A stretch of DNA of 64,000 nt from positions 2,784 to 66,783 of the forward strand of contig CAZMZT010000002.1 in assembly GCA_964571085.1 (NCBI GenBank). Reading direction: 5' to 3'. Every line of letters begins with the position of its first letter. Positions within the stretch are counted from its first letter, which is position 1. The DNA comes from an uncultured Candidatus Saccharibacteria bacterium. Its GTDB lineage: Bacteria > Patescibacteriota > Minisyncoccia > Phycocordibacterales > UBA9973. The translations under genes were made by a program, and so were the position numbers. Shown piece by piece: positions 1 through 64,000 of the stretch. The notes under the pieces are model-generated. The model saw only the letters and a program-made list of their open reading frames with translations. It made no database searches and had not been told where the DNA came from.

Positions 1-495
1 CCACTTCTTGATCATGTTGCCATCTTTATCGACTTGCACAAGTGTGTGCTGGTATGTGACACCGTACTTTTTCTTTAACTCTGTTTCCTTGTCATAATCA
101 GTTTTCAGTATAGTCACTCCTTCTGGGATAGATTTAAGGTTAGCTTCGATACTTGAATTAAGTCCACGGCATGATGGGCACCATGAAGCATGGAAGAATA
201 GTACTACGTCACCATTCTCTGCCTTTGCTATCTTTGTAGCGCTGTATGCCTCGTATGAACCGGCGACCATCATAGTTTCGTCCCTCTCTTCCATATTGGC
301 CCCATCTTTTTGCATCATGGCGTCCTTTTCTTCCATTGCCTTCTTTTCCATCATCATTTTTTCATCGGCCATCTTTTTGTTGTCCATAGCACTATCTACA
401 GCCACCTCACTCTTGTTATTCATAGATGCATATACACCTCCAATGATAACCAACAATGCGATGATACCAACTATAACACCTGTGTTTTTCTTCAT
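1..495 (-). CDS. Thioredoxin-fold protein (N-terminal 165 aa; the C-terminus lies beyond the window edge)
   Basis: The reverse-strand ORF starts at the ATG at 495. It has an N-terminal TM/signal segment, a Lys/Met/Glu-rich linker, then ...VVLFFHASWCPSCRGL..., which carries the thioredoxin CxxC (WCPSC) active-site motif. It is absent from the ORF track because it runs off the window. Confidence 0.6.
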   Translation of the reverse strand, partial: MKKNTGVIVGIIALLVIIGGVYASMNNKSEVAVDSAMDNKKMADEKMMMEKKAMEEKDAMMQKDGANMEERDETMMVAGSYEAYSATKIAKAENGDVVLFFHASWCPSCRGLNSSIEANLKSIPEGVTILKTDYDKETELKKKYGVTYQHTLVQVDKDGNMIKKW

Positions 496-540
496 AATAT
501 ATTTTTACTTACTTATATACCTACTAGTATAATTGAAACA

Positions 541-574
541 AAACTAGATGTAAAGTAAACTTTACATCTAGTTT
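541..574. terminator. Hairpin with a near-perfect 14-16 bp inverted repeat (AAACTAGATGTAAAGT / ACTTTACATCTAGTTT); likely a terminator or operator between convergent/adjacent minus-strand genes
   Basis: The palindrome is read directly from the sequence. It lies 60 nt downstream of the stop of the minus-strand ORF 635..997 and is followed on the minus strand by a T-rich stretch. Confidence 0.35.
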
Positions 575-634
575 GTGGACAACCGCTGTAAGCGAGCGGT
601 AGTCGCATGACTGCAACCGCTGTAACTCCGAGAT

Positions 635-997
635 CTATAGGTTCTTGTCGCTCCAGTGCCTGGTGGCTATTTTTACCATTACCATAGTTATAAGTGCGAC
701 AACAAGCCAAGGGTCCACAGTGTGGGTGTATCCTTGGATTACAATACCAAGCATCAGCACTCCAGAACCAGCAAGGAATGCATTCCTACCTGCTAGGGAC
801 TTGTGCTGTTCGTCTCTTTCGTCAACTGACTTTTCCCGAAGTATAAAGCTTGCAAACACTCCAAATACAACCAAAGCAGTGGCGAGCATACACATGACCA
901 TCATATCTGGCATCCAAAAGTGGAAAGGGTTCAGTAGTAGTATCGCTATCGCTACCAAAGCCACTGTTGCTATAGTTTCTCTAAGATTATTTTTCAT
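635..997 (-). CDS. Small integral membrane protein (3-4 TM), partner of the XRE regulator (DUF2178-like arrangement)
   Basis: 120-aa hydrophobic ORF that overlaps the stop of the upstream XRE gene. An HTH regulator paired with a small membrane protein is a common two-gene cassette. Confidence 0.45.
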   Translation of the reverse strand: MKNNLRETIATVALVAIAILLLNPFHFWMPDMMVMCMLATALVVFGVFASFILREKSVDERDEQHKSLAGRNAFLAGSGVLMLGIVIQGYTHTVDPWLVVALITMVMVKIATRHWSDKNL

Positions 998-1199
998 AAG
1001 ATATTTTAAATATTTTCTCGACAGGAACCTTGAAGAAGCCTGCGATTTTTAATGCTAGTAATATCGACGGGGTATAGTTGCCTTTCTCCAAAGCAATGAT
1101 AGTTTGGCGACTTACATTTACTTTAGAAGCGAGGTCTTCTTGGGTTACACCCGCATCTGATCTGTATTTACTTACTTCGTTTTTTATTTTCTCTGTCAT
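987..1199 (-). CDS. XRE-family helix-turn-helix transcriptional regulator
   Basis: ...SDAGVTQEDLASKVNVSRQTIIALEKGNYTPSILLALKIA... is a classic Cro/C1-type HTH. The start is taken at the internal Met (MTEKIK...) at 1199. Confidence 0.7.
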   Translation of the reverse strand: MTEKIKNEVSKYRSDAGVTQEDLASKVNVSRQTIIALEKGNYTPSILLALKIAGFFKVPVEKIFKISYEK

Positions 1200-1331
1200 A
1201 TATTGTGTTGCCTCGATTATACATACAGAGAACAACAATGTAAACCTATCTTTACTTTAGTATAGTCACAAACTGGTTTGCCTGCGCGTATCTACCCTTA
1301 GATCACTGGCATTATTCTTGTCATTAACTAG

Positions 1332-1730
1332 TTATGCTACTTTTATCTTTTTTAGCACTCCCTTTCTTTTGACTATGTTTTTGTAGTCCCATCGGATGTC
1401 TTTTGCTTTCTTTAGCCAGCGTTTGAGGTCCTTTAACTTTATTTGTGACACTTCGGTGTATCTGACTTCAGATGCCTTGAAGCTACCTTCGTTCTGCAAT
1501 CCTTCCTCCTTAAAGGACTGCCCACTCCAGAAGAGTAGTCGTACAGAGTCCTTTAGTTTGTCGTAGCCGACAACAGGGTTGCCATCTAGGAACCAGACAG
1601 GATTCCGGTGCCAGATCTTGTTCTCGGCCTTAGGAAGTGCTTTGTCTATCTCACTAGCAAGTAGGGTACATATCTTCTTGTCTTCTTTTGATAAGGCAGA
1701 GTTATATGATTTTATTTCTTTTGAGATCAT
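1332..1730 (-). CDS. DUF1801 (YdhG-like) domain protein
   Basis: 132-aa ORF with ...NPVWFLDGNPVVGY... resembling the DUF1801 family. The assignment is by recollection only. Confidence 0.35.
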   Translation of the reverse strand: MISKEIKSYNSALSKEDKKICTLLASEIDKALPKAENKIWHRNPVWFLDGNPVVGYDKLKDSVRLLFWSGQSFKEEGLQNEGSFKASEVRYTEVSQIKLKDLKRWLKKAKDIRWDYKNIVKRKGVLKKIKVA

Positions 1731-1820
1731 AGAGGTATTATAACATCATTTAAATAGCCTCCTCTAGTGTAGTTATTCTGGTGGTTTTTCTATGGTTTTA
1801 TGGTAATATATCGAGGTTAT

Positions 1821-1894
1821 TGCCGATTCGTCTAATGGTAGGACACATCCCTCTGGAGGATGGTATTGGGGTTCGAGTCCCTGATCGGCAGCCA
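1821..1894 (+). tRNA. tRNA-Gln (anticodon CUG), 74 nt with encoded CCA
   Basis: Cloverleaf folded by hand: acceptor TGCCGAT/ATCGGCA (7 bp); D-stem GTCT/GGAC; anticodon stem CATCC/GGATG with loop CTCTGGA (U33, CUG at positions 34-36); T-arm TGGGG-TTCGAGT-CCCTG; discriminator G73 plus CCA. The U1:A72 pair and G73 are known tRNA-Gln identity elements. Confidence 0.7.
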
Positions 1895-1906
1895 ACTTGA
1901 GCTAGC
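1895..1906. repeat. 12-bp att-like core ACTTGAGCTAGC immediately 3' of the tRNA. It is repeated exactly at 17039..17050 and is embedded in the 14-bp palindrome TTGAGCTAGCTCAA
   Basis: There is an exact 12-mer match between 1895..1906 and 17039..17050. The flanking 8 nt are also similar (GGCAGCCA vs GCCAGCAA). Confidence 0.55.
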
Positions 1907-2043
1907 TCAAAGATAGCTAGTAAAAGATAACTATACTGTAAATTGCATACCTGCTGAGAGCAGTATTCAGAACAAAAAGCACTTCCGATACGGAGGTGTT
2001 TTTTGTTGTTTTATATTACAACAAAGTATGCTATAATCTTTTT

Positions 2044-2250
2044 ATGAAAGATGATGCCAAAAAGTTGGGAGAAAATCTCAAAAAACTTAGGATCAAAAAA
2101 GATATTAGCCAAATAGAACTCGCCAGAATATTAGGCGTTGATCGATCTTTTGTGAGCAATATCGAAAACGGAAAGAATAATCCGACTCTTTCAACCATTA
2201 CTAGCTTAGCCAAGGCGTTAGGTGTTTCAACTAACGAACTTTTAAAATAA
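2044..2250 (+). CDS. XRE-family HTH regulator positioned like a restriction-modification controller (C) protein
   Basis: 69 aa: ...ISQIELARILGVDRSFVSNIENGKNNPTLSTITSLAKALGV.... Its stop is 1 nt before the start of the helicase/nuclease gene. Confidence 0.65.
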   Translation: MKDDAKKLGENLKKLRIKKDISQIELARILGVDRSFVSNIENGKNNPTLSTITSLAKALGVSTNELLK

Positions 2251-2251
2251 T

Positions 2252-5200
2252 ATGTCGTCATCAATAACAAACACCGGTGATAATACGCTTTCGTCAAACT
2301 TAAAGAGCATTTTGCCTAATTGTGACAAGGTAGATGCTTTGGTTGGATATTTTTACTTTTCTGGTTTTCGAGATTTACATCATGAGCTAAAAGACAAGCA
2401 GATCAGAATTTTAGTAGGAATGGATATCGATAAGAAAATACTTGATAGAGTTTCCACTCTTAAGGATTTAAATTTGGATTCATATACAACTGACACAAAG
2501 ACATCTTCTCGATCTATTGCAAAAGATGACTATATAGAAAACTTTTCAAGAATTTTCAACGATACTGATTTTTTCGATAATGATGAATCACAGCAAGCTT
2601 TTGAGATTTTTTTAGACAAAATTAAGGATGGAAGTTTGCAAATCAAAAAGACTGCACAAGCAAATCACTCAAAGTTCTATATTTTGCATAATAAACCTGA
2701 ATTCTCAACAAATGGAATCACACCAGGAATTGTTATTGAGGGTTCAAGTAATCTAACTTTTTCAGGATTAAAAGGACAAGGAGAACACAACCGTATTTTA
2801 ATGGAAAAACATTATTACGAGGATGATGTTAAACGTTTTGAATCTGTATGGGCTGATCCAGATAACATAGTTATTACTGATCTTGATTCAGCAGAGACAT
2901 TCATAAAAGAAGTAAAAGAAAAGATTTGGCTGTATGCTTTACCAAACCCACTCTTGATGTACTACAAAGTGCTCAATGAATATTTTGCTGTAACTGAAAT
3001 CGAAAACATGAAAACCCCAAAGCATATCACTGGGGGTAAATTTTCTGATCTTAAATACCAAAAGGATGCAATTAATTTAGGGATAGATCGTATTAAGAAA
3101 TTTGGCGGTGTGATTATTGCCGACGTGGTGGGTCTAGGAAAAAGTATTATTGCTTCTGCAATTGCTCACAACCTGGGCTATAAGACTATCATTATTGCAC
3201 CCCCTCACCTTGAAAGTCAGTGGAAAGATTACACAGCAGAGTTTGATTTTAAGGGTCACATCTATTCAACTGGAAAAATTGAAGAAGCATTACAACGACA
3301 CGGTAATGATGAAAGTAAGCTTTTGATAATTCTTGATGAAGCACACAAGCACCGAAATGAGGATACTGATAACTATAAGGTTTTACACAGACTTTGTGCT
3401 GGTAACTATGTAATGGCATTGTCTGCCACTCCTTTCAATAATGATCCAAAAGATATTTACGCACTAATTAAATTATTTAGTACCCCAGGACAATCAACTA
3501 TTAGAACAGTTGAAAATCTAAGTATGTCTTTCCATATGCTTTTCAAGCGATATAAAGCAGTTCGAAGAGATCTACGAAAGAACACAAAAGATGAGGGTGA
3601 TAATTCTGAAATTAAAATCGAACTACATTCAATCGCAGATGAATTGAGAAAAATGATTGAACCTTTGATTATTCGAAGATCTCGTCTTGATCTTGAAGAA
3701 ATAGAAGAATATAAGGATGACTTAAAGGCTCAAGGTGTTGCTTTTGCAAAAGTGAAAGATCCACAGCTTTTGGAATATGATCTTGGTGACATGTTTGATA
3801 TTTACGTTAAGACTCTTGAAAAAATTGCTCCAGAAGATAGAAGCACTAGTTTTATTGGTGCTAGATATAAACCAGCTTCATATATAAATCAAGGATCAAA
3901 ATTCCTTGAAAAACTTATTGAACAAGACGACGAAGACGGTATGTCTGCCGAAGAAAAACTTCAAAGAATTACACAAGCTCAAAGCAACCTTGCTCGATTC
4001 ATGAGAAGACTTCTTGTTCGTCGTTTTGAAAGTTCTGTTGGTGCTTTTAAATTATCATTAAGAAATATGATCACTTCTTCTGAAGCGATGCTTGATTGGT
4101 ATGAGAATCGACAGGAAGTTCCAATATTTAAAAAAGGTGTCTTGCCTGATTCTGAATATTTAAGTGAACTAGATGAAAAAGAATTAGAAGATACATTAAA
4201 TAAACTTGAAGATAAGGGTCTTATTAGAATTCCACTAAGCGAATTACAACCACAATTTGGTGACCACTTGAAACACGATATTGCTCTCCTCAAAGAGATT
4301 GATTCTGAATGGTCTGATAAAAATAGTGATCCAAAGTTTGAATTCTTTAAACAAAAGATTTCTCAATCATTAGCAGAAAATCCAAACAGAAAAATTGTCG
4401 TGTTTACAGAATTTTCTGATACTGCAAACTATGTATTCCAAAAACTACAAAAAGACGGCTTTGATCGTGTATTTAAGTATAGTTCAGAAGATGCTTCAGA
4501 TGAAAATAAGAGAATAATTAGATCAAACTTTGATGCAGGTCTTGAAGAATCAAAACAATCAAATGACTTCGATATTATTATTGCTACAGATGCAATTTCT
4601 GAAGGGTTCAACTTACACCGAGCAGGAGCAATCATCAACTATGATATTCCATACAACCCAACTCGTGTAATTCAACGTGTAGGACGTATTAACCGTATCA
4701 ACAGAAAAGTCTTTGACGAATTGTATATTTACAACTTTTTCCCAACACTTACTGGTGAATTAGAAACAAGAACAAAGGCAATCTCAACTTTGAAAATGGA
4801 TCTTATCCATACTCTTTTAGGTGAAGATACAAAGACTCTTACATCAGAAGAAGATTTGAAAAACTATTTTGCAAAACAGTACAAGGAAGAAAATAGTAAA
4901 AATGAAAGTCTATCCTGGGACGCACCATATCGAAATGCTTGGCTCAAGATTAAAGATGACAAGAAAATAATGGAGCAAATATCTCGAATTCCACACCGTT
5001 CAAGAATTGCTCGAAAAACAAAAGATATCAGTGGCGTAGTCGCTTTTGCAAAGAAAAGTGGAAACTATGTATTTGCTTTTGGAAAGACACCTGAAACTGT
5101 CGAAATCGTATCTCCTCAAGTAGCTCTTCCTTTGTTTAATCAAGTAATTGACTCAGAAGAATCACTACAAACAACAGTAAACTTTGATCCTATTTATAGA

Positions 5201-5545
5201 ATGGCAAAGGAACATATATTCAAAGACAATACAAAGGCCTCTGTTGATGGTGGTCGAAAACAAGATGCACTTAATCGAGTTAAGTTGCTTGGTGAATTAT
5301 ATCCTCAAGCAAAAGATCTTTGTTTGGACATAATAAGAGCAATAAAAGATCTTGACGCTCTTCCAAATGGTGTGCTTAAGGAGATTGTAGAACTTCGTAT
5401 TGATAAAACTAATCCAGAAAAAGCATATCTTGAACTCAAAGAACTTATTCCAAGCAAGTATATTGAAAGTATCTTTGAAACAGCAGATCGAGCTAATGAT
5501 GACGGTAAACTCATTGTTCTGTCTGAAGAATTAATCGCACTATGA
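2252..5545 (+). CDS. PLD-family nuclease domain fused to an SNF2/SF2 helicase (DEAH-box ATPase); the restriction/translocase-like subunit of a two-gene RM-like module
   Basis: The N-terminus has HSKFYILHN...GSSNLTFSG, a PLD-like HxK...GSxN motif. The helicase motifs are: I, VGLGKSIIAS; II, ILDEAHKHRN; III, LSATPFNN; VI, QRVGRINRI. The ORF is 1097 aa and shares a 4-nt overlap (ATGA) with the downstream methyltransferase. Confidence 0.75.
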   Translation: MSSSITNTGDNTLSSNLKSILPNCDKVDALVGYFYFSGFRDLHHELKDKQIRILVGMDIDKKILDRVSTLKDLNLDSYTTDTKTSSRSIAKDDYIENFSRIFNDTDFFDNDESQQAFEIFLDKIKDGSLQIKKTAQANHSKFYILHNKPEFSTNGITPGIVIEGSSNLTFSGLKGQGEHNRILMEKHYYEDDVKRFESVWADPDNIVITDLDSAETFIKEVKEKIWLYALPNPLLMYYKVLNEYFAVTEIENMKTPKHITGGKFSDLKYQKDAINLGIDRIKKFGGVIIADVVGLGKSIIASAIAHNLGYKTIIIAPPHLESQWKDYTAEFDFKGHIYSTGKIEEALQRHGNDESKLLIILDEAHKHRNEDTDNYKVLHRLCAGNYVMALSATPFNNDPKDIYALIKLFSTPGQSTIRTVENLSMSFHMLFKRYKAVRRDLRKNTKDEGDNSEIKIELHSIADELRKMIEPLIIRRSRLDLEEIEEYKDDLKAQGVAFAKVKDPQLLEYDLGDMFDIYVKTLEKIAPEDRSTSFIGARYKPASYINQGSKFLEKLIEQDDEDGMSAEEKLQRITQAQSNLARFMRRLLVRRFESSVGAFKLSLRNMITSSEAMLDWYENRQEVPIFKKGVLPDSEYLSELDEKELEDTLNKLEDKGLIRIPLSELQPQFGDHLKHDIALLKEIDSEWSDKNSDPKFEFFKQKISQSLAENPNRKIVVFTEFSDTANYVFQKLQKDGFDRVFKYSSEDASDENKRIIRSNFDAGLEESKQSNDFDIIIATDAISEGFNLHRAGAIINYDIPYNPTRVIQRVGRINRINRKVFDELYIYNFFPTLTGELETRTKAISTLKMDLIHTLLGEDTKTLTSEEDLKNYFAKQYKEENSKNESLSWDAPYRNAWLKIKDDKKIMEQISRIPHRSRIARKTKDISGVVAFAKKSGNYVFAFGKTPETVEIVSPQVALPLFNQVIDSEESLQTTVNFDPIYRMAKEHIFKDNTKASVDGGRKQDALNRVKLLGELYPQAKDLCLDIIRAIKDLDALPNGVLKEIVELRIDKTNPEKAYLELKELIPSKYIESIFETADRANDDGKLIVLSEELIAL

Positions 5546-8500
5546 AATTAAACGAAAAATACAATCCAGAATCTTTTGTTAATTTCATTCAAGATTTTCT
5601 TCCTGAAGATTTTAAATTAAGAGAAGAAGATATTGTAATTAACAAAGATAGATATAAAGAGATAACCAAAGCAAAGATTTTGGGTTTTTGTGAATCACTT
5701 GATTTGCATGTTTTGGAAATGGATCATACTCATGATAAAGATCCACGAGTAGCTATTGCGACGGATGCTTTTAAAATTTTGGCAGATCACTGGATCCACA
5801 GGGCTTTAGTTATTTTCAAGAGTAATGATTCTGATAATTATCGCTTTTCGTACCTCACGATAACTCTAGATCTCAATGATAAAAATAAAGTTATTAAAAA
5901 ATACTCTAATGCACGACGGTACTCTTTTTATCTAGGAAGTAGTGCAAAAGTAAGAACTCCAGAACAGCAACTTATTAAGAAAGGAAAGATTAAAGATGTA
6001 GATGACTTACTCAACCGTTTCTCCGTTGAGGTTGTAAACAAGCAATTTTATCTAGAAGTTGCAAAATTCTTTGATGAGCTTGTTTCTATAGAAGATCAAA
6101 ATCTTATTCTTCCTGGAGTGTCTGAGACAGATATAAATACTCGCAAGAGCTTTGCTGTTCGCCTTATTGGACGAGCAATGTTTTGTTGGTTCTTAAAGCA
6201 AAAGAAGTCAGATAACGGTCAGCTTGTTCCCGATGAAATCTTATCTTCAAAAGTTGTGTCAGATAATTATTATCATAATGTACTGGAACCTCTGTTCTTT
6301 GGAGTTTTGAATACTAGTATTGATGCTCGTGATATACGAACTGAACTTTTTGATAAAGTACCATACCTAAACGGTGGTCTCTTTAATCCTCAAACTGATG
6401 ATTATTATGAACTCGACCGTGGTACATTTGCTTCGAAATATATCAATACCCTCAAAATAAGTGATAAATGGTTTAAAGAATTTTTTGAGCTTCTTGAAAC
6501 ATACAATTTTACTATTGATGAAAACACGGTATTTGATCAAGAGCTTTCAGTTGATCCTGAAATGCTTGGTCGTATTTTTGAAAATCTCTTGGCTGAAATT
6601 AACCCAGAAACTGGAAGCAGTGAACGAAAGCGAACAGGAAGTTTTTATACTCCAAGACAGATTGTTGAATATATGGTTGATCAGTCTTTGATTGAATACT
6701 TTAAAACCAAAACAGATATTGAAGACAAGAAACTAAACGCCCTGGTTAGTTACGATTTAACTGACGATACTGAGTATCCTCTAGAACAAAAAGAAAAAGA
6801 GCAAATTATTAACGCGATAGAATCACTTAAAATCCTTGATCCTGCTTGTGGGTCAGGAGCATATCCTATCGGAGCACTTCAAAAGATTGTTTATATTCTG
6901 CAACAAGTAGATCCAGAGTGTACTCTTTGGCTTGATAAGAAACTTCAAGGTGTTCCTGATTTATACAAACAAAAGATAATCAACGAAGTAAAGCAAAACC
7001 CATTTGATTACACACGAAAACTGGATGTAATAAAAAACTCTATCTTTGGAGTAGATATTCAACCAATTGCGGTAGATGTATCTCGTCTGCGATGCTTTTT
7101 GACCTTGGTTGTTGAATCTGAAATTGATGATAATAAACCAAATCGTGGGATAGAACCACTTCCAAACTTGGACTTTAAATTCGTATGTGCGAATAGTTTA
7201 GTTCCTGCCCCAGAACAAGAAAAAACACAAGATCATTCATTATTTGGTGATGAGTTTCAAGATAAACTTTCGGTTGCTGTTGATGCCTACTTTTCTTCTT
7301 CAGGTGAAAATAAAAGAAATGCGAATAATGAAATCCATAAACTGATTGATAATAAAGTTAGGGAAAAATTAGCTCATCTAACTGGTCTTGTTTCTTATAA
7401 TGGAGATAAAAAAATGGAAGATATTCTAGCAAAAATGAATAAGAAGCAAATTGATAAGCATTCTAGAATATTAATCTTGTGGTCTAGTTATAAAAATATC
7501 TTCACAAATAAACCAGTGGATTTCTTTGACCCTCATTATTTTTTTCCTAGTGTTAAAAATGGATTCGATATTATTATTGCTAATCCACCATACGTAAGTA
7601 TTAATCAAATATCAAAAAACAAAGATTCCTTTACCTCTTACCTAAAAAGTGGAGATGCATCTTTGGGTAATTATTTAGGCATAAATTTACACAGCACTCC
7701 GATGTCTAGAAAAAAATATCCGCCGAAGCCTAATTTATACGCATTCTTTTTTGTAATGGCAAAAAAATTATGCACTAGTAATGGGATAATATCTTTCATT
7801 GTCCCGAAAGGGGTTCTAACAGCTAAAGATTTAGATACACTCAGATATTTATTCTTATCTAAAATGCAGCTTTTCTTACTTACTTCATTCAAAGAGGGTG
7901 TATTTAATCATAGTGAGACATCTAGTGGAAAGATTGCCACAAGTAGTTTGTTGGTTTTTTTAAAAAATACGACTATCGATAGCAACCATAAAATCAATAT
8001 ATCGAATGTAACAATTGGAGAATTGGGCAACGATGTATCTTCAAAAATTGACTCCAATATCCTTTTAGAGAATATAGATAATTGGAATTTAATATCAATG
8101 TCTGCTGAACAGTTATCTATACTAGCAAAATATAATAAAGGTAAGGATTTAAGTATTTATTATAATCATGAATCGGAAAGAGAGTCGATTCATAAATTTT
8201 ATTTTGATGTAGGTTTTACCCTAGATAAAAATAAAATAATCAAGGAGGAACCAATAAATCATTCTGAATACTATAGACTTTTTGAGTTTAAGGGAATTAA
8301 AACATACCGTCTTGAAACTAAAGATTATTATCCAAAAAATAAAAATTATATTGCACTTACTAAAAATAGCCAAGGTTATATAGTTCTAGATCAACAATAT
8401 AAAATTATTTGGAGTGTTAAGAACCCATCTGCTTTTGGTTTTACGGATGAAGAAGTTATATTTCCAATGGGTAAAGCCGCTATAATTGCTAGTAATGATA

Positions 8501-8814
8501 AAAATGAAATATTATTTTTACTTTCTATTTTAAATTCTAAAATTACTTGGTTTATTTTAACCATATTATTAAAACACGAGGGCGAAAAAGATATGCTAGT
8601 TCCAATTTCGTCAATAAAAAATTATATTAGAATACCAGATATTAAAAAAGAGCAAAAAAATGAAATTATAAAAATTTCTAATGAAATTACACAGTATAAA
8701 ATAAAAAATGATGAAAAGATGTCTGTAGAGCTTGAGAAAAAGATAGACGATTTGATATTAGATTATTTTGGTTATACTGAAGCTGAAAAAGAAATTATAA
8801 GAAGCTCTAACTAA
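5542..8814 (+). CDS. Eco57I-like gamma-class N6-adenine DNA methyltransferase with a long AT-rich C-terminal tail (target-recognition-like; ~1090 aa)
   Basis: The motifs are: X, TGSFYTPRQIVEYMVD; I, ILDPACGSGAYPIGAL; IV, FDIIIANPPYV. The X-I-IV order indicates gamma class. The ~450-aa C-terminal tail sits in very AT-rich DNA. Confidence 0.8.
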   Translation: MKLNEKYNPESFVNFIQDFLPEDFKLREEDIVINKDRYKEITKAKILGFCESLDLHVLEMDHTHDKDPRVAIATDAFKILADHWIHRALVIFKSNDSDNYRFSYLTITLDLNDKNKVIKKYSNARRYSFYLGSSAKVRTPEQQLIKKGKIKDVDDLLNRFSVEVVNKQFYLEVAKFFDELVSIEDQNLILPGVSETDINTRKSFAVRLIGRAMFCWFLKQKKSDNGQLVPDEILSSKVVSDNYYHNVLEPLFFGVLNTSIDARDIRTELFDKVPYLNGGLFNPQTDDYYELDRGTFASKYINTLKISDKWFKEFFELLETYNFTIDENTVFDQELSVDPEMLGRIFENLLAEINPETGSSERKRTGSFYTPRQIVEYMVDQSLIEYFKTKTDIEDKKLNALVSYDLTDDTEYPLEQKEKEQIINAIESLKILDPACGSGAYPIGALQKIVYILQQVDPECTLWLDKKLQGVPDLYKQKIINEVKQNPFDYTRKLDVIKNSIFGVDIQPIAVDVSRLRCFLTLVVESEIDDNKPNRGIEPLPNLDFKFVCANSLVPAPEQEKTQDHSLFGDEFQDKLSVAVDAYFSSSGENKRNANNEIHKLIDNKVREKLAHLTGLVSYNGDKKMEDILAKMNKKQIDKHSRILILWSSYKNIFTNKPVDFFDPHYFFPSVKNGFDIIIANPPYVSINQISKNKDSFTSYLKSGDASLGNYLGINLHSTPMSRKKYPPKPNLYAFFFVMAKKLCTSNGIISFIVPKGVLTAKDLDTLRYLFLSKMQLFLLTSFKEGVFNHSETSSGKIATSSLLVFLKNTTIDSNHKINISNVTIGELGNDVSSKIDSNILLENIDNWNLISMSAEQLSILAKYNKGKDLSIYYNHESERESIHKFYFDVGFTLDKNKIIKEEPINHSEYYRLFEFKGIKTYRLETKDYYPKNKNYIALTKNSQGYIVLDQQYKIIWSVKNPSAFGFTDEEVIFPMGKAAIIASNDKNEILFLLSILNSKITWFILTILLKHEGEKDMLVPISSIKNYIRIPDIKKEQKNEIIKISNEITQYKIKNDEKMSVELEKKIDDLILDYFGYTEAEKEIIRSSN

Positions 8815-10126
8815 GAGATATTATTTTATTCTTCAATATAATTTTACTCTTAAAACAAGTTAGCAATTCTCGCTTCTCTTCAACTAATCCGTCTTTTAAA
8901 ATAAATTTGGCGTAGTCTCTGATGTCTACGTCTTTTATTTGTATCTGTTGTTTCGTATTCAAGACAGATTGATTAAATCTTTTTATTCTTTCCACCTCAT
9001 ATTTAATCTTTTCTCTCATGCCAATCTCATTGATATTTACTTGATCAATAAGCTTTTCGAATTGCTGTATTAGTTCGATTTCGTTTATATAACCACACTT
9101 ACAGTTCTTATCTTTCGATCTGGTGCATCCATAGTAGATGTGTCTATTTACTGATCCGTCTTTTAGCTTTTTAAACTTTTCATCTGCACATATACCAGAT
9201 CCACAAAGCCCACAGGTCATCATTTTTGTAAAAGCAAATTCTTTTGGTTCTTGAGTTCGTAATGCTTGGCTTTTAACTTGTTCTTGAACCAATTCAAAAA
9301 GTTCTTTATTGATTATTGGTTCATGTCTACCTGTATAAAAGTTTCCGCTTTTTCGTGGATATTCAAAAACTCCATAATAAAATGGATTTTGAAGTATGAG
9401 ATAAATATTACTAAGGGTGAGACCCTTGTTTCCACTTCTAGTTTTAAAATTCAGATCAAATTTAAGCCAGTGAAAAAGCTTTCTACCAGACCACTTTTCG
9501 TAGGCTACTTTTTCAAACATTTGTTTTACTATTGGTGCTCGTTCTGGATCTATGACTACTTCGCATTTTTTGTCCATTCGCTTTTCATTGAGATACCCAA
9601 CAACAGCAGGACCTGGGCGAAGTCCCATTTCACATCTTGTTCGCAATCCTCGTTTTACGTTAATACTTTTATTATCGTTCTCGAGTTTAGCTTGTGAACA
9701 TAGAATCATCAAAAGAAATTTCTCGTTTGGAGAATTTTTGAAATGTTGCCCATATGTTCTAATCTCAAGAATTTTTGTCTCGTCCATAAGATCAACTACT
9801 GAACCAAGATCACCAGCGTTTCTTGATAGACGATCTGGTGCCCAAGTCAGTATTCCGTTATATCTACCTCGACGTATATCCTCCAAGACTTCTCTAAATA
9901 CTGGTCGTTGTCCAGATTCTTTAGCTGAATGAGATTCACGCCTAATATCTACGACGGTTAAGCCGTCACGATCGGCTATTGCAAGCATTTCTTTAACCTG
10001 GGATTCGATAGACAGGGCTTGCTTTTCGTCTGATTCGGTTGATTTTCGAGCATACAGGACATACCGAATCTTGGTTTTTGGTACCTCTGTTCTAACCCCC
10101 AAATTGCTTATATATTGCGTCTCCAT
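8807..10126 (-). CDS. Large serine recombinase (integrase)
   Basis: The N-terminus IRYVLYARKSTESDEKQALSIESQ is a resolvase-type catalytic motif. The size (439 aa), the recombinase domain and a Cys-rich zinc ribbon (CGLCG...C...C..C) follow. Confidence 0.8.
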   Translation of the reverse strand: METQYISNLGVRTEVPKTKIRYVLYARKSTESDEKQALSIESQVKEMLAIADRDGLTVVDIRRESHSAKESGQRPVFREVLEDIRRGRYNGILTWAPDRLSRNAGDLGSVVDLMDETKILEIRTYGQHFKNSPNEKFLLMILCSQAKLENDNKSINVKRGLRTRCEMGLRPGPAVVGYLNEKRMDKKCEVVIDPERAPIVKQMFEKVAYEKWSGRKLFHWLKFDLNFKTRSGNKGLTLSNIYLILQNPFYYGVFEYPRKSGNFYTGRHEPIINKELFELVQEQVKSQALRTQEPKEFAFTKMMTCGLCGSGICADEKFKKLKDGSVNRHIYYGCTRSKDKNCKCGYINEIELIQQFEKLIDQVNINEIGMREKIKYEVERIKRFNQSVLNTKQQIQIKDVDIRDYAKFILKDGLVEEKRELLTCFKSKIILKNKIISLS

Positions 10127-10198
10127 ATTATATTAATGACGCAACTTGAGCGTTTTGCTAAGTCTATGCAGAACTAGTGAAATATTGCATACTCGCGA

Positions 10199-11695
10199 CT
10201 ACTTTTTTTGATCCATATCTACATAATCTCTAAAGTACAGAGGTTCATCATCTCCCATCCAGTACATAAGCCATGTAGATTCTCCAGAGTGTTTATCCAT
10301 CGTTGAGTTAATCAAGAGAGAAAATGCGTCTGCTAAGTCGTCATGTTTTTCTACTCCAAATCCAACAAGTTGCTCGATAAGTCTTTCACACCCTTGTCTC
10401 GGGAATAAAATTTTTGCTGATTTTATTGCAGTTGAAGTAAGGGCAAGTCGTGTCCGCTTGTCTCCTTTGGGTTTGATTGCAGTTGCCTTAACTCCATGAT
10501 GTTCAAGCATTTGCGGTAAAGCTTCCTGATATGCCACGCTTTCAACAAATAACTCATCAGAACTTCTTGTAAGTAAAGTATTGCGAATATCTTTCATGAG
10601 ATCCACCTGTGCAGGAAAATTAAGTTTCTTTGCAATAGGGTTAGGTAGGATGTAGATTCGCAATTTTTCACGGCGTGAATATATGTGAGCGAATACCACG
10701 GCAGTATCATCGGCAGTTTCTGACGCTGATATAGCAAGATCAACTCCTGCATAAGTACCACGATATCCTCGATGTTTTTCTCCTGGTAGTTCGTCATAAA
10801 ATTGAATCCATTCAGGGTAAATAACCTGATCGTCACTTGGAATGATGCGGAGTAAGTATTCCCGTTGCCATGAAATTTCACTAGTAACTTTTAGTTTCTC
10901 GTCTTCTAGATCTTTTTCTGTTGCATATTTTCCAGACCACAAGCACACACCATTTCTATCAATCAATGGATACTCTTTGAATATTCCTTTTGCTTTACCT
11001 TTAGCAATCTCGTCTTTGATACGCATTAAGAGCGAGTCCTCATGAAGTAAGTTTCCAACAATAATTAGTCGAGTATTTCTATCTCCAGCAGGGATAACTT
11101 CACCACGGAGCCAGTTATAGGTCTTTTCTCGACCCTCACGAGTTTTAGCTGATTGCACATCTTCAACATCGTCACAGATTATTAAGTCTGGGCGGTGTTC
11201 ATTGTGGCGAATACCACGAATACTTTGCTCTGCAGAAGCCACGGTGATTCTTGCTCCATGCTTTTTGAATACAAGAGAGAATGAACCCCATTCATCACTC
11301 TCTTCTTGGAATGGTCCAAGATCCTTTTTGAGAACATCGTTACCCTCAAGTTCTGTGCGGATATTCATCATGTGTTGTTTTGCCTGTGCTCGTGTTTGGC
11401 AGAAAATGATACAGAATTTCTTTTGTTGTTTTCCAAGGATTGCCCAGATTGGGTAAGCAGTCGTCACCATTGTTGATTTTCCAGAACCTCGAAATGCGAC
11501 CACATACAAGTTTTCAGTAGTGCTTTTTTCTAGGTTATGAATAATCTCTTTTTGAAAGTCTGCTGTTTCGTACTTCACATAGTGTGCATAGTAGAAGTGG
11601 AAGAAATACAAGAAACTGTCTTTTGTAATCGATGTTCGCACTGAACGATCTTTTATCATCGTATTAACCAGTGCTTTTGGAATTATTTTAGTCAT
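10199..11695 (-). CDS. Phage terminase large subunit (ATPase + nuclease)
   Basis: Walker A is at ...VAFRGSGKSTMV.... The C-terminal acidic nuclease-like region is ...GVDLAIS...DDTAVVFAH.... The size (498 aa) and its position after a small-terminase-like gene fit a large terminase. Confidence 0.6.
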   Translation of the reverse strand: MTKIIPKALVNTMIKDRSVRTSITKDSFLYFFHFYYAHYVKYETADFQKEIIHNLEKSTTENLYVVAFRGSGKSTMVTTAYPIWAILGKQQKKFCIIFCQTRAQAKQHMMNIRTELEGNDVLKKDLGPFQEESDEWGSFSLVFKKHGARITVASAEQSIRGIRHNEHRPDLIICDDVEDVQSAKTREGREKTYNWLRGEVIPAGDRNTRLIIVGNLLHEDSLLMRIKDEIAKGKAKGIFKEYPLIDRNGVCLWSGKYATEKDLEDEKLKVTSEISWQREYLLRIIPSDDQVIYPEWIQFYDELPGEKHRGYRGTYAGVDLAISASETADDTAVVFAHIYSRREKLRIYILPNPIAKKLNFPAQVDLMKDIRNTLLTRSSDELFVESVAYQEALPQMLEHHGVKATAIKPKGDKRTRLALTSTAIKSAKILFPRQGCERLIEQLVGFGVEKHDDLADAFSLLINSTMDKHSGESTWLMYWMGDDEPLYFRDYVDMDQKK

Positions 11696-11697
11696 AA

Positions 11698-12105
11698 TTA
11701 TTTTTTACGATTAATGTTTTTAATAGATTTCGACTTGGTAATTTTTGCTAGCTTGAGAGCTTGCTTTACAATTTTTGCCTGTGAGGGTGTCAGCTCCTCA
11801 TTGTCGTCTTTAGTGGTAATCTCAAGTTTGTTTTTGTAATTATCATTTCGATGACGAAGCCAGAAACTAATCGCAGGATAGTTTTTCTCTTTGATAAGGG
11901 TCAGCAGTTGGCTTTCACTCATGTCATTTACCAATGCGACACCCTCAGAAAGTGCAATATCCATTTTCTTGAGAAAATCTTTGTCTTCTTTTCGCCACCG
12001 ATAGATACTGTTTCGAGATAATCCTGTCTTCTCACATGCAACCTGAACAATTGGTACTTTTCTCAATTCTTCTAAGAACTGATCCTGAAATTTATTCTTT
12101 TTCAT
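11698..12105 (-). CDS. Terminase small subunit-like HTH protein
   Basis: 135 aa with an N-terminal HTH (...TGLSRNSIYRWRKED...). It sits immediately upstream of and is co-oriented with the large terminase. Confidence 0.45.
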   Translation of the reverse strand: MKKNKFQDQFLEELRKVPIVQVACEKTGLSRNSIYRWRKEDKDFLKKMDIALSEGVALVNDMSESQLLTLIKEKNYPAISFWLRHRNDNYKNKLEITTKDDNEELTPSQAKIVKQALKLAKITKSKSIKNINRKK

Positions 12106-13369
12106 AGAAGTTATTAATTACTTGAGCTTTGTGACCAGTCAGCTTTTCATATCGACGAATTGCTAAATCACAAAACACAGGTTCTATCTCTAGGGAATAG
12201 ACCTTTCGACCTAATTGTTCCGCACAGATCATGGTGCTAGCAGATCCAGAGAAGGCGTCAAAAATGATGTCTCCTGGCTTGGTGCAACGCATAATAAACT
12301 TATGGTGCAGTTCAGGATTTTTACTTGTCGCATGTTCCATTTGATTTGCAGGTAATCGTTTAGTTGCCCAAATGTTCGAGATATCTTCCAGAAGTTGATT
12401 ACCAGTTCCATAATCTTTGTTTTGAACTTCATTGAGATTCTTTACCAAATCAGAAATATACGGAGACCCCGTTGTTCCATATACGCAATATTCAAGGCAT
12501 TTATTAAACGCTACGGCAGGTGTCGGCGAAGCATTGTTTTTAATCCAGACATTGAGCCGTCTGTTTTTAACTCCATGTTCCATATAGAGTGTTTGAAATA
12601 CCCACACCCACGCTTCATCGCACCAGAAAGCCACATGTGCATCTTTCGTCGATATAGCGAGTGAAGATTTAAGAACCTTGCGGATAAATTCTTTGTATTC
12701 TTCAGGTGATTGATTATCGTCAAATGTACCTCCGTAGTTGGATTTATTACCAACCCCTTTGTCATAGGAGAGCCCGATATTAAAAGGTGGGTCATTGTAT
12801 ATGGCGGTAGCTTTATCATTTCCAAATAGCTTAGTAACCGCATTCATATCGGTTGAACTAGCACACAATAACTTGTGACCACCCATAACAATAAGATCAC
12901 CAGGCTTTGTTTGTGGTGTTTTGATTTTCTTTAATTCTTTTTCAACATCGAATTTGTCATCCTTGGTATCTTTTTCTTCGTCCCAAAACTTAACTAATTC
13001 TTTTTCGTTGAATCCAGCGAACTGCAAAAGCTCCAGGTCAAAAGACTTAAGCTTTTCAAAATCCCATTCGCCATCGTTGATATTGCTTTCAATAGCAATC
13101 TTGCGACGCTCGTCATCTGATAGTTTGCGATCAGGAATTAATACGTTTACCTGCCTGATACCAAGCTGTATCAAAGCAGTTTTTCTTTGATTGCCTGAAA
13201 TAATCGTATTGTCCGTATCAATAACGATTACACTATGAAAACCACTTTGAATGATTTTCTCTTTTAATTTTTCCATAGCGACCCGTGAGATTTTTCTTGG
13301 GTTTTCTTTCCAAGGGAGTAGGTCTTTGACCTCTCGAACTCCTGTTGTCCATGAAAGTTTTTTATTCAT
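12092..13369 (-). CDS. ParB-like nuclease domain fused to a beta-class DNA (N6A/N4C) methyltransferase
   Basis: The N-terminal ParB/Srx-like region is ...VIVIDTDNTIISGNQRKTALIQLG.... MTase motif IV (IYNDPPFN) precedes motif I (DIIFDAFSGSASTMICAEQLGRK). This is the beta-class order and is typical of phage orphan methyltransferases next to terminase genes. Confidence 0.7.
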   Translation of the reverse strand: MNKKLSWTTGVREVKDLLPWKENPRKISRVAMEKLKEKIIQSGFHSVIVIDTDNTIISGNQRKTALIQLGIRQVNVLIPDRKLSDDERRKIAIESNINDGEWDFEKLKSFDLELLQFAGFNEKELVKFWDEEKDTKDDKFDVEKELKKIKTPQTKPGDLIVMGGHKLLCASSTDMNAVTKLFGNDKATAIYNDPPFNIGLSYDKGVGNKSNYGGTFDDNQSPEEYKEFIRKVLKSSLAISTKDAHVAFWCDEAWVWVFQTLYMEHGVKNRRLNVWIKNNASPTPAVAFNKCLEYCVYGTTGSPYISDLVKNLNEVQNKDYGTGNQLLEDISNIWATKRLPANQMEHATSKNPELHHKFIMRCTKPGDIIFDAFSGSASTMICAEQLGRKVYSLEIEPVFCDLAIRRYEKLTGHKAQVINNFYEKE

Positions 13370-13542
13370 AGAGTTTTTATTTGATTACTTATAAATTTGT
13401 AGATGACTAATCTACTAACTCTATGAAATCAAAAAGGTACATGGTCATGTAATTGTCATAAAATTGAGTTGCATAAAGAAAAAACGCCTATTTAAAGGCG
13501 ATTTTTCAAAGTTATCCACTCAACTTGGTGTCAACTTAGGAA

Positions 13543-14175
13543 TTATTCTTTTTCTATGTGGATTTTTGGATTGATACGATACCCAGATCCTTTCTTTCCT
13601 TGAATAAGTTTTGTCTTCTTTGGGAGTCTCAAAGTATTTATTGCGTAATCATTAAAAGTCTGCACCATTTTTGCTACCGCTTGTGATGAAGGGCAGGATA
13701 GTATTCTCTGTAGGTCTTTTGTTTGTACATATGCATCTCGATCAAGTAGTGTTTCAAGTAATTTCTTTCTTTTTCCATTTTCAGTAAGGTCATATGAAAA
13801 TAGTTTGTCGCCCAAGTGTCTGTCGAGCGATCCATTATCTCTATCGTAGATAATCACATTACTGTCTTGGCTTGAAGATAGAAGTCGCTTGTGATTTTTA
13901 TTTAATTCTTGAAGTTCTTCTAAGATGTCATATTCAACAGGGCGACGGAATACTATTTCAGGATATTCTACTGGTTCAAAAAGTTTTACTTGTTCACGGA
14001 CTCGATTCATTTGCTCAATAATCGGCTGAGCGACTTTTCTTACATTCTCAATCATTTCTGCATGCCTTTTGCCTAATTCTCGAAACTGAGAAATCTGCCC
14101 CTCGCTTAAAGTAGGGGGATGTATTTTTGCCACTAGTTCACCAACGGTTATTGGTTTTTTCTGCTCATCTGCCAT
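13543..14175 (-). CDS. Hypothetical DNA-binding protein (C-terminal winged-helix-like)
   Basis: 210 aa. The C-terminus ...QGKKGSGYRINP resembles the end of a winged HTH. It is divergent from the LexA-like repressor gene. Confidence 0.3.
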   Translation of the reverse strand: MADEQKKPITVGELVAKIHPPTLSEGQISQFRELGKRHAEMIENVRKVAQPIIEQMNRVREQVKLFEPVEYPEIVFRRPVEYDILEELQELNKNHKRLLSSSQDSNVIIYDRDNGSLDRHLGDKLFSYDLTENGKRKKLLETLLDRDAYVQTKDLQRILSCPSSQAVAKMVQTFNDYAINTLRLPKKTKLIQGKKGSGYRINPKIHIEKE

Positions 14176-14195
14176 GTAGTTATGATAGCAAATAC

Positions 14196-14224
14196 TTGCT
14201 TTTTTGTATAGAGTAATTTATACT
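14196..14224 (+). promoter_or_regulatory. Sigma70-like promoter for the LexA-like repressor gene (TTGCTT, 17-nt spacer, TATACT)
   Basis: The hexamers and spacing are read from the sequence. The ATG at 14234 follows 10 nt after the -10 element. Confidence 0.4.
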
Positions 14225-14233
14225 ATTTATACC

Positions 14234-14851
14234 ATGACTAATAACCTTAGTGACAAAGATAAAAAAGCGTTTGCCCTTATCCGTAACAAGATTGTTCATT
14301 ATGGCAAAAGCCCTACGCTTAGTGAGATTAATGAGGTTACAGGTGGAGCTTCTCCACGATCTGCGAGCCTTGTAATTAATCGATTAATTGACGCAGGACT
14401 TATAAAGAAAATCGGACGACAACTTATCCTTACTGGATCGCAGAAAACAGCTTCAATAAGTACTATTGATGTTCCTTTGGTTGGTGCTGTGACTTGTGGT
14501 ACTCCTGTTCTTGCCGAAGAAAATATCCAAGCCTTAATTCCTGTATCAACAGGACTAGCTAAAAAGGGTTCAAAATATTTTCTTTTGCGTGCAATTGGAG
14601 ACTCGATGAATCTTGCAGGAATTAATAGCGGTGATCTGCTTCTGATTCGACAGCAAGACACAGCAGAAGACAATGACAAAGTTGTTGCTCTAATAAATGA
14701 CGAAGCAACCGTCAAAGTGTTCAAGAAAGCAAATGGTGCTGTTGTACTTCAACCGAAATCAACAAACAAAGACCATAAGCCGATTATATTAACAGATAAC
14801 TGCATCATACAAGGAGTAGTCGTTGCTGTGCTTCCTGGTGATCTATATTAA
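14234..14851 (+). CDS. LexA/CI-like repressor (N-terminal wHTH + C-terminal S24 peptidase)
   Basis: The C-terminal region ...LRAIGDSMNLAGINSGDLLLIR...VKVFKK... carries the S24 Ser (GDSM) and Lys dyad. The N-terminus is a LexA-type DNA-binding domain. Confidence 0.7.
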   Translation: MTNNLSDKDKKAFALIRNKIVHYGKSPTLSEINEVTGGASPRSASLVINRLIDAGLIKKIGRQLILTGSQKTASISTIDVPLVGAVTCGTPVLAEENIQALIPVSTGLAKKGSKYFLLRAIGDSMNLAGINSGDLLLIRQQDTAEDNDKVVALINDEATVKVFKKANGAVVLQPKSTNKDHKPIILTDNCIIQGVVVAVLPGDLY

Positions 14852-14855
14852 ATTT

Positions 14856-15368
14856 ATGTCTTATAAAAATAAAACATACGTAGCTTTTGATGGAGATAAT
14901 GATATGAAATATTATCGTTTAATGACTGCATGGAAAGAACATGATCATATAGAATTTGATTTTTTAAATGCTCATGATTTAAATAGCGCAAGAGATACAA
15001 GTACCGAAGAATCAATAAAATCACAACTTAGAATACGAATGGCAAATTCAAAGCAAATGCTTTTATTAGTTGGAGATAATACAAAATATTTAAGAAAGTT
15101 TTTGCCTTGGGAGATAGAACTTGCAAGAAAGAAGGATATACCAATTATTATTGTTAATTTAAATAACAAAAAAGGTTACGACGACAATCTTTGTCCATCA
15201 GCTATTAAAGATTGGAAATATACAATTTCAGTACCTTTTAAACTAAAGGCAATACAATATGCTTTGGATCATTTTCCAGACAACTATCATAAATGGAAAA
15301 ACCACCCTGATTATCAAGACCACAGGTATATCTATACAGATTCAACCTATAACCAACTAGGCATATGA
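14856..15368 (+). CDS. DUF1863/MTH538 TIR-like domain protein (ThsB-like), paralog 1
   Basis: The N-terminus MSYKNKTYVAFDGDNDMKYY, plus ...NSKQMLLLVGDNTKYL...WEIELA...IPIIIVNL..., matches the TIR-like PF08937 pattern. It is paralogous to 16215..16757. Confidence 0.55.
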   Translation: MSYKNKTYVAFDGDNDMKYYRLMTAWKEHDHIEFDFLNAHDLNSARDTSTEESIKSQLRIRMANSKQMLLLVGDNTKYLRKFLPWEIELARKKDIPIIIVNLNNKKGYDDNLCPSAIKDWKYTISVPFKLKAIQYALDHFPDNYHKWKNHPDYQDHRYIYTDSTYNQLGI

Positions 15369-16210
15369 TGAATAGTATTTTTTCAAAAAGAATGGCAATT
15401 AAATTAAGTGTTAATTTTTTTGTCTCACTAGGTGTAATAAGTTCGATAATTCAAATTATTACTTCAAGTTATCCAGACCTTATTTCTAATTATAAATGGA
15501 AAGGATGGTTCCTGTCTGTTTTTATTTGTTTGGTCTTTGCTTTTATTAGAGCATGGCCAAAGAGAAGTTTCTCTGAAACTTTTTCAAATCCTGACGTTAG
15601 AATTGGCATTAAGATTGGAAATATATTTGATCAATCTGGTCATCTTGTTATTGGTTTTAGCGACACTTTCGATACAGAAATTGGTGATGTAGTAAGTAAA
15701 GATAGTATGCAAGGTCAGTTTTTAATTTCTATGTATGAAAATAATCAAAATAAACTTGATACTGATCTTGATGCATTACTTAAGAATGAGGAATCTGAAG
15801 AAGATACTACAAAGACGCGTGGTAAAAACAAGAGATATAAGATTGGTACAGTTGTAGCATTGTCTGGTTTAAATAGAAAATTCTTTTGCTGTGCATATAG
15901 TCGTATGGGATCTGATCTTAAGGCAACATCTGACATAAATAACTTGTGGTCTTCATTACAAAATCTCTGGACTAAAATAAGAGTAGAGGGAGAGCAAAAA
16001 ACTATAGTGATGCCAGTTATTGGCACTAACTTAGCTAGAATTCCTGGTATCTCATTTAAATTGCCAATAAATCTTATTCTTCTTTCATTTATTATTAATT
16101 CAAGAGTGGAACCAATATCGAAAGAGTTAGTACTTATTATACGTGAAGAAGATAAGGAGAAAGTTAATTTATTGGAAATTCAAGATTTTCTAAAATCTCT
16201 TCATAACTAA
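15365..16210 (+). CDS. Membrane protein with two N-terminal TM helices and a C-terminal Macro-like (ADP-ribose-binding-like) domain; ThsA-like effector candidate
   Basis: There are two hydrophobic helices in the first ~65 aa. The C-terminal region ...TIVMPVIGTNLARIPG... resembles the Macro-domain IAFPxISTGxxGxP motif. It overlaps the upstream gene by 4 nt. Confidence 0.45.
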   Translation: MMNSIFSKRMAIKLSVNFFVSLGVISSIIQIITSSYPDLISNYKWKGWFLSVFICLVFAFIRAWPKRSFSETFSNPDVRIGIKIGNIFDQSGHLVIGFSDTFDTEIGDVVSKDSMQGQFLISMYENNQNKLDTDLDALLKNEESEEDTTKTRGKNKRYKIGTVVALSGLNRKFFCCAYSRMGSDLKATSDINNLWSSLQNLWTKIRVEGEQKTIVMPVIGTNLARIPGISFKLPINLILLSFIINSRVEPISKELVLIIREEDKEKVNLLEIQDFLKSLHN

Positions 16211-16214
16211 TCTT

Positions 16215-16757
16215 ATGGCTTACAGAAGTGGAACATACATAGCTTTTCATGCAGACGGAGAAAGTAATCCAACTGCCTCTGATATGAAATACTACAACAC
16301 ATTAAAAATGTGGAAAGTTAGAGATGATGACTTTAGTTTTGTTAATAGTCACGAGAAAACAGGAGCTGTAAGAGACTCAAGTAAAAAAGATACTCTACGG
16401 AGATCTTTAATATCGAGAATGAATAATTCTAAAAACCTATTATTAATAATAGGCTCAACAACAAAAAATGATACAGACTGGGTTCCTTTCGAAATTAATT
16501 ACGCTGTAGAAACTTGTAATATTCCAATTATAGTTGCCTATACGGGGTACAATAAAATAATGGCTCCGTCTGAGCTTTCTCATTTGTGGCCAGCCGAATT
16601 GGCTAAGGCAATTAAAAACAAAACAGTCGGTATTATTCATGTTCCGTTTAAAAAAGAACCCATAGCAGATGCAATCTCTCAATTTGATATGAATAATCAT
16701 CCTAAAACATCCCTTAATTATTACACTGCAGAAACTTATATTAATTGGGGTTTATAA
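16215..16757 (+). CDS. DUF1863/MTH538 TIR-like domain protein (ThsB-like), paralog 2
   Basis: The motifs GTYIAFHADGE...MKYY, ...NSKNLLLIIGSTTKND...FEINYA...IPIIVAY are collinear with those of 14856..15368. Confidence 0.55.
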   Translation: MAYRSGTYIAFHADGESNPTASDMKYYNTLKMWKVRDDDFSFVNSHEKTGAVRDSSKKDTLRRSLISRMNNSKNLLLIIGSTTKNDTDWVPFEINYAVETCNIPIIVAYTGYNKIMAPSELSHLWPAELAKAIKNKTVGIIHVPFKKEPIADAISQFDMNNHPKTSLNYYTAETYINWGL

Positions 16758-16988
16758 ATAAAATTACACTAATCTGTAACTTTTATACTCAAACCTGTGT
16801 CACTTTTGTCACTTTTTATGAACAAGGAAGATAAAAGAAATCCTAAAAATTGGACTAAAGAAGAGACCGATAGAGTGGTCGCAGTATTTCAATGGCTATT
16901 GGAGCAAGATAAAAAGCAGAATCCAGATCGGTATAAAAAACCTACTGCTCAAAGACCGTCGAAATGATAGAATAAACTTATTAAAAAT

Positions 16989-17050
16989 GTCCTTACGGGG
17001 CTTGACCCACCACGGTTCTGGCTCAAGGACGCCAGCAAACTTGAGCTAGC
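16989..17050. repeat. Element-end repeat R1 (~50-bp family repeat plus the 12-bp att-like core ACTTGAGCTAGC at 17039..17050)
   Basis: GTCCTTACGGGGCTTGACCCACCACGGTTCTGGCTCAAGGACGCCAGCAAACTTGAGCTAGC differs from R2 at about 9 of 48 positions. The last 12 nt are identical to the tRNA 3' flank. Confidence 0.6.
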
Positions 17051-17129
17051 ACGAGATGCTTATAAATTGAGCTTTCGAATTAGCAAAAGATCTATACAGT
17101 TATTGAAGAAGCCGTAGGCTAATCCAGAC

Positions 17130-17165
17130 AAAAAACACTTTCAAAAATGAAAGTGTTTTTTGTTG
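17130..17165. terminator. Rho-independent, bidirectional-type terminator (AACACTTTCAAAAATGAAAGTGTT followed by T-run)
   Basis: A perfect 9-bp stem is flanked by an A-run and a T-run. Confidence 0.55.
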
Positions 17166-17208
17166 TTGACTTCTAAAACCATATACCCTATACTATAGGG
17201 TATATGGT
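17166..17208 (+). promoter_or_regulatory. Promoter (TTGACT, 17-nt spacer, TATACT) overlapped by a perfect 31-bp palindrome ACCATATACCCTATACTATAGGGTATATGGT; CsoR-type operator
   Basis: The palindrome spans 17178..17208. It contains ATACCC...GGGTAT half-sites like known CsoR operators, and it covers the -10 element and the csoR start codon. Confidence 0.6.
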
Positions 17209-17491
17209 AAAACAAACACACAATCATGTTCACAAGCACGGTGAGCCAAACACAAAGGCTCGCAAAGTTATTAATATGGCAATAGGAAGTGTTGCTAAGA
17301 TTCCTGAGATGGTCGATGATGGACGATACTGCCCTGAAATTATTCAGCAAATTGATAGTGTCGTAGGTCTTTTACATAGTGCACGAAAAGAATTACTAAA
17401 GGGTCACTTAGAGTCTTGCCTTGCTGAAAGATTAAAGACCGACAAGGAGGGTTCAATCAAAGAATTGCTAAAAATCTACAACATGCAGTAG
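17204..17491 (+). CDS. csoR: CsoR/RcnR-family metal-sensing transcriptional repressor
   Basis: 95 aa with a His-rich N-terminus. ...RYCPEIIQQIDSVVGLLHSARKELLKGHLESC carries the C-H-C metal-ligand signature of the family. Confidence 0.7.
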   Translation: MVKQTHNHVHKHGEPNTKARKVINMAIGSVAKIPEMVDDGRYCPEIIQQIDSVVGLLHSARKELLKGHLESCLAERLKTDKEGSIKELLKIYNMQ

Positions 17492-17529
17492 ATTTTTAGT
17501 GTTTTATTATTAAATTTATATAAAAAATT

Positions 17530-18093
17530 ATGTCTAAAATTTCAACAACATTAGCAATTTCTCTTATGGTAGTAACAAGTGTTTTGGGGTGGGTTGCTGG
17601 GTATGCCAGTACTGCTGACTATAAAATGAGTATGTACGACAAAACAACTATGGATTTTGGTCGTCCAGATCGAACACTCGACCTTCGTTATATTAATGCA
17701 ATGATTGCTCATCACAGAGGAGCTATGCTCTTGGCTACACAAGCAGGTACACAGACACAGCGACAAGAGATGAAAGATCTCTCTGCAATGATTCTTCGCG
17801 ATGAACCAAAAGCAATTGATGAGCTATACACATGGAAAAAAGACTGGTATGGAGATACAAAACAAGTAAAGGACCCAATCGTTTCTAATCTTGGAACGTA
17901 TGATGAGAAATTTGATCTTCGCTTTCTTAATGCACTTATCGCACACCATGAAGCTGGATTGCTCATGACAAAAGAAATAAAGACCAAGTCTAGTAGAACT
18001 GAAATTTTAAATAATGCGGATGCAGTTGATACATTCCTTACAACAACACTTAAACTCTTCAAAGACTGGAGAACACAGTGGTATAACATCTAA
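17530..18093 (+). CDS. DUF305 family secreted/lipoprotein (metal-homeostasis associated)
   Basis: There is an N-terminal signal/TM segment. The duplicated motifs LRYINAMIAHHRGAMLLA and LRFLNALIAHHEAGLLM are the paired HH motifs of DUF305. Confidence 0.6.
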   Translation: MSKISTTLAISLMVVTSVLGWVAGYASTADYKMSMYDKTTMDFGRPDRTLDLRYINAMIAHHRGAMLLATQAGTQTQRQEMKDLSAMILRDEPKAIDELYTWKKDWYGDTKQVKDPIVSNLGTYDEKFDLRFLNALIAHHEAGLLMTKEIKTKSSRTEILNNADAVDTFLTTTLKLFKDWRTQWYNI

Positions 18094-18107
18094 TATAAAA
18101 TCCCTAT

Positions 18108-20378
18108 ATGACAAATAAAACACTAAAAATTAAAGGGATGCATTGTGCAAGTTGTGCAACTATTATCACCAACAAGGTTTCTAAACTTGGAGGTGTAGAT
18201 GCTGTTAGCGTTAATTTTGCGACGGAAAAAGCAAATGTGTCTTTTGATGATGCTGTTGTTTCTATCCATCAAATGAATAATGAGGTTGAAAAATTAGGGT
18301 ACACATTTATTGATGAAACGAGTTCACATCCTATGGAAGACCACAGTATGCATACTGGAATCAACGAATCAAAAGACGAAAAAATGAAAGAGCTTCTTGT
18401 TATGAAGACAAAAACTCAGTTTGTACTACCGATTGCTCTTCTTGTCTTTATTTTGATGATGTGGGATATAGGAGCAAAATTATTTACTTCAGTTCCAAAT
18501 CTTCCGTTACCGATGTCCATTTTCAACACCATCTCTATGGTACTTGCTAGTGTTGTATTGTTTTGGATTGGACAACCCTTTTTACAAGGAGTAGTAAAAT
18601 TTGCTAAATATCGTGTTGCTAATATGGATACTCTCATTGGTATTGGAACATTTGTTGCATACCTTTACAGTATCTGTATCACGTTATTCCCTTTAATGAG
18701 GGTAGCTTTAAAACTTCCTGAGACCACTTACTTTGATGTCACTATCGTAGTAATTGGTTTCGTGATGTTAGGTAAATACCTCGAAGCACGATCAAAACTT
18801 CGTACAGGTGAAGCGATAGAAAAACTTCTCGGACTCCAAGCAAAAACTGCATTACTATGGCGTAATGGTACTGAAGTAGAAGTACCAGTCAGTGAAGTGC
18901 AGATTGGAGATATTATTATCGTAAAACCAGGATCAAAGATTCCTGTAGACGGAATTATTGTGGAAGGATATTCATCTATTGATGAGTCAATGATTACTGG
19001 TGAACCAATTCCTGTTGATAAAAAAACTGATGATTTTGTTGTTGGAGCAACAATCAATAAGCAAGGAAATTTCAAATTCAAAGCTACAAAAATTGGATCC
19101 GACACTGTGCTCGCTCAAATCATAAAGATGGTTGAGGATGCTCAAGGATCAAAAGCTCCCATACAAGCAATGGCTGACAAAATTTCTAGCGTGTTTGTGC
19201 CAATCGTACTTGGCATAGCGGTACTCACTCTACTCCTTTGGCTTACCGTAGGTACATCAGCTCTCGGTTTCTCAACAGCACTTTCTTATGGAATTCTTTC
19301 TTTTGTAGGAGTTCTTGTTATCGCATGTCCATGTGCATTAGGACTCGCCACACCTACAGCTATTATTGTCGGGGTAGGAAAAGGAGCAGAACACGGAATC
19401 CTCATTCGCAATGCTGAAACCCTCGAAAAACTTAGCCATGTAGATACTGTCGTTCTTGATAAGACAGGAACGATCACAAAAGGAAAACCTGAAGTAACCG
19501 ATATTATTTCTCTTGATACTGCATGGACAGAAACAGATATACTACGAGCAAGTGCTAGTGTAGAAAAGCTTTCTGAACACCCTCTCGCAGATGCTGTTGT
19601 CGTTAAGGCAACCGAACAAAACATACTTCTTGAAACGGTTACAAATTTCCAAGCACTCGAAGGTGTCGGAGTAGAAGGAATGATTGGTAATAAGCACATA
19701 GTAATCCATAAGCCATCGAAAAGTGGCACTGTTACAGATAATATTAAAGAACTACAAGAACAAGGTAAGACAGTTGTTATTATAGAAGTTGGTAAAAAAC
19801 AGATCGGTCTTATCGCACTATCAGATACTCTAAAAGAAGAGTCAAAAGAAGCTGTAGCAAAACTTCATACAAGAAATATTAAAGTAATAATGCTCACAGG
19901 AGATAACTATTTGGCAGCAAGCTATATAGCGAAACTTGCGGGCATTGATGCTGTTATTGCAGAAGTAATACCTCAAGAAAAAGCTGGAAAGATAAAAGAA
20001 TTACAAGATGGTGGTGCGATTGTTGCAATGGTTGGCGATGGTATTAATGATGCCCCTGCTCTTGTACAGGCCGATGTCGGTATTGCTATGGGTACAGGTA
20101 CAGATGTGGCAATAGAATCAGCAGGTATCACGCTCCTCGGAGGAGACGTTTCAAAGATTGCACAAGCGATCAAGTTATCAAAAATGACAATGCGAGGTAT
20201 AAAGCAAAATCTTTTCTGGGCTTTTATATTCAATGTGGTAGGCATTCCTCTTGCTGCAGGACTCTTTTACCCAGCATTTGGATGGTTGTTAAATCCAGCG
20301 TTTGCAGGACTCGCTATGGCATTCTCAAGTGTCTCTGTAGTATCGAACTCATTAAGAATTAAGGCAAAGAAATTATAA
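18108..20378 (+). CDS. copA: Copper-translocating P1B-type ATPase
   Basis: The N-terminal HMA domain is [11 protein letters not shown]. The motifs include the CPC in ...[12 protein letters not shown]..., DKTGT, and [10 protein letters not shown]. There are 8 TM helices. Confidence 0.9.
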
Positions 20379-20379
20379 T

Positions 20380-21387
20380 ATGAAAAATTACATACTACAT
20401 GTTTCTGGAACTCATTGTGCGTCATGCAAAATACTAATTGAAGATATTCTTGTTGATCAAGATATTGTCAAAGGTGTTAATGTAAATCTAAAAAATGAAA
20501 TTGTCCATATTGATACTGATAGCAATAGTAGCCCAGAGGAGATAGCGTCATTACTTACTGAAAAAATTAAATCGCACGGATACACTCTTTCTGTTGAGAA
20601 AATAATCAAAGAAAAACAATCTGATGACATTATTTGGAAAGCAATACCAATTGGTCTTGTGTTCTTGATATTATTCTTCATTCTTCAAAAATCAGGTATT
20701 TTGAATCTCGGCATTGGTGGAAAAACTACACCTGCTACAAGTTTTATTATCGGGATCGTAGCTTCAGTTTCGAGTTGTCTTGCAATCGTAGGAGGTCTTG
20801 TGTTATCACTCTCAGCAAAAATATCACAAGATAATGTGAGTGATACAAAAACTTTTGCACTTTTCCATATTGGAAGAATCGGGAGCTTCGCACTACTCGG
20901 CGGAGTACTAGGACTAGTCGGGAATGCTATCGGTATTAGTTTTACATTTACTGCAATTTTAGGAATTATTGCTTCTCTTGTTATGCTATTTCTCGGATTA
21001 AATTTAGTCGGTGTATTCGAAAAAAATAAAATTACATTACCTTCAGGAATCTTCAACTTTTTTCGCAAAATTGAACATAAAACTTTTACACCTCTGATAA
21101 TTGGTTTTGGTACATTCTTCTTACCTTGTGGTTTTACTCAATCAATGCAAGTAGTTGCACTCTCTAGTGGATCATTTATCTCTGGAATGATGATTATGCT
21201 TGCATTTGCTCTTGGGACTCTTCCTGTTCTCTTACTCTTATCATTTGGTGGAGCTTCACTTGCTCACGGGAAGCATGCACCACTATTCTTTAAGTCAGCA
21301 GGTGTCGTAGTGATCGGTCTTGGGATCTTCGCATTGCTCGCTGGTCTTGTAGGTGTCGGTATTATTAACCCTTTGTTTAATATATAA
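20380..21387 (+). CDS. HMA-domain (GTHCASCK) fused to a multi-TM permease-like domain (CcdA/TauE-like); putative copper chaperone-permease
   Basis: The N-terminal metal-binding HMA fold is followed by ~8 hydrophobic helices with a ...FFLPCGF... motif. The start is 1 nt after the copA stop. Confidence 0.4.
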   Translation: MKNYILHVSGTHCASCKILIEDILVDQDIVKGVNVNLKNEIVHIDTDSNSSPEEIASLLTEKIKSHGYTLSVEKIIKEKQSDDIIWKAIPIGLVFLILFFILQKSGILNLGIGGKTTPATSFIIGIVASVSSCLAIVGGLVLSLSAKISQDNVSDTKTFALFHIGRIGSFALLGGVLGLVGNAIGISFTFTAILGIIASLVMLFLGLNLVGVFEKNKITLPSGIFNFFRKIEHKTFTPLIIGFGTFFLPCGFTQSMQVVALSSGSFISGMMIMLAFALGTLPVLLLLSFGGASLAHGKHAPLFFKSAGVVVIGLGIFALLAGLVGVGIINPLFNI

Positions 21388-21394
21388 TTATCAT

Positions 21395-21790
21395 ATGAAT
21401 AAAACTGTCTCAATTATTATCATTAGTGCACTTCTTATAGGTATAGGAATCGTTGTTTTGGGTGGGGCATCAAAGGGTGGATCAGAAAGTGCTACAGGAG
21501 TGCAAAACAGCGAAATAAGAGACGGTGTACAGTACATAACCATAGATGCCAAAGCAGGATATTCTCCCAGGGTATCTATGGCAAAAGCAGGTATCCCTAC
21601 AAAGTTAATAGTAAAAACCAATGGTACTTACGACTGCTCTGCTTCTTTGGTTATTAAATCATTAAACTATCAAAAAATTCTTTCTCAGACAGGAGAAGAA
21701 ATTATCGATATTGGGACACCGGTAGCAGGAACTCCGTTGAGAGGGGTCTGTGGTATGGGAATGTATAACTTCCTTATTAACTTTAGTTAA
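21395..21790 (+). CDS. Small secreted cupredoxin-like protein
   Basis: It has a signal anchor and a beta-rich ~100-aa domain with C/M residues (...RGVCGMGMY...). It sits at the end of the copper operon. The fold assignment is tentative. Confidence 0.35.
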   Translation: MNKTVSIIIISALLIGIGIVVLGGASKGGSESATGVQNSEIRDGVQYITIDAKAGYSPRVSMAKAGIPTKLIVKTNGTYDCSASLVIKSLNYQKILSQTGEEIIDIGTPVAGTPLRGVCGMGMYNFLINFS

Positions 21791-22259
21791 GGTATATACA
21801 TTTTTCTTTAAGTACTATTTTACTTTTAAAACAAGTTAGTAACCCCCGCTTTTCTTCAATAGAACCATCTTTCAAAATAAATTTAGCATAGTTACGAATA
21901 TCAATATCGTTTACTTGTATTTCTTGTTTGATGCCAAGAACCGACTGTTGAAACTTCTTTATTCTCTGAACCTCTTCCTTAATCTTATCTTTCATTCCTA
22001 TCTCATTAATACTTATCTGATTGAGTAGTTTTTCAAATTGTTCTATAAGTTCAACCTCGTTGATATAGCCACATTTACAATCTTTGTCTTTGGCTTTCGT
22101 ACATCCATAGTAGATATGACGATTAACAGATCCGTCTTTAAGCTTCTTAAACTTCTCATCAGCACATATACCAGAACCACATAGACCACAAATCATCATT
22201 CTGGTAAAAGCAAATTCTTTAGGTTCTTGCGTTCTTAATACTTGGCTTAAAAAGACCAA
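21783..22259 (-). pseudogene. 5'-truncated paralog of the large serine recombinase (C-terminal ~158 aa only)
   Basis: ...LRTQEPKEFAFTRMMICGLCGSGICADEKFKKLKDGSVNRHIYYGCT... aligns with residues ~285-439 of the 8807..10126 product. The N-terminal catalytic domain is missing. Confidence 0.7.
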
Positions 22260-22610
22260 TAGTCAAGAAGACCTTGTTTATTTTATAGAAAAAATAAAAT
22301 CCGAGTTTACTAATCTTGATTTTCTTGCACGTATATTATTGGCTAACCCAAACGAGTTATTTATTAAATCTTTAGCAAATGCAATTTTGAGTACAAAATT
22401 AGAAGAAGAGGGTAAAATAACAAATTTGAAAGTTCCTGAAGTAGAGACTGTTGTTAGAAATATAAATGTAATTCATATTGATTTTTCTGGTATTGACCTT
22501 AAAGAGAGAGGTACAGATGAAGGGCCACTAGCAGTAAAGGATAATTCAGAGTTCTAGTTTGTTTAAGTGCTCAAAGACCATCAAAAAGTTAAGATAAAAT
22601 TGTTAAAGAT

Positions 22611-22660
22611 AACCTTACTGGACTTGCCCGACCACGGCTCTTGCTCAAAGACGCCAGCCA
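22611..22660. repeat. Element-end repeat R2
   Basis: AACCTTACTGGACTTGCCCGACCACGGCTCTTGCTCAAAGACGCCAGCCA is a close copy of R1 and R3. Confidence 0.6.
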
Positions 22661-22784
22661 GGAACAGGGTGAGGAATATCTAAGGCTTAATCCAGAGAAG
22701 ACATGAGAATGATAGTCCTCACATTAACCAGTGCCACTTTTATCGTATTTTATAAAATCTATTTAATAATCTATAATAGACATT

Positions 22785-23396
22785 ATGAATTTATTGGAAA
22801 ATCTATTATTTTCGCTTATTACAGGTATTATCTCAAGTATCATTGTAGTTATATATTTTGAATATCAGCAGAATAAAAAGCATAAACTCTCGCATGCACA
22901 TATTTTACATAAATTTATCAGTCAAATGTTCGGCATCCTAACAGTTATCAGGGTTTCTGCCGATTTGCCATATCCAAGAGGCAACAATCAGAATGAGATA
23001 CTAGTAAAACTAGAGGAAATATTGGGTCGAAAGAACCCAAGTGTACTTATGGGAAGAATACCTAATTTGGGTGGAGATAAACATAAGTACATTTATGAAC
23101 AGCTCCTTATGGCTCGGCAGTCATTATCGATGCTTTTTTCTGATTCAATTGCACACAAAACCATTGACGGAAAAATTTCTGCTTCTATAGCCGAGGCTCA
23201 AGTTTGGGTTGAAGCAGTCCTTTCTAACTACCAGTTATTTCCAGAAATTTTAAATAATCAGGCTGATACTTTAATGATAACGAGTTGGACTACTAGTATA
23301 TTTAATCTTACGGAAAATACCTTTGGGATACTCACTAATACATTAGCTAGAAAGGAGGTTCCAGATGAAATGTTACGTTGGGGTACTCGTGGATAG
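22785..23396 (+). CDS. Hypothetical protein with an N-terminal TM helix (sole ORF of mini-element 3)
   Basis: 203-aa ORF between repeats R2 and R3 with no recognizable motifs. Confidence 0.3.
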   Translation: MNLLENLLFSLITGIISSIIVVIYFEYQQNKKHKLSHAHILHKFISQMFGILTVIRVSADLPYPRGNNQNEILVKLEEILGRKNPSVLMGRIPNLGGDKHKYIYEQLLMARQSLSMLFSDSIAHKTIDGKISASIAEAQVWVEAVLSNYQLFPEILNNQADTLMITSWTTSIFNLTENTFGILTNTLARKEVPDEMLRWGTRG

Positions 23397-23441
23397 TATG
23401 TCTGAGAAGGTTTGAAATGGTATAATAAAAGTGTTAGTAAT

Positions 23442-23491
23442 AACCTTACTCTACTTGACCGACCACGACTCTTGCTCAAAGACACCAGCCA
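23442..23491. repeat. Element-end repeat R3
   Basis: AACCTTACTCTACTTGACCGACCACGACTCTTGCTCAAAGACACCAGCCA. Confidence 0.6.
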
Positions 23492-23555
23492 AGTCGTGCT
23501 AAATCGAGATTCGTCGAAACCCCATTGGTTGCATTGTTTATAGTATAATTAAAAA

Positions 23556-23894
23556 ATGAAAGTCATAAAAAAATCAAATGAAACTTTTGTTCGTGGAGAT
23601 GCTCACGGAGGGAGTGGTGGTAGAAAGTTGTTAGTAGCTGACAACGAAATGAAAAATGTACAAGGTATGACATATGGTTTTTTGCCTGCAGGTTCAAAGT
23701 TTGCTTGGCATAATCATGACAAATTGAATGAGGTTATGTATGTAATAAAAGGAAAAGGAACAGTTCGCGATGAAGATGATACATACTCTTACTCTGCAGG
23801 AGATTTATTTATATTTCCAGAAGAAGTTTTTCACGAAATTGAAAATACATCGGAAGAAGAGAACGAATATATTTTTGTGCGAGTTTACAAATAA
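23556..23894 (+). CDS. Cupin-domain protein
   Basis: ...WHNHDKLNEVMYVIKGKGTV...GDLFIFPEEVFHEIEN... is a cupin_2-like two-motif pattern. Confidence 0.5.
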   Translation: MKVIKKSNETFVRGDAHGGSGGRKLLVADNEMKNVQGMTYGFLPAGSKFAWHNHDKLNEVMYVIKGKGTVRDEDDTYSYSAGDLFIFPEEVFHEIENTSEEENEYIFVRVYK

Positions 23895-23900
23895 AATATA

Positions 23901-24440
23901 ATGACCAAACAAAAATTATCCTCAAAACAGTTTCTCTTGATAGTAAATGGACCATCTTGTGGTGGTAAATCTTCTGTTTCAAATATTATATTTGAGAAAT
24001 ACGGAGGAATATTCAATGCAAACAGCGATCGTATCAAGTGGCTGATATCTGACTATGAAGCTACCACTCACAGGAATATTGTTCACAAGATGACTCTCGA
24101 GCTTATAAAGGTTGCCTTAAAAGAAGGTCTATCAATACTTAAAGAAGGTGGTTTATTTAATCCAGAAGAAGTTGTGCAGATTGCAAAAGATCACGACATA
24201 CCTCTCTTTATTGCAAATATTTCTGCTCCAAAGGAAGTCCTGGATCAACGATTCCTAGAGAGGATAGAAGCCAAGAAAAATGGAGCCAAGATTTCAAACG
24301 TAGACCCAGAACGCTTCAATGAGCTTTTTGAGATGTATCTGGATACCAAGATGGATTCTCCTCTTGAGTTTGACTCCTCTGTACAAACACCTGAACAAAT
24401 ATCCACTGCTATAACTGATTACATCCAAACACATATTTAG
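23901..24440 (+). CDS. P-loop kinase (CPT/zeta-toxin-like small kinase family)
   Basis: Walker A is at LIVNGPSCGGKSSVS. The protein is 179 aa. Confidence 0.4.
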   Translation: MTKQKLSSKQFLLIVNGPSCGGKSSVSNIIFEKYGGIFNANSDRIKWLISDYEATTHRNIVHKMTLELIKVALKEGLSILKEGGLFNPEEVVQIAKDHDIPLFIANISAPKEVLDQRFLERIEAKKNGAKISNVDPERFNELFEMYLDTKMDSPLEFDSSVQTPEQISTAITDYIQTHI

Positions 24441-24479
24441 TTTATTATATAGTTTTTACTATTTTAAGTAATAACCCTC

Positions 24480-24851
24480 ATGAAAACTTTCTCTAGTGTA
24501 CAAGAATACATAAAAGACGTTCCGAAAGAATTCCTCCCAAAGGTAAAAGAAATGAGAGCTTTGGCAAAGAAGTTTGTTCCCAAAGGCAAGGAGAGTATAA
24601 AGTACGGCATACCCACTATAGAGCTAGATGGGGAGAACTTCATACATTTTGCCGGGATGAAAGGCCATCTAGGGTTCTATCCAGCACCATCTGGGGTGAA
24701 GGCTTTTGAAAGCGAGCTCAAGAAGAAAGGTATCAGCTATTCCAAAGGTTGCATCAGGTTCCCTTATGACCAGCCACTCCCAGTACCTCTAATCACCAAG
24801 ATTATAAAGTTTCGCCTAAAGGAAAACCTTGGTAAAATAAAGAATAAGTAA
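24480..24851 (+). CDS. DUF1801 domain protein
   Basis: 123 aa with a YdhG-like pattern (...KYGIPTIELDGENFIHFAGMKGHLGFYP...). Confidence 0.4.
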   Translation: MKTFSSVQEYIKDVPKEFLPKVKEMRALAKKFVPKGKESIKYGIPTIELDGENFIHFAGMKGHLGFYPAPSGVKAFESELKKKGISYSKGCIRFPYDQPLPVPLITKIIKFRLKENLGKIKNK

Positions 24852-24875
24852 ATTATAAGAATAATATATAAACAT

Positions 24876-25334
24876 ATGAAAGAAAAAATGCATTTCGAGA
24901 TGGAGATCTACGCTCCTGTACAGAAAGTATGGGACACAATGCTAGAAAAGGAGTCATACAAAGAGTGGACTACTGCTTTTGACCCGACTTCATCCTACGA
25001 AGGTTCATGGGAGAAGGGGAGCAAGATGAAGTTCATATCTACTACCAATGGCGACGGCATGATATCTGAAATAGCAGAGAACATTCCTTACAAGTTTATC
25101 TCTATCAAGCATTTAGGCGAAATAAAGGGTGGAGTAGAAGACACCACCAGCGACAAAGTCAAAACATGGACCCCAGCCTATGAGAACTATACATTTGCCG
25201 ACAAAGGTATGGGGACGCTACTTGCTGTAGATATGGAGTCGCCATCTACTCCAGAATCCAAAGCTATGAAAGAAATGTTTGAAGACATGTGGCCCAAAGC
25301 ACTCCTTAGGCTAAAGGAAATCTGCGAGAGGTAG
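24876..25334 (+). CDS. SRPBCC superfamily protein (AHSA1/polyketide-cyclase-like)
   Basis: 152-aa ORF with the N-terminus ...HFEMEIYAPVQKVWDTMLEKESYKEW.... Confidence 0.45.
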   Translation: MKEKMHFEMEIYAPVQKVWDTMLEKESYKEWTTAFDPTSSYEGSWEKGSKMKFISTTNGDGMISEIAENIPYKFISIKHLGEIKGGVEDTTSDKVKTWTPAYENYTFADKGMGTLLAVDMESPSTPESKAMKEMFEDMWPKALLRLKEICER

Positions 25335-26198
25335 AAAACTCAGGCAAAAGATTATAGCTCGCCATAAAAAGGCTCTGACATAGATTTGATGTCAGAGCCT
25401 TTTTATGGTAGTTTTATGGAAACATCATCATTAACCCTAAAATCAATGCTTATGACAAAGAAGGTTTTTGTCCCTAGGATGAATGGGCTAAGTGATGCCC
25501 AGATAGATAATGAACTAGATCGTATAAAAGAGACCTACAAATTCCTAACACCAAAGGATATGGAATGGATAAAGCAATATAGCGAACCCTATTCAGATCA
25601 CGAAGGAGTTATCCTTACAGAAGGCGGGACATATCCTGTCTATCCTTCATTTGATATGAATCGCACATCTTTTCTCAGAAATAATCGCGGTGGGGAGGTC
25701 TGGAAATTTGAATCCGAAAAATGAATGACTGCTTTCATACCATGAAGGCAGTCATTTTAATACCAATCTGATATAATAATTTTATGCAAAAATCCGTACA
25801 CAATGCACCCCCAATACTTTACCGGCTCTCAGCTGACCTCATATTTATCTTTCACTTCACAGTGGTGATGATCATACTCTTTGGCTGGCTTGTTCCTGCT
25901 ATATGGCCACTGTATATGTTCACACTTGTCGTGTCTCTTGTCTCTGACGTTGTGTTTGGCTACTGCCTACTGAGCAAATGGGAGTTTGTTCTACGTAAAA
26001 AGTTCAACCCAAGCATAGACTACCACTACGACTTTACTACTTACTATACATACCGACTGACCAACCGCACCATACGCGACAGCTTTATGAAAACTGCTGC
26101 GATTACTTTTATATCGCTTTCAATCTTGATCAGCATTGTGTTTCGTTTTTTGGTATAATGTAAATAGTAAAATATTTACCCTTAATTTATTAAATCAT

Positions 26199-26954
26199 AT
26201 GTCAAAAGTAACAATTGGTGCGCTAGTAGCTATAGTATTAATAGTCGGTGGGTACCTTGCCTTTAAAGGCAACAAAGAAGTAGACACAATCAACATCTAC
26301 AACAGTGAGGGTACTGAGGTAAAGAACGATAGTGGCAAGAAGATGGCCTTCTCGCAGTTTATCAAGAATCCAGGTGGTTCATACAAATGCGAGGTCAAGC
26401 AAGTGATTAGTGATTTTGATACTAGTGGCACAGTTTATGTAAGTAACGGCAAGATAAAGGGTGACTACACTACAATAGCCGAAGGCAAAACAATGAAGAC
26501 TTCATTCATCATGCGTGACGGGTATTCATATATGTGGGGAGACATGATGATGGGCTCAGGATTCAAAGTAAAGATTCCTGATATCACTACTGCTACAAAT
26601 ACCAATCTGGACACATCAGGAACATACACTTGGAATGCAGAGCAGATAGGTGACTATGATTGTCAGCCATGGGTGGCCAGTGAGGCCATGTTTAGCTTGC
26701 CAGCTAAAGTTGTATTTAAAGACCTGAGTCAAAATGAAGTCAGTATACTGCCTCCGCCTCAGATAGATGTTGCTGGTGTTTGTACAAACACTGGGGGTAC
26801 ATGGTCTGCAGAGTACCGAGAATGTAACGGTATAAACGAGAACATTTGTAAAGCAATAGGAGGCACGTACAACGGATGTGCCTCAGCATGCCGACATGAC
26901 CCAAAGGCAGAGATGTGCACAATGCAATGTGTCCAGATATGTACGCTTAAATAG
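26199..26954 (+). CDS. Secreted Cys-rich protein (signal anchor; C-terminal multi-Cys module)
   Basis: The start is taken at MSKVTIGALVAIVL. The C-terminal ~70 aa contain 10 Cys. Confidence 0.35.
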   Translation: MSKVTIGALVAIVLIVGGYLAFKGNKEVDTINIYNSEGTEVKNDSGKKMAFSQFIKNPGGSYKCEVKQVISDFDTSGTVYVSNGKIKGDYTTIAEGKTMKTSFIMRDGYSYMWGDMMMGSGFKVKIPDITTATNTNLDTSGTYTWNAEQIGDYDCQPWVASEAMFSLPAKVVFKDLSQNEVSILPPPQIDVAGVCTNTGGTWSAEYRECNGINENICKAIGGTYNGCASACRHDPKAEMCTMQCVQICTLK

Positions 26955-26968
26955 AATTATTCAAAAGT

Positions 26969-27412
26969 ATGAAGAAGAATTTCGATCCCGAGTTCAAGCC
27001 TGACCTGACACCCAAGCAGATGCTTGCGCTCGGGGTTTTCGATGGTTGGTATGTCGACAACGACTATATAAAAGAATTCCCAAAGGATTGGTTTACTCGA
27101 GCAAAACTTTCGAAAACTAACGGGCCTGATGTAAACCTTAACTTCTTTAAAGTTCATGCTAGTCAGCCACTCTCAGTGTGGCAGAAGAAGGGCTGGATAC
27201 ACAAGGACGACCCTAGAGGGTGGTTTCAGTGGTACTGCAGGTACTACATGGGTCGCAGGCACCAGGATGATGCTAGACAGATAAAGAGGTGGAAGGCTAT
27301 GAGCCGACATGTGGCCCAGGTATCAAACAATTGCCGAGCAGGGGACATAAACTGCCGTCCCCGCCAGCGCCAAGCCCTACTCCACTGGGCTTATGATAGT
27401 AGGAAGATATAA
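26969..27412 (+). CDS. Hypothetical protein (GC-richer than its surroundings)
   Basis: 147-aa ORF. Codon usage shifts toward G/C-ending codons. Confidence 0.3.
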   Translation: MKKNFDPEFKPDLTPKQMLALGVFDGWYVDNDYIKEFPKDWFTRAKLSKTNGPDVNLNFFKVHASQPLSVWQKKGWIHKDDPRGWFQWYCRYYMGRRHQDDARQIKRWKAMSRHVAQVSNNCRAGDINCRPRQRQALLHWAYDSRKI

Positions 27413-27628
27413 ACTGTTGACAGGAACTATAGATAGGTGTAATAATTAAGATTCAAGACAATTGAATTGTTATTTGAAAAATGTAAGGCCCAATCGATAT
27501 ATTTACAATCTAACGATATGCAACCTGACTATTGCAGGTCTATATGTATCCGTTATTTCCAATAAATATAGTGCTTTACCAAATAGTAAAATAGCTTTTC
27601 TATTTTTTTAATTCTTAAATTTTAAGAC

Positions 27629-28075
27629 ATGAAAAAGATCTTTGTTGCACTCATTCCGATTTTTGCGATTTTTATTGTAGCCACAGCATTTGCCGCTCCG
27701 CCTGACGTTGGAAAGCAGAAGAATGACCAGGTTACACTGGCGACACAGCCGCAGGAAGATATGTGCATCGCCACGACTGATGCCACATTACTGCCCGGTT
27801 TTACAGAAGCTGTTTCCGGTATTAATGATGTTAAGAAAGCTGCTTACCCCAATCTGCCCGGAGGTGCTGTTTTTACTGACAACATTGAACTGGCTTCAAA
27901 TGCAATCAACAACACTACAGCGGTAAAAAAAGAAGCTAAAAAATATGATGCCAGCCTTTGCCAGGATTCAGGAGTGTATATTGGGAATCAACAAAACAGT
28001 TCTGATAACAATCTGATCAACCGGAATAATGATGTAGCTGCCCCCAAAGACACGGAACCCGTGCAAACTGAATAA
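27629..28075 (+). CDS. Secreted hypothetical protein with a signal peptide
   Basis: The signal peptide is MKKIFVALIPIFAIFIVATAFAAPP. A TTGACA-17-TAATAA promoter lies at 27416..27445. A terminator hairpin at 28107..28140 follows. Confidence 0.4.
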   Translation: MKKIFVALIPIFAIFIVATAFAAPPDVGKQKNDQVTLATQPQEDMCIATTDATLLPGFTEAVSGINDVKKAAYPNLPGGAVFTDNIELASNAINNTTAVKKEAKKYDASLCQDSGVYIGNQQNSSDNNLINRNNDVAAPKDTEPVQTE

Positions 28076-28161
28076 GAAAAAAGAAAAGAACACAAATGCA
28101 GATAAGGTTCAGATTCGCTCTGAACCTTATTTTTTATTTACAAATACGTTATAATACTCTC

Positions 28162-28506
28162 ATGCTTTTCCAAATCTTACACATACGAAAACAAGTCCGC
28201 GAACTCAAAGAAGACCCAGGCAAGTTTGCCGGAGGCCAGGCAGGGGAGGTGCTGATGGGTATAGTCATACTACCTATTATTATCCTTGTGCTAGGACTTG
28301 TGTTCCTGTTCGTACTTGCTTTTACCGAGCTCCTCGGAGGGCCTTATCTCTTTTTTAAAATTATATTTTTTATAGGGCTTTTTGTTAGTGTTGGCATAGC
28401 GTCACTTTTATACTCTGTAGCATCACTTGTGAAGCGTGTTACGAAAAATGCAGTAAACAAAACAGTAGAGACTATCTCTATCAAGCCTGATGAAGTAAAG
28501 AAGTAG
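28162..28506 (+). CDS. Small membrane protein (hypothetical)
   Basis: The hydrophobic core is ...LMGIVILPIIILVLGLVFLFVLAF.... The start is placed after the upstream terminator. Confidence 0.3.
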   Translation: MLFQILHIRKQVRELKEDPGKFAGGQAGEVLMGIVILPIIILVLGLVFLFVLAFTELLGGPYLFFKIIFFIGLFVSVGIASLLYSVASLVKRVTKNAVNKTVETISIKPDEVKK

Positions 28507-28613
28507 CTTACTCTCCAAGCACCTTATCTACAAAAATGCTATAATAATAGTATCGAAAGGTCGGACTATCTATCGAGAGGACGCCTTATTAAATAATCTC
28601 TAAAATATAATAT

Positions 28614-29687
28614 ATGAATAAAAATACAGTCATTGGATTGTTGGTTTTGATCGTTGTCCTTGGAGGAGGGTATTACCTTTTAAACAATAAAGGTATAAAG
28701 GACGATTCAACTAATACACCAATCAATGATGGAACTGGAGCCCCAGTCACACCATCTACACCTAGCGCTCCATCTGTCGAGACAGTAAAGAGCAACTCAA
28801 CATCGAATTCTACAGCATCTATAACTGGATTAATAAATCCAAATGGAGCATCTACAAATTATTGGTTTGAATATGGAGAGGGAACTTCTATTGGCAAGAA
28901 GACAGCAGAACAAGTGCTAGGAGCAGGGTACTCAGCTACACCAGCTCCTGGGTTTATAAATGGTCTAAGTGCTAACACAGTTTATTCTTATCGCTTAAGC
29001 GCCAAGAATAGCTTTGGGGTTGTAAACGGAGCTGTTTATACTCTACAGACCAACAACACACCACCAGCAAAGACATCACCACCAACAACTCAGACAAATA
29101 ACGCAGTGGATATAGAGCGTATGACTGCTACTCTGAAGGGTCAGGTGAATCCAAACGGTTCAGCTACTAGCTACTGGTTTGAATACGGCAATGATAAGGA
29201 CTTTGGTCATGTCACTACATACCAGACTACAAACGCAGGGTCTTCGTTTATGGTTGTTTCTGGCAACATAACAAGCCTCTCACCACTTACGAAGTACTAC
29301 TTTCGTTTAAATGGTCAGAACCAGTTTGGAACTGTAAATGGTGCAACTATGACATTTACAACTGATGGCCCAGCTGCTTTCAGTAAACCAACAGTTTCGT
29401 CACCTACTTCTAGTGCAGTAAATTCTTCTAGTGCGATGCTAGGAGGACGGATCAATGCAAACGGAGCAGATACTACTTACTGGTTTGAGTATAGTACTGA
29501 TTCATTGCTTGGGAATCTGATTGGCAGTGGTACAACCAAGAAAACAGTCACAGGCATGAATACACAGACTATCCAGACAAAGGTAGATGGACTGAATTCA
29601 GGGACAAAGTATTTCTATCGTCTAGTAGGCAAGAGCGAGTACGGCACAGTTTATAGTGACTCTGCTTCTTTTACAACAAAAAAGTAG
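28614..29687 (+). CDS. Membrane-anchored surface protein with three tandem ~100-aa beta-rich repeats
   Basis: The repeat signatures are NGASTNYWFEYGEGTS, NGSATSYWFEYGNDKD and NGADTTYWFEYSTDSL. The N-terminus has a TM anchor. Confidence 0.5.
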   Translation: MNKNTVIGLLVLIVVLGGGYYLLNNKGIKDDSTNTPINDGTGAPVTPSTPSAPSVETVKSNSTSNSTASITGLINPNGASTNYWFEYGEGTSIGKKTAEQVLGAGYSATPAPGFINGLSANTVYSYRLSAKNSFGVVNGAVYTLQTNNTPPAKTSPPTTQTNNAVDIERMTATLKGQVNPNGSATSYWFEYGNDKDFGHVTTYQTTNAGSSFMVVSGNITSLSPLTKYYFRLNGQNQFGTVNGATMTFTTDGPAAFSKPTVSSPTSSAVNSSSAMLGGRINANGADTTYWFEYSTDSLLGNLIGSGTTKKTVTGMNTQTIQTKVDGLNSGTKYFYRLVGKSEYGTVYSDSASFTTKK

Positions 29688-29796
29688 ACATACGAAGCCT
29701 TAGTAAAAGCCCCACAGTTGGGGCTTTTACTATCTATCAGGTATAAAAAATGGCTGTGTTGCTTTCTGCAACACAGCCAGTGTTTTTTGAGGATAA

Positions 29797-30621
29797 TCAC
29801 TTGTCCTCACTTTCAAAAATAAAATTAAGGCTAAAGTTCAAGCCTATGGGAGGGTTGTGGGAGTATTTACCATATTGGTAAACTCCGAATTGGTCATTGT
29901 AAGAATACTTTTGACCCTCAGTCCTGATGTTTGGTCCGACAAAGAATATTGCCGGTCCAAATTTTAAGCATAAACCTCCTATCAGATTGCTCCTCCTATC
30001 AGATTGCCTACTCTGTTGGAAATTTACACCTGGTACCTGCCTCTCATTGTTTCCCATTATTTCCATTCCATAGATAGCCTTAAGGCCTATGGTTTTGTTG
30101 AAAAAGTAGAGTATCTCCACTTCTCCAAGGAGCATGTTTTTTGCCCAATCATTTGAATTTTTAGGCGGTAACATGAGGAAGGTTAGATCTCCACCAATGT
30201 GGACAGAATTTACGAAATTCATGTGAGCAGTTGCCCCATAGAAAATCGAACTTGTCTTAGGGACACTCCCATGATTAGGGATGATACCTATAGTAGGACC
30301 ACCACCAAAGGCTACTTTAGATTCTTTGGAAAGATGTTTGATCTTTCCAATACCTAAAGAAACAATAGTGTATTGTTCCAATGGATGGCCGCTTTTGTGG
30401 CCCAACGGTTGCACCCTGAGTGCATGGTAAGCGAGGCCTAATTTGTTGCCTCCATATACTCCCTGTATCTTCCCATAGAGGTTCTTCTCAGAACCTCCTG
30501 AGTAATCCTTACCGGTATTCATACCAACAGTAACTATTGTGAAGTACTCGGGGGTTTTTCCTTGTGATTGTGCTTTATGCACAAAAAAAGCCATAAAGGC
30601 CAAAGCTAACATTTTTCTCAT
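29797..30621 (-). CDS. Secreted beta-rich protein (hypothetical); contains a 16-bp tandem nucleotide duplication
   Basis: The signal peptide is MRKMLALAFMAFFVHKAQS. The duplication is at 29975..30007. Confidence 0.35.
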   Translation of the reverse strand: MRKMLALAFMAFFVHKAQSQGKTPEYFTIVTVGMNTGKDYSGGSEKNLYGKIQGVYGGNKLGLAYHALRVQPLGHKSGHPLEQYTIVSLGIGKIKHLSKESKVAFGGGPTIGIIPNHGSVPKTSSIFYGATAHMNFVNSVHIGGDLTFLMLPPKNSNDWAKNMLLGEVEILYFFNKTIGLKAIYGMEIMGNNERQVPGVNFQQSRQSDRRSNLIGGLCLKFGPAIFFVGPNIRTEGQKYSYNDQFGVYQYGKYSHNPPIGLNFSLNFIFESEDK

Positions 30622-30696
30622 GAGTGGTTTTTTATTTGTGATTTAAAAATTTGTACAGTTTATTGTATATTTAATAACATTTCCAAGGCTAAAAGT

Positions 30697-30745
30697 CAAG
30701 CAAAACCCTCCCCTAGGCTTGACCTAGGGGAGGGTTTTGGGGCTC
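30697..30745. terminator. Strong GC-rich hairpin terminator (CAAAACCCTCCCCTAGG...CCTAGGGGAGGGTTTTG)
   Basis: A 17-bp perfect stem lies between convergent minus-strand genes. Confidence 0.5.
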
Positions 30746-30751
30746 TATAGA

Positions 30752-31876
30752 TTATTTGTTGTTTGCGAAGTCCTCGGCTGTGGCTGTGTAGGTAGTTGGC
30801 TTCTTGATCCTTTTCTTCAGCTCTGCTAGTAGCTCGTCTGATTGTGTGGTCATTGTTGTTCCAAAGTAATTCTGCACCTCTCCTGTTGTTAGCTCGATGC
30901 ATTCCCCAGTTGGTTTACCCATTTTATCTACAAGACGTAATAGTACTTTGTGTTCGGATTTACTTGTATTAAGGTTTCCGGCATCTGTTATGGATTTTGT
31001 ATCTCGCACGGCGGCACACAAGAATCCAATCAAATGCCTGTTGGTACCCCATATTGATTCACCCCATTCTGCGTATGCAGAGTACGGGTCAGCTTCTTTC
31101 GATTTAGTTTCTTCTGGTTCAGTATATACGATGTCTACTGCTGGTGGAGTATAATACTTGCGGTATTTTTCTGCATCTGATATGTACCCTTTTCCTACTA
31201 ACTCTTCAGGAGAGTACTTACCACTCTTAAGTGTATTTATGAGCCACTTTTCATATTCTGCTCCTCCTTTGCCGTCACCTGACTTAGCAGGTTTCAATTC
31301 TTCACCAGGAGCTACTTTCTTATAATATGTTTTCTTTCCATCAACATGAGACTTTACATATCCTGGTGGGACTTGTTTTACTTTCTTGCCTCCTTCTCCT
31401 GGGTCAGTGTTTATATACTCGGTAGTATTTTTATTACTAGAGAATTCTTTCTCTGCACTATTGTTGATTGTCGCGTTCGCTGCTCCTGCTAGAGTTATGA
31501 ATCCGAGTGTCATGAATAGTTTATCTTTTGCGTCTTTCAAGGACTCAACTGCATCTTTCAAGGACTTAACTATACCTTTCTTTTCTTGTTTCACTACCGT
31601 AGCAGTATTCTCGTTTTCTGTGAATGGGATTTCTTGTGCCACCCACACTGGTTTCTCTGGAGGGTAGGAACTGAGTAGATCTTCTCGGACTTCTTTTAAT
31701 TTACCTTCTTCAGTTACCTTCAACGAGTTGCCAGGTCTAACTGCATCTTTATTTGATTCTCCAGTTTGAGAATTCAAGAATTCGTTAACTTTTTCTGTGT
31801 TTTTACCAACACTTTTTTTGTTTTCTTTGGCCTCGCCGTCTGGGCGACCCAACTGCATCTTGATTTTATCTGGCAT
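30752..31876 (-). CDS. Hypothetical secreted/Lys-rich protein
   Basis: 374-aa ORF with no recognizable motifs. Confidence 0.3.
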   Translation of the reverse strand: MPDKIKMQLGRPDGEAKENKKSVGKNTEKVNEFLNSQTGESNKDAVRPGNSLKVTEEGKLKEVREDLLSSYPPEKPVWVAQEIPFTENENTATVVKQEKKGIVKSLKDAVESLKDAKDKLFMTLGFITLAGAANATINNSAEKEFSSNKNTTEYINTDPGEGGKKVKQVPPGYVKSHVDGKKTYYKKVAPGEELKPAKSGDGKGGAEYEKWLINTLKSGKYSPEELVGKGYISDAEKYRKYYTPPAVDIVYTEPEETKSKEADPYSAYAEWGESIWGTNRHLIGFLCAAVRDTKSITDAGNLNTSKSEHKVLLRLVDKMGKPTGECIELTTGEVQNYFGTTMTTQSDELLAELKKRIKKPTTYTATAEDFANNK

Positions 31877-31984
31877 AGTTTCGATACGATTTATGGTTAA
31901 TTGTTCTTACATTATACCAAATCACAATACAGTTGTCATAACCTTGTTTCTTTTGACTTCAAAACCTAGTATACTTGTCTCCAT

Positions 31985-32914
31985 ATGAAAATACTTCGCA
32001 ATATAGGCGCGAGTGGTCCGATACTGATAGTAACAGCAGCAGTCCTATGGGCTCTCGACGGGGTTATACGTAGGCACCTTTACTCGCTCCCACCTATAAC
32101 CATCATATTCTTTGAGCATTTGGTGGGCCTGATCATCATACTGCCTTTTGTATGGAAGAACTTCGTAAAGGAAAGGCCCGGCAAGCGCGAATTCCTACTA
32201 CTCTTACTAGTCGCAGTGCTCAGTGGTCTACTAGGCACACTATGGTTCACAACAGCACTTTTGAAAGTCCACTTTATATCTTTCTCTGTTGTATTCTTGC
32301 TCCAGAAGCTCCAGCCGATATTTGCGATAGCATCTGCCTCCATATTCCTCAAAGAAAAGTTTGATCATCGTTATACCAGGTGGGCACTGCTTGCACTGGT
32401 GTCGGCATACTTTGTGACCTTCCCTAACGGTCATGTGAATCTAAGTACTGGCGAGGGGACAGCCATAGCAGCCCTCTATGCACTTGGGGCGGCTTTCGCT
32501 TGGGGTACATCGACTACATTCTCAAAGATGATACTCAACAAAGTTTCATACAAAGTCAGTACATTCTATAGGTTCCTTATCACTACAGTTATTGCGTTTA
32601 TTCTAATCCTAGTCTCTGGTTACTTGCCATCACTAGGAACTCCGACACTTCCGCAGTTTGGGCTCTTTGCACTGATAGCAGTGTCTACTGGAGTAGTTGC
32701 ACTTATGATTTACTATAAAGGTCTCTCAAAAACTCCAGTTCACATAACTACTATGCTCGAGCTTACATTCCCATTCATAGCAATATTTATAGATATGACT
32801 TTGTACAACACAACCCTATCAGTTTCTCAGCTGATCTTTGCTGTGGTACTTTCTTTTGCAATTTATAAGATAGCAAAACTTCAATCCAATGCTGTTGTCA
32901 TCAAAACAAATTAG
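31985..32914 (+). CDS. EamA/DMT-family transporter
   Basis: 309 aa with ~10 TM helices. The EamA-like repeats are ...VTAAVLWALDGVIRR... and ...ALGAAFAWGTST.... Confidence 0.6.
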   Translation: MKILRNIGASGPILIVTAAVLWALDGVIRRHLYSLPPITIIFFEHLVGLIIILPFVWKNFVKERPGKREFLLLLLVAVLSGLLGTLWFTTALLKVHFISFSVVFLLQKLQPIFAIASASIFLKEKFDHRYTRWALLALVSAYFVTFPNGHVNLSTGEGTAIAALYALGAAFAWGTSTTFSKMILNKVSYKVSTFYRFLITTVIAFILILVSGYLPSLGTPTLPQFGLFALIAVSTGVVALMIYYKGLSKTPVHITTMLELTFPFIAIFIDMTLYNTTLSVSQLIFAVVLSFAIYKIAKLQSNAVVIKTN

Positions 32915-33260
32915 AGGCCAAGGGCGGGGACACAAAGTAGGGTTCCCAACTATAAACCTAGTTGTACCAAAAGACCTTTCTTTAGATGAAGGCATCTATG
33001 CTGTCTGGGTAGTTATAGATGGGCGCACTTATAAAGGAGCGCTTCACTATGGAGCCATACCGACTTTCCAATTGAAAGACAAGACTATGGAAGTCCACCT
33101 CATCGACATCACGGACGACACAGTTCCAGTAACAGAAGATAAAGTTATCGAGATAGATGTAGTAGAACCTATACGAGGAGTTAGGAAGTTTGATGATGCA
33201 GAATCCCTCGCTATACAGATAGCAATCGATATCAAAAACGTCAATGCTATTTTAAAGTAG
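32889..33260 (+). CDS. Riboflavin kinase (monofunctional flavokinase domain)
   Basis: ...RGQGRGHKVGFPTINL... matches the flavokinase G-GRG--LGFPTAN motif. Confidence 0.6.
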   Translation: MLLSSKQIRGQGRGHKVGFPTINLVVPKDLSLDEGIYAVWVVIDGRTYKGALHYGAIPTFQLKDKTMEVHLIDITDDTVPVTEDKVIEIDVVEPIRGVRKFDDAESLAIQIAIDIKNVNAILK

Positions 33261-33300
33261 ACATTTTCCGCTTTCTATTTATGTGAAAATGCGGTAGTAT

Positions 33301-34782
33301 GTGACCCATATGTCGCACGGCGAAGCAGTAGTAAGATTTGAAAAAGTCTCATTTGAATACGGACACAACAAGCCCATCCTAGATGCGGTGGATTTTGTGA
33401 TCAAGCGTGGTATGAAAGTCACAATCATGGGACAGAACGGTGCTGGCAAAAGCACGCTGTTCTCACTCATTACCCGCGCTAATCCACCTGAGAGTGGCAA
33501 CATCCACCTAGCTCAGCGTGCGACTGTAGCACTTTCTCGCCAAGTCATACCTCGCGACGAACTCGAGCTCACAGTCAGAGAGTTCTTCGAAAAGTGCTTT
33601 AAGGAAAAGGTTTATGACATAGACCCACGCATCGATGATGTGCTCGAAGTTGTAAACCTTAAAGGCCATGAAGAAGTCCATGATCGTATCGTAAAGTCTT
33701 TCTCTGGTGGTCAGCAGGCACGCCTACTACTCGCGTCTGCTCTAATCCAAGAACCCGACATACTACTCCTCGATGAGCCGACCAACAACCTCGACAAAGC
33801 AGGTATTGCACACCTTACAGACTTCCTTGTGAAGTACAAGAAGACAGTGGTAGTCATATCGCACGATGCGGAGTTCCTCAATGCATTTACAGACGCGGTC
33901 CTATACCTAGATGTCTATACCAAGAAGATCGAGCAGTATGTCGGTAACTATACAGATGTACGAAGTCAGATAACAGCACGTATGGAGCGCGAGAACCGCA
34001 AGAACGCACTACTCTCAAAAGAAATCCAAGCCAAGAAAGACCAAGCAAATGCTTTCGCCATGAAAGGAGGCAACCTGCGTGCTGTGGCCAAGCGCATGCG
34101 TGACCTCGCAGAAGAACTCGAAGAAGAGAAGGTAGATGTCAGAAAAGAAGACAAGACTATCCGCCCTTTCACCATCCCATTCCAAGGCGATCTAATAGGT
34201 GACATACTCAAACTCACTTCGATATCAGTACTCAAAAAAGGTAAACCAACCAAGAAGAAAGTGAGTGTCGCACTTCGCAAGAACAAGCATTTACTACTAT
34301 CCGGTCCCAATGGCATAGGCAAGAGCACTCTGCTTGAGTCTATAGCTCGAGGTGAAGTAGAGGGTACAGAGATACTGAAAGGCACTCGCATAGGTTACTA
34401 TCGTCAGGACTTCTCGACTCTAAACTTTGAAGACACAGTTTTCGAATCTCTTGCCAACATTAGTCGCTCTGTTGTCGGTCGTGTAGATGAAGAACGAATT
34501 CGTGCAGTTGCTGCTTCTTTCCTAATAGTAGGCGACATGGTGCACACTCGTATTGGCAGTCTATCAGAAGGTCAGAAGGGCTTGGTTGCCTTTGCAAGCT
34601 TGGTGCTACTTCGCCCAGGTCTACTCATACTAGATGAACCGACCAACCATATAAATTTCCGCCATCTACCAGTTATCGCAAAAGCGCTTGATGAATACGA
34701 AGGAGCTATGATACTGGTGTCTCACGTAGCTGACTTTGTTCACCAGATTCGTATTGATGATACTCTAGACCTAGAGAAGTAA
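33301..34782 (+). CDS. ABC-F family ATPase (tandem ABC domains, no TM domain)
   Basis: The first cassette has GQNGAGKST, LSGGQQARL and LLDEPTNNLD. The second has GPNGIGKST, LSEGQKG and LDEPTNHI. Confidence 0.8.
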   Translation: MTHMSHGEAVVRFEKVSFEYGHNKPILDAVDFVIKRGMKVTIMGQNGAGKSTLFSLITRANPPESGNIHLAQRATVALSRQVIPRDELELTVREFFEKCFKEKVYDIDPRIDDVLEVVNLKGHEEVHDRIVKSFSGGQQARLLLASALIQEPDILLLDEPTNNLDKAGIAHLTDFLVKYKKTVVVISHDAEFLNAFTDAVLYLDVYTKKIEQYVGNYTDVRSQITARMERENRKNALLSKEIQAKKDQANAFAMKGGNLRAVAKRMRDLAEELEEEKVDVRKEDKTIRPFTIPFQGDLIGDILKLTSISVLKKGKPTKKKVSVALRKNKHLLLSGPNGIGKSTLLESIARGEVEGTEILKGTRIGYYRQDFSTLNFEDTVFESLANISRSVVGRVDEERIRAVAASFLIVGDMVHTRIGSLSEGQKGLVAFASLVLLRPGLLILDEPTNHINFRHLPVIAKALDEYEGAMILVSHVADFVHQIRIDDTLDLEK

Positions 34783-34823
34783 TTTCTTTGTGCAAGGCCT
34801 ATTGATGTAGTATATTTATATTT

Positions 34824-35444
34824 ATGGATAACAGTCGCCACGAGAAAGAACTAGTCTTTGCTCAAATACTCTACTTATATATCATCCCTACATTGCTCCT
34901 ATACTATGGAGTCATCCCTGGTCAGTTTAGGATCCTTATGCTTTTTACTGTGTCGCTACTTATGTATGGAATCATAAAGCGATCTCATTGGACTTATGCT
35001 GATCTAGGCATCACAAAAAACTTCCTCAAAGACATAGCACCTTATACAATTTTTACACTGGTTGGAGTCGGGTTTATCCTATGGCTTTCTCAGATAACTT
35101 CTATGCACCTGAAGTTTTCTTATCAATGGTGGTCTGATATGAAGTTCCTCTTACTATTCATACCTATTAGCGTACTACAGGAAGTAGTATTTCGAGGGAT
35201 ACTCATGAGGCTACTTCGTCATGCATTTAAAAACACAGCTTTTATCATAGTCCTCAATGCGTCTTTGTTTGCATTGATACATGTTATATACGACAACTCA
35301 ATTTTCATACTACCGATGACATTTATCGGAGGGATAGGCTTTGCTTGGATATACTACAAATACCCCAACCTCATACTCGTGTCTATCTCACATACTATAT
35401 TAAACTTTACGGCCATGGCCTTAGGATTCTTTGTTGTCCGATAA
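34824..35444 (+). CDS. CPBP-family (CAAX) intramembrane metalloprotease
   Basis: The family motifs EEVVFRG, FALIHV and SHTILNF appear in a 206-aa polytopic protein. Confidence 0.65.
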   Translation: MDNSRHEKELVFAQILYLYIIPTLLLYYGVIPGQFRILMLFTVSLLMYGIIKRSHWTYADLGITKNFLKDIAPYTIFTLVGVGFILWLSQITSMHLKFSYQWWSDMKFLLLFIPISVLQEVVFRGILMRLLRHAFKNTAFIIVLNASLFALIHVIYDNSIFILPMTFIGGIGFAWIYYKYPNLILVSISHTILNFTAMALGFFVVR

Positions 35445-35463
35445 TCTAGTATAATAGTATCGT

Positions 35464-36777
35464 ATGCGTGATACTGGATTAACAAAAAGGAAAATAAAAG
35501 CAATGCTCAGGGACCCTATAGTTAGGACTGTATTGGTTAGTGCTTCTACTATAATCATTACCTTGGGTTTAATATTTGCTGTAGTCTGGCACTATCGTGA
35601 ACCTATACTCAAAATCTTGGCTTCCAAGTACTCGTCTGTGACCAAACCGATCGAATCGAACTTGGTGTATGAACCAATAACAGAACAAGAAGAGATCGCA
35701 CAAACTACTGCCGTAGTAGAAGAACCAGAAGTTGCTGTGGTAATAGATCCAGAACAAAGTGTTGTCGACATCGTTAGGAAAGCCAAGCCTGCAGTGGTGT
35801 CTATTGTTGTTAGCAAGATGGTCCCTATATATGGGGTTTCTTATCAGCAAATTCCTGGGACTCTTTTTAAAACTCCGGTATATACAGAGAGTGGTAAAGA
35901 AAAGAAACAAACAGGTAGTGGGTCAGGATTCTTTATCTCATCAGATGGGTTGATAGTTACTAATAGGCATGTAGTATCTGAGAAGGATGCTATCTACGAT
36001 ATCATTCTTAACAACGGCAAGACTTATACGGGTACAGTACTTGCTCGTGATACAGTCCTTGATTTTGCTTTGATAAAGATTGAAGGGAAGGGGTTCTCTT
36101 ACTTGGAGTTAGGTGACTCTGACTCTATAGAAGTTGGAGAGAGTGTCATAGCCATAGGTAACACCCTAGGGAAGTACGACAATACTGTGTCTACCGGGAT
36201 AGTCTCTGGTCTCTCTCGTTCACTCACGGCTTCAAATAAATCAGGTGGCACAGAAAGACTCGACAAAGTTATACAGACAGATGCCGCTATAAATCCAGGT
36301 AACTCTGGGGGTCCACTGATAAACTTGAAGGGTAAAGTCATAGGTATCAATGTTGCTGTAGTTGAGGGCTCTTCAAATGTAGGGTTCGCACTTCCTTCAA
36401 ACAGTGTAAAGAGCTCTATAAGTTCTGTGAAGAGTACTGGGAAAATTATCAGACCGTATGTAGGGGTAAGGTATATTCCTATCACAACGGAGTTGAAATC
36501 CAAGAACAACCTTTTGGTTGACTATGGCATCTGGGTAAAGCAAGGGAGTAGTGCGGGAGACCTAGCTGTTGTGCCTGGGTCTCCAGCTGAGAAAGCAGGT
36601 ATCAAAGAAGGTGACATCATCCTTACTGTAGATGGACAGGCAATCAACGAAGACCAGAGCTTTTCTTTCCTTATCAACCAGAAGAAAGTGGGTAATACTG
36701 TAGTACTCCGAGCCTTGTCAAACAACACTGAGAAGACATTTGCTGTAAAGCTGGAAGCGTCCCCAGAGAGCCTATAA
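35464..36777 (+). CDS. htrA: HtrA/DegP-family serine protease with PDZ domain
   Basis: The catalytic triad contexts are TNRHVV, DFALIKI and GNSGGPLIN. A C-terminal PDZ domain follows. Confidence 0.85.
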   Translation: MRDTGLTKRKIKAMLRDPIVRTVLVSASTIIITLGLIFAVVWHYREPILKILASKYSSVTKPIESNLVYEPITEQEEIAQTTAVVEEPEVAVVIDPEQSVVDIVRKAKPAVVSIVVSKMVPIYGVSYQQIPGTLFKTPVYTESGKEKKQTGSGSGFFISSDGLIVTNRHVVSEKDAIYDIILNNGKTYTGTVLARDTVLDFALIKIEGKGFSYLELGDSDSIEVGESVIAIGNTLGKYDNTVSTGIVSGLSRSLTASNKSGGTERLDKVIQTDAAINPGNSGGPLINLKGKVIGINVAVVEGSSNVGFALPSNSVKSSISSVKSTGKIIRPYVGVRYIPITTELKSKNNLLVDYGIWVKQGSSAGDLAVVPGSPAEKAGIKEGDIILTVDGQAINEDQSFSFLINQKKVGNTVVLRALSNNTEKTFAVKLEASPESL

Positions 36778-36814
36778 GCTCGCATATTTTTAGTAAACGG
36801 AATATAATCACTTT

Positions 36815-37315
36815 ATGTCAGAAACTAATCATGAATCATACCAGAGACCTTCATGGGATGAATACTTTATCCAAATGGCTGATTTAGTAGGTACTAGAGG
36901 CACTTGCGATAGAGGTAGAGCAGGTGCGGTTATTGCAAAAGATAAACGCATACTCTCTGCTGGTTATGCAGGTTCGCCTGTAGGACTTCCACATTGTGAT
37001 GAAGTAGGCCATGAAATGCATACGGTTACAAACGAAGATGGGACTACTTCACGCCACTGTATACGTACTGCACATGCAGAGCAGAATGCAATTGCGAATG
37101 CTGCTCGTGTTGGTGTTGGTGTCGAAGGTGCTACTCTATACTGTAAAATGCTTCCATGTTACATTTGCGCTAAAATGATTATAAATGCAGGAATAAAGAG
37201 AGTTGTCGCTTTGAAAGATTATCACGCCACAAAAAGGTCTAAGGAAATTTTTAGTGATGCTGGTATTGAATTGGTTATTATTAACAATGAAGTTGAATCT
37301 TATAAAGACCAGTAA
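36815..37315 (+). CDS. dCMP deaminase (cytidine/deoxycytidylate deaminase family)
   Basis: HAEQNAI and PCYICAKMI zinc-binding motifs. Confidence 0.8.
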   Translation: MSETNHESYQRPSWDEYFIQMADLVGTRGTCDRGRAGAVIAKDKRILSAGYAGSPVGLPHCDEVGHEMHTVTNEDGTTSRHCIRTAHAEQNAIANAARVGVGVEGATLYCKMLPCYICAKMIINAGIKRVVALKDYHATKRSKEIFSDAGIELVIINNEVESYKDQ

Positions 37316-37318
37316 TAT

Positions 37319-37648
37319 ATGGTAAATCTAAAAGAATTACAAAAGGAAGTAATGAGGAATAAACTAGAGAAGGGCTTCAACACGACCGATGTGGCGCTTG
37401 AGTTTTGTCGTGCTCATGAGGAGCTCTCAGAAGCATTTTCGAAGTTCAACAAAAACCAAGATGGAGTTGCTGAAGAGTTTGCCGATGTGGCTGTGTTCTT
37501 GCTAGGTATGTGTGAGATACTCGGATACGACCTAGAAGATGAACTAATACGTAAGATTGAAATAAACAAAAACCGTAAATATAAAAAGATGAAGTCCCCA
37601 GACGGCAAAGACATATTTATAAGAGAGAAGTCAGACATAGATCCATAA
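37319..37648 (+). CDS. MazG-like nucleotide pyrophosphohydrolase
   Basis: ...AHEELSEAF...EEFADVAVFLL... is an EExxE/D acidic pair pattern. Confidence 0.5.
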   Translation: MVNLKELQKEVMRNKLEKGFNTTDVALEFCRAHEELSEAFSKFNKNQDGVAEEFADVAVFLLGMCEILGYDLEDELIRKIEINKNRKYKKMKSPDGKDIFIREKSDIDP

Positions 37649-37663
37649 AAAATCCGCTTAGCA

Positions 37664-38185
37664 TTAAGCGGATTTTTTGTATTCTACAAATGAGTAGGGG
37701 ATCTTGTTCGTGTCATCTTCTGCGTGGTCTTCTCTAGAAACTTCCTTCCAGATATCCTTATCTATTTCTGGGAATAGTGTGTCACCTTCAAAGTCTTGGT
37801 GAACTTCGGTGATGTAGAGTTTCTGGGCTTTATCGATAGCCTGCTTATATATTTCTCCGCCACCTATTACAAAGGCCTCTACTTCGTCCTGGTTCTCTTC
37901 AAACTCTTTGCCGTGCTCAAGTGTGATGAGCCGGATAGCTTCCTCGAGTGAGTTCACTACATCGATTCCATCCTTCATATAGCTTGCATCTCGAGTGATT
38001 ACTATGTTCTTGCGGTTAGGAAGTGGGCGACCGATGCTCTCATAAGTCTTCCTACCCATGATGACTGTATGACCGCTAGTAGTAGTCCGGAAGTGCTTCA
38101 TGTCTGTAGGCAAATCCCAGAGCAGAGTATTACCTCCACCTATGACTCTATTCTTTGCGACTGCAGATATAAGAGAGAGAATCAT
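37664..38185 (-). CDS. folA: Dihydrofolate reductase
   Basis: The N-terminus ...ISAVAKNRVIGGGNTLLWDLPTDMKHFRTTTSGHTVIMGRKTYESIG... is classic DHFR. It sits downstream of thyA. Confidence 0.9.
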   Translation of the reverse strand: MILSLISAVAKNRVIGGGNTLLWDLPTDMKHFRTTTSGHTVIMGRKTYESIGRPLPNRKNIVITRDASYMKDGIDVVNSLEEAIRLITLEHGKEFEENQDEVEAFVIGGGEIYKQAIDKAQKLYITEVHQDFEGDTLFPEIDKDIWKEVSREDHAEDDTNKIPYSFVEYKKSA

Positions 38186-38187
38186 AA

Positions 38188-39129
38188 TTATACGGCTATA
38201 GGCGCCTTTATAGAGTCGTGAGGGTTGTAATCGACAAGTTCAAAGTCTTCGATAGTAAAGTCTTCTACATTTTTCTTATCTCCATTTATCTTCATGGTTG
38301 GCATTGGGCGTATATCATCCTTGCGAGAAAGCTGGAGATCTGCTTGCTCTAGGTGATTGAGGTAAAGATGTGTGTCACCACCAGTCCATACAAATTCTCC
38401 TGGCTGGAGTCCCGTCACTTGTGCGATTATCATTGTTAGAAGTGCATAAGAAGCGATGTTGAATGGTACTCCTAAGAATGTATCACAACTCCGCTGATAT
38501 AGCTGGCATGAAAGTTTGCCATCAGCAACATAGAACTGGAAAAGACAGTGGCAAGGTGGAAGCCCAGCCTTAGCCATCTCGTCTATATCTGCTACATTCC
38601 AAGCGGACACTATAAGCCTACGAGAATCTGGAGAACTTTTTATCTGTTCGATTACATTTTTGAGCTGGTCGATATGCTCTCCATTCGGAGCTGGCCAATT
38701 ACGCCATTGGTATCCATATATAGGACCCAGGTTTCCATAATCTTTTGCAAAAGATTCATCTGTTTTTATCCTCTCAACAAATTCTTTTATCCCAGTATTC
38801 CATTCATCGCTACCAGTTTTTGGTACATGTATATTGTTTCTTATTAAATAAGATTTATAAGGCCACTCATCCCAAATGTGAACATTGTTGTCAGCAAGGT
38901 ATTTTAGATTTGTATCTCCACGGAGGAACCAGATCAGCTCGTGGATTATGGACTTGATAGGTAGCTTTTTAGTAGTAAGAAGAGGGAACCCTTTAGACAA
39001 GTCAAAACGCATTTGATGGCCTAGCAATGAAAGTGTACCAGTCCCAGTACGGTCAGTCTTTTTCACACCTTCGCGCTTTATACGCTCTATAAGGTCGAGA
39101 TAAATAAGGTCTACATGTTCTTCTTTCAT
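38188..39129 (-). CDS. thyA: Thymidylate synthase
   Basis: ...[12 protein letters not shown]... carries the catalytic Cys. The protein is 313 aa. Confidence 0.9.
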
Positions 39130-39233
39130 GACATCATTATACTCCCTTTTTCTTAAATTAAAAATTTGTAGAAAAAGCAGTCCTCGTGAGGGTAGTTTTT
39201 GATTTCTTGTTCAACATGCTAAAATCGTAGTAT

Positions 39234-40493
39234 ATGTATATCAAACTACAAGACGAAGAAATATTAAAAGCAATTGAAGGTGAGGCACTTCGTGAGGAAG
39301 ATGGACTTGAATTGATACCTTCTGAGAACTACGTGTCCATGGCTGTTCGTGAGGCCAATGGCTCTGTTTTTACAAACAAGTACTCTGAAGGCTACCCAGG
39401 CCGTCGCTACTATGGCGGACAGGACTTCACAGACGTAGTTGAGCGCCTAGCTATTGAGCGTGCATGCAAGCTATTTGATGCCAAGTATGCCAACGTCCAG
39501 CCACACTCTGGTGCACCAGCCAACCTCGCTGTATATTCTGCACTACTTGAACCAGGGGACACAGTGCTAGGCATGGACCTCTCTCACGGAGGCCACCTTA
39601 CTCATGGACACCCTATGACTCTACCTGCTAAAATCTACAACTTCGTCACTTACAAAATGAAAGACCCAGAGACTGGTGAGATAGACTACGAAGCCCTCCG
39701 CCAAGTAGCACTCGAGAAGAAGCCGAAAATAATTCTTGCAGGGTTCTCTGCATATCCACGTTCACTCGACTATCAGAAGTTTGTCGACATTGCGAAGGAA
39801 GTCGGCGCAATAACTATGGCTGACATGGCGCACATTGCTGGGCTCATCGCTGCAAAAGTTCTACCAAACCCGTTCGACTTTGGGTTCGACATCATTACTA
39901 CTACAACCCACAAGACTCTCCGTGGTCCACGCGGTGGGATGATACTCACTCGTGAGAGCGAGGAGATAGCCAAGAAGATCGACAAAGCCATCTTCCCAGG
40001 CATCCAAGGTGGCCCACACATGCACACTATCGCTGCGAAAGCTGTGGCATTTGGTGAAGCCCTCCGCCCTGAGTTTAAAGTTTATGCCGAGCAAGTTCTC
40101 AAGAATGCGAAAGCAATGGAGAAAGTATTGAAAGACGAAAGTGTGCGAATGATCGGAGGAGGGACAGATAACCACTTGATACTCGCCGACGTGTTCGGTT
40201 CGCTCGGAGTCACAGGTAAAGAAGCTCAGACAGTGCTAGATGAAGTAGGCATCACTCTCAACATGAACTCCATCGCTGGTGACACTCGTAAACCTCTAGA
40301 CCCATCTGGCATTCGCTTCGGCACCCCAGCCATAACTACCCGAGGATTTAAAGAAGATGACTGTGCAGAAGTTGCCAAGCTACTGATCGAAACCCTTCGC
40401 AACAAAGACAACGCAGACAAGAAAACTGAGATAAAATCCAAAGTAAAAGCCCTCGCCCACAAACATCCGATTCCTAAGAGTTTTATAGCATAA
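39234..40493 (+). CDS. glyA: Serine hydroxymethyltransferase
   Basis: ...[15 protein letters not shown]... is the PLP-binding Lys motif. The protein is 419 aa. Confidence 0.95.
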
Positions 40494-40494
40494 T

Positions 40495-41145
40495 ATGCAA
40501 TTCAAGCCAGACAAACCAGCTAGCAATATAGAGAAGCAGAGCATTTGGAATGAATGGTCAAAAAAAGTCGAAAAAGTTACGGATGGCATAGGTTACCCAA
40601 TAGATCCAGGTATTAAAGACTCGGTGGTTGCTTTAAATGTTTTTGGTATTAAAACTGACGGTTCATGTGAAGGGCATCTAGATAGAGGACTGCCATATCC
40701 ATGGATAGATGTTCCAGTTATCTCTGATGAGTTGCGGGAAGAATTTTCAATAGCTCAAGAAAATATAGCCAAGAAAAAGTATTCTAACGAAGAAGAATTT
40801 AAAAAAGATGACCCCATAATGTATCAAAAAATGATGGAAATAAGAGCAAAACACCAAGAAGAAAGGAATAGAGTTAAAAGCAAGATTGATATACTTCTAA
40901 GTGAGTTCTATAATGAGCATACCCCTCATTCTACCGAATCCCAGATAATTCCTCATTATTCTCCAATGGGGTTTAGGGTCGAATTATATGGTAGCCGAGG
41001 ATTGGGTTTAGGGAATTGGAAAAAGTATGATGATAAAATTGGAAAATTATCACTTAAAGAAAAAGAAGTGTATCTAAAAAATAATCAAAGCGAGATGAAA
41101 GCTTTTACGGGATTTTTAAAAAATAAATTCTTGAATGAAAAATAA
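40495..41145 (+). CDS. Hypothetical protein
   Basis: 216-aa AT-rich ORF with no motifs recognized. Confidence 0.3.
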   Translation: MQFKPDKPASNIEKQSIWNEWSKKVEKVTDGIGYPIDPGIKDSVVALNVFGIKTDGSCEGHLDRGLPYPWIDVPVISDELREEFSIAQENIAKKKYSNEEEFKKDDPIMYQKMMEIRAKHQEERNRVKSKIDILLSEFYNEHTPHSTESQIIPHYSPMGFRVELYGSRGLGLGNWKKYDDKIGKLSLKEKEVYLKNNQSEMKAFTGFLKNKFLNEK

Positions 41146-41536
41146 TATGCCATTATTTAATGAAGGAAAAATGAATACACCAGAGTGGACACCAAGGATT
41201 ATTGAAACAGAGGGTGATTTTTGGGATGTTTTATATGATGCAAAGAACCAATTTTCTCAGATGCAATTTGCTGTGCACTTAAATACAAACAACGAAGAAG
41301 ATATAATAAAGCAAAACAACGAATTTACATATCTAAATTTTATTGACTACATAAAAACGCGCAATGAAACTCTATCTGAAAAAATTAAAAATCACAAAGG
41401 AGTGCAGGAAATGATAAAGGTCTATGATGGATTAATAGAAAGAGCTAGAAATGCTGACTCAAAAGAAAAGATGATGCAAATCGTGAAAGACAAAACAGAC
41501 TTTATAAAGAAGTACGATCTAGGGTTAGATAATTAA
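41135..41536 (+). CDS. Hypothetical protein
   Basis: 133-aa ORF. Confidence 0.3.
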   Translation: MKNNMPLFNEGKMNTPEWTPRIIETEGDFWDVLYDAKNQFSQMQFAVHLNTNNEEDIIKQNNEFTYLNFIDYIKTRNETLSEKIKNHKGVQEMIKVYDGLIERARNADSKEKMMQIVKDKTDFIKKYDLGLDN

Positions 41537-41537
41537 C

Positions 41538-42005
41538 ATGCCACATATCCATGAAAAAATTGATTTTACGGTAGAAGTATTCATTGTTTACAAAGACAAG
41601 GTCTTACTTCGTATGCATGATAAGTATGGTATCTGGTGCTCCGTAGGTGGGCATATAGAACTTGATGAAGATCCAATACAGGCTGCATATAGGGAAGTAA
41701 AGGAAGAAGTGGGTTTGGATGTAACTCTTGTAGGCAAGGATATACCTATACTTGAAAACGATAAGAATTTTGAAATCTTGATGCCACCGCAGTACTTTGG
41801 TCGCCATCGTGTCAGTGACACTCACGAGCACCTTGTGTCTGTTTACTTTGCTAGAGCTACTACTGACCAAGTTGCAGATTCAGAAAGCGAACATGAAAGG
41901 AGTGAGACACGTTGGGTGACAATGGAGGAACTCGACACCATGGATCTAGTTCCCAATATTAAATTCTATGCACAGGAAGCATTAAAGGAATTAGGAACCA
42001 AATAA
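41538..42005 (+). CDS. Nudix hydrolase
   Basis: The Nudix box is GGHIELDEDPIQAAYREVKEEVGL. Confidence 0.75.
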   Translation: MPHIHEKIDFTVEVFIVYKDKVLLRMHDKYGIWCSVGGHIELDEDPIQAAYREVKEEVGLDVTLVGKDIPILENDKNFEILMPPQYFGRHRVSDTHEHLVSVYFARATTDQVADSESEHERSETRWVTMEELDTMDLVPNIKFYAQEALKELGTK

Positions 42006-42007
42006 TT

Positions 42008-42415
42008 ATGAAGATATATTTTGCAGCATCAATACGAGGAGGTAGGGATGATCAAGGTCTATACCTTGAGATTGTTAGCTTGCTCAAGGATTATGGCGAA
42101 GTACTCACGGAGCATATTGCTGATGTGAAAATATCTCAAATGGGGGAGTCGGAAGCCAACGATTTTATATATGAAAGGGATATGGGCTGGCTCAAGGAGT
42201 CTGACATAGTGGTGGCTGAAGTTACCACTCCTTCACTTGGTGTTGGCTACGAGCTTGGGATTGCCGAGACATTGAAAAAGAAAGTCTTGTGTCTGTATCG
42301 CGAAAGCCCAGAGAGGTCATTGTCTGCTATGGTGCGAGGTAACAGTGCTTTCCAGGTGGAGAACTACAAGGAACTTGAAGATTTGAAAGAAATTTTTGAT
42401 AAACTTTTAAAATAA
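42008..42415 (+). CDS. Nucleoside 2-deoxyribosyltransferase / DNPH1 (Rcl)-like protein
   Basis: The ...PSLGVGYELGIAE... motif and its ~135-aa size match the Rcl/NDT fold family. Confidence 0.5.
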   Translation: MKIYFAASIRGGRDDQGLYLEIVSLLKDYGEVLTEHIADVKISQMGESEANDFIYERDMGWLKESDIVVAEVTTPSLGVGYELGIAETLKKKVLCLYRESPERSLSAMVRGNSAFQVENYKELEDLKEIFDKLLK

Positions 42416-42416
42416 T

Positions 42417-43115
42417 ATGAAGAAGAAAAAGGGTAAATTCATAGTTATAGATGGCACAGATGGGAGTGGCAAGGCTACTCAGGTGGATTTGCTGACCAAG
42501 AAGCTCAGGAAGGATGGCTACACTATCAAGAACGTCGACTTTCCAGAATACTACAAGAACTTTTTCGGCAAATTCATCGGCCACTGCCTTTCCGAGCAGT
42601 ACTACAACTTTGTAAAAGTGCATCCGAAAATTGCCTCAGTACTTTACGCGGGGGATAGGTTTGAGTCCAAGGAGCAGATCGAAAAGTGGCTTGCGAGTGG
42701 CTACGTAGTACTTGCGAACAGGTATGTGAGTGCAAACCAGATCCACCAAGGAGGCAAGATCAAGAACGCCAAGAAGCGCGCTGACTTTATAAAGTGGCTC
42801 GACGAGATGGAGTACAAAGTTTTCAAGATTCCTAGACCAGATGTGGTCTTCTACTTGGACCTACCTATTTCAATATCAAAAAAGCTCATGAAGGAGAGGA
42901 ACAAGAATTCATCGCGTTCATATCTGGGTACCAAGAAAGACGCACACGAGAAAGACACAGAGTTCCTCGAGAATTCTCGCAAGAGCGCTCTCTGGCTTAC
43001 TAAAACTCAAAGTTACTACAAGAAGGTGGACTGTGCAATAAAGAACTCAATTCGTAGTAGGGAAGATATACACGAGGAGATTTATAGGAAGGTAAAAGGG
43101 TTACTAAAAAAATAA
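42417..43115 (+). CDS. tmk: Thymidylate (dTMP) kinase-like P-loop kinase
   Basis: KFIVIDGTDGSGKATQ matches the tmk P-loop (IEGxDGxGKsT). It lies in the thymidylate cluster. Confidence 0.6.
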   Translation: MKKKKGKFIVIDGTDGSGKATQVDLLTKKLRKDGYTIKNVDFPEYYKNFFGKFIGHCLSEQYYNFVKVHPKIASVLYAGDRFESKEQIEKWLASGYVVLANRYVSANQIHQGGKIKNAKKRADFIKWLDEMEYKVFKIPRPDVVFYLDLPISISKKLMKERNKNSSRSYLGTKKDAHEKDTEFLENSRKSALWLTKTQSYYKKVDCAIKNSIRSREDIHEEIYRKVKGLLKK

Positions 43116-43422
43116 AAGGCATTATCTTTACGACAATGCCCTCCTCTTTCTGTTTAATTTTCTAGTTAATCTTTTTCGGGAGATTTTCCATCCCCCCTAC
43201 GTTTTTTGGTTTGGCCCACATTTTTCGGGCGCTTAGTACTGTTTGATTTGAAAACAGGTTTTACTCCCTGTCTGCGACGAGAGCCATTATTATTTTCTTT
43301 GAGCCTCTTTGGGCTTCCCATTCTGTCCATTGGTTTTAGTATTGGTGACTGCAAAAGACAAATCATTATCTTCTCTAGTCACCAATAAAACCTTTTCTAT
43401 ATTATATCATTTTTTAGTACTC

Positions 43423-44007
43423 ATGTCAAACAATAAACTCACCAATAAAATTATGGTATATTTACTAAGTATGATGATCCCAATAGTAAATGATCAAGAC
43501 GAAGTTATAGGAGAAGAAGAAAGGTCTATTGTTCATGAAAAAGGTATAAAGCATAGGGAAATCCACGTTTGGTTGGTGACTTCTAATAAAGAGTTCATAT
43601 TCCAAAAGAGAGGTTTGCAACAAGATACATGGCCTGGATTCCTGGATGTAACAGTTGGTGGGCATTTAGATACTGCTTCTGAAACATATCAAGAGGCCGC
43701 AGAGAGAGAGCTTTTTGAAGAGACAGGGGTCAAAGCTACAGTTCAATTTATAATGAAGGGATATTCAGAAAGATATGATCCAAATACAAAAAGCCAGAAC
43801 AATGCATTTCGCACAACTTTTGCAGTTAAATTTGAAGGAAGTATAGAAGACTTAAAAGTTGAAGATATAGCAGGTCTTGGGTTTGTTAAATTTTCTATCA
43901 ATGATTTGCATAATATGAAAGAGGAAGAAAAAGAAAAGTTCATCCCTAGGTTTCTTGAAGAATCATATTTTGATGTATACGAAAAGATTATAAATACTTT
44001 ATTCTAA
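43423..44007 (+). CDS. Nudix hydrolase
   Basis: The Nudix box is GGHLDTASETYQEAAERELFEETGV. The start is at MSNNKL. Confidence 0.7.
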   Translation: MSNNKLTNKIMVYLLSMMIPIVNDQDEVIGEEERSIVHEKGIKHREIHVWLVTSNKEFIFQKRGLQQDTWPGFLDVTVGGHLDTASETYQEAAERELFEETGVKATVQFIMKGYSERYDPNTKSQNNAFRTTFAVKFEGSIEDLKVEDIAGLGFVKFSINDLHNMKEEEKEKFIPRFLEESYFDVYEKIINTLF

Positions 44008-44430
44008 ATGAAAATCAAAGTTAAAAAACTAAAAGAAGGTGCAAAGTTGCCGACATACGCCCACCCAGGGGACATAGGGCTAGATCTGTACGCAATGGAA
44101 GACAAAGTACTAGCACCTATGGAGCACTACCGATTCTGGCATGGGTTTGCGCTCGAGTTCCCAGAAGGTTATGGTGCTATAATAATGGACAAGGGTAGTA
44201 TATCTAAAGCAGGGTTACACCACATGGGTGGAGTGTACGATGCTGGATATAGAGGTGAATACAACACTCTGCTTGTAAACTTGGGTACTGAGCCCTATGC
44301 CTTTGAGAAGGGTGACAAAGTATCTCAGCTAGTAGTAATGCCAATAGTGATAGCCGAACTTGAAGAGACAGATACACTGAGCGATTCATCGAGAGGTGAA
44401 GGTATGTTTGGGAGTACAGGGAAAAAGTAA
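44008..44430 (+). CDS. dut: dUTP diphosphatase
   Basis: ...AHPGDIGLDLYA..., ...GVYDAGYRGE... and the C-terminus ...RGEGMFGSTGK are dUTPase motifs. Confidence 0.85.
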   Translation: MKIKVKKLKEGAKLPTYAHPGDIGLDLYAMEDKVLAPMEHYRFWHGFALEFPEGYGAIIMDKGSISKAGLHHMGGVYDAGYRGEYNTLLVNLGTEPYAFEKGDKVSQLVVMPIVIAELEETDTLSDSSRGEGMFGSTGKK

Positions 44431-44431
44431 T

Positions 44432-46132
44432 ATGGATATTAAAGAAAAAATAGAGAATTTAATAAAAGATGCACTAAAAAATCTCAGCATAGAAGCTGAG
44501 GACATTGTCCTCGAGCATCCAGCGGACATAAAGAATGGTGATTATTCTACAAACGTCGCTCTTGCTTGCGCGAAGGTTGCGAAAGTTAACCCGCGAGAAC
44601 TCGCCGACAAGATAAAGGCAGAACTCGAGAAGGACTTGCCAGAAGATATTTCTAAAGTTGAAGTCGCAGGAGCAGGGTTTATCAACTTCTACTTGTCTCG
44701 AGAATTTTTTGCAAATGCTACGAAAGATATTCTCAAGCAAGGCGACAACTGGGGTAAAAATGATTTGCTTGCGGGTAAGAAAGTCATGGTTGAGTATACT
44801 CAGCCGAACCCTTTCAAGCCGTTCCATATAGGTCACCTTATGAGTAACGCTATCGGTGAATCAATATCTCGCGTAGTAGAGTTCTCCGGTGCCAACACCA
44901 TCCGCGCCAACTATCAGGGCGATGTAGGTCCACATGTGGCCAAAGCTATCTGGGGGATAATGAACTCAGGCGAGGTGTATGAAGACCAAGGTGCACTATG
45001 GGTAGGTCAGCAATACGCCAAGGGTTCTGATGCATATGACAACGATGAAGAAAAGAAGAAAGAAATCGATGCGATAAACAAGAAAGTATATGACAAGAGC
45101 GATGAAGATATAAATAAAATATATGAATGGGGGAGGAAAGTCACCCTCGATGCATTTGAGGAGATCTATAAAACTCTTGGCACAAAGTTCGACTACTATT
45201 TCTTTGAGTCAGAAATGGCTCCAATAGGTGAGAAGATTGTCCGAGAGAACCTTGGCAAAGTATTTGAAGAGTCCGACGGCGCAATAGTGTTCCATGCGGA
45301 CAAATACGACCCCAAGCTCCACACTCGAGTATTCATAACTTCTATGGGCATACCTCTGTATGAGACTAAAGAAGTTGGCCTCATAGTCACAAAGTTTGAG
45401 AAAGAGAATCCAGATATATCTATTATCACTACTGCTATCGAGCAGGGTGAATATATGAAGGTAGTGCAGAAAGCAGTGTCTCTCATCCACCCTGACTATG
45501 AATCGAGGATGAAGCACGTGACTCACGGCATGATGCGCCTAGCTACTGGCAAGATGTCTTCTCGTAAAGGTAATGTGGTCACTGGAGAATCTTTGCTGAC
45601 TGATTCTATGGATGTTGTCCGCGAGAAAGTAGCCGATAGAGAGTTGTCTGAAGAAGAAAAGGAAACAATTTCTAGGGTTGTCGGTGTGTCTGCACTCAAG
45701 TACTCTATACTTCGTTCATCTATTGGTTCAGACATTGTTTATGACTTCGACAAGTCTATATCATTTGAAGGTGACTCTGGTCCATATCTGCAATACACTG
45801 CAGTGCGTGCAAACTCTATACACAAGAAAGCCGAGGCAGAAGGAATATGTGTAGCATATAAAGATACACCAAGCGAGGTATCCAACCTTGAGCGATCATT
45901 GTATCAATTCCCTGAAGTCGTCGAGCGTGCGTACCTGTCACTAGAGCCTCACCACATCGCTACTTACCTGACAGAGCTCGCAAGCGCGTTCAATGCTTTC
46001 TATGCCAATACTCAGATAGTAAATAAATCTGATCCATATGCACCATACCGCGTAGCACTTGTAGAAGCTTTCTATCAGACTATGAAGAATGGCCTTTACC
46101 TTCTGGGTATCAAAACTCCAGAGAAGATGTAA
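44432..46132 (+). CDS. argS: Arginine--tRNA ligase
   Basis: PNPFKPFHIGHLMSNAIGE is the HIGH region. A C-terminal DALR-type anticodon-binding domain follows. The start is at MDIKEK (44432). Confidence 0.9.
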   Translation: MDIKEKIENLIKDALKNLSIEAEDIVLEHPADIKNGDYSTNVALACAKVAKVNPRELADKIKAELEKDLPEDISKVEVAGAGFINFYLSREFFANATKDILKQGDNWGKNDLLAGKKVMVEYTQPNPFKPFHIGHLMSNAIGESISRVVEFSGANTIRANYQGDVGPHVAKAIWGIMNSGEVYEDQGALWVGQQYAKGSDAYDNDEEKKKEIDAINKKVYDKSDEDINKIYEWGRKVTLDAFEEIYKTLGTKFDYYFFESEMAPIGEKIVRENLGKVFEESDGAIVFHADKYDPKLHTRVFITSMGIPLYETKEVGLIVTKFEKENPDISIITTAIEQGEYMKVVQKAVSLIHPDYESRMKHVTHGMMRLATGKMSSRKGNVVTGESLLTDSMDVVREKVADRELSEEEKETISRVVGVSALKYSILRSSIGSDIVYDFDKSISFEGDSGPYLQYTAVRANSIHKKAEAEGICVAYKDTPSEVSNLERSLYQFPEVVERAYLSLEPHHIATYLTELASAFNAFYANTQIVNKSDPYAPYRVALVEAFYQTMKNGLYLLGIKTPEKM

Positions 46133-46339
46133 AAAACCGCCTGCAATGCTAAGATTGCTGGCGGTAAAATTGAGCACATAATGTGTTTAGGTTGACTACA
46201 ACAAGTAGATACTAATACGCCGGAAGGCATGGCATATTAATTTGTAATCATTTTTATGTAGGATTCCCTGCAATTAGCCCAGACACACTGGAGAAGGTTC
46301 AATTTGAACTTTATATTACTTATTTATATTACAATTGCA

Positions 46340-46535
46340 AGTTTTGCAATAAGGTAATTTTTATAGTATCTTATATATATGCATTGAAGAGGCTATCACC
46401 TCGGAGCATTGGGAAGAAACCACACGGTGGGAGTAGAGCCCTATAAAATGAGAAGTAAGCAAGGTGGTACCACGAGAGAAACTCGTCCTTGTATAGCAAT
46501 TTTTATTGTTATACGAGGACGAGTTTTTTAGTTAT
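46340..46535 (+). promoter_or_regulatory. T-box riboswitch leader (Ile specifier) for ileS
   Basis: The T-box sequence AAGGTGGTACCACGAG lies at 46461..46476. A candidate specifier loop GGCUAUCACC has AUC followed by A at 46395..46398. The terminator hairpin CTCGTCCTTGTATA...TATACGAGGACGAG plus U-run is at 46481..46528. Confidence 0.6.
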
Positions 46536-46541
46536 AAAATT

Positions 46542-49500
46542 ATGGAAAATAATACAAAAGGTAATAAATCAGAAGCAGCACTCCGCGAAGAGGGTGTTTT
46601 GGAGTTTTGGAAGGATAATGATATCTTCTCAGAGACTTTAAATCAATCTGAAGGCAAGGAAGAATTTGTCTTCTATGAAGGCCCTCCTACTGCTAACGGA
46701 AAGCCAGGTATCCACCATTTAGAAGCCCGAGCATTCAAAGACGCTATCCCTCGATACAAGACTATGAGAGGCTACCATGTTCGTCGCAAAGGGGGCTGGG
46801 ATACTCATGGGTTGCCAGTAGAACTTCAAGTAGAAAAAAAATTAGGCCTTGATTCCAAGAAAGCTATAGAAGAATACGGAATCGCAGAGTTCAACAAACA
46901 ATGTAAAGAAAGCGTATGGGAATATTTAGATATATGGAATAAATTTACCAAGCGCATAGGATACTGGGTAGACCAAGAGAATCCATATGTGACTTACCAT
47001 AACAACTACATAGAATCTGTATGGAATGTATTGAAACAAGTTGAAGATAAAAAACTTCTATATAAAGATTACAAAGTCGTACCTTGGTGTTCTCGTTGTG
47101 GTACCGCTCTTTCTTCGCATGAGCTTGCGCAAGGGTATGAAGATGTTAAAGATTTGTCAGTCTATGCGAAGTTCCCAATAGTTGGTTTTGATAAAGCGTA
47201 TTTTATTGCTTGGACTACAACTCCGTGGACATTAGCAGGTAACGTGGGGTTGGCTGTAGGACCTGATATAGATTATGTCGAAGCAAAAGTTGGAGACGAG
47301 ATATTGGTTCTAGCGAAAGAACTTCTCAGTAAGGTCACTGAACCATATGAAATAATTGCAGAGCATAAAGGTATTGAGATGGTGGGCATGGAGTACGAAC
47401 CACTTTATCCATATTTGAAAGATGCTCTACTTGTAAAGGGTGAAGATGTGAGTAAAGCGTTTAAAGTTTACGAAGCTTCATTTGTTACTACAACTGACGG
47501 TACTGGAATAGTGCATACAGCAGTTATGTATGGGCAAGAAGACTTTGATCTGGGTACAAAAGTTGGTTTACCAAAGTTCCACACAGTCGACGACACTGGG
47601 CACTTCATCAAAGGCACAGGGTTCCTAGAAGGAAGGTTCGTAAAAGATGAAGATGTGGCTGTGGATATCATTAAAGACCTTGCACATAGAGGACTACTCT
47701 TCAAGAAAGAAAAGTATGAACATTCATACCCACACTGCTGGCGATGTAAAACTCCACTTATCTACTATGCACGCGATTCTTGGTATATTCGCATGTCAGA
47801 TGCAAAGATAAAGAGTCAGTTGATAGAAGAGAATAAAACTATAAACTGGGAGCCAATGCACACTCGAGATGGGCGTTTTGGTGAGTGGCTCAAAGACATC
47901 AAAGACTGGGCAATATCACGTGAGCGTTATTGGGGTACACCACTACCTATCTGGCAGAAGGCCGACGGCAGTCGTATGGTGATAGATTCAATAGATACTC
48001 TTAAAAAGCATGTAAAGAAAAGTGGCAACAATTACTTTGTAATGCGACATGGTGGTACTGAAGGCAACCTCAAGGAACTAGTCAGCTATAAAGATCAAGA
48101 GAATGACAATCTAACTAGAGAAGGTGAAGCTCAAGTCCGACAGTCTGCAGAGAAATTGAAAGATAGCAAAATAGACCTAATCATATACTCTCCGTTTGTT
48201 CGTACCACTGAGACTGCTTCTATAGTGCGTGAAGTTTTAGGTTTAGATAAGGACCAGATGATCTCTGACCAAAGACTTATAGAAGTAGCTCCAGGAGAAT
48301 TTGATGGAAAGAACTGGAATGAATATCATGAACATTTGTATAATATGGAGCACGGATGGTTTGAAAGGAAAATCCCTGGAGGTGAATCGCTCCAAGATGT
48401 TACAGAGAGGACTGGAGCTGTGCTGTATGACCTTGAGGACAAGTACTCTGATAAAAATATTTTGATAATTACTCATGGCGGCCCAGCATGGACTATGTAT
48501 GTAGCGGCTGGTCTGTATGAGAAGCGTAATACTGAATATAAGAAAGCAGACACCCATGTATTCGTCAAAGAATTCCAGAGGTTCGACAATGCAGAGGTTC
48601 GTAGTCTACCTTTTGTTCCATTGCCACACAACAAATTTAATATTGTAGATTTACACAGACCTTATATTGATGAAGTTGAGCTTATGGATGAAGAAGGTAG
48701 TTCGATGATTCGCGTGAAAGAAGTAATGGATGTATGGTTCGACTCTGGCGCTATGCCTTTTGCCCAAGATCATTATCCATTTGAAAATAAGGAGTGGGTA
48801 GATGGCAAAGGATTCCCAGCGGACTATATTTCAGAAGCGATCGACCAGACTCGTGGATGGTTCTATACATTGCATGCTGTAGGGGTCCTGATGGGGCGTG
48901 GCAAAGCCTACAAGAACGTCATCTGCCTTGGGCACATCCTTGATGATAAAGGGAAGAAGATGTCCAAATCGCAGGGCAACATTGTAGACCCATGGCTCAT
49001 GATAGAGAAGTACGGCGTAGACACTCTTCGTATGTGGATGTATTCAGTCAACCAACCAGGTGAATCCAAGAACTTCGACGAGAAGACCGTAGCTCTACTT
49101 CATCAGCAGGTATTTAAACTTCTATACAATGTGCTGGCTTTCTATGAACTCTACAGAGATAAAGATTTAGAGGGTGATGAATACAAAGAGTCAGGCAACA
49201 TCCTCGATCAGTGGATAGTGGTAAGACTTACTGAACTCACTGACCTTGCAACCAAGAACCTGGATAATTATAAACTTCTTGAACCTACACGCGCGATACG
49301 TGAATTCATAGACGACCTCTCTACTTGGTACCTTCGTCGTTCACGCGACAGAATAAAGGAAGCAAATACGAAAGATAGTAAAGAAGCAAAGCAGACTCTA
49401 TACTTTGTATTGAAGAACTTAGCTAAACTTATGGCCCCACTTGCGCCGTTTACTGCTGAAGATATCTGGCAAAAGTTAAGGAATGATAAAGACGAAGATA

Positions 49501-50006
49501 GTGTGCATCTAAGCAAATGGCCTGTGGGGGGAGATGTTAGCTTGAAAATTTTAGAGAAAATGGAAACAGCCCGATCTATAATTACCCAAGGATTAGAACT
49601 TCGCCAGAAATCAGGAATCAAAATTCGACAACCGCTCCAGTCGCTTTCTTTTGAAGCAATCGAACTGGAACAGTACTACGGCATTATCAAGGACGAATTA
49701 AACGTAAAACAAATTATTTCAGGTATCCTTGCTCTTGATACAGAAATTACTCCAGAACTTAAACAAGAAGGCCAGTATCGCGAGGTTGTTCGTGCTGTTC
49801 AAGACATGCGTAAAGCGGAGGGACTCAGCCCGAGTGATGTGGTAGTGCTTGAAGTTGCAACCAATACTGATGGCCAAGAAATAATAAATAAATTTAAAGC
49901 TGAATTGATAAAAATCGTCGGTGCAAGCGAAGTGAAAATTGCTGAGAATGAGGGAACTGAAGTAAAGATTGATGAGTTAGTATTTAGAATAAATATCATA
50001 AAATGA
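46542..50006 (+). CDS. ileS: Isoleucine--tRNA ligase with an inserted histidine-phosphatase (PGAM-like) domain
   Basis: Class I motifs are ...PPTANGKPGIHHLEAR... (HIGH-type) and KMSKSQGN. The CP1 editing region is present, then DWAISRERYWGTPLP and DVWFDSG. Between the last two motifs sits ...NYFVMRHGGTEGN...YSPFVRTTETA...ITHGGPAW..., a complete RHG...HG phosphatase signature at ~48020..48660. Confidence 0.85.
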   Translation: MENNTKGNKSEAALREEGVLEFWKDNDIFSETLNQSEGKEEFVFYEGPPTANGKPGIHHLEARAFKDAIPRYKTMRGYHVRRKGGWDTHGLPVELQVEKKLGLDSKKAIEEYGIAEFNKQCKESVWEYLDIWNKFTKRIGYWVDQENPYVTYHNNYIESVWNVLKQVEDKKLLYKDYKVVPWCSRCGTALSSHELAQGYEDVKDLSVYAKFPIVGFDKAYFIAWTTTPWTLAGNVGLAVGPDIDYVEAKVGDEILVLAKELLSKVTEPYEIIAEHKGIEMVGMEYEPLYPYLKDALLVKGEDVSKAFKVYEASFVTTTDGTGIVHTAVMYGQEDFDLGTKVGLPKFHTVDDTGHFIKGTGFLEGRFVKDEDVAVDIIKDLAHRGLLFKKEKYEHSYPHCWRCKTPLIYYARDSWYIRMSDAKIKSQLIEENKTINWEPMHTRDGRFGEWLKDIKDWAISRERYWGTPLPIWQKADGSRMVIDSIDTLKKHVKKSGNNYFVMRHGGTEGNLKELVSYKDQENDNLTREGEAQVRQSAEKLKDSKIDLIIYSPFVRTTETASIVREVLGLDKDQMISDQRLIEVAPGEFDGKNWNEYHEHLYNMEHGWFERKIPGGESLQDVTERTGAVLYDLEDKYSDKNILIITHGGPAWTMYVAAGLYEKRNTEYKKADTHVFVKEFQRFDNAEVRSLPFVPLPHNKFNIVDLHRPYIDEVELMDEEGSSMIRVKEVMDVWFDSGAMPFAQDHYPFENKEWVDGKGFPADYISEAIDQTRGWFYTLHAVGVLMGRGKAYKNVICLGHILDDKGKKMSKSQGNIVDPWLMIEKYGVDTLRMWMYSVNQPGESKNFDEKTVALLHQQVFKLLYNVLAFYELYRDKDLEGDEYKESGNILDQWIVVRLTELTDLATKNLDNYKLLEPTRAIREFIDDLSTWYLRRSRDRIKEANTKDSKEAKQTLYFVLKNLAKLMAPLAPFTAEDIWQKLRNDKDEDSVHLSKWPVGGDVSLKILEKMETARSIITQGLELRQKSGIKIRQPLQSLSFEAIELEQYYGIIKDELNVKQIISGILALDTEITPELKQEGQYREVVRAVQDMRKAEGLSPSDVVVLEVATNTDGQEIINKFKAELIKIVGASEVKIAENEGTEVKIDELVFRINIIK

Positions 50007-50464
50007 TAAAAGTTAATCAAACAGCATTTGGTGTGGTAACCGCTATCAAAGAAGATGGCGAATATAAATTCTTGTTATTGTTACAAAGTAGAAAATACCA
50101 AAACTGGAGTTTTCCTAAGGGTAAGACTGAAGAAGGGGAAACTGATCCTCTCTCAATCGCTATGCGTGAGCTGGGCGAGGAGACGGGTATTACAGAAATC
50201 GAGATTCTAGACTTCCCACTAATAGAAGAAGAGTACGAGTTGGTACGGAAAGATAAGATTTTCTCTAGGACTAATAAGTACTTCTTAGGAATAGTAAAAA
50301 GTAAATCTGTGACAGTACAAGAAGGAGAAATTTTCGACTATAAGTGGGCAACTTATGATGAAGCATTTGAAACCGCTGTTTTTCAAAGAGAAACTCGATT
50401 GAAAGTTCTAAAGGAAGCCAAAGAATACCTAGATGAATATGATTCAAAAAATGTGGTAAAATAG
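50003..50464 (+). CDS. Nudix hydrolase
   Basis: The Nudix box is ...FPKGKTEEGETDPLSIAMRELGEETGI.... Confidence 0.7.
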   Translation: MIKVNQTAFGVVTAIKEDGEYKFLLLLQSRKYQNWSFPKGKTEEGETDPLSIAMRELGEETGITEIEILDFPLIEEEYELVRKDKIFSRTNKYFLGIVKSKSVTVQEGEIFDYKWATYDEAFETAVFQRETRLKVLKEAKEYLDEYDSKNVVK

Positions 50465-50468
50465 ATTC

Positions 50469-50861
50469 ATGAAGACTATTCTAGTAGATGCAGTATATTG
50501 CTTTGTTGTTAAAGACGAAGGCAAATTTGGCATATTTGACCAAATGCATGATTTACTTGAAAAATATCCTAACAATAAAATAATTCTTACCAATGCAAGT
50601 GACGATAAATTTGAAGAGTATGGTTTTCACAACATGCCTTATGAAGTATTTACACTAAAGCATAATCCAGAAAAAACAGATCCAGAATACTTTATAAAAT
50701 TATTGAATCATTTAAACCTGGGTGCAAAAGATGTTGTATACTTTGAACATAACATTGAGGCAGTTAAGAGCGCTCAATCGGTCGGCATAATTTCATATTT
50801 TTATGATGAAAACAAAAGAGACCTAATAAGATTAGAGACTTTTCTTGCTAAAAATTTGTAA
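50469..50861 (+). CDS. Small HAD-like hydrolase-fold protein (tentative)
   Basis: 130 aa. The N-terminus ILVDAVYCFV and the ...VVYFEHN... pattern are HAD-like but degenerate. Confidence 0.3.
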   Translation: MKTILVDAVYCFVVKDEGKFGIFDQMHDLLEKYPNNKIILTNASDDKFEEYGFHNMPYEVFTLKHNPEKTDPEYFIKLLNHLNLGAKDVVYFEHNIEAVKSAQSVGIISYFYDENKRDLIRLETFLAKNL

Positions 50862-50867
50862 TATAAT

Positions 50868-51452
50868 ATGCACCACATTTACCACACACATGGATTTGTA
50901 CTGAGCTCTCGCAATAGTGGCGAGGCGAACAAAATGCTCACTATATATACTCGCGAGATGGGGTTGGTGCGGTGTGCAGTCCAAGGTGTGCGACTACACA
51001 AGTCCAAACTTCGCTTTGCTATTCAAGACTTCTCTTATGCCAATGTGGACCTGGTGCGGGGTAGGGATGTATGGCGGGTAACTTCAGCTACCAACATCAC
51101 TTCGTTCCCATACGCACGTGCCGAAAGAGAGTCACTCCTACTCATCGCTCGCATTAGCAAGCTCATCGAGAGGCTCTGCGATGGTGAAGAAGCCAACGAG
51201 AGAATATTCGACGACTTTATCCAAGCTCTCTACCTCCTCGATGACCCAGAACTTGTGCCCGGGACTCGTACAGCACTAGAGCTCCACCTAGTTCTGCGGA
51301 TTATGAATACACTAGGATACATTGGTGATTCTGAAGTTCTGGCTCAATACCTCTCAGTACCGTTTGATGGAGTGCAGACAGAAAGCTTGCTCAAGGAAAG
51401 GCAGTCTATAATATCGCATATAAACAAGGCTCTAAACGAAAGCCAGCTTTAA
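50868..51452 (+). CDS. recO: DNA repair protein RecO
   Basis: ...HGFVLSSRNSGEANKMLTIYTREMGLVRCAVQG... is the RecO N-terminal OB-fold pattern. Confidence 0.7.
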   Translation: MHHIYHTHGFVLSSRNSGEANKMLTIYTREMGLVRCAVQGVRLHKSKLRFAIQDFSYANVDLVRGRDVWRVTSATNITSFPYARAERESLLLIARISKLIERLCDGEEANERIFDDFIQALYLLDDPELVPGTRTALELHLVLRIMNTLGYIGDSEVLAQYLSVPFDGVQTESLLKERQSIISHINKALNESQL

Positions 51453-51485
51453 AATAAGGTCTACTATGCTATAATAAGGTTTACA

Positions 51486-53393
51486 ATGCCTGACGATAAA
51501 CATAAAATCGAAGATATAAAGCGACGACTCTATGACCGCGAAGACACTGTATCGGGCAGACCGCATGTAGGTGTGCTCCACCCTATAGACCACAAAGTAG
51601 ACACAGCATGGAAGAGCGACACACCACCAGTTAGCAACAATAATTCATTCTCACTAGACAGCAATATGAAGAAACCACCTACATCATTCTTTAAAAAGTT
51701 CTTTATTGGAGCGATCGTTTTCTTTTTCTGCTCACTTATGTTTGCTGGGTACATGTTCTATAGTGGTGGCGTATCAGTATCAAGTGAGAACATAGATATC
51801 ATTGTTCTCGGCAATGCATTTACTAAAGGAGGCGAAGAACTTCCACTCCAGATCGAGATAATAAACCGCAACAAAGCCAAGCTTGAACTTGCAAACCTTG
51901 TTATATCCTATCCTCGAGGTGCCAGTGATAGTACCGCAGACATGATTCGACTCCCTCGTGAATCTATAGGCACAATAAATGCTGGTGACACTATTACTCG
52001 CAATGCAAGTGTGTCGCTCTTTGGTGATGAGAAGTCTATCCGTAATGTAAAGATAAGTTTGGAGTACCATCCCGAAGGTTCGAATGCTATATTTACCAAA
52101 GATGTTATATACCCAGTGACCATAAGTTCTGCGCCACTCTCACTACTACTTGATGCACCTGACCAAGTCACATCTGATCAACTTACGACAATCAAGGTCA
52201 CTGCATCTTTGAACACTTCACTTCCAGAAGGCGCCACCATGCTCCAAGTTGCATATCCAAATGGATTCGTGTTTGATAGCGCTGTTCCTACGCCAAGTGT
52301 TGGCAACTCTGTTTGGAATCTATCAGAACTTACTACTACCAACCCTGTGTCTATAGAAGTTAAAGGCCGAATAATAGGCCAAGATGGGGAAGACAAGGTT
52401 TTTCATGTGTATGCCGGAACTACTAGTCCAACAGATCAATCCAAGGTAAATGTAGTCTACAACTCACTACTACATAGTATGAAGATAGCCAAGCCGTTCC
52501 TAGAAGCTCGAATACTAGTAAACAACCAAGACCTCACTACATATACTGCAAGTAGCAGTGAGACCATCCAAGGCGAAGTGTCATGGACCAACAACCTTCC
52601 GTCACGGATTACTGATGGGCAGATCATAGTCACACTCTCAGGCAATGCTCTAGATAAAAGCAGTGTAAATCCACTCGAAGGATTCTATGACTCAGCCAAC
52701 AATCAGATAATCTGGGACAAGAACACGATATCTGACTTTGCAAGCATCGAGCCAGGAGCAAGCGGAACTGTCAGCTTCAACTTCAAGTCCATCTCGCTCT
52801 TGGGCCCTTCGGTCACTATCAAAGACCCACAGATAGCGCTCGATGTCAGTATCCGTGGCAGGCAACCATCACTAGGCTCTACATATACTGATGTCAACAA
52901 CTTTGCGAAGAAGGTGGTAAAGATACTCTCTGACTTCCAGATAGCGTCATCGGGTTCATATGCTTCTGGGGCACTTCCACCAAAAGCAGAAACAGAAACC
53001 AAGTACACCATAACTTGGACACTCTCCAACTCTGCAAACAACATTACTTCTGCGCAAGCACGCTCTGTACTACCTATATATGTAAAGTGGGGAGGTGTGT
53101 CTGGTGCAGGTGAAGATGTGAAGTACAACGAAGTCACTCGTGAAGTAGTATGGAACATCGGCTCTGTAAGACCAAACACAGGGTTCGGATCCAACCGAGA
53201 AGCATCATTCAACTTACTACTCAAGCCTTCGACTTCTCAGATAGGGAGCGTACCTCAGCTCATGAAAGACACATTCCTCACTGGTACAGATGCGTTTACA
53301 GGAACTCCTGTGAAGAGTAAGCGTGGACCTATCACAACATTATTATCCAATGACCCGAGTTTCCAATCTGGAAACGAACGTGTTATACAGTAG
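51486..53393 (+). CDS. Large membrane-anchored extracellular protein (hypothetical)
   Basis: There is a single TM at ~aa 70-90 (FFIGAIVFFFCSLMFAGYMF), then ~540 aa that are Ser/Thr-rich and beta-rich. Confidence 0.4.
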   Translation: MPDDKHKIEDIKRRLYDREDTVSGRPHVGVLHPIDHKVDTAWKSDTPPVSNNNSFSLDSNMKKPPTSFFKKFFIGAIVFFFCSLMFAGYMFYSGGVSVSSENIDIIVLGNAFTKGGEELPLQIEIINRNKAKLELANLVISYPRGASDSTADMIRLPRESIGTINAGDTITRNASVSLFGDEKSIRNVKISLEYHPEGSNAIFTKDVIYPVTISSAPLSLLLDAPDQVTSDQLTTIKVTASLNTSLPEGATMLQVAYPNGFVFDSAVPTPSVGNSVWNLSELTTTNPVSIEVKGRIIGQDGEDKVFHVYAGTTSPTDQSKVNVVYNSLLHSMKIAKPFLEARILVNNQDLTTYTASSSETIQGEVSWTNNLPSRITDGQIIVTLSGNALDKSSVNPLEGFYDSANNQIIWDKNTISDFASIEPGASGTVSFNFKSISLLGPSVTIKDPQIALDVSIRGRQPSLGSTYTDVNNFAKKVVKILSDFQIASSGSYASGALPPKAETETKYTITWTLSNSANNITSAQARSVLPIYVKWGGVSGAGEDVKYNEVTREVVWNIGSVRPNTGFGSNREASFNLLLKPSTSQIGSVPQLMKDTFLTGTDAFTGTPVKSKRGPITTLLSNDPSFQSGNERVIQ

Positions 53394-53400
53394 AGAGTAT

Positions 53401-54696
53401 ATGGAAAAACAAGACAATAAAATGGAAAAGATAATATCATTAGCCAAGCGCCGGGGCTTTGTATACCAAGGCTCTGAGATCTATGGCGGGCTTGCAGGTA
53501 CTTGGGACTACGGTCCTCTAGGAGTAGCTATCAAGAACAACATCAAGGATGCATGGCGCAAGAAGTTCGTATCATCTCGCGATGATATGTACGAAGTAGA
53601 TGCTGCTATACTGATGAACTCTAAAGTCTGGGAGGCATCTGGCCACGTGGCTGGATTCTCGGATCCACTGGTTGAATGCAGTAAATGTAAACGTCGTTTC
53701 CGCGCTGATCAACTTGATGATCCAAAGGTTTGTCCTGACTGTAAAGGTACACTCGGTGAAGCACGCCAGTTCAACATGATGTTCGCCACTCAGATTGGTG
53801 CGATGGAGGATTCATCAGCGACTGTGTACTTGCGACCTGAAACTGCCCAAGGAGTATTTGTAAACTTCAAAAACATTGTAGACTCCTTCCATCCAAAGCT
53901 TCCTTTTGGAATAGCACAGATAGGTAAAGCATTCCGCAATGAGATAACTCCTCGCGACTTTGTGTTCCGAGTACGTGAACTGGAGCAGATGGAAGTAGAG
54001 TACTTTATACGTCCAGAGGATTGGGAGAAGCATTTCCTCTACTGGCGTGACTCTGTTGTAGAATTTGTTGAGCAACTTGGACTTGATATGGCGCTCCTTC
54101 ACGAAGTAGAAGTAGGGGACGGTGACCGCGCTCACTATTCCAAACGCACTATCGACTTTGAGTTTGACTTCCCGTTTGGACAGAAAGAACTCTTGGGCCT
54201 CGCATACCGCGGTAGCTTTGACTTAGATAATCACAAGCTAGACTACATAGATGAAGAAGCCAAAGAAAAGATAGTGCCTCATGTTATCGAGCCATCTATG
54301 GGAGTGGACCGCATGATGCTCGCACTTATGGTGTCTGCATATAGAGAGGATGAGCAGAATGGAGATACGAGGAGCTACCTTGCCTTCAAGCCTTCAGTTG
54401 CACCTGTTATCTGTGCAGTGTCACCACTTCTAAAGAACAAACCAGAACTCGTAGAGAAAGCTCGCATCGTATACGGCGAGCTCAAAGCGGAGTTCGGCCG
54501 AGTCATGTGGGACGACAATGGCAACATAGGCAAACGCTACCGCAGACAAGACGAGATAGGCACACCATACTGCATTGTCATAGACTTCGATACACTAACA
54601 GATGACGCAGTGACTATCCGCGATCGAGACACAGGAGTCCAAGAGCGTATCAGTGTTTCAAAAATTGTTGAATATATAAAGGATAAACTAAATTAA
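53401..54696 (+). CDS. glyQS: Glycine--tRNA ligase (homodimeric class II type)
   Basis: ...LAKRRGFVYQGSEIYGGLAGTWDYGPLG... is the class II motif region. The size fits glyQS. Confidence 0.9.
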   Translation: MEKQDNKMEKIISLAKRRGFVYQGSEIYGGLAGTWDYGPLGVAIKNNIKDAWRKKFVSSRDDMYEVDAAILMNSKVWEASGHVAGFSDPLVECSKCKRRFRADQLDDPKVCPDCKGTLGEARQFNMMFATQIGAMEDSSATVYLRPETAQGVFVNFKNIVDSFHPKLPFGIAQIGKAFRNEITPRDFVFRVRELEQMEVEYFIRPEDWEKHFLYWRDSVVEFVEQLGLDMALLHEVEVGDGDRAHYSKRTIDFEFDFPFGQKELLGLAYRGSFDLDNHKLDYIDEEAKEKIVPHVIEPSMGVDRMMLALMVSAYREDEQNGDTRSYLAFKPSVAPVICAVSPLLKNKPELVEKARIVYGELKAEFGRVMWDDNGNIGKRYRRQDEIGTPYCIVIDFDTLTDDAVTIRDRDTGVQERISVSKIVEYIKDKLN

Positions 54697-54697
54697 T

Positions 54698-55132
54698 ATG
54701 CAGAAAGGAATTGATTATGTAGGTATTACTGTCTCATACTTATGTCATGATGGGCAGGGTAACTTTGTTATGAATAAGCGCAGCACTAATTGTCGTGATG
54801 AGCATGGAGCTTGGGATTTTGGTGGTGGTGGTGTAGATTTTGGCGACACAATTGAGCAGACTCTTTTAAAAGAAGTAAAAGAAGAATATTGTGTAGAACC
54901 TTCTTCTTATGAATTCATGGGATATTTTGACATATTTCGTACTCATAATAATAAGAAGACCCACTGGCTATCAATGATTTTTTTGGTAGAAGTAAATAGA
55001 GATGAATTACAAAATGGTGAGCCACATAAATTTGAAGAAATTAAATGGGTAAGATTGGATAGTTTACCCACTCCACTTCATACTGCATGGCAGTATGTTC
55101 TACCAAAGATTATAGATAAACTACCAAAGTAA
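54698..55132 (+). CDS. Nudix hydrolase
   Basis: ...GGGVDFGDTIEQTLLKEVKEEYCV.... Confidence 0.65.
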   Translation: MQKGIDYVGITVSYLCHDGQGNFVMNKRSTNCRDEHGAWDFGGGGVDFGDTIEQTLLKEVKEEYCVEPSSYEFMGYFDIFRTHNNKKTHWLSMIFLVEVNRDELQNGEPHKFEEIKWVRLDSLPTPLHTAWQYVLPKIIDKLPK

Positions 55133-55186
55133 AGATTTTGACAAGTATCCTAGTATCTAGTATTGTGAACAAAAAACTAGATAACT

Positions 55187-55759
55187 ATGCCAAGATACCT
55201 CCTTACCTTTACAGGACCGAGAGGTGCTGGCAAGGATACAGCACTTGGAAAAGTGTTGGAAGAATACCCTAGAATTCACAGGATTGTCCCGTGCACTACA
55301 AGATCGCCTCGCATTGGAGAAGTTAATGGAATACATCAGTATTTTATTTCAGAACAAGTTTTTGCTGAAAAAGAAAGGAATTGCGAATTTGTTTTTGTTA
55401 ATCCAATGAATGATAGTGGCTACCGCTCAGGAACATTAAAATCAGAACTCCTACATGATATATGTGCTGTAGATATAACAGCATATGGAGCAAATATCAT
55501 GCGTGACTACGTTCTTTTAAATGGAGGTTCTGTTCTTTCGTTTTTCATTTATGCAGGCTATCGTACTCGTTATAAAAGAATAAGAAAAAGGCAACCTGAT
55601 AAAACTCCACTTGAAGTTAAGCAAATGATGATAGGTGATCCTACAATACCTAATCCAGAATCTCACCCTGATTGGTATAAAAAGATTCACAATCCAAATA
55701 AGGGATTGGAACAGGCTTTGAATAATGTTTATTCATATATTGATGAATTTTTAAAATAA
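55187..55759 (+). CDS. Guanylate kinase-like P-loop kinase
   Basis: TGPRGAGKDT is the P-loop. ...PCTTRSPRIGEVNGIHQYF... matches the TTR-PR-GE-G-Y-F motif. Confidence 0.55.
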   Translation: MPRYLLTFTGPRGAGKDTALGKVLEEYPRIHRIVPCTTRSPRIGEVNGIHQYFISEQVFAEKERNCEFVFVNPMNDSGYRSGTLKSELLHDICAVDITAYGANIMRDYVLLNGGSVLSFFIYAGYRTRYKRIRKRQPDKTPLEVKQMMIGDPTIPNPESHPDWYKKIHNPNKGLEQALNNVYSYIDEFLK

Positions 55760-55832
55760 TCTCCTGTTTAGTAGGAAGAGCTGATTTATCAGCTCTTTTT
55801 TATGTCATACTTTTATGTGATATATTGAATAT

Positions 55833-57104
55833 ATGACCAAACCAATAAAGAAAACATTAAAGAACGGCTTGCGGGTTATAACAGTGCCAATGAAAGACAA
55901 CCCGACAGTCACAGTGCTTGTGCTTGTAGGTACAGGGAGCGACTATGAGGAGAAGAAGGTGAATGGCATCTCGCACTTCCTCGAGCACATGTGCTTCAAA
56001 GGTACAATCAAAAGGCCAAATGCACAGGCTATATCGAACGAGCTTGATGCACTCGGTTGCCAATACAACGCCTTCACAGATCATGAAATGACTGGCTACT
56101 ATGCTAAAAGTGATGCCAAGAATTTCAAGAAGGTTTTTGATGTAGTTTCAGATATTTACTTGAACTCTACATTCCCAGAGGCAGAGATAGAGAAGGAGAA
56201 AGGTGTGATAGTAGAGGAGATAAACATGTACGAGGACATGCCAGCACGCCACGCCGTAGACCTATTCCAAGAAGTCCTGTATGGTGACCAGCCAGCAGGC
56301 AGAAACATTGCTGGCACCAAAGATCGCGTGCGTGCCATGACTCGCAATGACTTTGTAAAGTACAAGAAAGAACACTACGTGGCCAAAGGTACAGTAATAG
56401 TCGTCTGTGGAAGTGTCACAAAAGCAGAAGTAGACAAAGAAGTCGCCAAGCATTTCTCGAATGTCCCGACAGGTCAGAAAGGCAATAAAGTAAAAACAAA
56501 GGACGCCCAGACAAAGCCAAAAGCATTTGTGAAATATAAAGATACAGATCAGACCCACTTTGTGCTAGGAGTGCGTTCGTTCCCACTGTTCGACAAACGC
56601 AACTATCAGTTACTTTTATTAGGCGCAGTACTGGGCGCAGGGATGAGTTCACGGTTGTTTATAAAACTACGTGATGAGATGGGTGTGGCTTACTATGTGC
56701 GTGCTTACAACGATGCGTCTATTGACCATGGAAGCTTTCAAATATCTGCTGGTGTCAACAACGCTCGCACAGAAGAAGTTATAAAAGAAATATTGAAAGA
56801 ATGCACTAGACTTGTGAAGGAAAAGGTCACTGACCGCGAACTGACAAAAGTTAAATCATTCTTGGTGGGGAACATGAAGCTGTCGCTTGAAGCCACAGAT
56901 GATGTTGCCAATTTTTACGGTACCCAGGAACTCATGCGTAGGGATGTCAAAACTCTCGACGAGAAGATAAAAGCAATTATGAAGGTAACTCCAGCTGAAA
57001 TCCAGAAAATGGCTCAAACAATATTTAAAAACAAGAACCTAAATCTCGCTCTCATAGGCCCATACAAAGAAAGCAGTAAATTACAGAAAATTCTAACATT
57101 TTAG
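55833..57104 (+). CDS. M16-family (pitrilysin-like) zinc peptidase
   Basis: The inverted zinc motif HFLEHMCFKGT (HxxEH) is present. The protein is 423 aa. Confidence 0.8.
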   Translation: MTKPIKKTLKNGLRVITVPMKDNPTVTVLVLVGTGSDYEEKKVNGISHFLEHMCFKGTIKRPNAQAISNELDALGCQYNAFTDHEMTGYYAKSDAKNFKKVFDVVSDIYLNSTFPEAEIEKEKGVIVEEINMYEDMPARHAVDLFQEVLYGDQPAGRNIAGTKDRVRAMTRNDFVKYKKEHYVAKGTVIVVCGSVTKAEVDKEVAKHFSNVPTGQKGNKVKTKDAQTKPKAFVKYKDTDQTHFVLGVRSFPLFDKRNYQLLLLGAVLGAGMSSRLFIKLRDEMGVAYYVRAYNDASIDHGSFQISAGVNNARTEEVIKEILKECTRLVKEKVTDRELTKVKSFLVGNMKLSLEATDDVANFYGTQELMRRDVKTLDEKIKAIMKVTPAEIQKMAQTIFKNKNLNLALIGPYKESSKLQKILTF

Positions 57105-57137
57105 GTACAGACTAGCAGATTGTGGTAAAATACTCAT

Positions 57138-58205
57138 ATGGAGCAAACTCCACAAACTACCAAGATATCAATATCCACAGGAACAATAATCCGCGTCATA
57201 CTCCTAGGGGTGGTGTTCTTTGCGCTTGTTAAACTCACAAGCATCATACTCATCATACTTACATCTATAGTCATAGCTTCCTTTATAGAAGGAGCTGTCA
57301 AAAGGATGAAGCCATATATAAAGAACCGCACGCTTTCTGTTTTCCTAATATATCTAACATCTATAGCTGCTATCTTCGGTCTATCTTATGTTTTTATTCC
57401 TGTGTTTATAGGCGAAATGTCTACATTGGTAGCACAACTTGGTAAGTACATACCAGACGGAAGCTTACTGAACACATTCCAAAAAGACACTATACTAGGA
57501 GCTAAGGGAGTGATATCGACAATCTCACAGAATGGCACACTTCCTGATGTTATAGATAGCACTAAGGATTTTGCAACAACTCTATCAGGAGGATTCTTCA
57601 ATATCTTTGGTCAGGCATTTGGTGGGGCTCTCAACCTGATCCTTATTATGGTGGTGTCGTTCTATCTATCAGTAACCGAGCGTGGGATAGAAAGCTTCCT
57701 TCGTATTGTCACTCCATCGACTCATGAAGAATATGTCATAAGCCTATGGCAGAGGACTGAGCGCAAGATAGGGCTATGGATGCAGGGCCAGATGCTCATG
57801 GGTGTGATCATAGGTATGCTTACATATCTCGGCCTTACTATCATAGGGGTCAAGTATTCTCTTGTCCTGGCTTTGCTTGTGGTTGTCGCAGAGCTCATAC
57901 CTTTCGGACTTATACTCGCTGCTGTACCTGGAGTTATATTTGCTTATATTGATGGTGGGGTTACTCTATCTGCTATGACACTTGCTCTTTACTTCATACT
58001 CGGACAGTTTGAGACTTACTTGATATATCCTTTGATAGTTAAGAAGGCGACAGGAGTGTCACCGCTTGTAGTGATCATATCGCTCCTGGTTGGAGCCGAG
58101 CTAGCTGGATTGTGGGGTGTTATACTAGCTATTCCGTCTGCAGTTTGCTTGCTTGAATTCCTCGATGACTTAGAAAAGAAAAAGATTCTAGCAAAAGCAA
58201 TTTAA
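57138..58205 (+). CDS. AI-2E/PerM (UPF0118) family membrane transporter
   Basis: 355 aa with ~8 TM helices. The family pattern is ...LIPFGLILAAVPG.... Confidence 0.65.
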   Translation: MEQTPQTTKISISTGTIIRVILLGVVFFALVKLTSIILIILTSIVIASFIEGAVKRMKPYIKNRTLSVFLIYLTSIAAIFGLSYVFIPVFIGEMSTLVAQLGKYIPDGSLLNTFQKDTILGAKGVISTISQNGTLPDVIDSTKDFATTLSGGFFNIFGQAFGGALNLILIMVVSFYLSVTERGIESFLRIVTPSTHEEYVISLWQRTERKIGLWMQGQMLMGVIIGMLTYLGLTIIGVKYSLVLALLVVVAELIPFGLILAAVPGVIFAYIDGGVTLSAMTLALYFILGQFETYLIYPLIVKKATGVSPLVVIISLLVGAELAGLWGVILAIPSAVCLLEFLDDLEKKKILAKAI

Positions 58206-58206
58206 T

Positions 58207-59652
58207 ATGCCTAAACCGTTCTACATTACAACTACGCTTCCTTATGTAAATGCACCACTACACATGGGGCATGCGCTAGAGTTTGTTCGTGCTGACACTA
58301 TTGCCCGCTACAAGAAGCTTGTGGGCTATGATGTATTCTTCAATACTGGTACTGATGAGCACGGTATAAAGATATACGAAAAGGCACAAGAGCAAGGCCT
58401 GGATGTGCAGTCATTTGTTGATCAAGGATTTGCAACATTTAAAGATAGTTTGTCTATGTTTGGAATAGATACAAGTATTTTGCACTATATTCGAACTACA
58501 GATAAGAATCATGAAAAATCCGCACAAGAATTTTGGAAGAAGGTTCGAGACAATGGATATATTTATAAAAAACTTTATCAGGCAAAGTACTGCGTAGGGT
58601 GCGAGAGTGAAAAGACAGATTCAGAACTCAATGATAAAGGCGAGTGCCCAGACCACCCTGGGATACCTCTTAAACTTATCGAAGAAGAGAATTACTTCTT
58701 CAAGTATAGTGATTTTGGAGAAAAGCTGCTCGACTTCTATGAAAAGAATCCGACATTCGTGATCCCTGAATTTAGATTCAATGAGATGAAAGCCTTTGTA
58801 TCTCGTGGGTTGCAAGACTTTTCTATATCACGACTAAAAACCAAAATGCCGTGGGGGATAGAAGTGCCAGGGGACCCTGACCATGTCATGTATGTATGGT
58901 TTGATGCATTGACCAACTATATAAACACCCTCGGCTGGCCAGATGAAAGTGGGGATTTTGAGAAGTATTGGGTGAACGGTACGCCGACACAATACTGTGG
59001 CAAGGACAACACTCGGTTCCAGAGTGCTATGTGGCAAGCAATGCTTATGGCAGGAGGGGTACCAAACTCACACCAGATAGTAGTAAATGGTTTTATAACC
59101 GGTGATGGAGGAGTAAAAATGTCCAAAACTCTAGGTAACGTAGTAGACCCTCGCGATATTGTAAACGAGTATGGTACAGATGCACTCCGATACTTCTTGC
59201 TTCGAGAGGTGTCTTCGTTTGAAGATTCTCCGTTTACGATTGAAAGATTTAAAGATTCTTACAACTCAGGCCTTGCGAATGGGATAGGGAATCTTTCAAG
59301 TCGGATATTAACACTTTCTGAAAAGTATTTAGATAAATGTCCTGAAATCCCAGAAATGTCTATTCCACAAGAGTTCTTTGATATACTAGAAACTTTTGAT
59401 ATTAAAAAAGCAACAGATTATGTTTGGTCAGAGATTGAGAAACTTGATAAGTTTATACAAGAAACTGAACCATTTAAGGTTGTAAAGATTGATGAGGTAA
59501 AGGGGAAGGAGCTTATAACACAAATGGTGTTGAGGCTATATACTATTGCTCGTATGTTAAATCCTGTAATACCTGAAACTAATATAAAATTAAAATCACT
59601 TATAAAAGCAAATAAAAAGCCTGAAGCTCCATTGTTTGCAAGAAAAGACTAA
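58207..59652 (+). CDS. metG: Methionine--tRNA ligase (minimal form)
   Basis: PYVNAPLHMGHALE is the HIGH region. KMSKTLGNVV is the KMSKS motif. Confidence 0.9.
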   Translation: MPKPFYITTTLPYVNAPLHMGHALEFVRADTIARYKKLVGYDVFFNTGTDEHGIKIYEKAQEQGLDVQSFVDQGFATFKDSLSMFGIDTSILHYIRTTDKNHEKSAQEFWKKVRDNGYIYKKLYQAKYCVGCESEKTDSELNDKGECPDHPGIPLKLIEEENYFFKYSDFGEKLLDFYEKNPTFVIPEFRFNEMKAFVSRGLQDFSISRLKTKMPWGIEVPGDPDHVMYVWFDALTNYINTLGWPDESGDFEKYWVNGTPTQYCGKDNTRFQSAMWQAMLMAGGVPNSHQIVVNGFITGDGGVKMSKTLGNVVDPRDIVNEYGTDALRYFLLREVSSFEDSPFTIERFKDSYNSGLANGIGNLSSRILTLSEKYLDKCPEIPEMSIPQEFFDILETFDIKKATDYVWSEIEKLDKFIQETEPFKVVKIDEVKGKELITQMVLRLYTIARMLNPVIPETNIKLKSLIKANKKPEAPLFARKD

Positions 59653-60491
59653 TGCCAAAATATATCGATATACATTCTCATGTAAATTTCAAAGCATTCG
59701 ATGAAGATCGTGATGAGGTTATTAAAAGTGCCCTGGAGAACGATACTTGGGTTATCAATGTAGGCACACAAATCGATACCTCAAAGAAAGCAGTAGAAAT
59801 GGCAAACCAATATAAGGAAGGAGTGTACGCTATCATCGGCCTCCATCCGATACATACAGGTGCTTCGTACCACGACGAGAAGGAGCTTGGAGAAGGTGGC
59901 AAAGAGTTTACATCTCGTGGAGAGAACTTTGATAAAGATGCATACCGAGAACTTCTAAAAGACCCAAAAGTTGTCGGCATAGGGGAGTGTGGGCTTGATT
60001 ACTTTAGGCTCACAGAGGAATCTGTAGAGAAGCAAAAGAATGACTTCATAGCGCAGATAGAGCTTGCCAATGAGTTTAACAAACCTTTGATGCTCCATAT
60101 ACGCAACAACCCTGAGGACAAGTCTCACAATGCATATGCTGACGCTATTGAGATACTGAAAGCTTGCTCAAAGGTAAAAGGAGACGTGCATTTCTTTGCA
60201 GGAAGTGTTGAGGATGCCAAGGCATTTGTAGACTTCGGTTTTACTCTCTCATTTACAGGAGTTATCACTTTCGCTAGTAGTTATGATGAAGTTATAAAAG
60301 CCACACCACTTGATATGATAATGTCCGAGACTGATTCACCATACGTGACCCCAGCTCCTCATAGAGGCAAGCGCAACGAACCTGTCTATGTGTCTGAAGT
60401 AGTCAAAAAAATAGCTGAAATCAAGGGTTTACCAGAGGTAGAGGTAGCTCAAGCAATCTTAGCTAACGCCAAGCGAGTTTTTGACATGTAG
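59652..60491 (+). CDS. tatD: TatD-family metal-dependent hydrolase (DNase)
   Basis: IDIHSHVNF and GECGLDY motifs. Confidence 0.85.
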   Translation: MPKYIDIHSHVNFKAFDEDRDEVIKSALENDTWVINVGTQIDTSKKAVEMANQYKEGVYAIIGLHPIHTGASYHDEKELGEGGKEFTSRGENFDKDAYRELLKDPKVVGIGECGLDYFRLTEESVEKQKNDFIAQIELANEFNKPLMLHIRNNPEDKSHNAYADAIEILKACSKVKGDVHFFAGSVEDAKAFVDFGFTLSFTGVITFASSYDEVIKATPLDMIMSETDSPYVTPAPHRGKRNEPVYVSEVVKKIAEIKGLPEVEVAQAILANAKRVFDM

Positions 60492-60611
60492 GCTTATTTC
60501 TGCTAATATAACTCCACGTCTTACTTGTCCCGGCACTGAATCCGGTACACACAGGTCCATAGTAAAACGGTATTAAAAGTAACAATTATCGCGTTTTACG
60601 CGACTTAAACA

Positions 60612-61100
60612 ATGGCAAAAGAGAATATAGAGGTAGAAGGCGATGCTAAAGAAGCAAAGCAAAGTGTTTATGAGGTTGGCTACATAATGGTGCCAACAAT
60701 AGCAGAGGAGAACCTAGGTGGGGAAGTCACAGCATTCAAGGATGCATTGGGAGAGCAGGGAGTGTCTTTTATCTCTGATGAATACCCAAAGATGATGGAA
60801 CTAGCGTATGAGATGTCACGCTCCATTCAAAACAAGAAGCAGAAGTTCTCTTATGGATACTTCGGTTGGGTTAAATTTGAGTGTACAACAGCTCAAGCAA
60901 AAGTTATCAAAGAATGGCTCGACAAGAACGAGACACTTGTCCGTTATCTTATGATCAAGACAGTTCGTGAGAGCACTATGTCTAGTAAGCGTCCATACGG
61001 CAAGACTGATGGAGCAAAGCGCCGAACTAGAAGTGTAGAGGAAACAGGCCCAATCAATGAGGAAACTATTGATAAAGAAATAGATGCACTTGTAGTATAA
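60612..61100 (+). CDS. rpsF: 30S ribosomal protein S6 (with C-terminal extension)
   Basis: The S6-like core is YEVGYIMVP...LAYEM...GYFGWVKFE.... It heads the operon rpsF-ssb-rpsR. Confidence 0.65.
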   Translation: MAKENIEVEGDAKEAKQSVYEVGYIMVPTIAEENLGGEVTAFKDALGEQGVSFISDEYPKMMELAYEMSRSIQNKKQKFSYGYFGWVKFECTTAQAKVIKEWLDKNETLVRYLMIKTVRESTMSSKRPYGKTDGAKRRTRSVEETGPINEETIDKEIDALVV

Positions 61101-61135
61101 TAGTGGTATTAGTAATATAACTAACTATTAAACAT

Positions 61136-61582
61136 ATGTATCTAAACAAAGCATTAATTATAGGGAACCTTACTCGCGACCCAGAGCTCAAGGCTATCCC
61201 GTCTGGGATCAAGGTTTGCAGTTTCTCTGTCGCTACCAATCGCGTCTGGAAAGACAAGAATGGTGCCAAGCAAGAAGCCGCTGACTACCACAATGTTGTA
61301 GTATTTGGTCGCCAAGCAGAGACAGTTGCTCAGTATATGAAGAAGGGTTCTCAGGTCATGGTAGAGGGTCGTATGCAGACACGAAGTTGGGATGATGCAG
61401 GAACTGGTACCAAGAAGTACCGTACTGAGATAATCGCTGACCGAGTACAGTTCGGAGGTGGAGCACCATCTGGCGGATCAAAATCATCACCTGCAGGTAC
61501 AGCTCCAAAGGAAGAAGATGATTCACTCGACACTATCGAGTACCCAGATGAGCAGATCAATGCCGAAGACATCCCGTTTTAA
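61136..61582 (+). CDS. ssb: Single-stranded DNA-binding protein
   Basis: The OB fold is ...LIIGNLTRDPEL...VATNRVWKDKNG.... There is a Gly-rich linker and an acidic tail ending in DIPF. Confidence 0.9.
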   Translation: MYLNKALIIGNLTRDPELKAIPSGIKVCSFSVATNRVWKDKNGAKQEAADYHNVVVFGRQAETVAQYMKKGSQVMVEGRMQTRSWDDAGTGTKKYRTEIIADRVQFGGGAPSGGSKSSPAGTAPKEEDDSLDTIEYPDEQINAEDIPF

Positions 61583-61607
61583 AATTATTAATTAGAAATT
61601 ATCAAAC

Positions 61608-61808
61608 ATGAAACAAGATTACTTTTCATCAAACAACATAAAGCATATCGACTACAAGGATGTAGAACTTCTACGAAGGTTCCTATCCCCAAGTGCTCGA
61701 ATGCTGGCTCGACGCCGTACAGACGTTACAGCCAAGAACCAGCGCAAGCTAGCAGAAGCTATCAAACGCGCTCGATTCATGGGACTACTACCATATATAG
61801 CTAAATAA
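61608..61808 (+). CDS. rpsR: 30S ribosomal protein S18
   Basis: ...[14 protein letters not shown]...[22 protein letters not shown] is the S18 signature. Confidence 0.9.
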
Positions 61809-61816
61809 CAATAATA

Positions 61817-61850
61817 AAAATACCCTTCGATTAGTTGGGTATTTTTATTT
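61817..61850 (+). terminator. Rho-independent terminator (AAAATACCC...GGGTATTTT followed by T-run)
   Basis: Hairpin plus U-tract immediately after rpsR. Confidence 0.6.
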
Positions 61851-61876
61851 TAAAATTAAAGCTGTATAATAAGCAT

Positions 61877-62386
61877 ATGTATAAAAAAGGCTTTACCTTG
61901 TTAGAATTACTCATTGTCGTTTCTATTATAGGCATTTTGGCTGCCTTGATTTTGGCAAGTATCAATAATTCTAGAGGTAGAGCAAGAGATACAGCCATAA
62001 AACAGTCAGTCCTTGAAATGAAGAAGTTGCTAGAACTAGAGTTCCTTAATTCTGGGACTTATACCAATTTATTTACTGCAGTTACATGGCTACCATTTTA
62101 CGGGACCTGTAGCACTCAATTTTCTGGTAATTATGCAACAAATGCAAGGTCAATCTGTAATGACATAATAAGGAATTCTGAAGCTAATTCATGGGCTGAT
62201 GTTAGATTAAACATAAATTCAGGCCCTGTAACAAACTCTTATTCTATAGAAGCTTGGCTCCCAAATAAACAAGTTTACTTATGTGCTGGTAGTAACGGTC
62301 AGACTTCTGAGTCAACTACCGCATCCCAAGCTCAAGGAGGTTTCACTAACATGGCACCTGGTTGCCACACTCAAAATCCTTGGTAA
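61877..62386 (+). CDS. Type IV pilin-like protein (prepilin N-terminal cleavage/methylation domain)
   Basis: The N-terminus MYKKGFTLLELLIVVSIIGILAA is a class III signal peptide. A C-terminal Cys pair is present. Confidence 0.75.
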   Translation: MYKKGFTLLELLIVVSIIGILAALILASINNSRGRARDTAIKQSVLEMKKLLELEFLNSGTYTNLFTAVTWLPFYGTCSTQFSGNYATNARSICNDIIRNSEANSWADVRLNINSGPVTNSYSIEAWLPNKQVYLCAGSNGQTSESTTASQAQGGFTNMAPGCHTQNPW

Positions 62387-62402
62387 AGTTTACCAAGGAT
62401 TT

Positions 62403-63110
62403 TTATTTTAGGTTTAGTGATTTTAATAGTTCGTCGAGTTCTTTGCCTTTTATTTCTTCAAATGCCCCTAATGGGATTTTATTGAGCTCGATGTTCATTA
62501 TGCGGATACGTTTGAGGTCTACTACGTTGTGGTGAAGGGCCTCTGACATCCGACGGATCTGACGCTTCTTGCCTTCTGTGAGGATGATGTGGAATACATT
62601 GCTACTCTTTCTCCAGACTTTACATTTCTTACTGATGAAGCCATCAAACTTCACACCCGCACCCATCTTGGTAACAAATGCATCATTGAATGCTGGATCA
62701 ACTTTGACCACGTATTCCTTCTCATGGACGTATTTGGGGGATAGGAGACGGTCTGTTACACGACCGTCGTTGGTCATGAGTATGAGTCCATGTGAGTCTT
62801 TGTCGAGTCGACCGACAGGGAACACTCGCACAGGGAACTTTGTCGTCTGAAGGATATCTTTGCTTCCAGGGTCAGGGTTTGTCGATACCCCAGTTGCTTT
62901 ATTGTAAGCATAGTATACGTAGTTGTCTTTTGGAGCCTTCTTACTTACTTCTACTTTGTCTCCCTCTTGTACTTGGTCGCCTAGAACAGCCTTACGACCG
63001 TTTATAGTGACGAAGCCTTTTTTTATAAGTTCATCTGCTCCAGTACGGGTGGCGTAGTTGTGCAGTGCGAGGTATCTATTTATTCGTATTGGGTATAAGT
63101 TCTGGTCCAT
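62403..63110 (-). CDS. Pseudouridine synthase, RsuA/RluB family (S4 domain + catalytic domain)
   Basis: ...FPVGRLDKDSHGLILMTNDG... is the catalytic Asp motif. The N-terminus has an S4 RNA-binding domain. Confidence 0.85.
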   Translation of the reverse strand: MDQNLYPIRINRYLALHNYATRTGADELIKKGFVTINGRKAVLGDQVQEGDKVEVSKKAPKDNYVYYAYNKATGVSTNPDPGSKDILQTTKFPVRVFPVGRLDKDSHGLILMTNDGRVTDRLLSPKYVHEKEYVVKVDPAFNDAFVTKMGAGVKFDGFISKKCKVWRKSSNVFHIILTEGKKRQIRRMSEALHHNVVDLKRIRIMNIELNKIPLGAFEEIKGKELDELLKSLNLK

Positions 63111-64000
63111 GAGAGTGTTTAAGTTTGGTTACATAATAAAGTCCGGCGAGCACAAATATTGCAAGTATAGTAAATAAGCTTTTAAACGGAAGGAATATAA
63201 ATACAAGCGACCCAAGTAGTGGAGCTACCATGTATGCTACTGGGGTCATGTCACGAAATACTCCGAGTAGGTAGGCATCTTCTTCTCGGACATGAGTAAA
63301 GAAGTATATTTCTGAAGTTGCTTCAACGATACTTGCTCCTACGCGAGTAGTAAATAGCACTAGTGCCCAGAGGGCAACACTTGTGGTGCTAATATAAGCA
63401 ATAGAGAGGGTAGATATACTCATGATGACGAATCCTATTGCAAGCAAGGTACGCTTCTTTACGTGGTATTTATCTATAAGTATACCTACCGGTAAGCCAA
63501 ATATCACAAACGGCGCAAGCATGATAGTAAATACGACTCCTATCTGGTCCCATGTGAATCCTAAATGCTCTATGAGGTATATAGGCGTGTATACAACCAT
63601 CCATACAAAGAAGAACTGGAGTATGAAGTTGATAAGTGTTATTGCAAGCATGTGCTTGTTAGTTTTCAGATATCTATAAGTCTCTAAGAATGGCGTCTTT
63701 CTATATGATTTATCCCTAAACTTTCTTACAGACAACGATAGCCCTATAGTTGTGAGTGCGGTCACAAAGAATGCAATTGCATATATCGCTAGGTACCCAT
63801 CACCACTTCCTATGAGTAGGGCTGTGATAAGAGGTGACACCATCCATGCAAGGCTGATGATGGTTAAGTATAGACCCCTAGTTTTACCTATTGTCTTTGG
63901 ATCACCAAAATGTTCTATAAAAATGTCTATAGAGAATAATGTCAGTACGTTTGTTGTTATAAATGAAATGAAAGAAACAGCTATAACTCTAGGGTCGACA
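63076..64000 (-). CDS. MFS-family transporter (N-terminus beyond window end)
   Basis: The reverse-strand ORF stays open to position 64000. It has multiple TM helices. Confidence 0.55.
   Translation of the reverse strand, partial: VDPRVIAVSFISFITTNVLTLFSIDIFIEHFGDPKTIGKTRGLYLTIISLAWMVSPLITALLIGSGDGYLAIYAIAFFVTALTTIGLSLSVRKFRDKSYRKTPFLETYRYLKTNKHMLAITLINFILQFFFVWMVVYTPIYLIEHLGFTWDQIGVVFTIMLAPFVIFGLPVGILIDKYHVKKRTLLAIGFVIMSISTLSIAYISTTSVALWALVLFTTRVGASIVEATSEIYFFTHVREEDAYLLGVFRDMTPVAYMVAPLLGSLVFIFLPFKSLFTILAIFVLAGLYYVTKLKHSHGPELIPNTNK

What the first reader, a model, noticed from the sequence alone, without database searches (positions are those of the whole stretch)
1821..23500. Tandem array of three integrated elements at tRNA-Gln, each ending in a conserved ~50-bp repeat
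Right after tRNA-Gln, the 12-mer ACTTGAGCTAGC (1895..1906) recurs exactly at 17039..17050, which is improbable by chance in 64 kb. The second copy is preceded by a ~50-bp sequence (R1, 16989..17038) that has two further close copies, R2 (22611..22660) and R3 (23442..23491). The three repeats partition the region into element 1 (~15.1 kb: RM-like module, recombinase, terminases, repressor, TIR module), element 2 (~5.6 kb: copper islet plus truncated recombinase) and element 3 (~0.8 kb: one ORF). The interval 1895..23491 looks AT-richer than the flanking core. This is the signature of serial site-specific integrations at one tRNA-proximal attB, with older elements degraded. R1-R3 do not show compensatory base changes, so they are more likely recombination-site arms than an ncRNA.
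Basis: seen in the sequence. Interest (0 to 1): 0.6.

Follow-up and report, generated by a model that had tools for sequence, protein, structure and literature searches.

The report
Serine-recombinase islands stacked at tRNA-Gln
Three related mobile DNA elements (one intact, two decayed) sit head to tail at the end of a tRNA-Gln gene in a Patescibacteria genome; they belong to a widespread, apparently undescribed family that uses a large serine recombinase, not the usual tyrosine integrase, to insert into tRNA genes and to carry anti-phage and copper-resistance genes between species.

Summary
tRNA-Gln(CTG) at 1821-1894 is followed by three units, each ending in a repeat R. R is about 91 nt, not about 50: 16946-17036, 22568-22658, 23399-23489. 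Island GC is 0.349 against 0.40-0.41 in the flanks.

Related genomes add the rest. The recombinase at 8807-10126 is a large serine recombinase. Its close relatives in Patescibacteria genomes sit on elements bounded by a tRNA gene and by R. Of 56 loci with enough flank, 45 have such a tRNA: Gln 32, Ser 7, Trp 5, Asn 1.

Unit 1 (15.1 kb) is intact. Its backbone is ParB-methylase, TerS, TerL and the recombinase. Its cargo is a restriction-modification (RM) pair and Thoeris.

Unit 2 (5.6 kb) is an internal-deletion derivative of a ~16-kb copper-resistance element. That element is 99.8% identical over 5.2 kb in another species.

Unit 3 (0.83 kb) is an end remnant.

All junctions share CAGC at the tRNA's last bases. 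The last 23 nt of R match the tRNA 3' end in register from the T-loop GGTTC. R is neither an ncRNA nor a dispersed repeat.

No empty site and no excised circle could be found. Excision and integration are therefore inferred.

The parts
1821..1894 (+). tRNA-Gln (CTG). Its 3' part serves as the chromosomal left half-site (B arm). The T-loop GGTTC lies 18 nt upstream of G73-C74.
   Evidence: ARAGORN; Rfam RF00005, 53 bits. The same position is held by tRNA-Gln in 32 of 56 related loci.
1889..1892 (+). CAGC core shared by all four junctions; the other copies are at 17033-17036, 22655-22658 and 23486-23489. The strand exchange is inferred to lie here, within A72-G73-C74.
   Evidence: Read directly from the sequence. 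Homology to L028 and L031 starts at w17032 and w17034.
1893..1920 (+). Left arm (P') of unit 1, CAACTTGAGCTAGCTCAAAGATAGCTAG. It contains the 14-bp palindrome TTGAGCTAGCTCAA (1897-1910) and supplies the last bases (CA) of the tRNA.
   Evidence: The same arm follows the tRNA in L005/L011, L009, L010, L012, L014, L016, L020, L022, L023 and L027. The profile hit starts at 1895.
1893..17036 (.). Unit 1: an intact 15.1-kb element.
   Evidence: Co-linear with L011 and L014 at 85-87% nucleotide identity. Homology ends at w17040.
1996..8814 (+). Unit 1 cargo on the tRNA side: an HTH regulator (1996-2250), an HKD/PLD + SNF2 helicase (2252-5545) and a type IIG-like restriction-methylase (5542-8814).
   Evidence: Pfam; PADLOC HKD+Snf2/DrmD-like and REase_MTase_IIG, 1.7e-66.
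8807..10126 (-). Large serine recombinase, full length (439 aa).
   Evidence: Pfam Resolvase + Recombinase + Zn_ribbon_recom. YARKS aligns with the YLRRS stretch of SPbeta SprA (reading it as the catalytic motif is my own). More than 8000 homologs; the best 120 are 78-97% identical.
10199..13369 (-). Conserved backbone: TerL (10199-11695), TerS-like (11698-12105) and ParB-domain N6/N4 DNA methylase (12092-13369).
   Evidence: PHROGs phrog_38 at 5e-78, phrog_4044 at 1e-9, phrog_498 at 1e-71. Found upstream of the recombinase in 40, 55 and 54 of 81 loci respectively.
13543..16757 (.). An unknown 210-aa gene (13543-14175, minus strand), a LexA/S24-type repressor (14204-14851) and the Thoeris genes ThsB, ThsA (macro) and ThsB (14823-16757). 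This is the cargo on the far side.
   Evidence: Pfam; PADLOC ThsB 7.5e-70, ThsA 1.3e-82, ThsB 1.1e-68.
16797..16967 (+). Small conserved end ORF (orf56), function unknown. Its last codons form the start of R.
   Evidence: tblastn finds it at 66-98% identity at the element end in 11 loci. No Pfam, PHROG or PDB match.
16946..17036 (+). R1, the right end of unit 1. It consists of the orf56 3' end, a spacer and a 23-nt P arm, GGTTCTGGCTCAAGGACGCCAGC.
17037..22658 (.). Unit 2: a 5.6-kb deletion derivative of a ~16-kb copper-resistance element. It holds the P' arm (17037-17066), CsoR (17204-17491), DUF305, CopA (18108-20378), DsbD_2-HMA and cupredoxin (21353-21790).
   Evidence: w17034-22248 is 99.8% identical to L031 and 99.3% to L028. 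Pfam.
21783..22259 (-). Truncated recombinase gene: only the C-terminal ~158 codons with the zinc ribbon remain. The deletion junction is at 22248/22249.
   Evidence: Pfam Zn_ribbon_recom only. 100% identical to L034/L035 over w21880-22248. Identity to L031 ends at 22248, which lies inside L031's full-length gene.
22568..22658 (+). R2, the right end of unit 2.
   Evidence: 91% identical to the R of L034.
22659..23489 (.). Unit 3: a 0.83-kb end remnant with one ORF (22785-23396, 203 aa) plus R3 (23399-23489). It has no recognisable P' arm and no recombinase.
   Evidence: Homologs of the ORF sit in RM/defence islands near serine recombinases; in L106 one lies at the far end of such an element at tRNA-Glu.
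23490..23522 (+). Sequence after R3, CAAGTCGTGCTAAATCGAGATTCGTCGAAA. It resembles the P' arm of more distant family members and may be the scar of a fourth, older unit.
   Evidence: The P' profile aligns from its position 1 exactly at 23492; this is weak window-wide (E 2.7). True chromosomal flanks after R in single-copy loci are not P'-like. The cupin gene at 23556 has a 75% identical homolog between the recombinase gene and tRNA-Ser in L078.

Best explanation
Window 1893-23489 is a head-to-tail array of three units of one family of Patescibacteria integrative elements. These elements insert with a large serine recombinase into the last bases of tRNA-Gln.

Anatomy. Each complete element starts, on the tRNA side, with a palindromic left arm (P'). 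It ends with R. R consists of the 3' end of a small ORF, a spacer, and a 23-nt right arm (P). The P arm resembles, in the same register, the tRNA from the T-loop GGTTC to A72-G73-C74.

Integration. Recombination between the circular element's P-core-P' site and the tRNA exchanges strands within the shared AGC or CAGC. The element's P' arm then supplies the final bases of the tRNA.

Stacking. The chromosomal half-site beyond the tRNA is not conserved between genomes. A tRNA already followed by an element may therefore still be usable as a target. New copies would then stack next to the tRNA and push older ones outward.

The three units. Unit 1 is intact: a ParB-methylase, TerS, TerL and recombinase backbone, a LexA-type repressor, and RM-like and Thoeris cargo. 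Unit 2 lost 7-8 kb, including the catalytic part of its recombinase, but keeps its copper-resistance cargo and both ends. Unit 3 is only a far-end gene plus R. Units 2 and 3 could still be moved by the unit 1 enzyme.

Shown here: the anatomy, the family, its tRNA specificity, and near-identity of units across species.

Inferred: the exact crossover, excision, the order of arrival, mobilisation in trans, and any role of the terminase genes in transfer between cells.
For: - Three R copies, and no more, lie in direct orientation after the tRNA.
- All junctions share CAGC.
- The recombinase has all three serine-integrase domains, and its YARKS stretch aligns with the YLRRS stretch of SprA.
- In L005, L007 and L009 the same backbone is bounded by tRNA-Gln on one side and R on the other, in unrelated flanks.
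- Of 56 species-representative loci with at least 9 kb of downstream flank, 45 have a co-oriented tRNA there. 32 are Gln, including 13 of the 15 loci whose recombinase is at least 84% identical.
- R ends co-vary with the target...CCAGC for Gln...CTCCGC or ...CCCGC for Ser and Trp.
- The last 23 nt of R match the tRNA-Gln 3' end at 13.1 of 23 positions in register, against 2.5-9.4 at 24 other registers.
- Nine-bp inverted repeats, TAGCTCAAG and CTTGAGCTA, flank the core at R|P' junctions, as expected for a serine-integrase attP (sequence reading).
- Unit 2 is 99.8% and 99.3% identical to intact elements in L031 and L028. Those sit at tRNA-Gln genes of different sequence, one of them the TTG isoacceptor.
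- About 10 of about 27 R ends in other genomes are followed by another P' arm, so tandem arrays are common.
- GC is 0.349 against 0.40-0.41 in the flanks.
Against: - No empty site, excised circle or alternative junction was found. Both metagenome scans and two viral-contig scans returned nothing, and the metagenome collection does not even hold the known contig L002.
- Homologs of the left-flank gene gave no syntenic relative.
- Unit 3 has no P'-like left arm, and its interior matches none of 89 loci. Its status as a separate integration rests on R2 and R3 alone.
- Serine integrases characterised so far do not normally accept a hybrid attL as a target, so stacking at the tRNA needs an assumption.
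- L031's tRNA reads TAGC, not CAGC. This conflicts with placing the crossover at the dyad centre, CA.
- No directionality factor and no replication gene was identified.
Confidence: 0.85

Rival explanations
1. A classical tRNA-targeting genomic island made by a tyrosine integrase, with R1-R3 being displaced copies of the tRNA 3' end.
For: The island sits at a tRNA 3' end and has direct repeats at unit ends. R resembles the tRNA 3' end in register at 13.1 of 23 positions.
Against: Pfam scans of the island's main ORFs found no tyrosine recombinase domain. Identity between R and the tRNA is only 4 nt, far below the 15-60 nt identity blocks typical of such islands (my own knowledge). The only recombinase, conserved across the whole family, is a serine recombinase.
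Confidence: 0.03
2. One composite island that arrived in a single event. R2 and R3 would then be internal duplications of its end, or pre-existing parts of a composite element.
For: R2 and R3 are more alike (87% over 67 nt) than either is to R1. Unit 3 has no left arm. Tandem units can in principle move together, as shown for SCC cassettes (PMC11470126).
Against: Unit-1-type and unit-2-type elements each occur alone in other genomes, bounded by tRNA-Gln and their own R. The unit 2 segment is 99.8% identical to L031, while unit 1's relatives are about 86% identical. This suggests the two units have separate histories.
Confidence: 0.08
3. R is a functional RNA or a promoter/leader element repeated upstream of + strand genes, and not a recombination arm.
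For: Each R lies 65-170 nt upstream of a + strand gene. A conserved TGnTAnnAT box, an extended -10-like motif, overlaps the orf56 stop and points outward (my reading).
Against: RNAalifold on 18 copies gives -2.4 kcal/mol and no covarying pair. There is no Rfam hit. The consensus promoter scan does not call the box. R always sits at the far end of a recombinase element, and its last bases co-vary with the target tRNA. An outward promoter could coexist with the att function.
Confidence: 0.04
4. Unit 1 is a decayed prophage. The terminase and methylase genes are dead remnants, and nothing in the region is mobile any more.
For: TerL, TerS, a ParB-methylase, a LexA-type repressor and an integrase are phage-type genes. 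No capsid, portal, tail or lysis genes are present.
Against: The same four-gene backbone, with intact ORFs and no structural genes, recurs across the 81 loci: TerL in 40, TerS in 55 and the methylase in 54, at 42-99% protein identity for TerL. That is not the pattern of random decay. IMG/VR relatives of TerL at 51% identity or more are on short contigs or show the same arrangement; in the two loci examined, no structural-gene cluster follows TerL. Near-identical copies in different species indicate recent transfer.
Confidence: 0.1

Closest known systems
SCC / SCCmec composite islands of staphylococci (CcrAB, CcrC)
   Same: Large serine recombinases insert cassettes at the 3' end of one conserved gene. 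Cassettes stack in tandem, separated by short att copies. Some cassettes lack a recombinase and are moved in trans. The cargo includes anti-phage defence and copper resistance (PMC11470126).
   Different: The SCC target is the protein gene rlmH, not a tRNA. SCC has no terminase or methylase backbone. The recombinases are not close relatives: the best solved match here is SPbeta SprA at E 1e-12. The host phylum differs.
Tycheposons of Prochlorococcus
   Same: They integrate next to tRNA genes and stack in tandem with degraded remnants. Their cargo serves defence and adaptation. Some are satellite-like, with TerS or a capsid gene (10.1101/2020.12.28.424599).
   Different: 910 of 937 use tyrosine recombinases, and units are separated by partial tRNA copies. 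Many carry primase, helicase or polymerase genes, and none was found here. The host is cyanobacterial.
Islander-type tRNA/tmRNA islands with tyrosine integrases
   Same: An intact tRNA at one end, the tRNA restored by element sequence, tandem arrays recorded (PMC4383910).
   Different: [quoted passage not shown] Here the recombinase is of the serine family, and the far-end repeat shares only a 4-nt identical core with the tRNA, plus a degenerate in-register resemblance.
Phage satellites (PICIs; PLEs of Vibrio cholerae)
   Same: About 15 kb, with an integrase, a repressor and packaging genes but no capsid or tail genes. PLEs use a large serine recombinase (PMC9638900). They carry anti-phage functions.
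   Different: No replication module or origin was found. A full TerL is present, which classical PICIs lack (my own knowledge). No helper phage is known and induction is untested.
ICE/CIME accretion in streptococci
   Same: Site-specific accretion produces arrays in which recombinase-less units, flanked by att sites, can be mobilised by a neighbour's enzyme (my own knowledge; see the IME review PMC5704250).
   Different: Those systems use tyrosine integrases and conjugation. No conjugation or relaxase genes are present here.

Membership tests
Large serine recombinase (serine integrase) elements | Resolvase catalytic domain with the catalytic serine, followed by a Recombinase domain and a zinc-ribbon domain | tested here: met
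   Pfam PF00239, PF07508 and PF13408 in order. YARKS aligns with the YLRRS stretch of SPbeta SprA, E 1e-12 over residues 25-395.
Large serine recombinase (serine integrase) elements | Short att sites with imperfect dyad symmetry around a small core, and no long identity block between attP and attB | tested here: met
   R|P' junctions read TAGCTCAAG-N12-CTTGAGCTA around CAGC. Only 4 nt are identical between the tRNA end and the R end.
Large serine recombinase (serine integrase) elements | A 2-bp staggered crossover, and recombination demonstrated with a directionality factor controlling excision | not testable with these tools
   No directionality factor was identified. orf56 and the 210-aa gene have no informative match.
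tRNA-targeting genomic island (Islander signature) | An intact tRNA gene at one end, restored by element sequence | tested here: met
   The P' arm supplies the final CA of the tRNA, or AA in unit-2-type elements.
tRNA-targeting genomic island (Islander signature) | A displaced tRNA fragment as a direct repeat at the far end | tested here: not met
   R shares only CAGC with the tRNA. The in-register resemblance of 13.1 of 23 positions is not a copy.
tRNA-targeting genomic island (Islander signature) | A tyrosine-family integrase on board | tested here: not met
   Pfam scans of the island's main ORFs found no tyrosine recombinase domain.
Tandem array / accretion of site-specific elements | Two or more units in direct orientation, each ending in an att copy | tested here: met
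   R1, R2 and R3 all lie on the + strand, and the window has only three hits.
Tandem array / accretion of site-specific elements | Each unit is also found on its own elsewhere | tested here: inconclusive
   Met for unit 1 (L011, L014) and unit 2 (L031, L028). Not met for unit 3, whose interior matches none of 89 loci.
Phage satellite (PICI/PLE-like) | Integrase, repressor and packaging gene(s) present; no virion structural or lysis genes; size about 10-20 kb | tested here: met
   Unit 1 is 15.1 kb.
Phage satellite (PICI/PLE-like) | Its own replication module (primase/helicase/initiator plus origin) | tested here: not met
   None was recognised by Pfam, PHROGs or PADLOC among unit 1 genes. The 210-aa gene remains unknown.
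Phage satellite (PICI/PLE-like) | Induction and packaging by a helper phage | not testable with these tools
   No helper phage is known. IMG/VR relatives at 51% identity or more are on short contigs or show the same arrangement; in the two loci examined, no structural-gene cluster follows TerL.
Tycheposon | An element at a tRNA-linked island with replication hallmark genes; defined in Prochlorococcus, mostly with tyrosine recombinases | tested here: not met
   No replication genes, a serine recombinase, and a Patescibacteria host. The resemblance is functional only.

The most novel reading that the evidence does not exclude
These elements may be one Patescibacteria-wide family of satellite-like, terminase-encoding islands. 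Their serine recombinases would read a feature common to all tRNAs: the T-loop GGTTC at a fixed 18-nt distance from G73-C74. Small changes in the last bases of the attP arm would then retarget them between tRNA-Gln, Ser, Trp, Asn and Glu. On this reading the elements are a main route by which defence systems and metal resistance move between species of these reduced-genome bacteria. Tandem stacking at the tRNA would serve as the place where cargo is exchanged.
Probability: 0.4. Interest if true: 0.78.

Novelty: new variant of a known kind. Interest (0 to 1): 0.62.

Why it matters
Integration into tRNA genes is textbook for tyrosine integrases. [quoted passage not shown] My searches of the held library found no description of this family.

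A serine-integrase clade with simple, short att sites that targets the conserved 3' end of tRNAs would matter in three ways:
1. It would explain how defence islands spread in Patescibacteria, a group whose mobile elements my searches of the held library found little about.
2. It would give a natural example of retargeting by co-variation between the attP arm and the target tRNA.
3. It would offer integrases whose target exists in nearly every genome, which is of interest for genetics in uncultured or hard-to-transform bacteria.

The 99.8% identity of a 5.2-kb copper-resistance segment between different species is direct evidence of recent transfer.

Tried and rejected
- Empty site. An exact scan of metagenome contigs for the predicted tRNA|flank junction gave 0 hits. 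A scan for the right flank alone also gave 0 hits, although L002 contains that sequence, so the collection lacks this organism. Nothing can be concluded from these two scans.
- Syntenic relatives through the left-flank DUF1801 gene. The homologs lie in unrelated contexts. Two of them show classical partial-tRNA-Gln repeats of a different kind.
- Excised or circular forms in IMG/VR, using the attP junction and the R core as patterns: 0 hits.
- R as a structured RNA: rejected.
- R as a dispersed repeat: rejected for this window.
- More R copies to the right of 23.5 kb that would close a fourth unit: none, although the same profile detects Ser- and Trp-type R ends in other loci.
- An outward promoter in R. 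It rests only on my reading of a TGnTAnnAT box, and the consensus scan does not call it.
- orf56 as a directionality factor. No support; its best PDB match is NuiA at E 0.2, which is not significant.
- A full phage ancestor through TerL relatives in IMG/VR. The relatives at 51% identity or more are short contigs or show the same arrangement, and in the two loci examined no structural-gene cluster follows TerL.
- The GCTCAARGA motif occurs 14 times against 1.2 expected. Only six copies lie in att regions. The rest are unexplained.

Full report
**1. The observation**

ARAGORN finds one tRNA in the window, tRNA-Gln (CTG), at 1821-1894 on the + strand. Rfam confirms it at 53 bits and reports nothing else at gathering threshold.

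The 12-mer ACTTGAGCTAGC occurs only at 1895 and 17039. It is part of an 18-of-19-nt match, CAGC(C/A)AACTTGAGCTAGC.

The three repeats are real and longer than reported. The repeat finder gives one 91-nt family at 16946-17036, 22568-22658 and 23399-23489. A profile built from 18 R copies of several genomes hits the window exactly three times, at E 1e-28 to 1e-19, and nothing else has E below 1.

Island GC is 0.349, against 0.402 on the left and 0.411 on the right.

All four junctions share only CAGC:
- tRNA: ...GGCAGC|CAACTTGAGC
- R1: ...GCCAGC|AAACTTGAGC
- R2: ...GCCAGC|CAGGAACAGG
- R3: ...ACCAGC|CAAGTCGTGC

.

**2. Gene content**

Unit 1 (1893-17036) holds, in order:
- an HTH regulator;
- an HKD/PLD-SNF2 helicase and a type IIG-like restriction-methylase;
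- a 439-aa large serine recombinase on the minus strand (Resolvase, Recombinase and Zn-ribbon domains);
- TerL (phrog_38, 5e-78), a TerS-like protein and a ParB-domain DNA methylase;
- an unknown 210-aa gene and a LexA/S24 repressor;
- Thoeris: ThsB, ThsA-macro, ThsB;
- a 56-codon ORF whose 3' end lies in R1.

Unit 2 (17037-22658) holds CsoR, DUF305, CopA, DsbD_2-HMA and cupredoxin. It also has the C-terminal 158 codons of a second recombinase gene.

Unit 3 (22659-23489) holds one 203-aa ORF with no family match.

Pfam scans of the island's main ORFs found no tyrosine recombinase domain.

To the right lie small genes and then clear core genes: ABC-F, HtrA, GlyA, ArgS, IleS, GlyRS and MetG.

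**3. Source and relatives**

The window's own proteins occur only on metagenome contigs. Two short contigs stop inside the tRNA (L001 ends at w1857) and inside R3 (L004 starts at w23454). This fits strain variation at the island edges but does not prove it.

The recombinase has thousands of homologs. The best 120 are 78-97% identical, and every one that carries a source name is from a Patescibacteria genome.

Three contexts were read in full. L005, L007 and L009 all have the backbone methylase, TerS and recombinase, with TerL between TerS and the recombinase in L005 and L007. Variable cargo lies on both sides:
- next to the recombinase: the same RM-like pair (L005), the same copper module as window unit 2 (L007), or type I RM plus Shedu (L009);
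- on the far side: Thoeris, Hachiman or DUF6119.

In each locus the element runs from a tRNA-Gln (CTG or TTG) to an R copy. The tRNA is followed by ACTTGAGCTAGCTCAAAGATAGCTA. After R's ...GACGCCAGC the sequences become unrelated. L009 has a second recombinase element directly after R.

**4. The family**

A scan of one genome per species found 354 relatives, and 80 loci were fetched.
- Of 56 loci with at least 9 kb downstream of the recombinase gene, 45 have a tRNA there in the same relative orientation: Gln 32, Ser 7, Trp 5, Asn 1.
- Among recombinases at least 84% identical to the window's, 13 of 15 are at tRNA-Gln.
- TerS, the methylase and TerL are found upstream of the recombinase in 55, 54 and 40 of 81 loci. 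Many of the other loci are cut by contig ends.
- The arm that follows the tRNA is a conserved palindrome, TTGAGCTAGCTCAA or TCGTGCTAGCACGA, sometimes with a ~10-nt insert.
- R ends can be found by profile even for distant members, and they co-vary with the target...GACGCCAGC at tRNA-Gln...GACGCTCCGC or ...GGCCCGC at tRNA-Ser and tRNA-Trp. Those tRNAs end ...CTCCGCCA and ...CCCGCCA.

**5. What R is**

Over 18 copies RNAalifold finds no structure (-2.4 kcal/mol, no covarying pair).

R is made of three parts:
- the last codons of orf56 (...AQRPSK*);
- a conserved spacer;
- a 23-nt arm, GGTTCTRGCTCAAGGACGCCAGC.

This arm matches the last 23 nt of tRNA-Gln (GGTTCGAGTCC...GCAGC) at 13.1 of 23 positions in register. 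At 24 other registers the value is 2.5-9.4. In both, GGTTC lies 18 nt before ...GC.

At R|P' junctions, 9-bp inverted repeats (TAGCTCAAG, CTTGAGCTA) flank the core with 12 nt between them. That is the form expected of a serine-integrase attP.

I conclude that R is the P arm of attP plus adjacent element sequence, and that the tRNA T-arm and acceptor end form the B arm of attB.

The dyad centre falls on CA (tRNA positions 71-72). However, L031's tRNA reads TAGC, so the exchange more likely lies in A72-G73 or G73-C74. Sequence alone cannot settle this.

**6. The three units**

*Unit 1.* It is co-linear with L011 and L014 at 85-87% nucleotide identity. Homology stops at w17036-17040, the end of R1.

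*Unit 2.* w17034-22248 is 99.8% identical to L031 and 99.3% identical to L028. In those loci the segment belongs to elements with a full recombinase gene, and L031 (about 16 kb) ends in its own R. They sit at tRNA-Gln genes whose sequences differ from the window's, and L028's is the TTG isoacceptor.

Identity ends at w22248, inside the recombinase gene. The next 313 bp match nothing. R2 is 91% identical to the R of L034, whose recombinase 3' part is 100% identical to unit 2's.

Unit 2 is therefore an internal-deletion or replacement derivative. It lost the catalytic part of its recombinase and its backbone but kept cargo and both ends. Its near-identity across species shows recent horizontal transfer.

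*Unit 3.* It has R3 but no P'-like left arm, and its interior matches none of 89 loci. Homologs of its ORF (48-58% identical) lie in RM/defence islands near serine recombinases. In L106 one lies at the far end of an element that starts with a P'-like arm after tRNA-Glu. This fits unit 3 being the far-end remnant of an older element.

The join of R2 to non-arm sequence exactly at the core could come from recombinase-mediated deletion between the R2|P3' site and a pseudo-site. That is speculation.

**7. Mechanism**

Shown:
- the anatomy;
- the enzyme class;
- the tRNA specificity of the family;
- co-variation of the R end with the target;
- independent occurrence of units 1 and 2;
- frequent tandem arrays: about 10 of about 27 R ends elsewhere are followed by another P' arm.

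Inferred:
- A circular element recombines its P-core-P' site with the tRNA's 3' end, and P' restores the last bases.
- The chromosomal half-site beyond the tRNA is not conserved between genomes. A tRNA already followed by an element may therefore remain a usable target, so the newest copy lies nearest the tRNA. The order intact, truncated, remnant fits this.
- The unit 1 enzyme could excise units singly or together, as shown experimentally for SCC cassettes (PMC11470126).
- The conserved TerS and TerL without any structural genes suggest transfer by packaging into a helper phage's capsids. No replication module, helper phage or directionality factor was found.

**8. Comparison and novelty**

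The arrangement works like SCC composite islands and like tycheposon arrays. It looks like a phage satellite.

It fails the Islander definition on two tested features: there is no tyrosine integrase and no displaced tRNA copy. It fails the tycheposon and PICI definitions on the replication module.

[quoted passage not shown] Twenty-seven of 937 tycheposon-type elements have large serine recombinases (10.1101/2020.12.28.424599). Six searches of the held library found no description of this Patescibacteria family. The library is incomplete, so prior description cannot be excluded.

**9. Limits**

No empty site or excised form was found, and the scans that could have shown one were uninformative.

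The right boundary is uncertain. The sequence after R3 aligns to the P' profile from its first position. The cupin gene at 23556 lies between the recombinase gene and tRNA-Ser in L078. Against a fourth unit, GC to the right is core-like (0.403) and no fourth R exists.

**Verdict**

The finding is real and correctly interpreted. Its wider interest lies in the family it reveals.

Noticed in passing
window 23490-24440 (and possibly further right): The sequence after R3 (CAAGTCGTGCTAAATCGAGATTCGTCGAAA) resembles the left arm of distant family members such as L078 and L089. The cupin gene at 23556 has a 75% identical homolog between the recombinase gene and tRNA-Ser in L078. A fourth, older remnant may lie here. 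Against this, GC is core-like and no fourth R was found.
   Followed up: partly
L066, L069, L070, L072, L073, L078, L080-L083, L085 (tRNA-Ser/Trp), L042 (tRNA-Asn), L106 (tRNA-Glu): Recombinases about 70% identical to the window's sit next to tRNA-Ser, Trp, Asn or Glu, not Gln, with the same type of palindromic arm after the tRNA. Their R ends match that tRNA's last bases. The clade appears to switch between tRNA targets.
   Followed up: partly
window 46506-50006: The isoleucyl-tRNA synthetase (1166 aa) carries an inserted histidine-phosphatase (CobC/phosphoglycerate-mutase-like) domain at about residues 504-667, between the two halves of the IleS match.
   Followed up: no
window 28614-29687: A 357-aa ORF contains three tandem repeats of about 102-104 codons (copies at 28827, 29139 and 29445, spaced 306-312 nt). 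Only faint precomputed Pfam hits (PhoD_N, Pur_ac_phosph_N) are on record for its identical copy in L002.
   Followed up: no
window 19140, 32109, 42082, 42190, 43296, 47888, 51389, 62330: The 9-mer GCTCAARGA occurs 14 times against 1.2 expected. Six copies are in the att regions. The other eight lie elsewhere, mostly in coding sequence, and are unexplained.
   Followed up: no
window 1332-1730 (-) and 24480-24851 (+): DUF1801 genes lie on both sides of the island. In two unrelated bacteria (L100, L105) homologs of the left-flank DUF1801 gene also sit just downstream of a tRNA-Gln.
   Followed up: partly
L100 9160-9400; L105 8753-9215: In these bacteria, which share no flanking synteny with the window, tRNA-Gln is followed within about 150-450 nt by one or two partial copies of its own 3' end (for example CGAGTCCCTGTCGGGCAGC). 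These enclose small remnants with a hairpin, AAATTTTGTGCATACAAAATTT. It is a classical tRNA-fragment signature from a different kind of element.
   Followed up: no
L001 (ends at window 1857) and L004 (starts at window 23454): Independent short-read assemblies of this organism break inside the tRNA and inside R3. No 31-mer is repeated there within the window (judged by eye from the R2/R3 alignment). This hints at strain-level variation at the island edges.
   Followed up: no
window 16962-16971, 23427-23436 and the aligned columns of alignment A1: A conserved TGnTAnnAT box (extended -10-like) overlaps the stop codon of orf56 and points outward across the att site towards the next unit's + strand genes. 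The consensus promoter scan does not call it.
   Followed up: partly

Follow-up and report, generated by a model that had tools for sequence, protein, structure and literature searches.

PICIs carry a tyrosine integrase and a primase-replicase module, and use the large terminase subunit (TerL) of their helper (PMC10085698). The element described here, at 1895-17036 of the window (the whole 64,000-nucleotide stretch of DNA that was analysed), resembles a PICI in being an integrated island of ~10-15 kb whose regulators are divergently arranged, in having a terS-type gene, by which PICIs redirect packaging, together with accessory cargo that includes defence genes, and in lacking virion and lysis genes. 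Its integrase is a large serine recombinase (LSR) encoded inside the 15.1-kb element; PICI integrases are typically tyrosine enzymes, but SatelliteFinder accepts a serine recombinase as an analog. Its divergent regulators are a LexA/S24 protein and a winged-helix protein, not members of the Stl/AlpA families. Where a PICI has pri-rep genes and an ori, our element is without replication genes, and where a PICI has terS without other packaging genes, our element adds a full TerL and a ParB-methylase. An earlier sequence-only reading had called the locus PICI-like, a comparison that we give up as far as membership goes, because there is no tyrosine integrase or pri-rep module and a TerL has been added.

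Among described satellites, only the cf-PICIs have terL as well as terS of their own (PMC10085698). The present element has both genes, but no HNH was detected beside them, and the cf-PICI capsid, portal, protease/scaffold, head-tail adaptor and connector are found neither in it nor in the relatives that we inspected. The P4-like genes psu, delta, sid, alpha primase and epsilon are likewise unmatched, the sole correspondences being an analog of the integrase and the AlpA-type HTH of the TerS-like protein. A satellite that is integrated by a large serine recombinase is known in PLE of Vibrio cholerae (PMC6002521, PMC9618062), which is also similar in its anti-phage effect. However, the LSR is the only shared gene: RepA, NixI and TcaP are absent here, whereas PLE has no terminase genes, inserts at Vibrio VCR repeats rather than at the 3' end of a tRNA gene, and is confined to a single species and a single helper phage. 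The tycheposons of Prochlorococcus and the marine VEIMEs are, like our element, tRNA-associated cargo elements of streamlined genomes that show island stacking; some have LSRs and some carry terS or MCP (PMC9618062). Their hallmarks are tyrosine recombinases and primase/helicase modules, and they have no TerL and no core genes in common with our element.

SCCmec and related SCC elements are also LSR-driven cargo islands that occupy the 3' end of a housekeeping gene, form tandem or composite arrays and lack transfer machinery, but they have no terminase, ParB-MTase or SOS-type switch and target rlmH instead of a tRNA gene. Mini-prophages of the phiRv1/phiRv2 type in Mycobacterium, of ~10 kb, combine a large serine integrase with a terminase gene as seen here; unlike our element, they have kept capsid, protease and primase and target repeat elements.

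Attachment site, element ends and older tandem copies

The LSR integrates the element at a tRNA gene, in this case at the 3' end of the one for tRNA-Gln(CUG). The element begins directly after the CCA of this gene, the 3' end of which forms the bacterial arm of attL, and it ends at 17036, in agreement with the size of ~15 kb given by the sequence-only reading. That reading did not extend to the tRNA-Gln attachment, the exact ends or the membership in a family. The right end (RE) includes a 14-bp palindrome, TTGAGCTAGCTCAA, centred on GCTAGC, and a direct repeat, AACTTGAGCTAGC, is present at 1894-1906 with a second copy at 17038-17050. The same RE sequence lies just 3' of the tRNA in five relatives (L008, L009, L015, L062 and L153), while TCGTGCTAGCACGA occupies this position in other subfamilies. 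At the opposite side, the terminal arm of the left end (LE) resembles the tRNA 3' end, with GGTTC...CAGC at the same 23-nt spacing, and host flanks of the relatives differ right from the outer edge of this arm. Relatives occupy the 3' ends of tRNA-Gln, -Glu, -Ser, -Asn, -Trp, -His and -Lys genes, with the tRNA facing the LSR side in 27 loci, and stretches of 15-22 bp from the tRNA 3' end recur as direct repeats on both sides of subfamilies, 12-19 kb apart.

The LSR has catalytic, recombinase and Zn-ribbon domains which, together with defined att sites, are those expected of a large serine recombinase element. Its translation contains YARKS, fitting the YxRxS catalytic-serine motif; the closest solved structure is SprA of SPbeta (E=1e-12) and the top NCBIfam match, a further likeness to SCC, is CcrB (E=3e-35, far under the cutoff). 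A short conserved ORF near the left end, for which a PHROG search returned no match, is a candidate directionality factor (RDF).

Table 1. Positions in the window of the element, its parts and the neighbouring remnants.
Feature	Positions	Strand	Evidence
tRNA-Gln(CUG), intact, CCA encoded	1821..1894	+	ARAGORN; Rfam tRNA, 53 bits
Right end (RE), ACTTGAGCTAGCTCAAAGATAGCTAG	1895..1920	+	identity with relatives
XRE-type HTH regulator, 68 aa, RE side	2044..2250	+	phrog_8 E=4e-20
Cargo bay 2, gene 1: PLD/HKD nuclease-SNF2 helicase fusion (DrmD/BrxH-like)	2252..5545	+	Pfam PLDc_2, SNF2-rel_dom, Helicase_C
Cargo bay 2, gene 2: type IIG-like restriction-methyltransferase, Eco57I family	5542..8814	+	Pfam Eco57I E=1.5e-22
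Large serine recombinase (LSR), the element's integrase	8807..10126	-	Resolvase, Recombinase, Zn_ribbon_recom; phrog_95 E=8e-62
TerL-LSR intergenic spacer, 72 bp	10127..10198	-	sliding-window nucleotide identity
TerL, large terminase subunit (ATPase and RNaseH-like nuclease)	10199..11695	-	phrog_38 E=5e-78
TerS-like HTH protein, 135 aa	11698..12105	-	phrog_4044/4102/309; Pfam Phage_AlpA-type HTH passes cutoff
ParB/Srx-domain N6/N4 DNA methyltransferase (ParB-MTase)	12092..13369	-	N6_N4_Mtase E=1e-26; phrog_498 E=1e-71
Hyper-conserved structured leader	13370..13542	-	95-100% identity; RNA fold
Regulator, 210 aa	13543..14175	-	AF2 pLDDT 77; Foldseek PDB matches including CovR, PhoB
Divergent switch region, 58 bp	14176..14233	.	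promoter scan; palindrome search
LexA-family repressor, HTH and S24 peptidase, 205 aa	14234..14851	+	TIGR00498, 130 bits vs cutoff 111; Peptidase_S24 E=8e-27
Cargo bay 1: Thoeris	14856..16757	+	Pfam ThsB_TIR, ThsA_Macro
ThsB TIR	14856-15368	+	PADLOC ThsB (pair E=1e-69/1e-70)
ThsA Macro	15365-16210	+	PADLOC ThsA E=1e-82
ThsB TIR, second	16215-16757	+	PADLOC ThsB (pair E=1e-69/1e-70)
Conserved ORF near left end, 56 aa; RDF candidate	16797..16967	+	85-98% in 13 loci
Left end (LE) terminal arm, GGCTTGACCCACCACGGTTCTGGCTCAAGGACGCCAGC	16999..17036	+
E1, older degraded copy	17037..22658	.	LSR fragment, LE arm, Pfam
E1 copper cargo: CsoR	17204-17491
E1 copper cargo: DUF305	17530-18093
E1 copper cargo: Cu-ATPase	18108-20378
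E1 copper cargo: HMA-DsbD	20380-21387
E1 copper cargo: cupredoxin	21353-21790
E1: 3' 450 bp of LSR gene	21783-22259	-	77% nt identity to 8826-9272
E1 LE arm	22623-22658		sequence match
E0, second remnant	22659..23489	.	alignment, LE arm

New arrivals stack in tandem at one tRNA gene, and two degraded copies, E1 and E0, occupy 17037-23489 beyond the intact element. E1 has an RE-like start at 17038-17130, and its layout of LSR plus copper cargo is matched in two relatives (L010 and L058). E0 retains a single 203-aa ORF (22785-23396) and a third LE arm (23454-23489). The 36-bp LE arm was observed three times, versus no copies expected by chance. A further addition to the sequence-only reading is that the copper genes and the recombinase 3' fragment are parts of two older tandem copies.

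Core genes, control regions and cargo

The invariant core of these islands consists of a divergent switch that faces a DNA-binding regulator, plus an operon. The switch is of the LexA type here and of the ImmR/ImmA type in some members; for example, ImmR/ImmA replaces the LexA-type repressor in one relative (L098). The operon starts with ParB-MTase and continues with the TerS-like gene, TerL and LSR. Profile searches confirmed that the LSR, TerL, TerS-like, ParB-MTase and S24 repressor genes lie where the sequence-only reading had put them within 8807-14851, and, as judged from their sequences, the packaging proteins are genuine and intact. The terminase call, which awaited profile validation, is upheld for TerL by a phrog_38 ('terminase large subunit') match spanning residues 15-472, by NCBIfam TIGR01630 at its cutoff, by a PDB search that leads to T7-type TerL, and by Walker A/B and nuclease acidic residues that are unchanged across 14 diverse relatives; Pfam matches are marginal only. 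TerL has the lowest dN/dS (0.006-0.008) among the six core genes, and its weakest conservation is in the C-terminal 38 aa. Residues 155-497 have been exchanged intragenically in one close relative. The variable tail and the intragenic swap would fit a TerL that docks to a range of partners. The TerS-like protein has TerS PHROG matches in 30/30 diverse family members; its AF2 model is poor (pLDDT 53) and did not confirm the fold. ParB-MTase also matches ParB PHROGs and is CcrM-like in the PDB. Nucleotide conservation in a sliding window peaks at 0.95-0.97 over the TerL-LSR spacer and the 5' part of the LSR gene.

The repressor has its true ATG start codon at 14234 and clears the NCBIfam LexA equivalog cutoff. 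Its winged HTH, a VTCG sequence with a Cys-Gly cleavage site as in UmuD, and the serine of GDSM with the lysine of VKVF as a Ser/Lys dyad predict an autocleavable LexA/S24 protein. The TTGCTT-17-TATACT promoter described earlier is indeed present (14196-14201 and 14219-14224); it is absent from the promoter-scanner list because its -35 element agrees with the consensus at only 3/6 positions. An opposing promoter, TATACA-17-TATCAT, runs from 14210 to 14182, and the only exact palindrome, the 5-4-5 sequence AGCAAATACTTGCT at 14187-14200, is a candidate operator. The entire switch region is unchanged in seven elements.

The protein encoded at 13543..14175 had been raised as a possible capsid or portal homolog, and that check was negative. 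Its AF2 model has long N-terminal helices and a C-terminal winged-helix DNA-binding domain of the OmpR/PhoB type, which Foldseek aligns with CovR (3rjp, TMt 0.71, prob 1.0); its dN/dS is 0.05-0.07. It is a candidate regulator of the packaging operon, as an activator or an antiterminator. The leader that follows contains AAGTTGA direct repeats with an 11-bp period (13520-13526 and 13531-13537, + coordinates), a predicted intrinsic terminator (13485-13500) and a predicted 11-bp stem (13417-13427 with 13365-13375) that sequesters the AUG of ParB-MTase. Its RNA folds at -46.4 kcal/mol (z=-5.9), and it is 95-100% identical between elements whose dS is 0.7-1.0; non-coding control regions are more constrained than synonymous sites.

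Three variable bays hold cargo, which across the family comprises defence systems, DGRs, small membrane proteins and copper resistance. Pfam and PADLOC bear out the earlier claim of two defence modules, the TIR-Macro genes of bay 1 being Thoeris and bay 2 being RM-like, with PADLOC matches to 'HKD+Snf2' (E=3e-32) for its first gene and REase_MTase_IIG (E=1.7e-66) for its second. The adjoining XRE-type regulator, whose counterparts in L001 and L153 match Pfam HTH_3/HTH_31, probably controls this RM-like cargo. Cargo varies from copy to copy on both sides (Thoeris, CBASS, RM, DGR, copper resistance), and some relatives have inserts between TerL and LSR that carry DGR, RM, membrane-protein or MoxR/VWA cargo.

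Family distribution and missing functions

There is good support for a large, conserved family of integrative islands in Patescibacteria, mostly in Paceibacteria/Parcubacteria-type MAGs, of which 1895-17036 is an intact copy. We found no earlier description of such islands in the literature, and the family is apparently undescribed. Among 8,000 candidates scored from metagenomes there are 3,388 TerL homologs at E<=1e-10; the best 120 are 77-96% identical, and those few with source names come from various Patescibacteria. Species-representative genomes contain 207 family loci. Gene context was counted in 80 of these, with loci where the position is visible as denominators: the TerS-like HTH gene is present in 75/75 and ParB-MTase in 68/68; 59/72 have a same-strand LSR downstream, and 45/65 have a LexA-like gene in divergent orientation. 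Complete genomes with the island include CP011215.1 and CP175956.1. Elements can be 85-89% identical in nucleotide sequence although their host flanks fail to align, and in one relative (L012) the LSR has been replaced while the remainder is 96-97% identical.

In agreement with the sequence-only reading, Pfam, PHROGs and NCBIfam searches of all ORFs of 1895-17036 gave no match to capsid, portal, tail, lysis or replication families, and the window's other 47 kb likewise yielded none of them. With the same libraries, virion genes were also not found in ~100 related loci up to 10 kb from TerL as contigs allow. Downstream of TerL, where a tailed prophage would have portal, capsid and tail genes, the LSR follows after 72 bp. 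No primase, helicase-primase or Rep was seen in the ORFs of the element or in the conserved core of relatives, and the Pfam families expected of ICEs and IMEs (relaxase, oriT, coupling protein, T4SS) are missing from both the element and its relatives.

One account of this gene set is a temperate phage that has lost its structural, lysis and replication genes and is now eroding. The packaging genes are of phage origin, the adjoining copies are truly degraded, and TerL is truncated or interrupted in some relatives (L058, L092), as this account would have it. However, the virion-less gene set recurs in all inspected loci down to a TerL identity of 44%, all six core genes have a dN/dS of 0.006-0.08 (0.02 for LSR) at a near-saturated dS of 0.3-1.4, and selection holds control regions more tightly than synonymous sites. 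Both ends are defined and intact, and a twin (L153) is 99.76% identical over 15.2 kb, yet sits at tRNA-Gln(UUG) with unrelated flanks. On these grounds we reject a decaying prophage for the present copy as very improbable. An autonomous virus of a new type, with unrecognisable capsid proteins among the cargo or the several small ORFs that lack annotation, seems just as hard to credit: besides the six core genes family members share only short end ORFs, the bays hold recognisable, non-homologous defence or resistance genes that differ in each copy, and the sole sizeable hypothetical protein is the winged-helix regulator.

Possible roles of the terminase

The packaging motor is kept and virus-shell genes are absent, and we infer from this that the element probably rides in the capsids of another phage. 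The interpretation that we prefer, with slightly better than even confidence, is that of an SOS-switched, tRNA-targeting island whose own terminase packs its DNA into helper capsids, i.e., a satellite with a complete terminase and without capsid genes. Repressor cleavage, of the RecA type or triggered by a phage, would derepress the packaging operon through the structured leader with its promoter-proximal terminator and sequestered start codon. The LSR would then excise the element, aided by a directionality factor, TerS would recognise a pac site within it, and TerL would cut the DNA and pump it into procapsids from a co-infecting or resident helper phage. The methylase may pre-methylate this DNA for protection from restriction in the next host, and upon entry into a repressor-free cell the operon would express the LSR, leading to integration.

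No helper phage, no encapsidated form of the element and no matching phage TerL or portal was found. The closest TerL from a cultured phage is 27% identical, and all IMG/VR relatives of at least 44% identity with readable context lie in the capsid-less module, with the next relatives at 34% or less; hence no known phage shares this terminase. A metagenome scan yielded tandem junctions only and no circular or attP-only contig. No other protein of the element is as well conserved as TerL, which would not be expected if TerL tracked the portals of diverse helpers. The absence of a replication module also means that a pac-type terminase would have no evident supply of concatemers.

These properties of TerL bear on a rival, which we regard as rather unlikely, in which the terminase of a mobile island does not fill capsids and spread occurs by transformation or generalized transduction. 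The terminase could then process or amplify the excised element, supply unit-length DNA to competent neighbours, or sabotage phage packaging as a defence. A TerL clade that is limited to capsid-less modules and distant from known phage TerLs, its extreme conservation, its constant linkage to LSR, apparently with co-transcription through the conserved spacer, and a subclade with two tandem TerL paralogs (L108-L112) would all suit such a role, as would the defence genes that the element otherwise carries. Competence machinery is commonly encoded by CPR bacteria. Against this, ParB-MTase, TerS and TerL under an SOS-type switch are the usual opening genes of a phage late operon, capsid packaging is the only known function of a complete ATPase-nuclease TerL paired with TerS, and no PADLOC defence model matches TerL or TerS.

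A capsid-less terminase must get its capsids from somewhere, and in a split, domesticated or GTA-like system they would come from capsid and tail genes elsewhere in the host chromosome or on another element, with the island giving packaging specificity only. The loci of known GTAs are dispersed. We consider this improbable, as the island moves horizontally among divergent hosts and only a minority of genomes have it, and the rest of the window and the surveyed surroundings of TerL are free of virion genes.

More tentatively than the satellite interpretation itself, and at somewhat less than even confidence, we suggest that these islands constitute a previously unrecognised class of phage satellites specific to CPR/Patescibacteria, defined by a complete terminase without a capsid and a radiation of tRNA-targeting LSRs. 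If so, satellites would be a major route by which bacteria with reduced genomes swap anti-phage systems, DGRs and metal resistance, and their TerL would represent a lineage with a long evolutionary history separate from any viral genome.

Gene content of the window and identity of the core genes

Gene order in the window was derived from an ORF listing combined with profile searches (see table), and the gene calls made in the sequence-only reading proved correct throughout. The window from 24 to 64 kb is housekeeping DNA that encodes ThyA, DHFR, SHMT, dUTPase, ArgRS, IleRS, CysRS, S6, SSB and RNase J. An Rfam search of window positions 1-24000 returned tRNA only, and searches of the island's small regulators and end ORFs against PHROGs gave nothing informative.

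Features of the island, its control DNA and the tandem remnants (window coordinates)
Feature	Position	Strand
tRNA-Gln(CUG)	1821-1894	+
Right end (RE) with GCTAGC-centred palindrome	1895-1920	
XRE-type HTH	2044-2250	+
PLD/HKD-SNF2 helicase	2252-5545	+
Eco57I/type IIG-like methylase-restriction protein	5542-8814	+
Large serine recombinase (LSR)	8807-10126	-
TerL-LSR spacer and LSR 5' end	9990-10198	
TerL	10199-11695	-
135-aa HTH protein (TerS-like)	11698-12105	-
ParB-domain N6/N4 methyltransferase (ParB-MTase)	12092-13369	-
Leader	13370-13542	-
210-aa hypothetical protein	13543-14175	-
Switch	14176-14233	
LexA-like S24 protein	14234-14851	+
ORF antisense to the lexA-like gene	14299-14724	
Thoeris: ThsB, ThsA(Macro), ThsB	14856-16757	+
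Left-end (LE) arm, three 36-bp copies	17001-17036, 22623-22658, 23454-23489	
Two degraded copies in tandem	17037-23489	
Palindrome ahead of CsoR-like gene	17166-17200	
Copper module: CsoR-like, DUF305, P-type ATPase, HMA-DsbD, cupredoxin	17204-21790	+
158-aa Zn-ribbon fragment of a recombinase	21783-22259	-
ORF of third remnant	22785-23396	

The large terminase was the weak point among these calls because its Pfam matches are only marginal. The call is upheld by a match to phrog_38 (E=5e-78, residues 15-472), and TerL additionally reaches the NCBIfam cutoff for the TerL C-terminal domain and matches a T7-type TerL in the PDB. Its Walker A (GSGKST) and Walker B (CDDVED) motifs and the acidic nuclease residues D319, E385 and D452/D453/D456 are unchanged in 14 relatives of 49-81% identity. 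The HTH protein called small-terminase-like matches three TerS PHROGs, and 30 of 30 diverse family members have TerS PHROG matches; a profile search against the PDB gave no match for it, and its AF2 model has a pLDDT of 53. The gene described as a CI/LexA-like S24 repressor scores 130 bits, above the LexA equivalog threshold of 111 bits, and its product has the Cys-Gly cleavage site, the GDSM serine and the lysine. A capsid or portal identity for the 210-aa hypothetical protein is ruled out by its predicted fold, as the AF2 model (pLDDT 77) ends in an OmpR/PhoB winged helix (Foldseek prob 1.0, TMt 0.71-0.75).

A mobile island family that targets tRNA genes and exchanges cargo

The island of the window gives access to a family of patescibacterial mobile islands that is large, coherent and apparently undescribed; our literature search found no description of the family, at a coverage that was incomplete and makes an earlier description possible. 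Of 8,000 scored candidates, 3,388 are homologous to TerL at E<=1e-10; the 120 closest share 77-96% identity with it and have Paceibacterota, Moraniibacteriota, Colwellbacteria and 'Patescibacteria group' among their named sources. A scan of one genome per species yielded 207 island loci, and core genes were counted in the 80 that were kept. Complete genomes with the island include CP011215.1 and CP175956.1. Among loci with readable sequence the TerS-like gene lies directly 5' of TerL in 75/75 and the ParB-MTase gene is present ahead of TerL in 68/68, while an LSR gene lies downstream of TerL on the same strand at 59 of 72 loci (at most 300 bp away in 31 of the 59, beyond an insert of 0.9-8 kb in the others) and a divergent LexA-like gene lies upstream at 45 of 65. 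In one related locus, L098 (6403-7230), an ImmR (HTH_3) / ImmA (Peptidase_M78) pair occupies the place of the LexA-type repressor in an otherwise unchanged core, and the damage-responsive switch is therefore swapped as a module.

Everything around this core is variable. Cargo on the repressor side includes CBASS (CD-NTase + Cap15), a caspase-like protease, Thoeris variants and AAA ATPases, and cargo on the LSR side includes RM-like, type III/type I RM and copper modules. Inserts between TerL and LSR carry a diversity-generating retroelement (DGR; bAvd + RT) with type III RM, MoxR/VWA genes or small membrane proteins. For example, DGR parts and type III RM or MoxR/VWA genes occupy this position in the related loci L012 (11605-19124), L098 (11635-18610), L117 and L120, where an uncharacterised protein of 302-311 aa adjoins the DGR cargo. 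The last cargo gene and the LSR gene converge with the same 8-bp stop-codon overlap at 8807-8814 and 21783-21790 (CTAACTAA / TTAGTTAA), in an intact and a degraded copy respectively, and so the cargo bay begins exactly at the LSR stop. None of the family loci inspected contains a portal, capsid, tail, lysis or replication gene.

Comparison with relatives that carry different cargo defined two conserved terminal segments. The right end (RE) begins at 1895, directly after the encoded CCA of the tRNA, with ACTTGAGCTAGCTCAAAGATAGCTAG, which recurs unchanged in five other hosts with different tRNA acceptor stems, and the LE finishes at 17036 with GGCTTGACC(C/G)ACCACGGTTCTGGCTCAAGGACGCCAGC. The LexA gene is the island's own, and not a host gene outside it, since it lies inside these ends and travels at 95-99% amino acid identity in different hosts. 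The LE arm resembles a tRNA 3' end, with GGTTC and CAGC at identical spacing over 23 nt, which puts the crossover at the tRNA's CAGC/CCA end. Every element opens with a perfect GCTAGC-centred palindrome (TTGAGCTAGCTCAA or TCGTGCTAGCACGA) directly behind the tRNA CCA, here and in related loci L016, L020, L023, L029, L038-L045, L060 and L085; the palindrome could be the P' site of the recombinase, could serve in termination or processing of the tRNA, or could be a signal for packaging. A crossover at its centre was rejected because unrelated host DNA directly follows the LE arm in four single-copy relatives and because elements of the L029 type repeat the tRNA 3' end only. Other subfamilies reside at tRNA-Glu, Ser, Asn, Trp, His and Lys genes. 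The tRNA faces the LSR side at 27 loci, several elements are bounded by direct repeats of the tRNA 3' end (15-22 bp, 12-19 kb apart), and LSR similarity groups roughly match the tRNA used.

Direct evidence of recent movement comes from L153 (contig JAHZTO010007551.1), a twin that is 99.76% identical over 15.2 kb and is inserted with unrelated flanks at tRNA-Gln(UUG) rather than at the tRNA-Gln(CUG) of the window. Another copy, L154 (JGI 3300056850, a 15,315-nt contig), is 99.5% identical and starts exactly at the LE arm; its RE stops 12 bp short within the palindrome and continues into unrelated sequence, which reflects either another junction or a break in the assembly. Excised forms, in which the LE-RE junction would read ...GGACGCCAGC|NN|ACTTGAGCTAGC..., were sought in one metagenome scan for that junction, which gave two contigs, both of them tandem junctions or remnants and neither a circle. 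The element-sized contigs of L153 and L154 have no terminal overlap.

Two degraded family copies lie in tandem behind the intact island. The LE arm occurs three times in the window against a chance expectation of none, and the intact island is followed by a second RE-like sequence (17038 onward), by the copper cargo and by an LSR gene reduced to its final 450 bp, a fragment with 77% nucleotide identity to 8826-9272. The layout of LSR and convergent copper cargo is shared with the related loci L010 and L058. From the arm repeats, the fragment identity and this layout it follows that the copper module and LSR fragment derive from older, internally deleted family copies at the same tRNA, both of them lying in the middle copy; a third remnant holds a single ORF. 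Comparable tandem junctions occur in L009, L150 and L151. The LSR could re-use an occupied site by attP x attL or attP x attR recombination, or by accepting the tRNA-mimicking arm as a new attB. Within the copper cargo, a perfect palindrome, CCATATACCCTATACTATAGGGTATATGG, overlaps a TTGACT-17-TATACT promoter and is probably the operator of the cargo's copper repressor.

Conserved control DNA and purifying selection

Non-coding DNA is conserved above synonymous sites among six elements (coding dS 0.3-1.4): the 58-bp switch at about 95% identity, the 173-bp leader at 96-97%, and the TerL-LSR spacer with the LSR 5' end at 95-97%. The switch contains the promoter that had been proposed for the S24 repressor, a second promoter divergent from it, and AGCAAATACTTGCT, a 5-4-5 palindrome that is unique. 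The leader has two AAGTTGA repeats with an 11-bp period, a spacing that would be appropriate for a winged helix of the OmpR type. It is also predicted to form an intrinsic terminator, as well as an 11-bp stem in which the start codon of ParB-MTase is buried; the leader as a whole folds at -46.4 kcal/mol (z = -5.9). Neither the leader nor the other control DNA has an Rfam match.

In most other members of the family the 210-aa regulator is absent and the ParB-MTase gene is preceded by another conserved leader, roughly 120 nt long, with the motif TGCGTAGTAAAAAGTAGAATAG...GCCTATTCCGCGCAAGAAATAG-(variable hairpin)-CTATTTCGTGTGTGGAATAGGCTTTTT. It comprises a 21-bp stem rich in conserved G.U pairs, with compensatory changes at six pairs, a variable apical hairpin and a terminal U-run. 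This leader was found in the related loci L007, L016, L018-L027, L029, L033, L038-L050, L054, L058, L071-L076, L082-L091, L099 and L101, and may act as a small RNA or as a target for antitermination. Its appearance is that of a lambda tR'-like terminator close to the promoter, and we infer that the packaging operon is under antitermination or translational unmasking, downstream of repressor cleavage.

Comparison of the window copy with six relatives gave dN/dS values of 0.006-0.008 for TerL, about 0.02-0.03 for LSR, TerS and ParB-MTase, 0.02-0.08 for LexA and 0.05-0.07 for the 210-aa regulator. This purifying selection on core genes leads us to reject, for the window's copy, the decaying prophage that the sequence-only reading had offered as an alternative to a satellite. 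The interpretation given in that reading is supported in part. The lexA-like gene has a dS of 0.28-0.39, far below the 0.5-1.4 of the other five core genes, which suggests either that the nucleotide sequence is under extra constraint, from the antisense ORF or from a cis site (pac, for example), or that exchange was more recent. Modules are also reshuffled, as L012 has an LSR only 58% identical to that of the window and remaining genes at 96-97%.

A satellite lifestyle as the leading reading

The leading reading of the island is a satellite lifestyle, the mechanism of which would be as follows. Cleavage of the repressor, triggered by SOS or by a phage, would cause derepression; the LSR with a directionality factor would excise the island; TerS and TerL would load its DNA into capsids supplied in trans; methylation by ParB-MTase would protect the DNA; and the LSR would integrate the island on entry. 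This lifestyle is consistent with the presence of a complete and intact terminase without any capsid gene, and with the variable C-terminal tail and nuclease-domain swaps of TerL. Across the family, TerL is least conserved in its last 38 residues, and within the gene L015 and L001 are mosaic relative to the window, with residues 1-154 the same and all 69 differences in 155-497. In T7-type terminases it is the tail that makes the portal contact.

Several observations, however, count against a satellite lifestyle. No helper phage was found: tblastn of INPHARED with TerL gave at best 27% identity among cultured phages (Mu-like phages), and IMG/VR scans with the TerL protein and the family alignment recovered at >=44% identity capsid-less modules only, with the next relatives at most 34% identical. 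Scans with two distant TerL representatives added one further in-module locus and nothing else. The family is also deep, forming 441 clusters at 50% identity in an exhaustive search (E<=1e-30), and this deep TerL clade is unlinked to virion genes wherever its context is readable. Additionally, the island has no replication module to provide concatemers, and no circular form appeared in the junction scan. It is consequently possible that the terminase has a non-packaging role, or that the system is split with its capsid genes elsewhere. One might speculate that in-situ (lateral) packaging or the tandem arrays could replace the concatemer source. A deeper TerL subclade at 48-50% identity to the window TerL, seen in the IMG/VR loci L108-L112, has two tandem TerL paralogs between TerS and LSR and, in many members, a second methyltransferase.

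In its way of working the island is closest to the PICI-type satellites. By the definitions used for PICI, cf-PICI and P4 (PMC10085698) and for PLE (PMC6002521, PMC9618062), it is not a PICI because it lacks the pri-rep module and carries TerL, it is not a cf-PICI because it lacks capsid genes, and it likewise falls outside P4 and PLE. Like SCC elements, it is a cargo island moved by an LSR, with copies stacked where a housekeeping gene ends (3'), and like tycheposons it is a carrier of cargo linked to tRNA genes in streamlined genomes. It has no core genes in common with either. The island thus breaks the usual satellite pattern, in which known elements carry terS alone or terL together with capsid genes, and since its TerL clade has no virion linkage in any readable context, the portal specificity of terminases becomes directly testable.

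The family is more interesting than was apparent in the sequence-only reading. The radiation of tRNA-specific LSRs is a ready source of new site-specific integrases, as attP/attB pairs are inferable for those at Gln, Glu, Ser, Asn, Trp, His and Lys tRNAs, and the hyper-conserved leader RNAs hint at an unstudied mechanism of late-operon control. To our knowledge, CPR/Patescibacteria have tiny genomes in which few plasmids or conjugative systems have been described, and gene exchange among them is poorly understood. The island family, with its 207 loci and more than 3,000 metagenome TerL homologs, would be a concrete and testable vehicle for such exchange, with a cargo of Thoeris, CBASS, RM, DGR and copper resistance.

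Follow-up and report, generated by a model that had tools for sequence, protein, structure and literature searches.

A TM-Macro Thoeris operon with two ThsB genes on a mobile element of a Paceibacteria-type CPR bacterium

The type II Thoeris system of B. amyloliquefaciens Y2 consists of ThsB and the TM-Macro effector ThsA, and its signal is His-ADPR (Sabonis et al., bioRxiv 10.1101/2024.01.03.573942; PDB 8R66). In the Thoeris system of E. coli CFT073 the TM-Macro effector EcThsA is accompanied by EcThsB1 and EcThsB2 (Shi et al. 2024, PMC11204291; PDB 8V6Q, 8V6R, 8V6T). An active-site Tyr was reported solely in the ThsBs of TM-Macro systems, and signal diversity within these systems was already suspected (PMC11204291). 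According to a defensome survey, CPR genomes contain few defence systems per genome, at a high density per Mb (PMC12259885). No paper discussing Thoeris in CPR bacteria was found in the searchable literature. To our knowledge, little is known about the phages and the defences of CPR bacteria. Defence cargo hotspots and repressor-linked exclusion operons are familiar from the P2/P4 hotspots, the immune cargo of PICIs and lambda cI-rexAB.

The locus described here lies in the window, a 64,000-nucleotide stretch of DNA. As in Y2, its effector has two TM helices and a ThsA-type Macro domain; as in CFT073, a single TM-Macro effector is combined with two ThsBs. Unlike the Y2 system, which has one ThsB gene, it belongs to a CPR host and is carried by a mobile element, downstream of a LexA-type repressor gene. 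With type I Thoeris (SIR2-SLOG ThsA, 3'cADPR) it shares the scheme in which a TIR sensor makes an NAD-derived signal for a separate effector, and the possibility of several ThsB genes per operon, whereas it has no SIR2 or SLOG domain and its effector is predicted to target the membrane rather than to act as an NADase.

An initial reading of the letters (the sequence-only reading) had assumed a CPR-like genome, and this was borne out: the MetRS encoded in the window is 77-79% identical to relatives from Candidatus Paceibacteria, Paceibacterota or Nomurabacteria. Members of the 90%-identity clusters of the Thoeris proteins are likewise named Candidatus Paceibacteria, Paceibacterota and Nomurabacteria. 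These matches place the host among CPR bacteria of the Paceibacteria/Nomurabacteria type. By this assignment, ultra-small CPR (Paceibacteria) genomes possess the TM-Macro branch of TIR signalling immunity, here on a mobile element; the understanding of how Thoeris works is left unchanged by the locus.

Layout and identity of the operon

The sequence-only reading had proposed that three co-oriented, close-packed ORFs form a type II Thoeris module. All three are intact, on the + strand and exact in their coordinates (Table 1), and the Pfam, PADLOC, fold and co-localisation checks all agreed with the assignment. The first two genes, thsB-a and thsA, overlap by the 4 nt ATGA (15365-15368), and 4-nt gaps separate the stop of thsA (16210) from the start of thsB-b (16215) and the stop of the LexA-like gene (14851) from the start of thsB-a (14856).

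Table 1. Features of the Thoeris operon and of its carrier element (positions in the window)
Feature	Position	Strand	Description or basis
tRNA-Gln(CTG)	1821-1894		ends at left repeat start
Left 13-bp repeat AACTTGAGCTAGC	1894..1906	+	first base is last base of tRNA-Gln(CTG)
Mobile element	1907..17037	.	~15.1 kb; Thoeris operon at right end
Divergent intergenic region	14176..14233	.	58 bp, between unknown 210-aa gene (minus strand) and LexA-like gene
LexA-type self-cleaving repressor gene	14234..14851	+	205 aa, 4 nt upstream of thsB-a
thsB-a	14856..15368	+	170 aa, TIR-like ThsB, EcThsB2-like lineage
ThsB-a active-site residues	Tyr8 14877-14879; Glu86 15111-15113	+	aligned to EcThsB2 Y8, E89
thsA	15365..16210	+	281-aa TM-Macro effector
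ThsA TM helix 1	~15386-15469 (aa 8-35)	+	hydropathy, AF2
ThsA TM helix 2	~15494-15553 (aa 44-63)	+	hydropathy, AF2
ThsA-type Macro domain	15602-16144 (aa 80-260)	+	PF20016
ThsA ligand/phosphate loop	16001-16048 (aa 213-228, ...GTNLAR...)	+	alignment to solved ThsA Macro domains
thsB-b	16215..16757	+	180 aa, TIR-like ThsB, second lineage (3HYN/9UV0-like)
ThsB-b active-site residues	Tyr8 16236-16238; Glu93 16491-16493	+	aligned to EcThsB2 Y8, E89
Right 13-bp repeat AACTTGAGCTAGC	17038..17050	+	element's right junction

PADLOC models matched all three proteins over their full length (E 1e-68 to 1e-82). Chance is excluded because the profile E-values span 1e-17 to 1e-82. No SIR2 or SLOG match, the mark of type I Thoeris, was detected in the operon with Pfam even at E up to 1. 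We put the probability that the locus encodes a canonical abortive-infection system of Thoeris type II (TM-Macro), with two sensor genes, at about 0.88. The system is a well-described one, and any PADLOC- or Pfam-based pipeline would call the operon. The suggestion of novelty was overstated, as a two-ThsB TM-Macro Thoeris has already been characterised structurally in E. coli CFT073 (PMC11204291).

The ThsB proteins, the effector and its ligand pocket

The two flanking proteins, expected to be TIR-like, both matched the Pfam family PF08937 (ThsB_TIR), with E-values of 5.9e-17 (ThsB-a) and 1.4e-17 (ThsB-b). ThsB-a matched the PADLOC model PDLC00429 at 5.9e-70 (positions 1-167 of 167) and EcThsB2 (PDB 8v6t) over its full length at 2.4e-37; it shares with EcThsB2 the Tyr8/Glu site and a Tyr-rich C-terminal tail, and belongs to subfamily 9 of Shi et al. 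2024, the EcThsB2-like lineage. EcThsB2, its nearest solved relative, had no NADase activity in vitro (PMC11204291). The best matches of ThsB-b were PDLC00421 (1.1e-68) and, in the PDB, 3hyn (1.8e-20) and 9uv0, annotated 'ThsB' (2e-17). The latter is probably the Y2 protein, because the alignments of its companion 9UUZ and of 8R66 cover the same 202 residues and have nearly equal scores; a literature search for 9UV0/9UUZ returned nothing relevant. The second ThsB is another short TIR of the Tyr/Glu type, unlike the PH-domain-fused EcThsB1 of CFT073. Both proteins have the catalytic Glu and the Tyr typical of ThsBs paired with TM-Macro effectors, and these two residues are invariant in the orthologues of each (31/31 and 33/33).

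Of the conserved blocks that had been read from the two sequences, NSK.[ML]LL[LI][VI]G..TK, [WF]EI..A and IPII[IV] fit both ThsBs. The first block, TY[VI]AF..D......MKYY, does not: its fixed 6-residue spacer was unmatched, the true spacers being 2 and 9 residues. The flanking genes had also been taken as duplicated and diverged copies. They are indeed paralogous, with 34% identity between the proteins (BLASTP E 8e-25), but they represent separate ThsB lineages and no recent duplication. A recent tandem duplication was rejected on this identity, on the differing best PDB and PADLOC models, and on the positional orthology of the two types in distant loci.

The Macro domain of the middle protein, previously regarded as the weak point of the assignment, is in fact the strongest: ThsA matched PF20016 (ThsA_Macro) at 3e-54 over 183/183 profile positions (Pfam), and the PADLOC ThsA model PDLC00415 at 1.3e-82. 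Its best PDB sequence matches were solved ThsA Macro domains (8v6q, 9uuz, 8r66; ~1e-16). A Macro fold had been anticipated through PF01661, or else a SLOG-like fold. The Macro fold was found, but through PF20016; the generic Macro profile PF01661 gave E 0.28 (11.6 bits, below the cut-off of 22) and SLOG gave no match, so that a generic Macro or SLOG identity was discarded in favour of the specific family.

The AF2 model of ThsA (pLDDT 89.6) combines an alpha/beta Macro core with two long helices at the N-terminus. The two N-terminal TM helices predicted for this protein were seen both in the model and by hydropathy, with Kyte-Doolittle 19-aa windows above 1.6 at ~aa 10-34 and 45-65. In a Foldseek search EcThsA, BaThsA and PcThsA came top (E 1e-15 to 6e-13, target TM-score 0.80-0.86). 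EcThsA was the best structural match, and the Y2 protein matched with E 1e-14 and a target TM-score of 0.82. The best eight matches were all ThsA Macro crystal structures (8v6q, 8v6r, 8r66, 8v6s), and generic Macro domains ranked lower (E ~1e-7 to 1e-5).

The segment TIVMPVIGTNLARIPG, which had been picked out as the Macro phosphate-binding loop, corresponds to ThsA 213-228 and aligns to the GSGITR loop of the solved ThsA Macro domains. Residue roles in the pocket were taken from 10.1101/2024.01.03.573942 and PMC11204291. At only ~23% identity to the Y2 Macro domain, ThsA keeps the equivalents of BaThsA S194, R240 and Q135 as S179, R225 and Q118; R240 contacts the histidine carboxylate of His-ADPR (10.1101/2024.01.03.573942). 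The structural D100 of EcThsA is kept as D103, and K154 is also conserved. Three pocket positions are changed relative to both effectors: D100(Ba)/D83(Ec) is N86, N133(Ba)/N114(Ec) is Q116 and Y277(Ba)/H259(Ec) is R260. The loop reads GTNLAR instead of GSGITR, with T221 for Ser, N222 for Gly and A224 for Thr, and CFT073 K262 is replaced by Asp. Q116 was present in 72/72 ThsA homologues, R225 in 71/72, and N86 and R260 each in 31/72. Given these departures from both characterised effectors, His-ADPR is a presumed rather than an established ligand, proposed by analogy.

By homology to the B. amyloliquefaciens Y2 and E. coli CFT073 systems, each ThsB would be a stand-alone TIR-like enzyme, inactive before a phage cue is detected. 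The activated ThsB would convert NAD+ through its Tyr/Glu active site to an ADP-ribose conjugate; the likeliest product is histidine-ADPR or a closely related imidazole-ADPR. This signal would bind to the Macro domain of ThsA in the cytoplasm, ThsA would oligomerise, and clustering of its two-helix membrane anchors would breach the membrane, with death or arrest of the infected cell preceding phage release. The two ThsBs, being of different lineages, probably broaden the phage range of one common effector. Membrane killing by ThsA and phage protection by the operon are thus predicted from the characterised systems.

It is possible, though unlikely, that the type II architecture serves a different signal, a non-His-ADPR conjugate, and that the two ThsB lineages make different products. 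The ThsA subclade may recognise another ADPR conjugate because the adenine-contacting Asp is replaced by Asn, the stacking Tyr/His by Arg and the distal-ribose Asn by Gln; T221, N222 and A224 in the loop point the same way, as does the use of histamine, not histidine, in base exchange by EcThsB1 (PMC11204291). Asn and Arg can, however, still hydrogen-bond to adenine and stack on it, and R225, the equivalent of the carboxylate-binding Arg, is nearly invariant, with S179 and Q118 conserved as well. Moreover, ThsB-b has its relatives among ThsBs of the 9uv0/3hyn type, and the Tyr/Glu site linked to His-ADPR production (PMC11204291) is retained in both proteins. Whichever conjugate is bound, the locus offers natural variants of the His-ADPR pocket, which are testable.

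The carrier element and its repressor gene

The operon forms the right end of a mobile element with the gene order HTH gene, HKD-SNF2 helicase, type IIG-like methyltransferase, large serine recombinase, TerL, TerS-like gene, ParB-methyltransferase, unknown 210-aa gene, LexA-like gene and Thoeris operon. PHROG matches included the serine integrase (phrog_95, 8e-62), TerL (phrog_38, 5e-78) and the TerS-like protein (1e-9); no capsid, tail or other structural genes were found within 1907-17037. The block recurs on other contigs with 96.7-99.8% identity, and homology stops at 1793/1811/1906 (left side) and 17034/17049/17054 (right side). The 13-bp repeat AACTTGAGCTAGC had 2 matches, against 0.15 expected by chance. 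On other contigs the right junctions have related, non-identical sequence after ...GACGCCAGC. A classical att core duplication is therefore only partly supported by the 13-bp repeat, and the right-junction pattern fits the short crossover site of a serine recombinase. The excised circular form would have the junction ...GACGCCAGC NN ...CTCAAAGATAGC.

The gene upstream of thsB-a had been named the element's CI/LexA-like repressor, and this was supported. Its product matched Peptidase_S24 (8.1e-27) and LexA_DNA_bind in Pfam and aligned over the full length with E. coli LexA (1.6e-20). In this alignment Cys-Gly falls on the cleavage site (Ala84-Gly85), and the catalytic Ser (GDSM) and Lys (TVK) correspond; PHROG gave repressor and CI-like matches. 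In 11 loci, among them the distant L014, L016, L017 and L020, the gene lies immediately before thsB-a. In L010, L011 and L013 a paralogue of 30-33% identity takes the place of the repressor, at a gap of ~250-310 nt, while the Thoeris genes are still 74-96% identical; in L082 other cargo comes after the same repressor; and no LexA-like match was found in certain further B-A loci (L024, L047, L070 and L071). Because of this swap, this other cargo and these loci without a match, the LexA-like gene is the immunity repressor of the mobile element, and its candidacy as an integral Thoeris component was rejected.

The LexA-like gene is probably the first gene of the thsBAB transcript. The 4-nt gaps and the overlap downstream leave no space for a promoter, and the gene layout suggests that the 58-bp divergent region holds the operon promoter and the operator site. 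This region contains weak inverted repeats only, and a scan for promoters, terminators and operators around the operon gave nothing above shuffled background. If the Thoeris genes are co-transcribed with the repressor gene, as we infer, the integrated element would supply immunity to its host. Such repressor-linked immunity would be comparable to lambda cI-rexAB or to the defence cargo of satellites. In common with P2/P4, PICIs and lambda cI-rexAB, an immune operon occupies an exchangeable slot in an integrative element of small size, where it follows the immunity repressor gene directly and in the same orientation. Unlike these, the element belongs to a CPR family with a large serine recombinase, TerL and a TerS-like gene and no capsid genes.

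The locus is an example of a slot for defence genes in a mobile element of CPR bacteria. In a sister element the same slot contains a different TIR-plus-membrane-protein set; a literature search for '8xMP' gave nothing relevant. According to a wider reading, speculative and on balance doubtful, Thoeris would be exchangeable immune cargo of undescribed capsid-less, terminase-encoding, phage-satellite-like integrative elements in Paceibacteria-type CPR bacteria, transcribed from a self-cleaving LexA-type repressor operon, with sister elements swapping in a TIR + TIR + octameric membrane protein module and with the N86/Q116/R260 subclade of ThsA perhaps sensing a non-His-ADPR signal. Transcription from the repressor operon would, in this joint reading, tie TIR immunity to the SOS switch of the element.

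The operon might also chiefly serve the element, as a post-segregational or exclusion module or an anti-competitor weapon switched by the LexA-type repressor. Its position as terminal cargo of a recently mobile element with different flanks, its start 4 nt after the repressor gene and the other TIR-plus-membrane-protein set in exactly the same slot of the sister element would suit such a role. We regard it as quite improbable: L017 and L020, which have other genes upstream of the LexA-like gene, keep this gene with B-A-B outside the element family. This possibility differs from a host-protecting Thoeris system just in the beneficiary, because the signalling mechanism would be the same.

Gene order, selection and divergence

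The sequence-only reading had asked whether homologues of the three genes co-localise in other genomes. They do: among 76 fetched loci the order B-A-B was found in 15, B-A in 9 and A-B in 1. The B-A-B order persists in loci with just 38-42% ThsA identity, and down to the same level the positional orthology of the two ThsB types is maintained. Identical ThsA was present on 9 contigs, with the same two neighbours each time. No close ThsA relatives were found by a scan of IMG/VR.

Purifying selection is strong on all three genes (dN/dS 0.008-0.13), with values of 0.008-0.04 for thsB-a and 0.04-0.09 for thsB-b. In contig L077 the adjacent helicase and methylase genes are fragmented and the Thoeris genes intact. 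It is extremely improbable that the operon is decaying and non-functional, or that the Macro protein is a common ADP-ribosyl hydrolase or DarG-like antitoxin beside TIR-like genes, as the weak PF01661 match might suggest, since the ORFs are intact with dN/dS of 0.01-0.13, this match is far below threshold against 3e-54 for PF20016, a DarT-like partner is absent, and the solved ThsA Macro domains, on which the window ThsA superposes best, are non-catalytic binders (PMC11204291).

The usual pattern, in which the sensor varies and the effector is conserved, is turned round here: ThsA, above all its TM part, diverges more quickly than the ThsBs.

Domain identity of the three proteins

The three genes are co-oriented and tightly packed, with exactly the coordinates claimed in the sequence-only reading. 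ThsB-a starts 4 nt past the stop codon of the gene encoding the LexA-like protein, the ThsB-a and ThsA genes overlap by ATGA, and 4 nt separate ThsA from ThsB-b. The two ThsB proteins share 34% identity (E 8e-25). As that reading expected, both match the Pfam family PF08937 (ThsB_TIR; ThsB-a 5.9e-17, ThsB-b 1.4e-17), and end-to-end matches were obtained with the PADLOC ThsB profiles PDLC00429 (ThsB-a, 5.9e-70) and PDLC00421 (ThsB-b, 1.1e-68). Among PDB sequences ThsB-a matches EcThsB2 of Escherichia coli CFT073 (8V6T) over the full length (2.4e-37), and ThsB-b matches 3HYN (1.8e-20) and the ThsB entry 9UV0 (2e-17). Most of the ThsB motifs previously quoted are present as written, but the spacer of the first comprises 2 or 9 residues, not a fixed 6. 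In EcThsB2 the active-site Tyr8 forms an H-bond with the catalytic Glu89 (Shi et al., PMC11204291). The corresponding pairs are Y8/E86 in ThsB-a and Y8/E93 in ThsB-b; in non-redundant ThsB orthologues from related loci the Tyr is present in 31/31 and the Glu in 33/33. Hydropathy windows did not reveal membrane-grade segments in either ThsB.

For the middle protein PF01661 or a SLOG-like fold had been expected. The Macro assignment held through PF20016 (ThsA_Macro), whose whole 183-position profile matches ThsA at 3e-54, whereas generic PF01661 gave only E 0.28 and a SLOG-like fold was not found. The PADLOC ThsA profile PDLC00415 matches end to end (1.3e-82). Matches to PDB sequences (1e-16 to 3e-13) are the Macro domains 8V6Q (EcThsA), 9UUZ, 8V6S (PcThsA) and 8R66, the last being that of B. 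amyloliquefaciens ThsA in complex with its signal. An AlphaFold2 model, built with 35 homologues as input (mean pLDDT 89.6, pTM 0.82), has the ThsA Macro fold: long N-terminal helices (8-35 and 44-63) are followed by an alpha/beta/alpha core. These helices and two membrane-grade hydropathy segments (~10-34 and ~45-65) bear out the two N-terminal TM helices proposed earlier. The best eight PDB matches of the model in Foldseek were all ThsA Macro crystal structures (E 1e-15 to 6e-13, target TM-score 0.80-0.86); ordinary Macro domains (O. iheyensis MacroD, PARP14, macroH2A) ranked next at ~1e-7 to 1e-5.

Type I Thoeris was ruled out by the absence of SIR2 and SLOG domains. Pfam, PADLOC, structures and linkage show that the type II Thoeris interpretation was correct, and as far as sequence can tell, full identity of the ligand pocket aside, the operon is of this type. 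PADLOC and Pfam would annotate the locus automatically, and a TM-Macro effector with two ThsBs has already been described in E. coli CFT073. Modestly new are the host lineage, the variant pocket residues and the carriage on a mobile element whose slot is swappable.

Features of the window discussed in the text
Feature	Position	Orientation or order	Size or match
13-bp repeat, left	1894-1906		
Mobile element	roughly 1907-17037		~15.1 kb
HTH gene	within 2044-8814	first in element	
HKD(PLD)-SNF2 helicase	within 2044-8814		1097 aa; PADLOC 'HKD+Snf2' 3e-32, DrmD-like 9e-34
Eco57I / type IIG-like methyltransferase	within 2044-8814		1090 aa; 1.7e-66
Large serine recombinase		after methyltransferase	phrog_95, 8e-62
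TerL		after recombinase	phrog_38, 5e-78
TerS/AlpA-like protein		after TerL	
ParB-methyltransferase		after TerS/AlpA-like gene	
210-aa protein	13543-14175	minus; divergent from LexA-like gene	
Divergent region	14176-14233		58 bp
LexA-like repressor	14234-14851	after the 210-aa gene, before the Thoeris operon	
ThsB-a	14856-15368	co-oriented with ThsA and ThsB-b	170 aa
ThsA	15365-16210	co-oriented with both ThsBs	281 aa
ThsB-b	16215-16757	co-oriented with ThsA and ThsB-a	180 aa
13-bp repeat, right	17038-17050		
Copper-resistance island	17051-22660	after the element	
Truncated serine-recombinase ORF	21783-22259	end of copper island	
Right end of copper island	22568-22660		
179-aa protein	23901-24440	just outside the islands	
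IleRS	46506-50006		1166 aa

Ligand pocket and proposed mechanism

Published ligand contacts were placed on a 75-sequence ThsA alignment. Ser194, Arg240 and Gln135 of the Bacillus amyloliquefaciens Y2 protein (BaThsA) are kept as S179, R225 and Q118, and Asp100 and Lys154 of EcThsA as D103 and K154. Arg240 of BaThsA contacts the histidine carboxylate of the signal (10.1101/2024.01.03.573942). N86 stands in place of the adenine-N6 Asp (Ba D100, Ec D83), R260 in place of the stacking Tyr or His, and Q116, which is invariant in 72/72 homologues, in place of the distal-ribose Asn; the loop GSGITR has become GTNLAR. Judged from the alignment, the pocket is clearly homologous to, and not identical with, the characterised pockets. 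The identity of the signal is something that we infer.

On the architecture and fold, the catalytic residues, and the conservation and linkage observed for the operon, a mechanism can be built by homology to characterised systems (10.1101/2024.01.03.573942; PMC11204291). Autoinhibition of ThsB would be lifted on phage infection, and the Tyr/Glu site would form a conjugate of ADPR from NAD+, most likely His-ADPR. Binding of this signal by the Macro domain would make ThsA oligomerise; the TM hairpins would then cluster and disrupt the membrane, and the infection would be aborted. The signal, the killing and the protection are those predicted by analogy.

The mobile element and its swappable slot

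The operon forms the right end of a block which is 96.7-99.8% identical on other contigs (including L077, L078 and L079), where the flanks differ; the element was therefore recently mobile. Its left junction adjoins the 3' end of tRNA-Gln(CTG), and the repeat AACTTGAGCTAGC is found on both sides. Capsid or tail genes are not present in the element. It may represent a phage-satellite-like type of element in CPR bacteria, the host group that includes Paceibacteria. The HTH, helicase and methyltransferase genes are a second defence-like cargo. In the 680-kb contig behind L001/L077 their equivalents, among them the neighbouring helicase and methylase genes, are split into many small ORFs and the Thoeris genes are whole. 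Searches of Pfam, PHROG and PADLOC gave no significant match for the 210-aa protein. It is conserved among the related elements (85% identical in locus L009, 31% in L019) and may be a Cro-/antirepressor-type or replication-side early gene.

The LexA-like protein is a full-length LexA homologue (E. coli LexA match 1.6e-20), in which the catalytic Ser and Lys are aligned and the cleavage site is Cys-Gly, as in UmuD. At loci L010, L011 and L013 it is swapped for a 30-33% identical paralogue, next to Thoeris genes of 74-96% identity. It behaves as the immunity repressor of the element.

In the IMG/VR sister element L082 (IMGVR_UViG_3300009666_001272), whose TerL is 97% identical to that of the window, DNA homology ends precisely with the stop codon of the LexA-like gene. 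There (L082 3582-5560) thsB-thsA-thsB gives way to a pair of short ThsB_TIR-like genes, of 123 and 135 aa, and a 189-aa PF24838 '8xMP' octameric membrane protein (1.1e-45); this set is a putative TIR-signalling system of another kind. What follows the repressor gene is therefore a slot for swappable defence cargo. In L082 a reverse transcriptase, a PycTM-like protein and a type III RM system are encoded between TerL and the recombinase. The 4-nt junctions leave no room for a promoter. In the simplest reading, one transcript starting in the divergent region would cover the repressor gene and the Thoeris operon; scans for transcription signals of the operon yielded nothing above background.

The copper-resistance island encodes a CsoR-like repressor, a DUF305 protein, a CopA P-type ATPase, which is identical on 32 contigs, and an HMA-DsbD_2 protein. 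The DNA of its truncated recombinase ORF is 77% identical to part of the Thoeris element's recombinase gene, and the right ends of the two are ~80% identical. The island resembles a degenerate second element, related to the first and inserted in tandem. The 179-aa protein weakly matches zeta-toxin / AAA_33 kinases (E ~1e-4).

Distribution, host and divergence

The exact ThsA sequence occurs on nine contigs, flanked each time by the same two ThsB genes. A ThsA alignment, searched against one genome from each GTDB species, yielded 69 loci. ORF and HMM analysis of 76 loci found the order ThsB-ThsA-ThsB in 15, ThsB-ThsA in nine and ThsA-ThsB in one; the homologues thus co-localise in other genomes. 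Carriers of the three-gene order include Patescibacteria, Paceibacterota and 'Saccharibacteria'-labelled MAGs, as well as two MAGs labelled Pseudomonadales, with ThsA identities of only 38-42%. For many members of this ThsA subclade in Streptomyces and cyanobacteria, HMMs from ThsB-a and ThsB-b did not detect a ThsB. In all three-gene loci a ThsB-a-type protein is encoded upstream of ThsA and a ThsB-b-type protein downstream. Local duplication of ThsB was therefore rejected, and the bracketing of ThsA is an old, conserved architecture.

The window also carries housekeeping genes (IleRS, ArgRS, MetRS, SHMT and others). Among named sequences its MetRS is closest to those of Candidatus Paceibacteria, Paceibacterota and Nomurabacteria (77-79% identical), and members of the 90%-identity clusters with the Thoeris proteins bear the same names, one lying on a 705-kb Nomurabacteria contig. 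The genome had rightly been called CPR-like. We found no papers on Thoeris in CPR in the literature searched; in one survey CPR genomes have few defence systems per genome and a high density per Mb (PMC12259885). The IleRS match is in two halves, separated by an inserted domain (about residues 512-666) that is histidine-phosphatase / phosphoglycerate-mutase-like.

Nei-Gojobori estimates of dN/dS against the L009, L010, L011 and L014 orthologues were 0.008-0.13 for the three genes; dS was close to saturation or past it. ThsA evolves faster than the ThsBs: L014 ThsA is 55% identical and its Macro domain 64%, the ThsBs 83-84%. Compared with L014, L017, L019 and L020, the TM region of ThsA changes fastest (24-32% identity; Macro domain 44-64%). 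Faster divergence of effector than sensor is the reverse of the usual variable-sensor/conserved-effector pattern.
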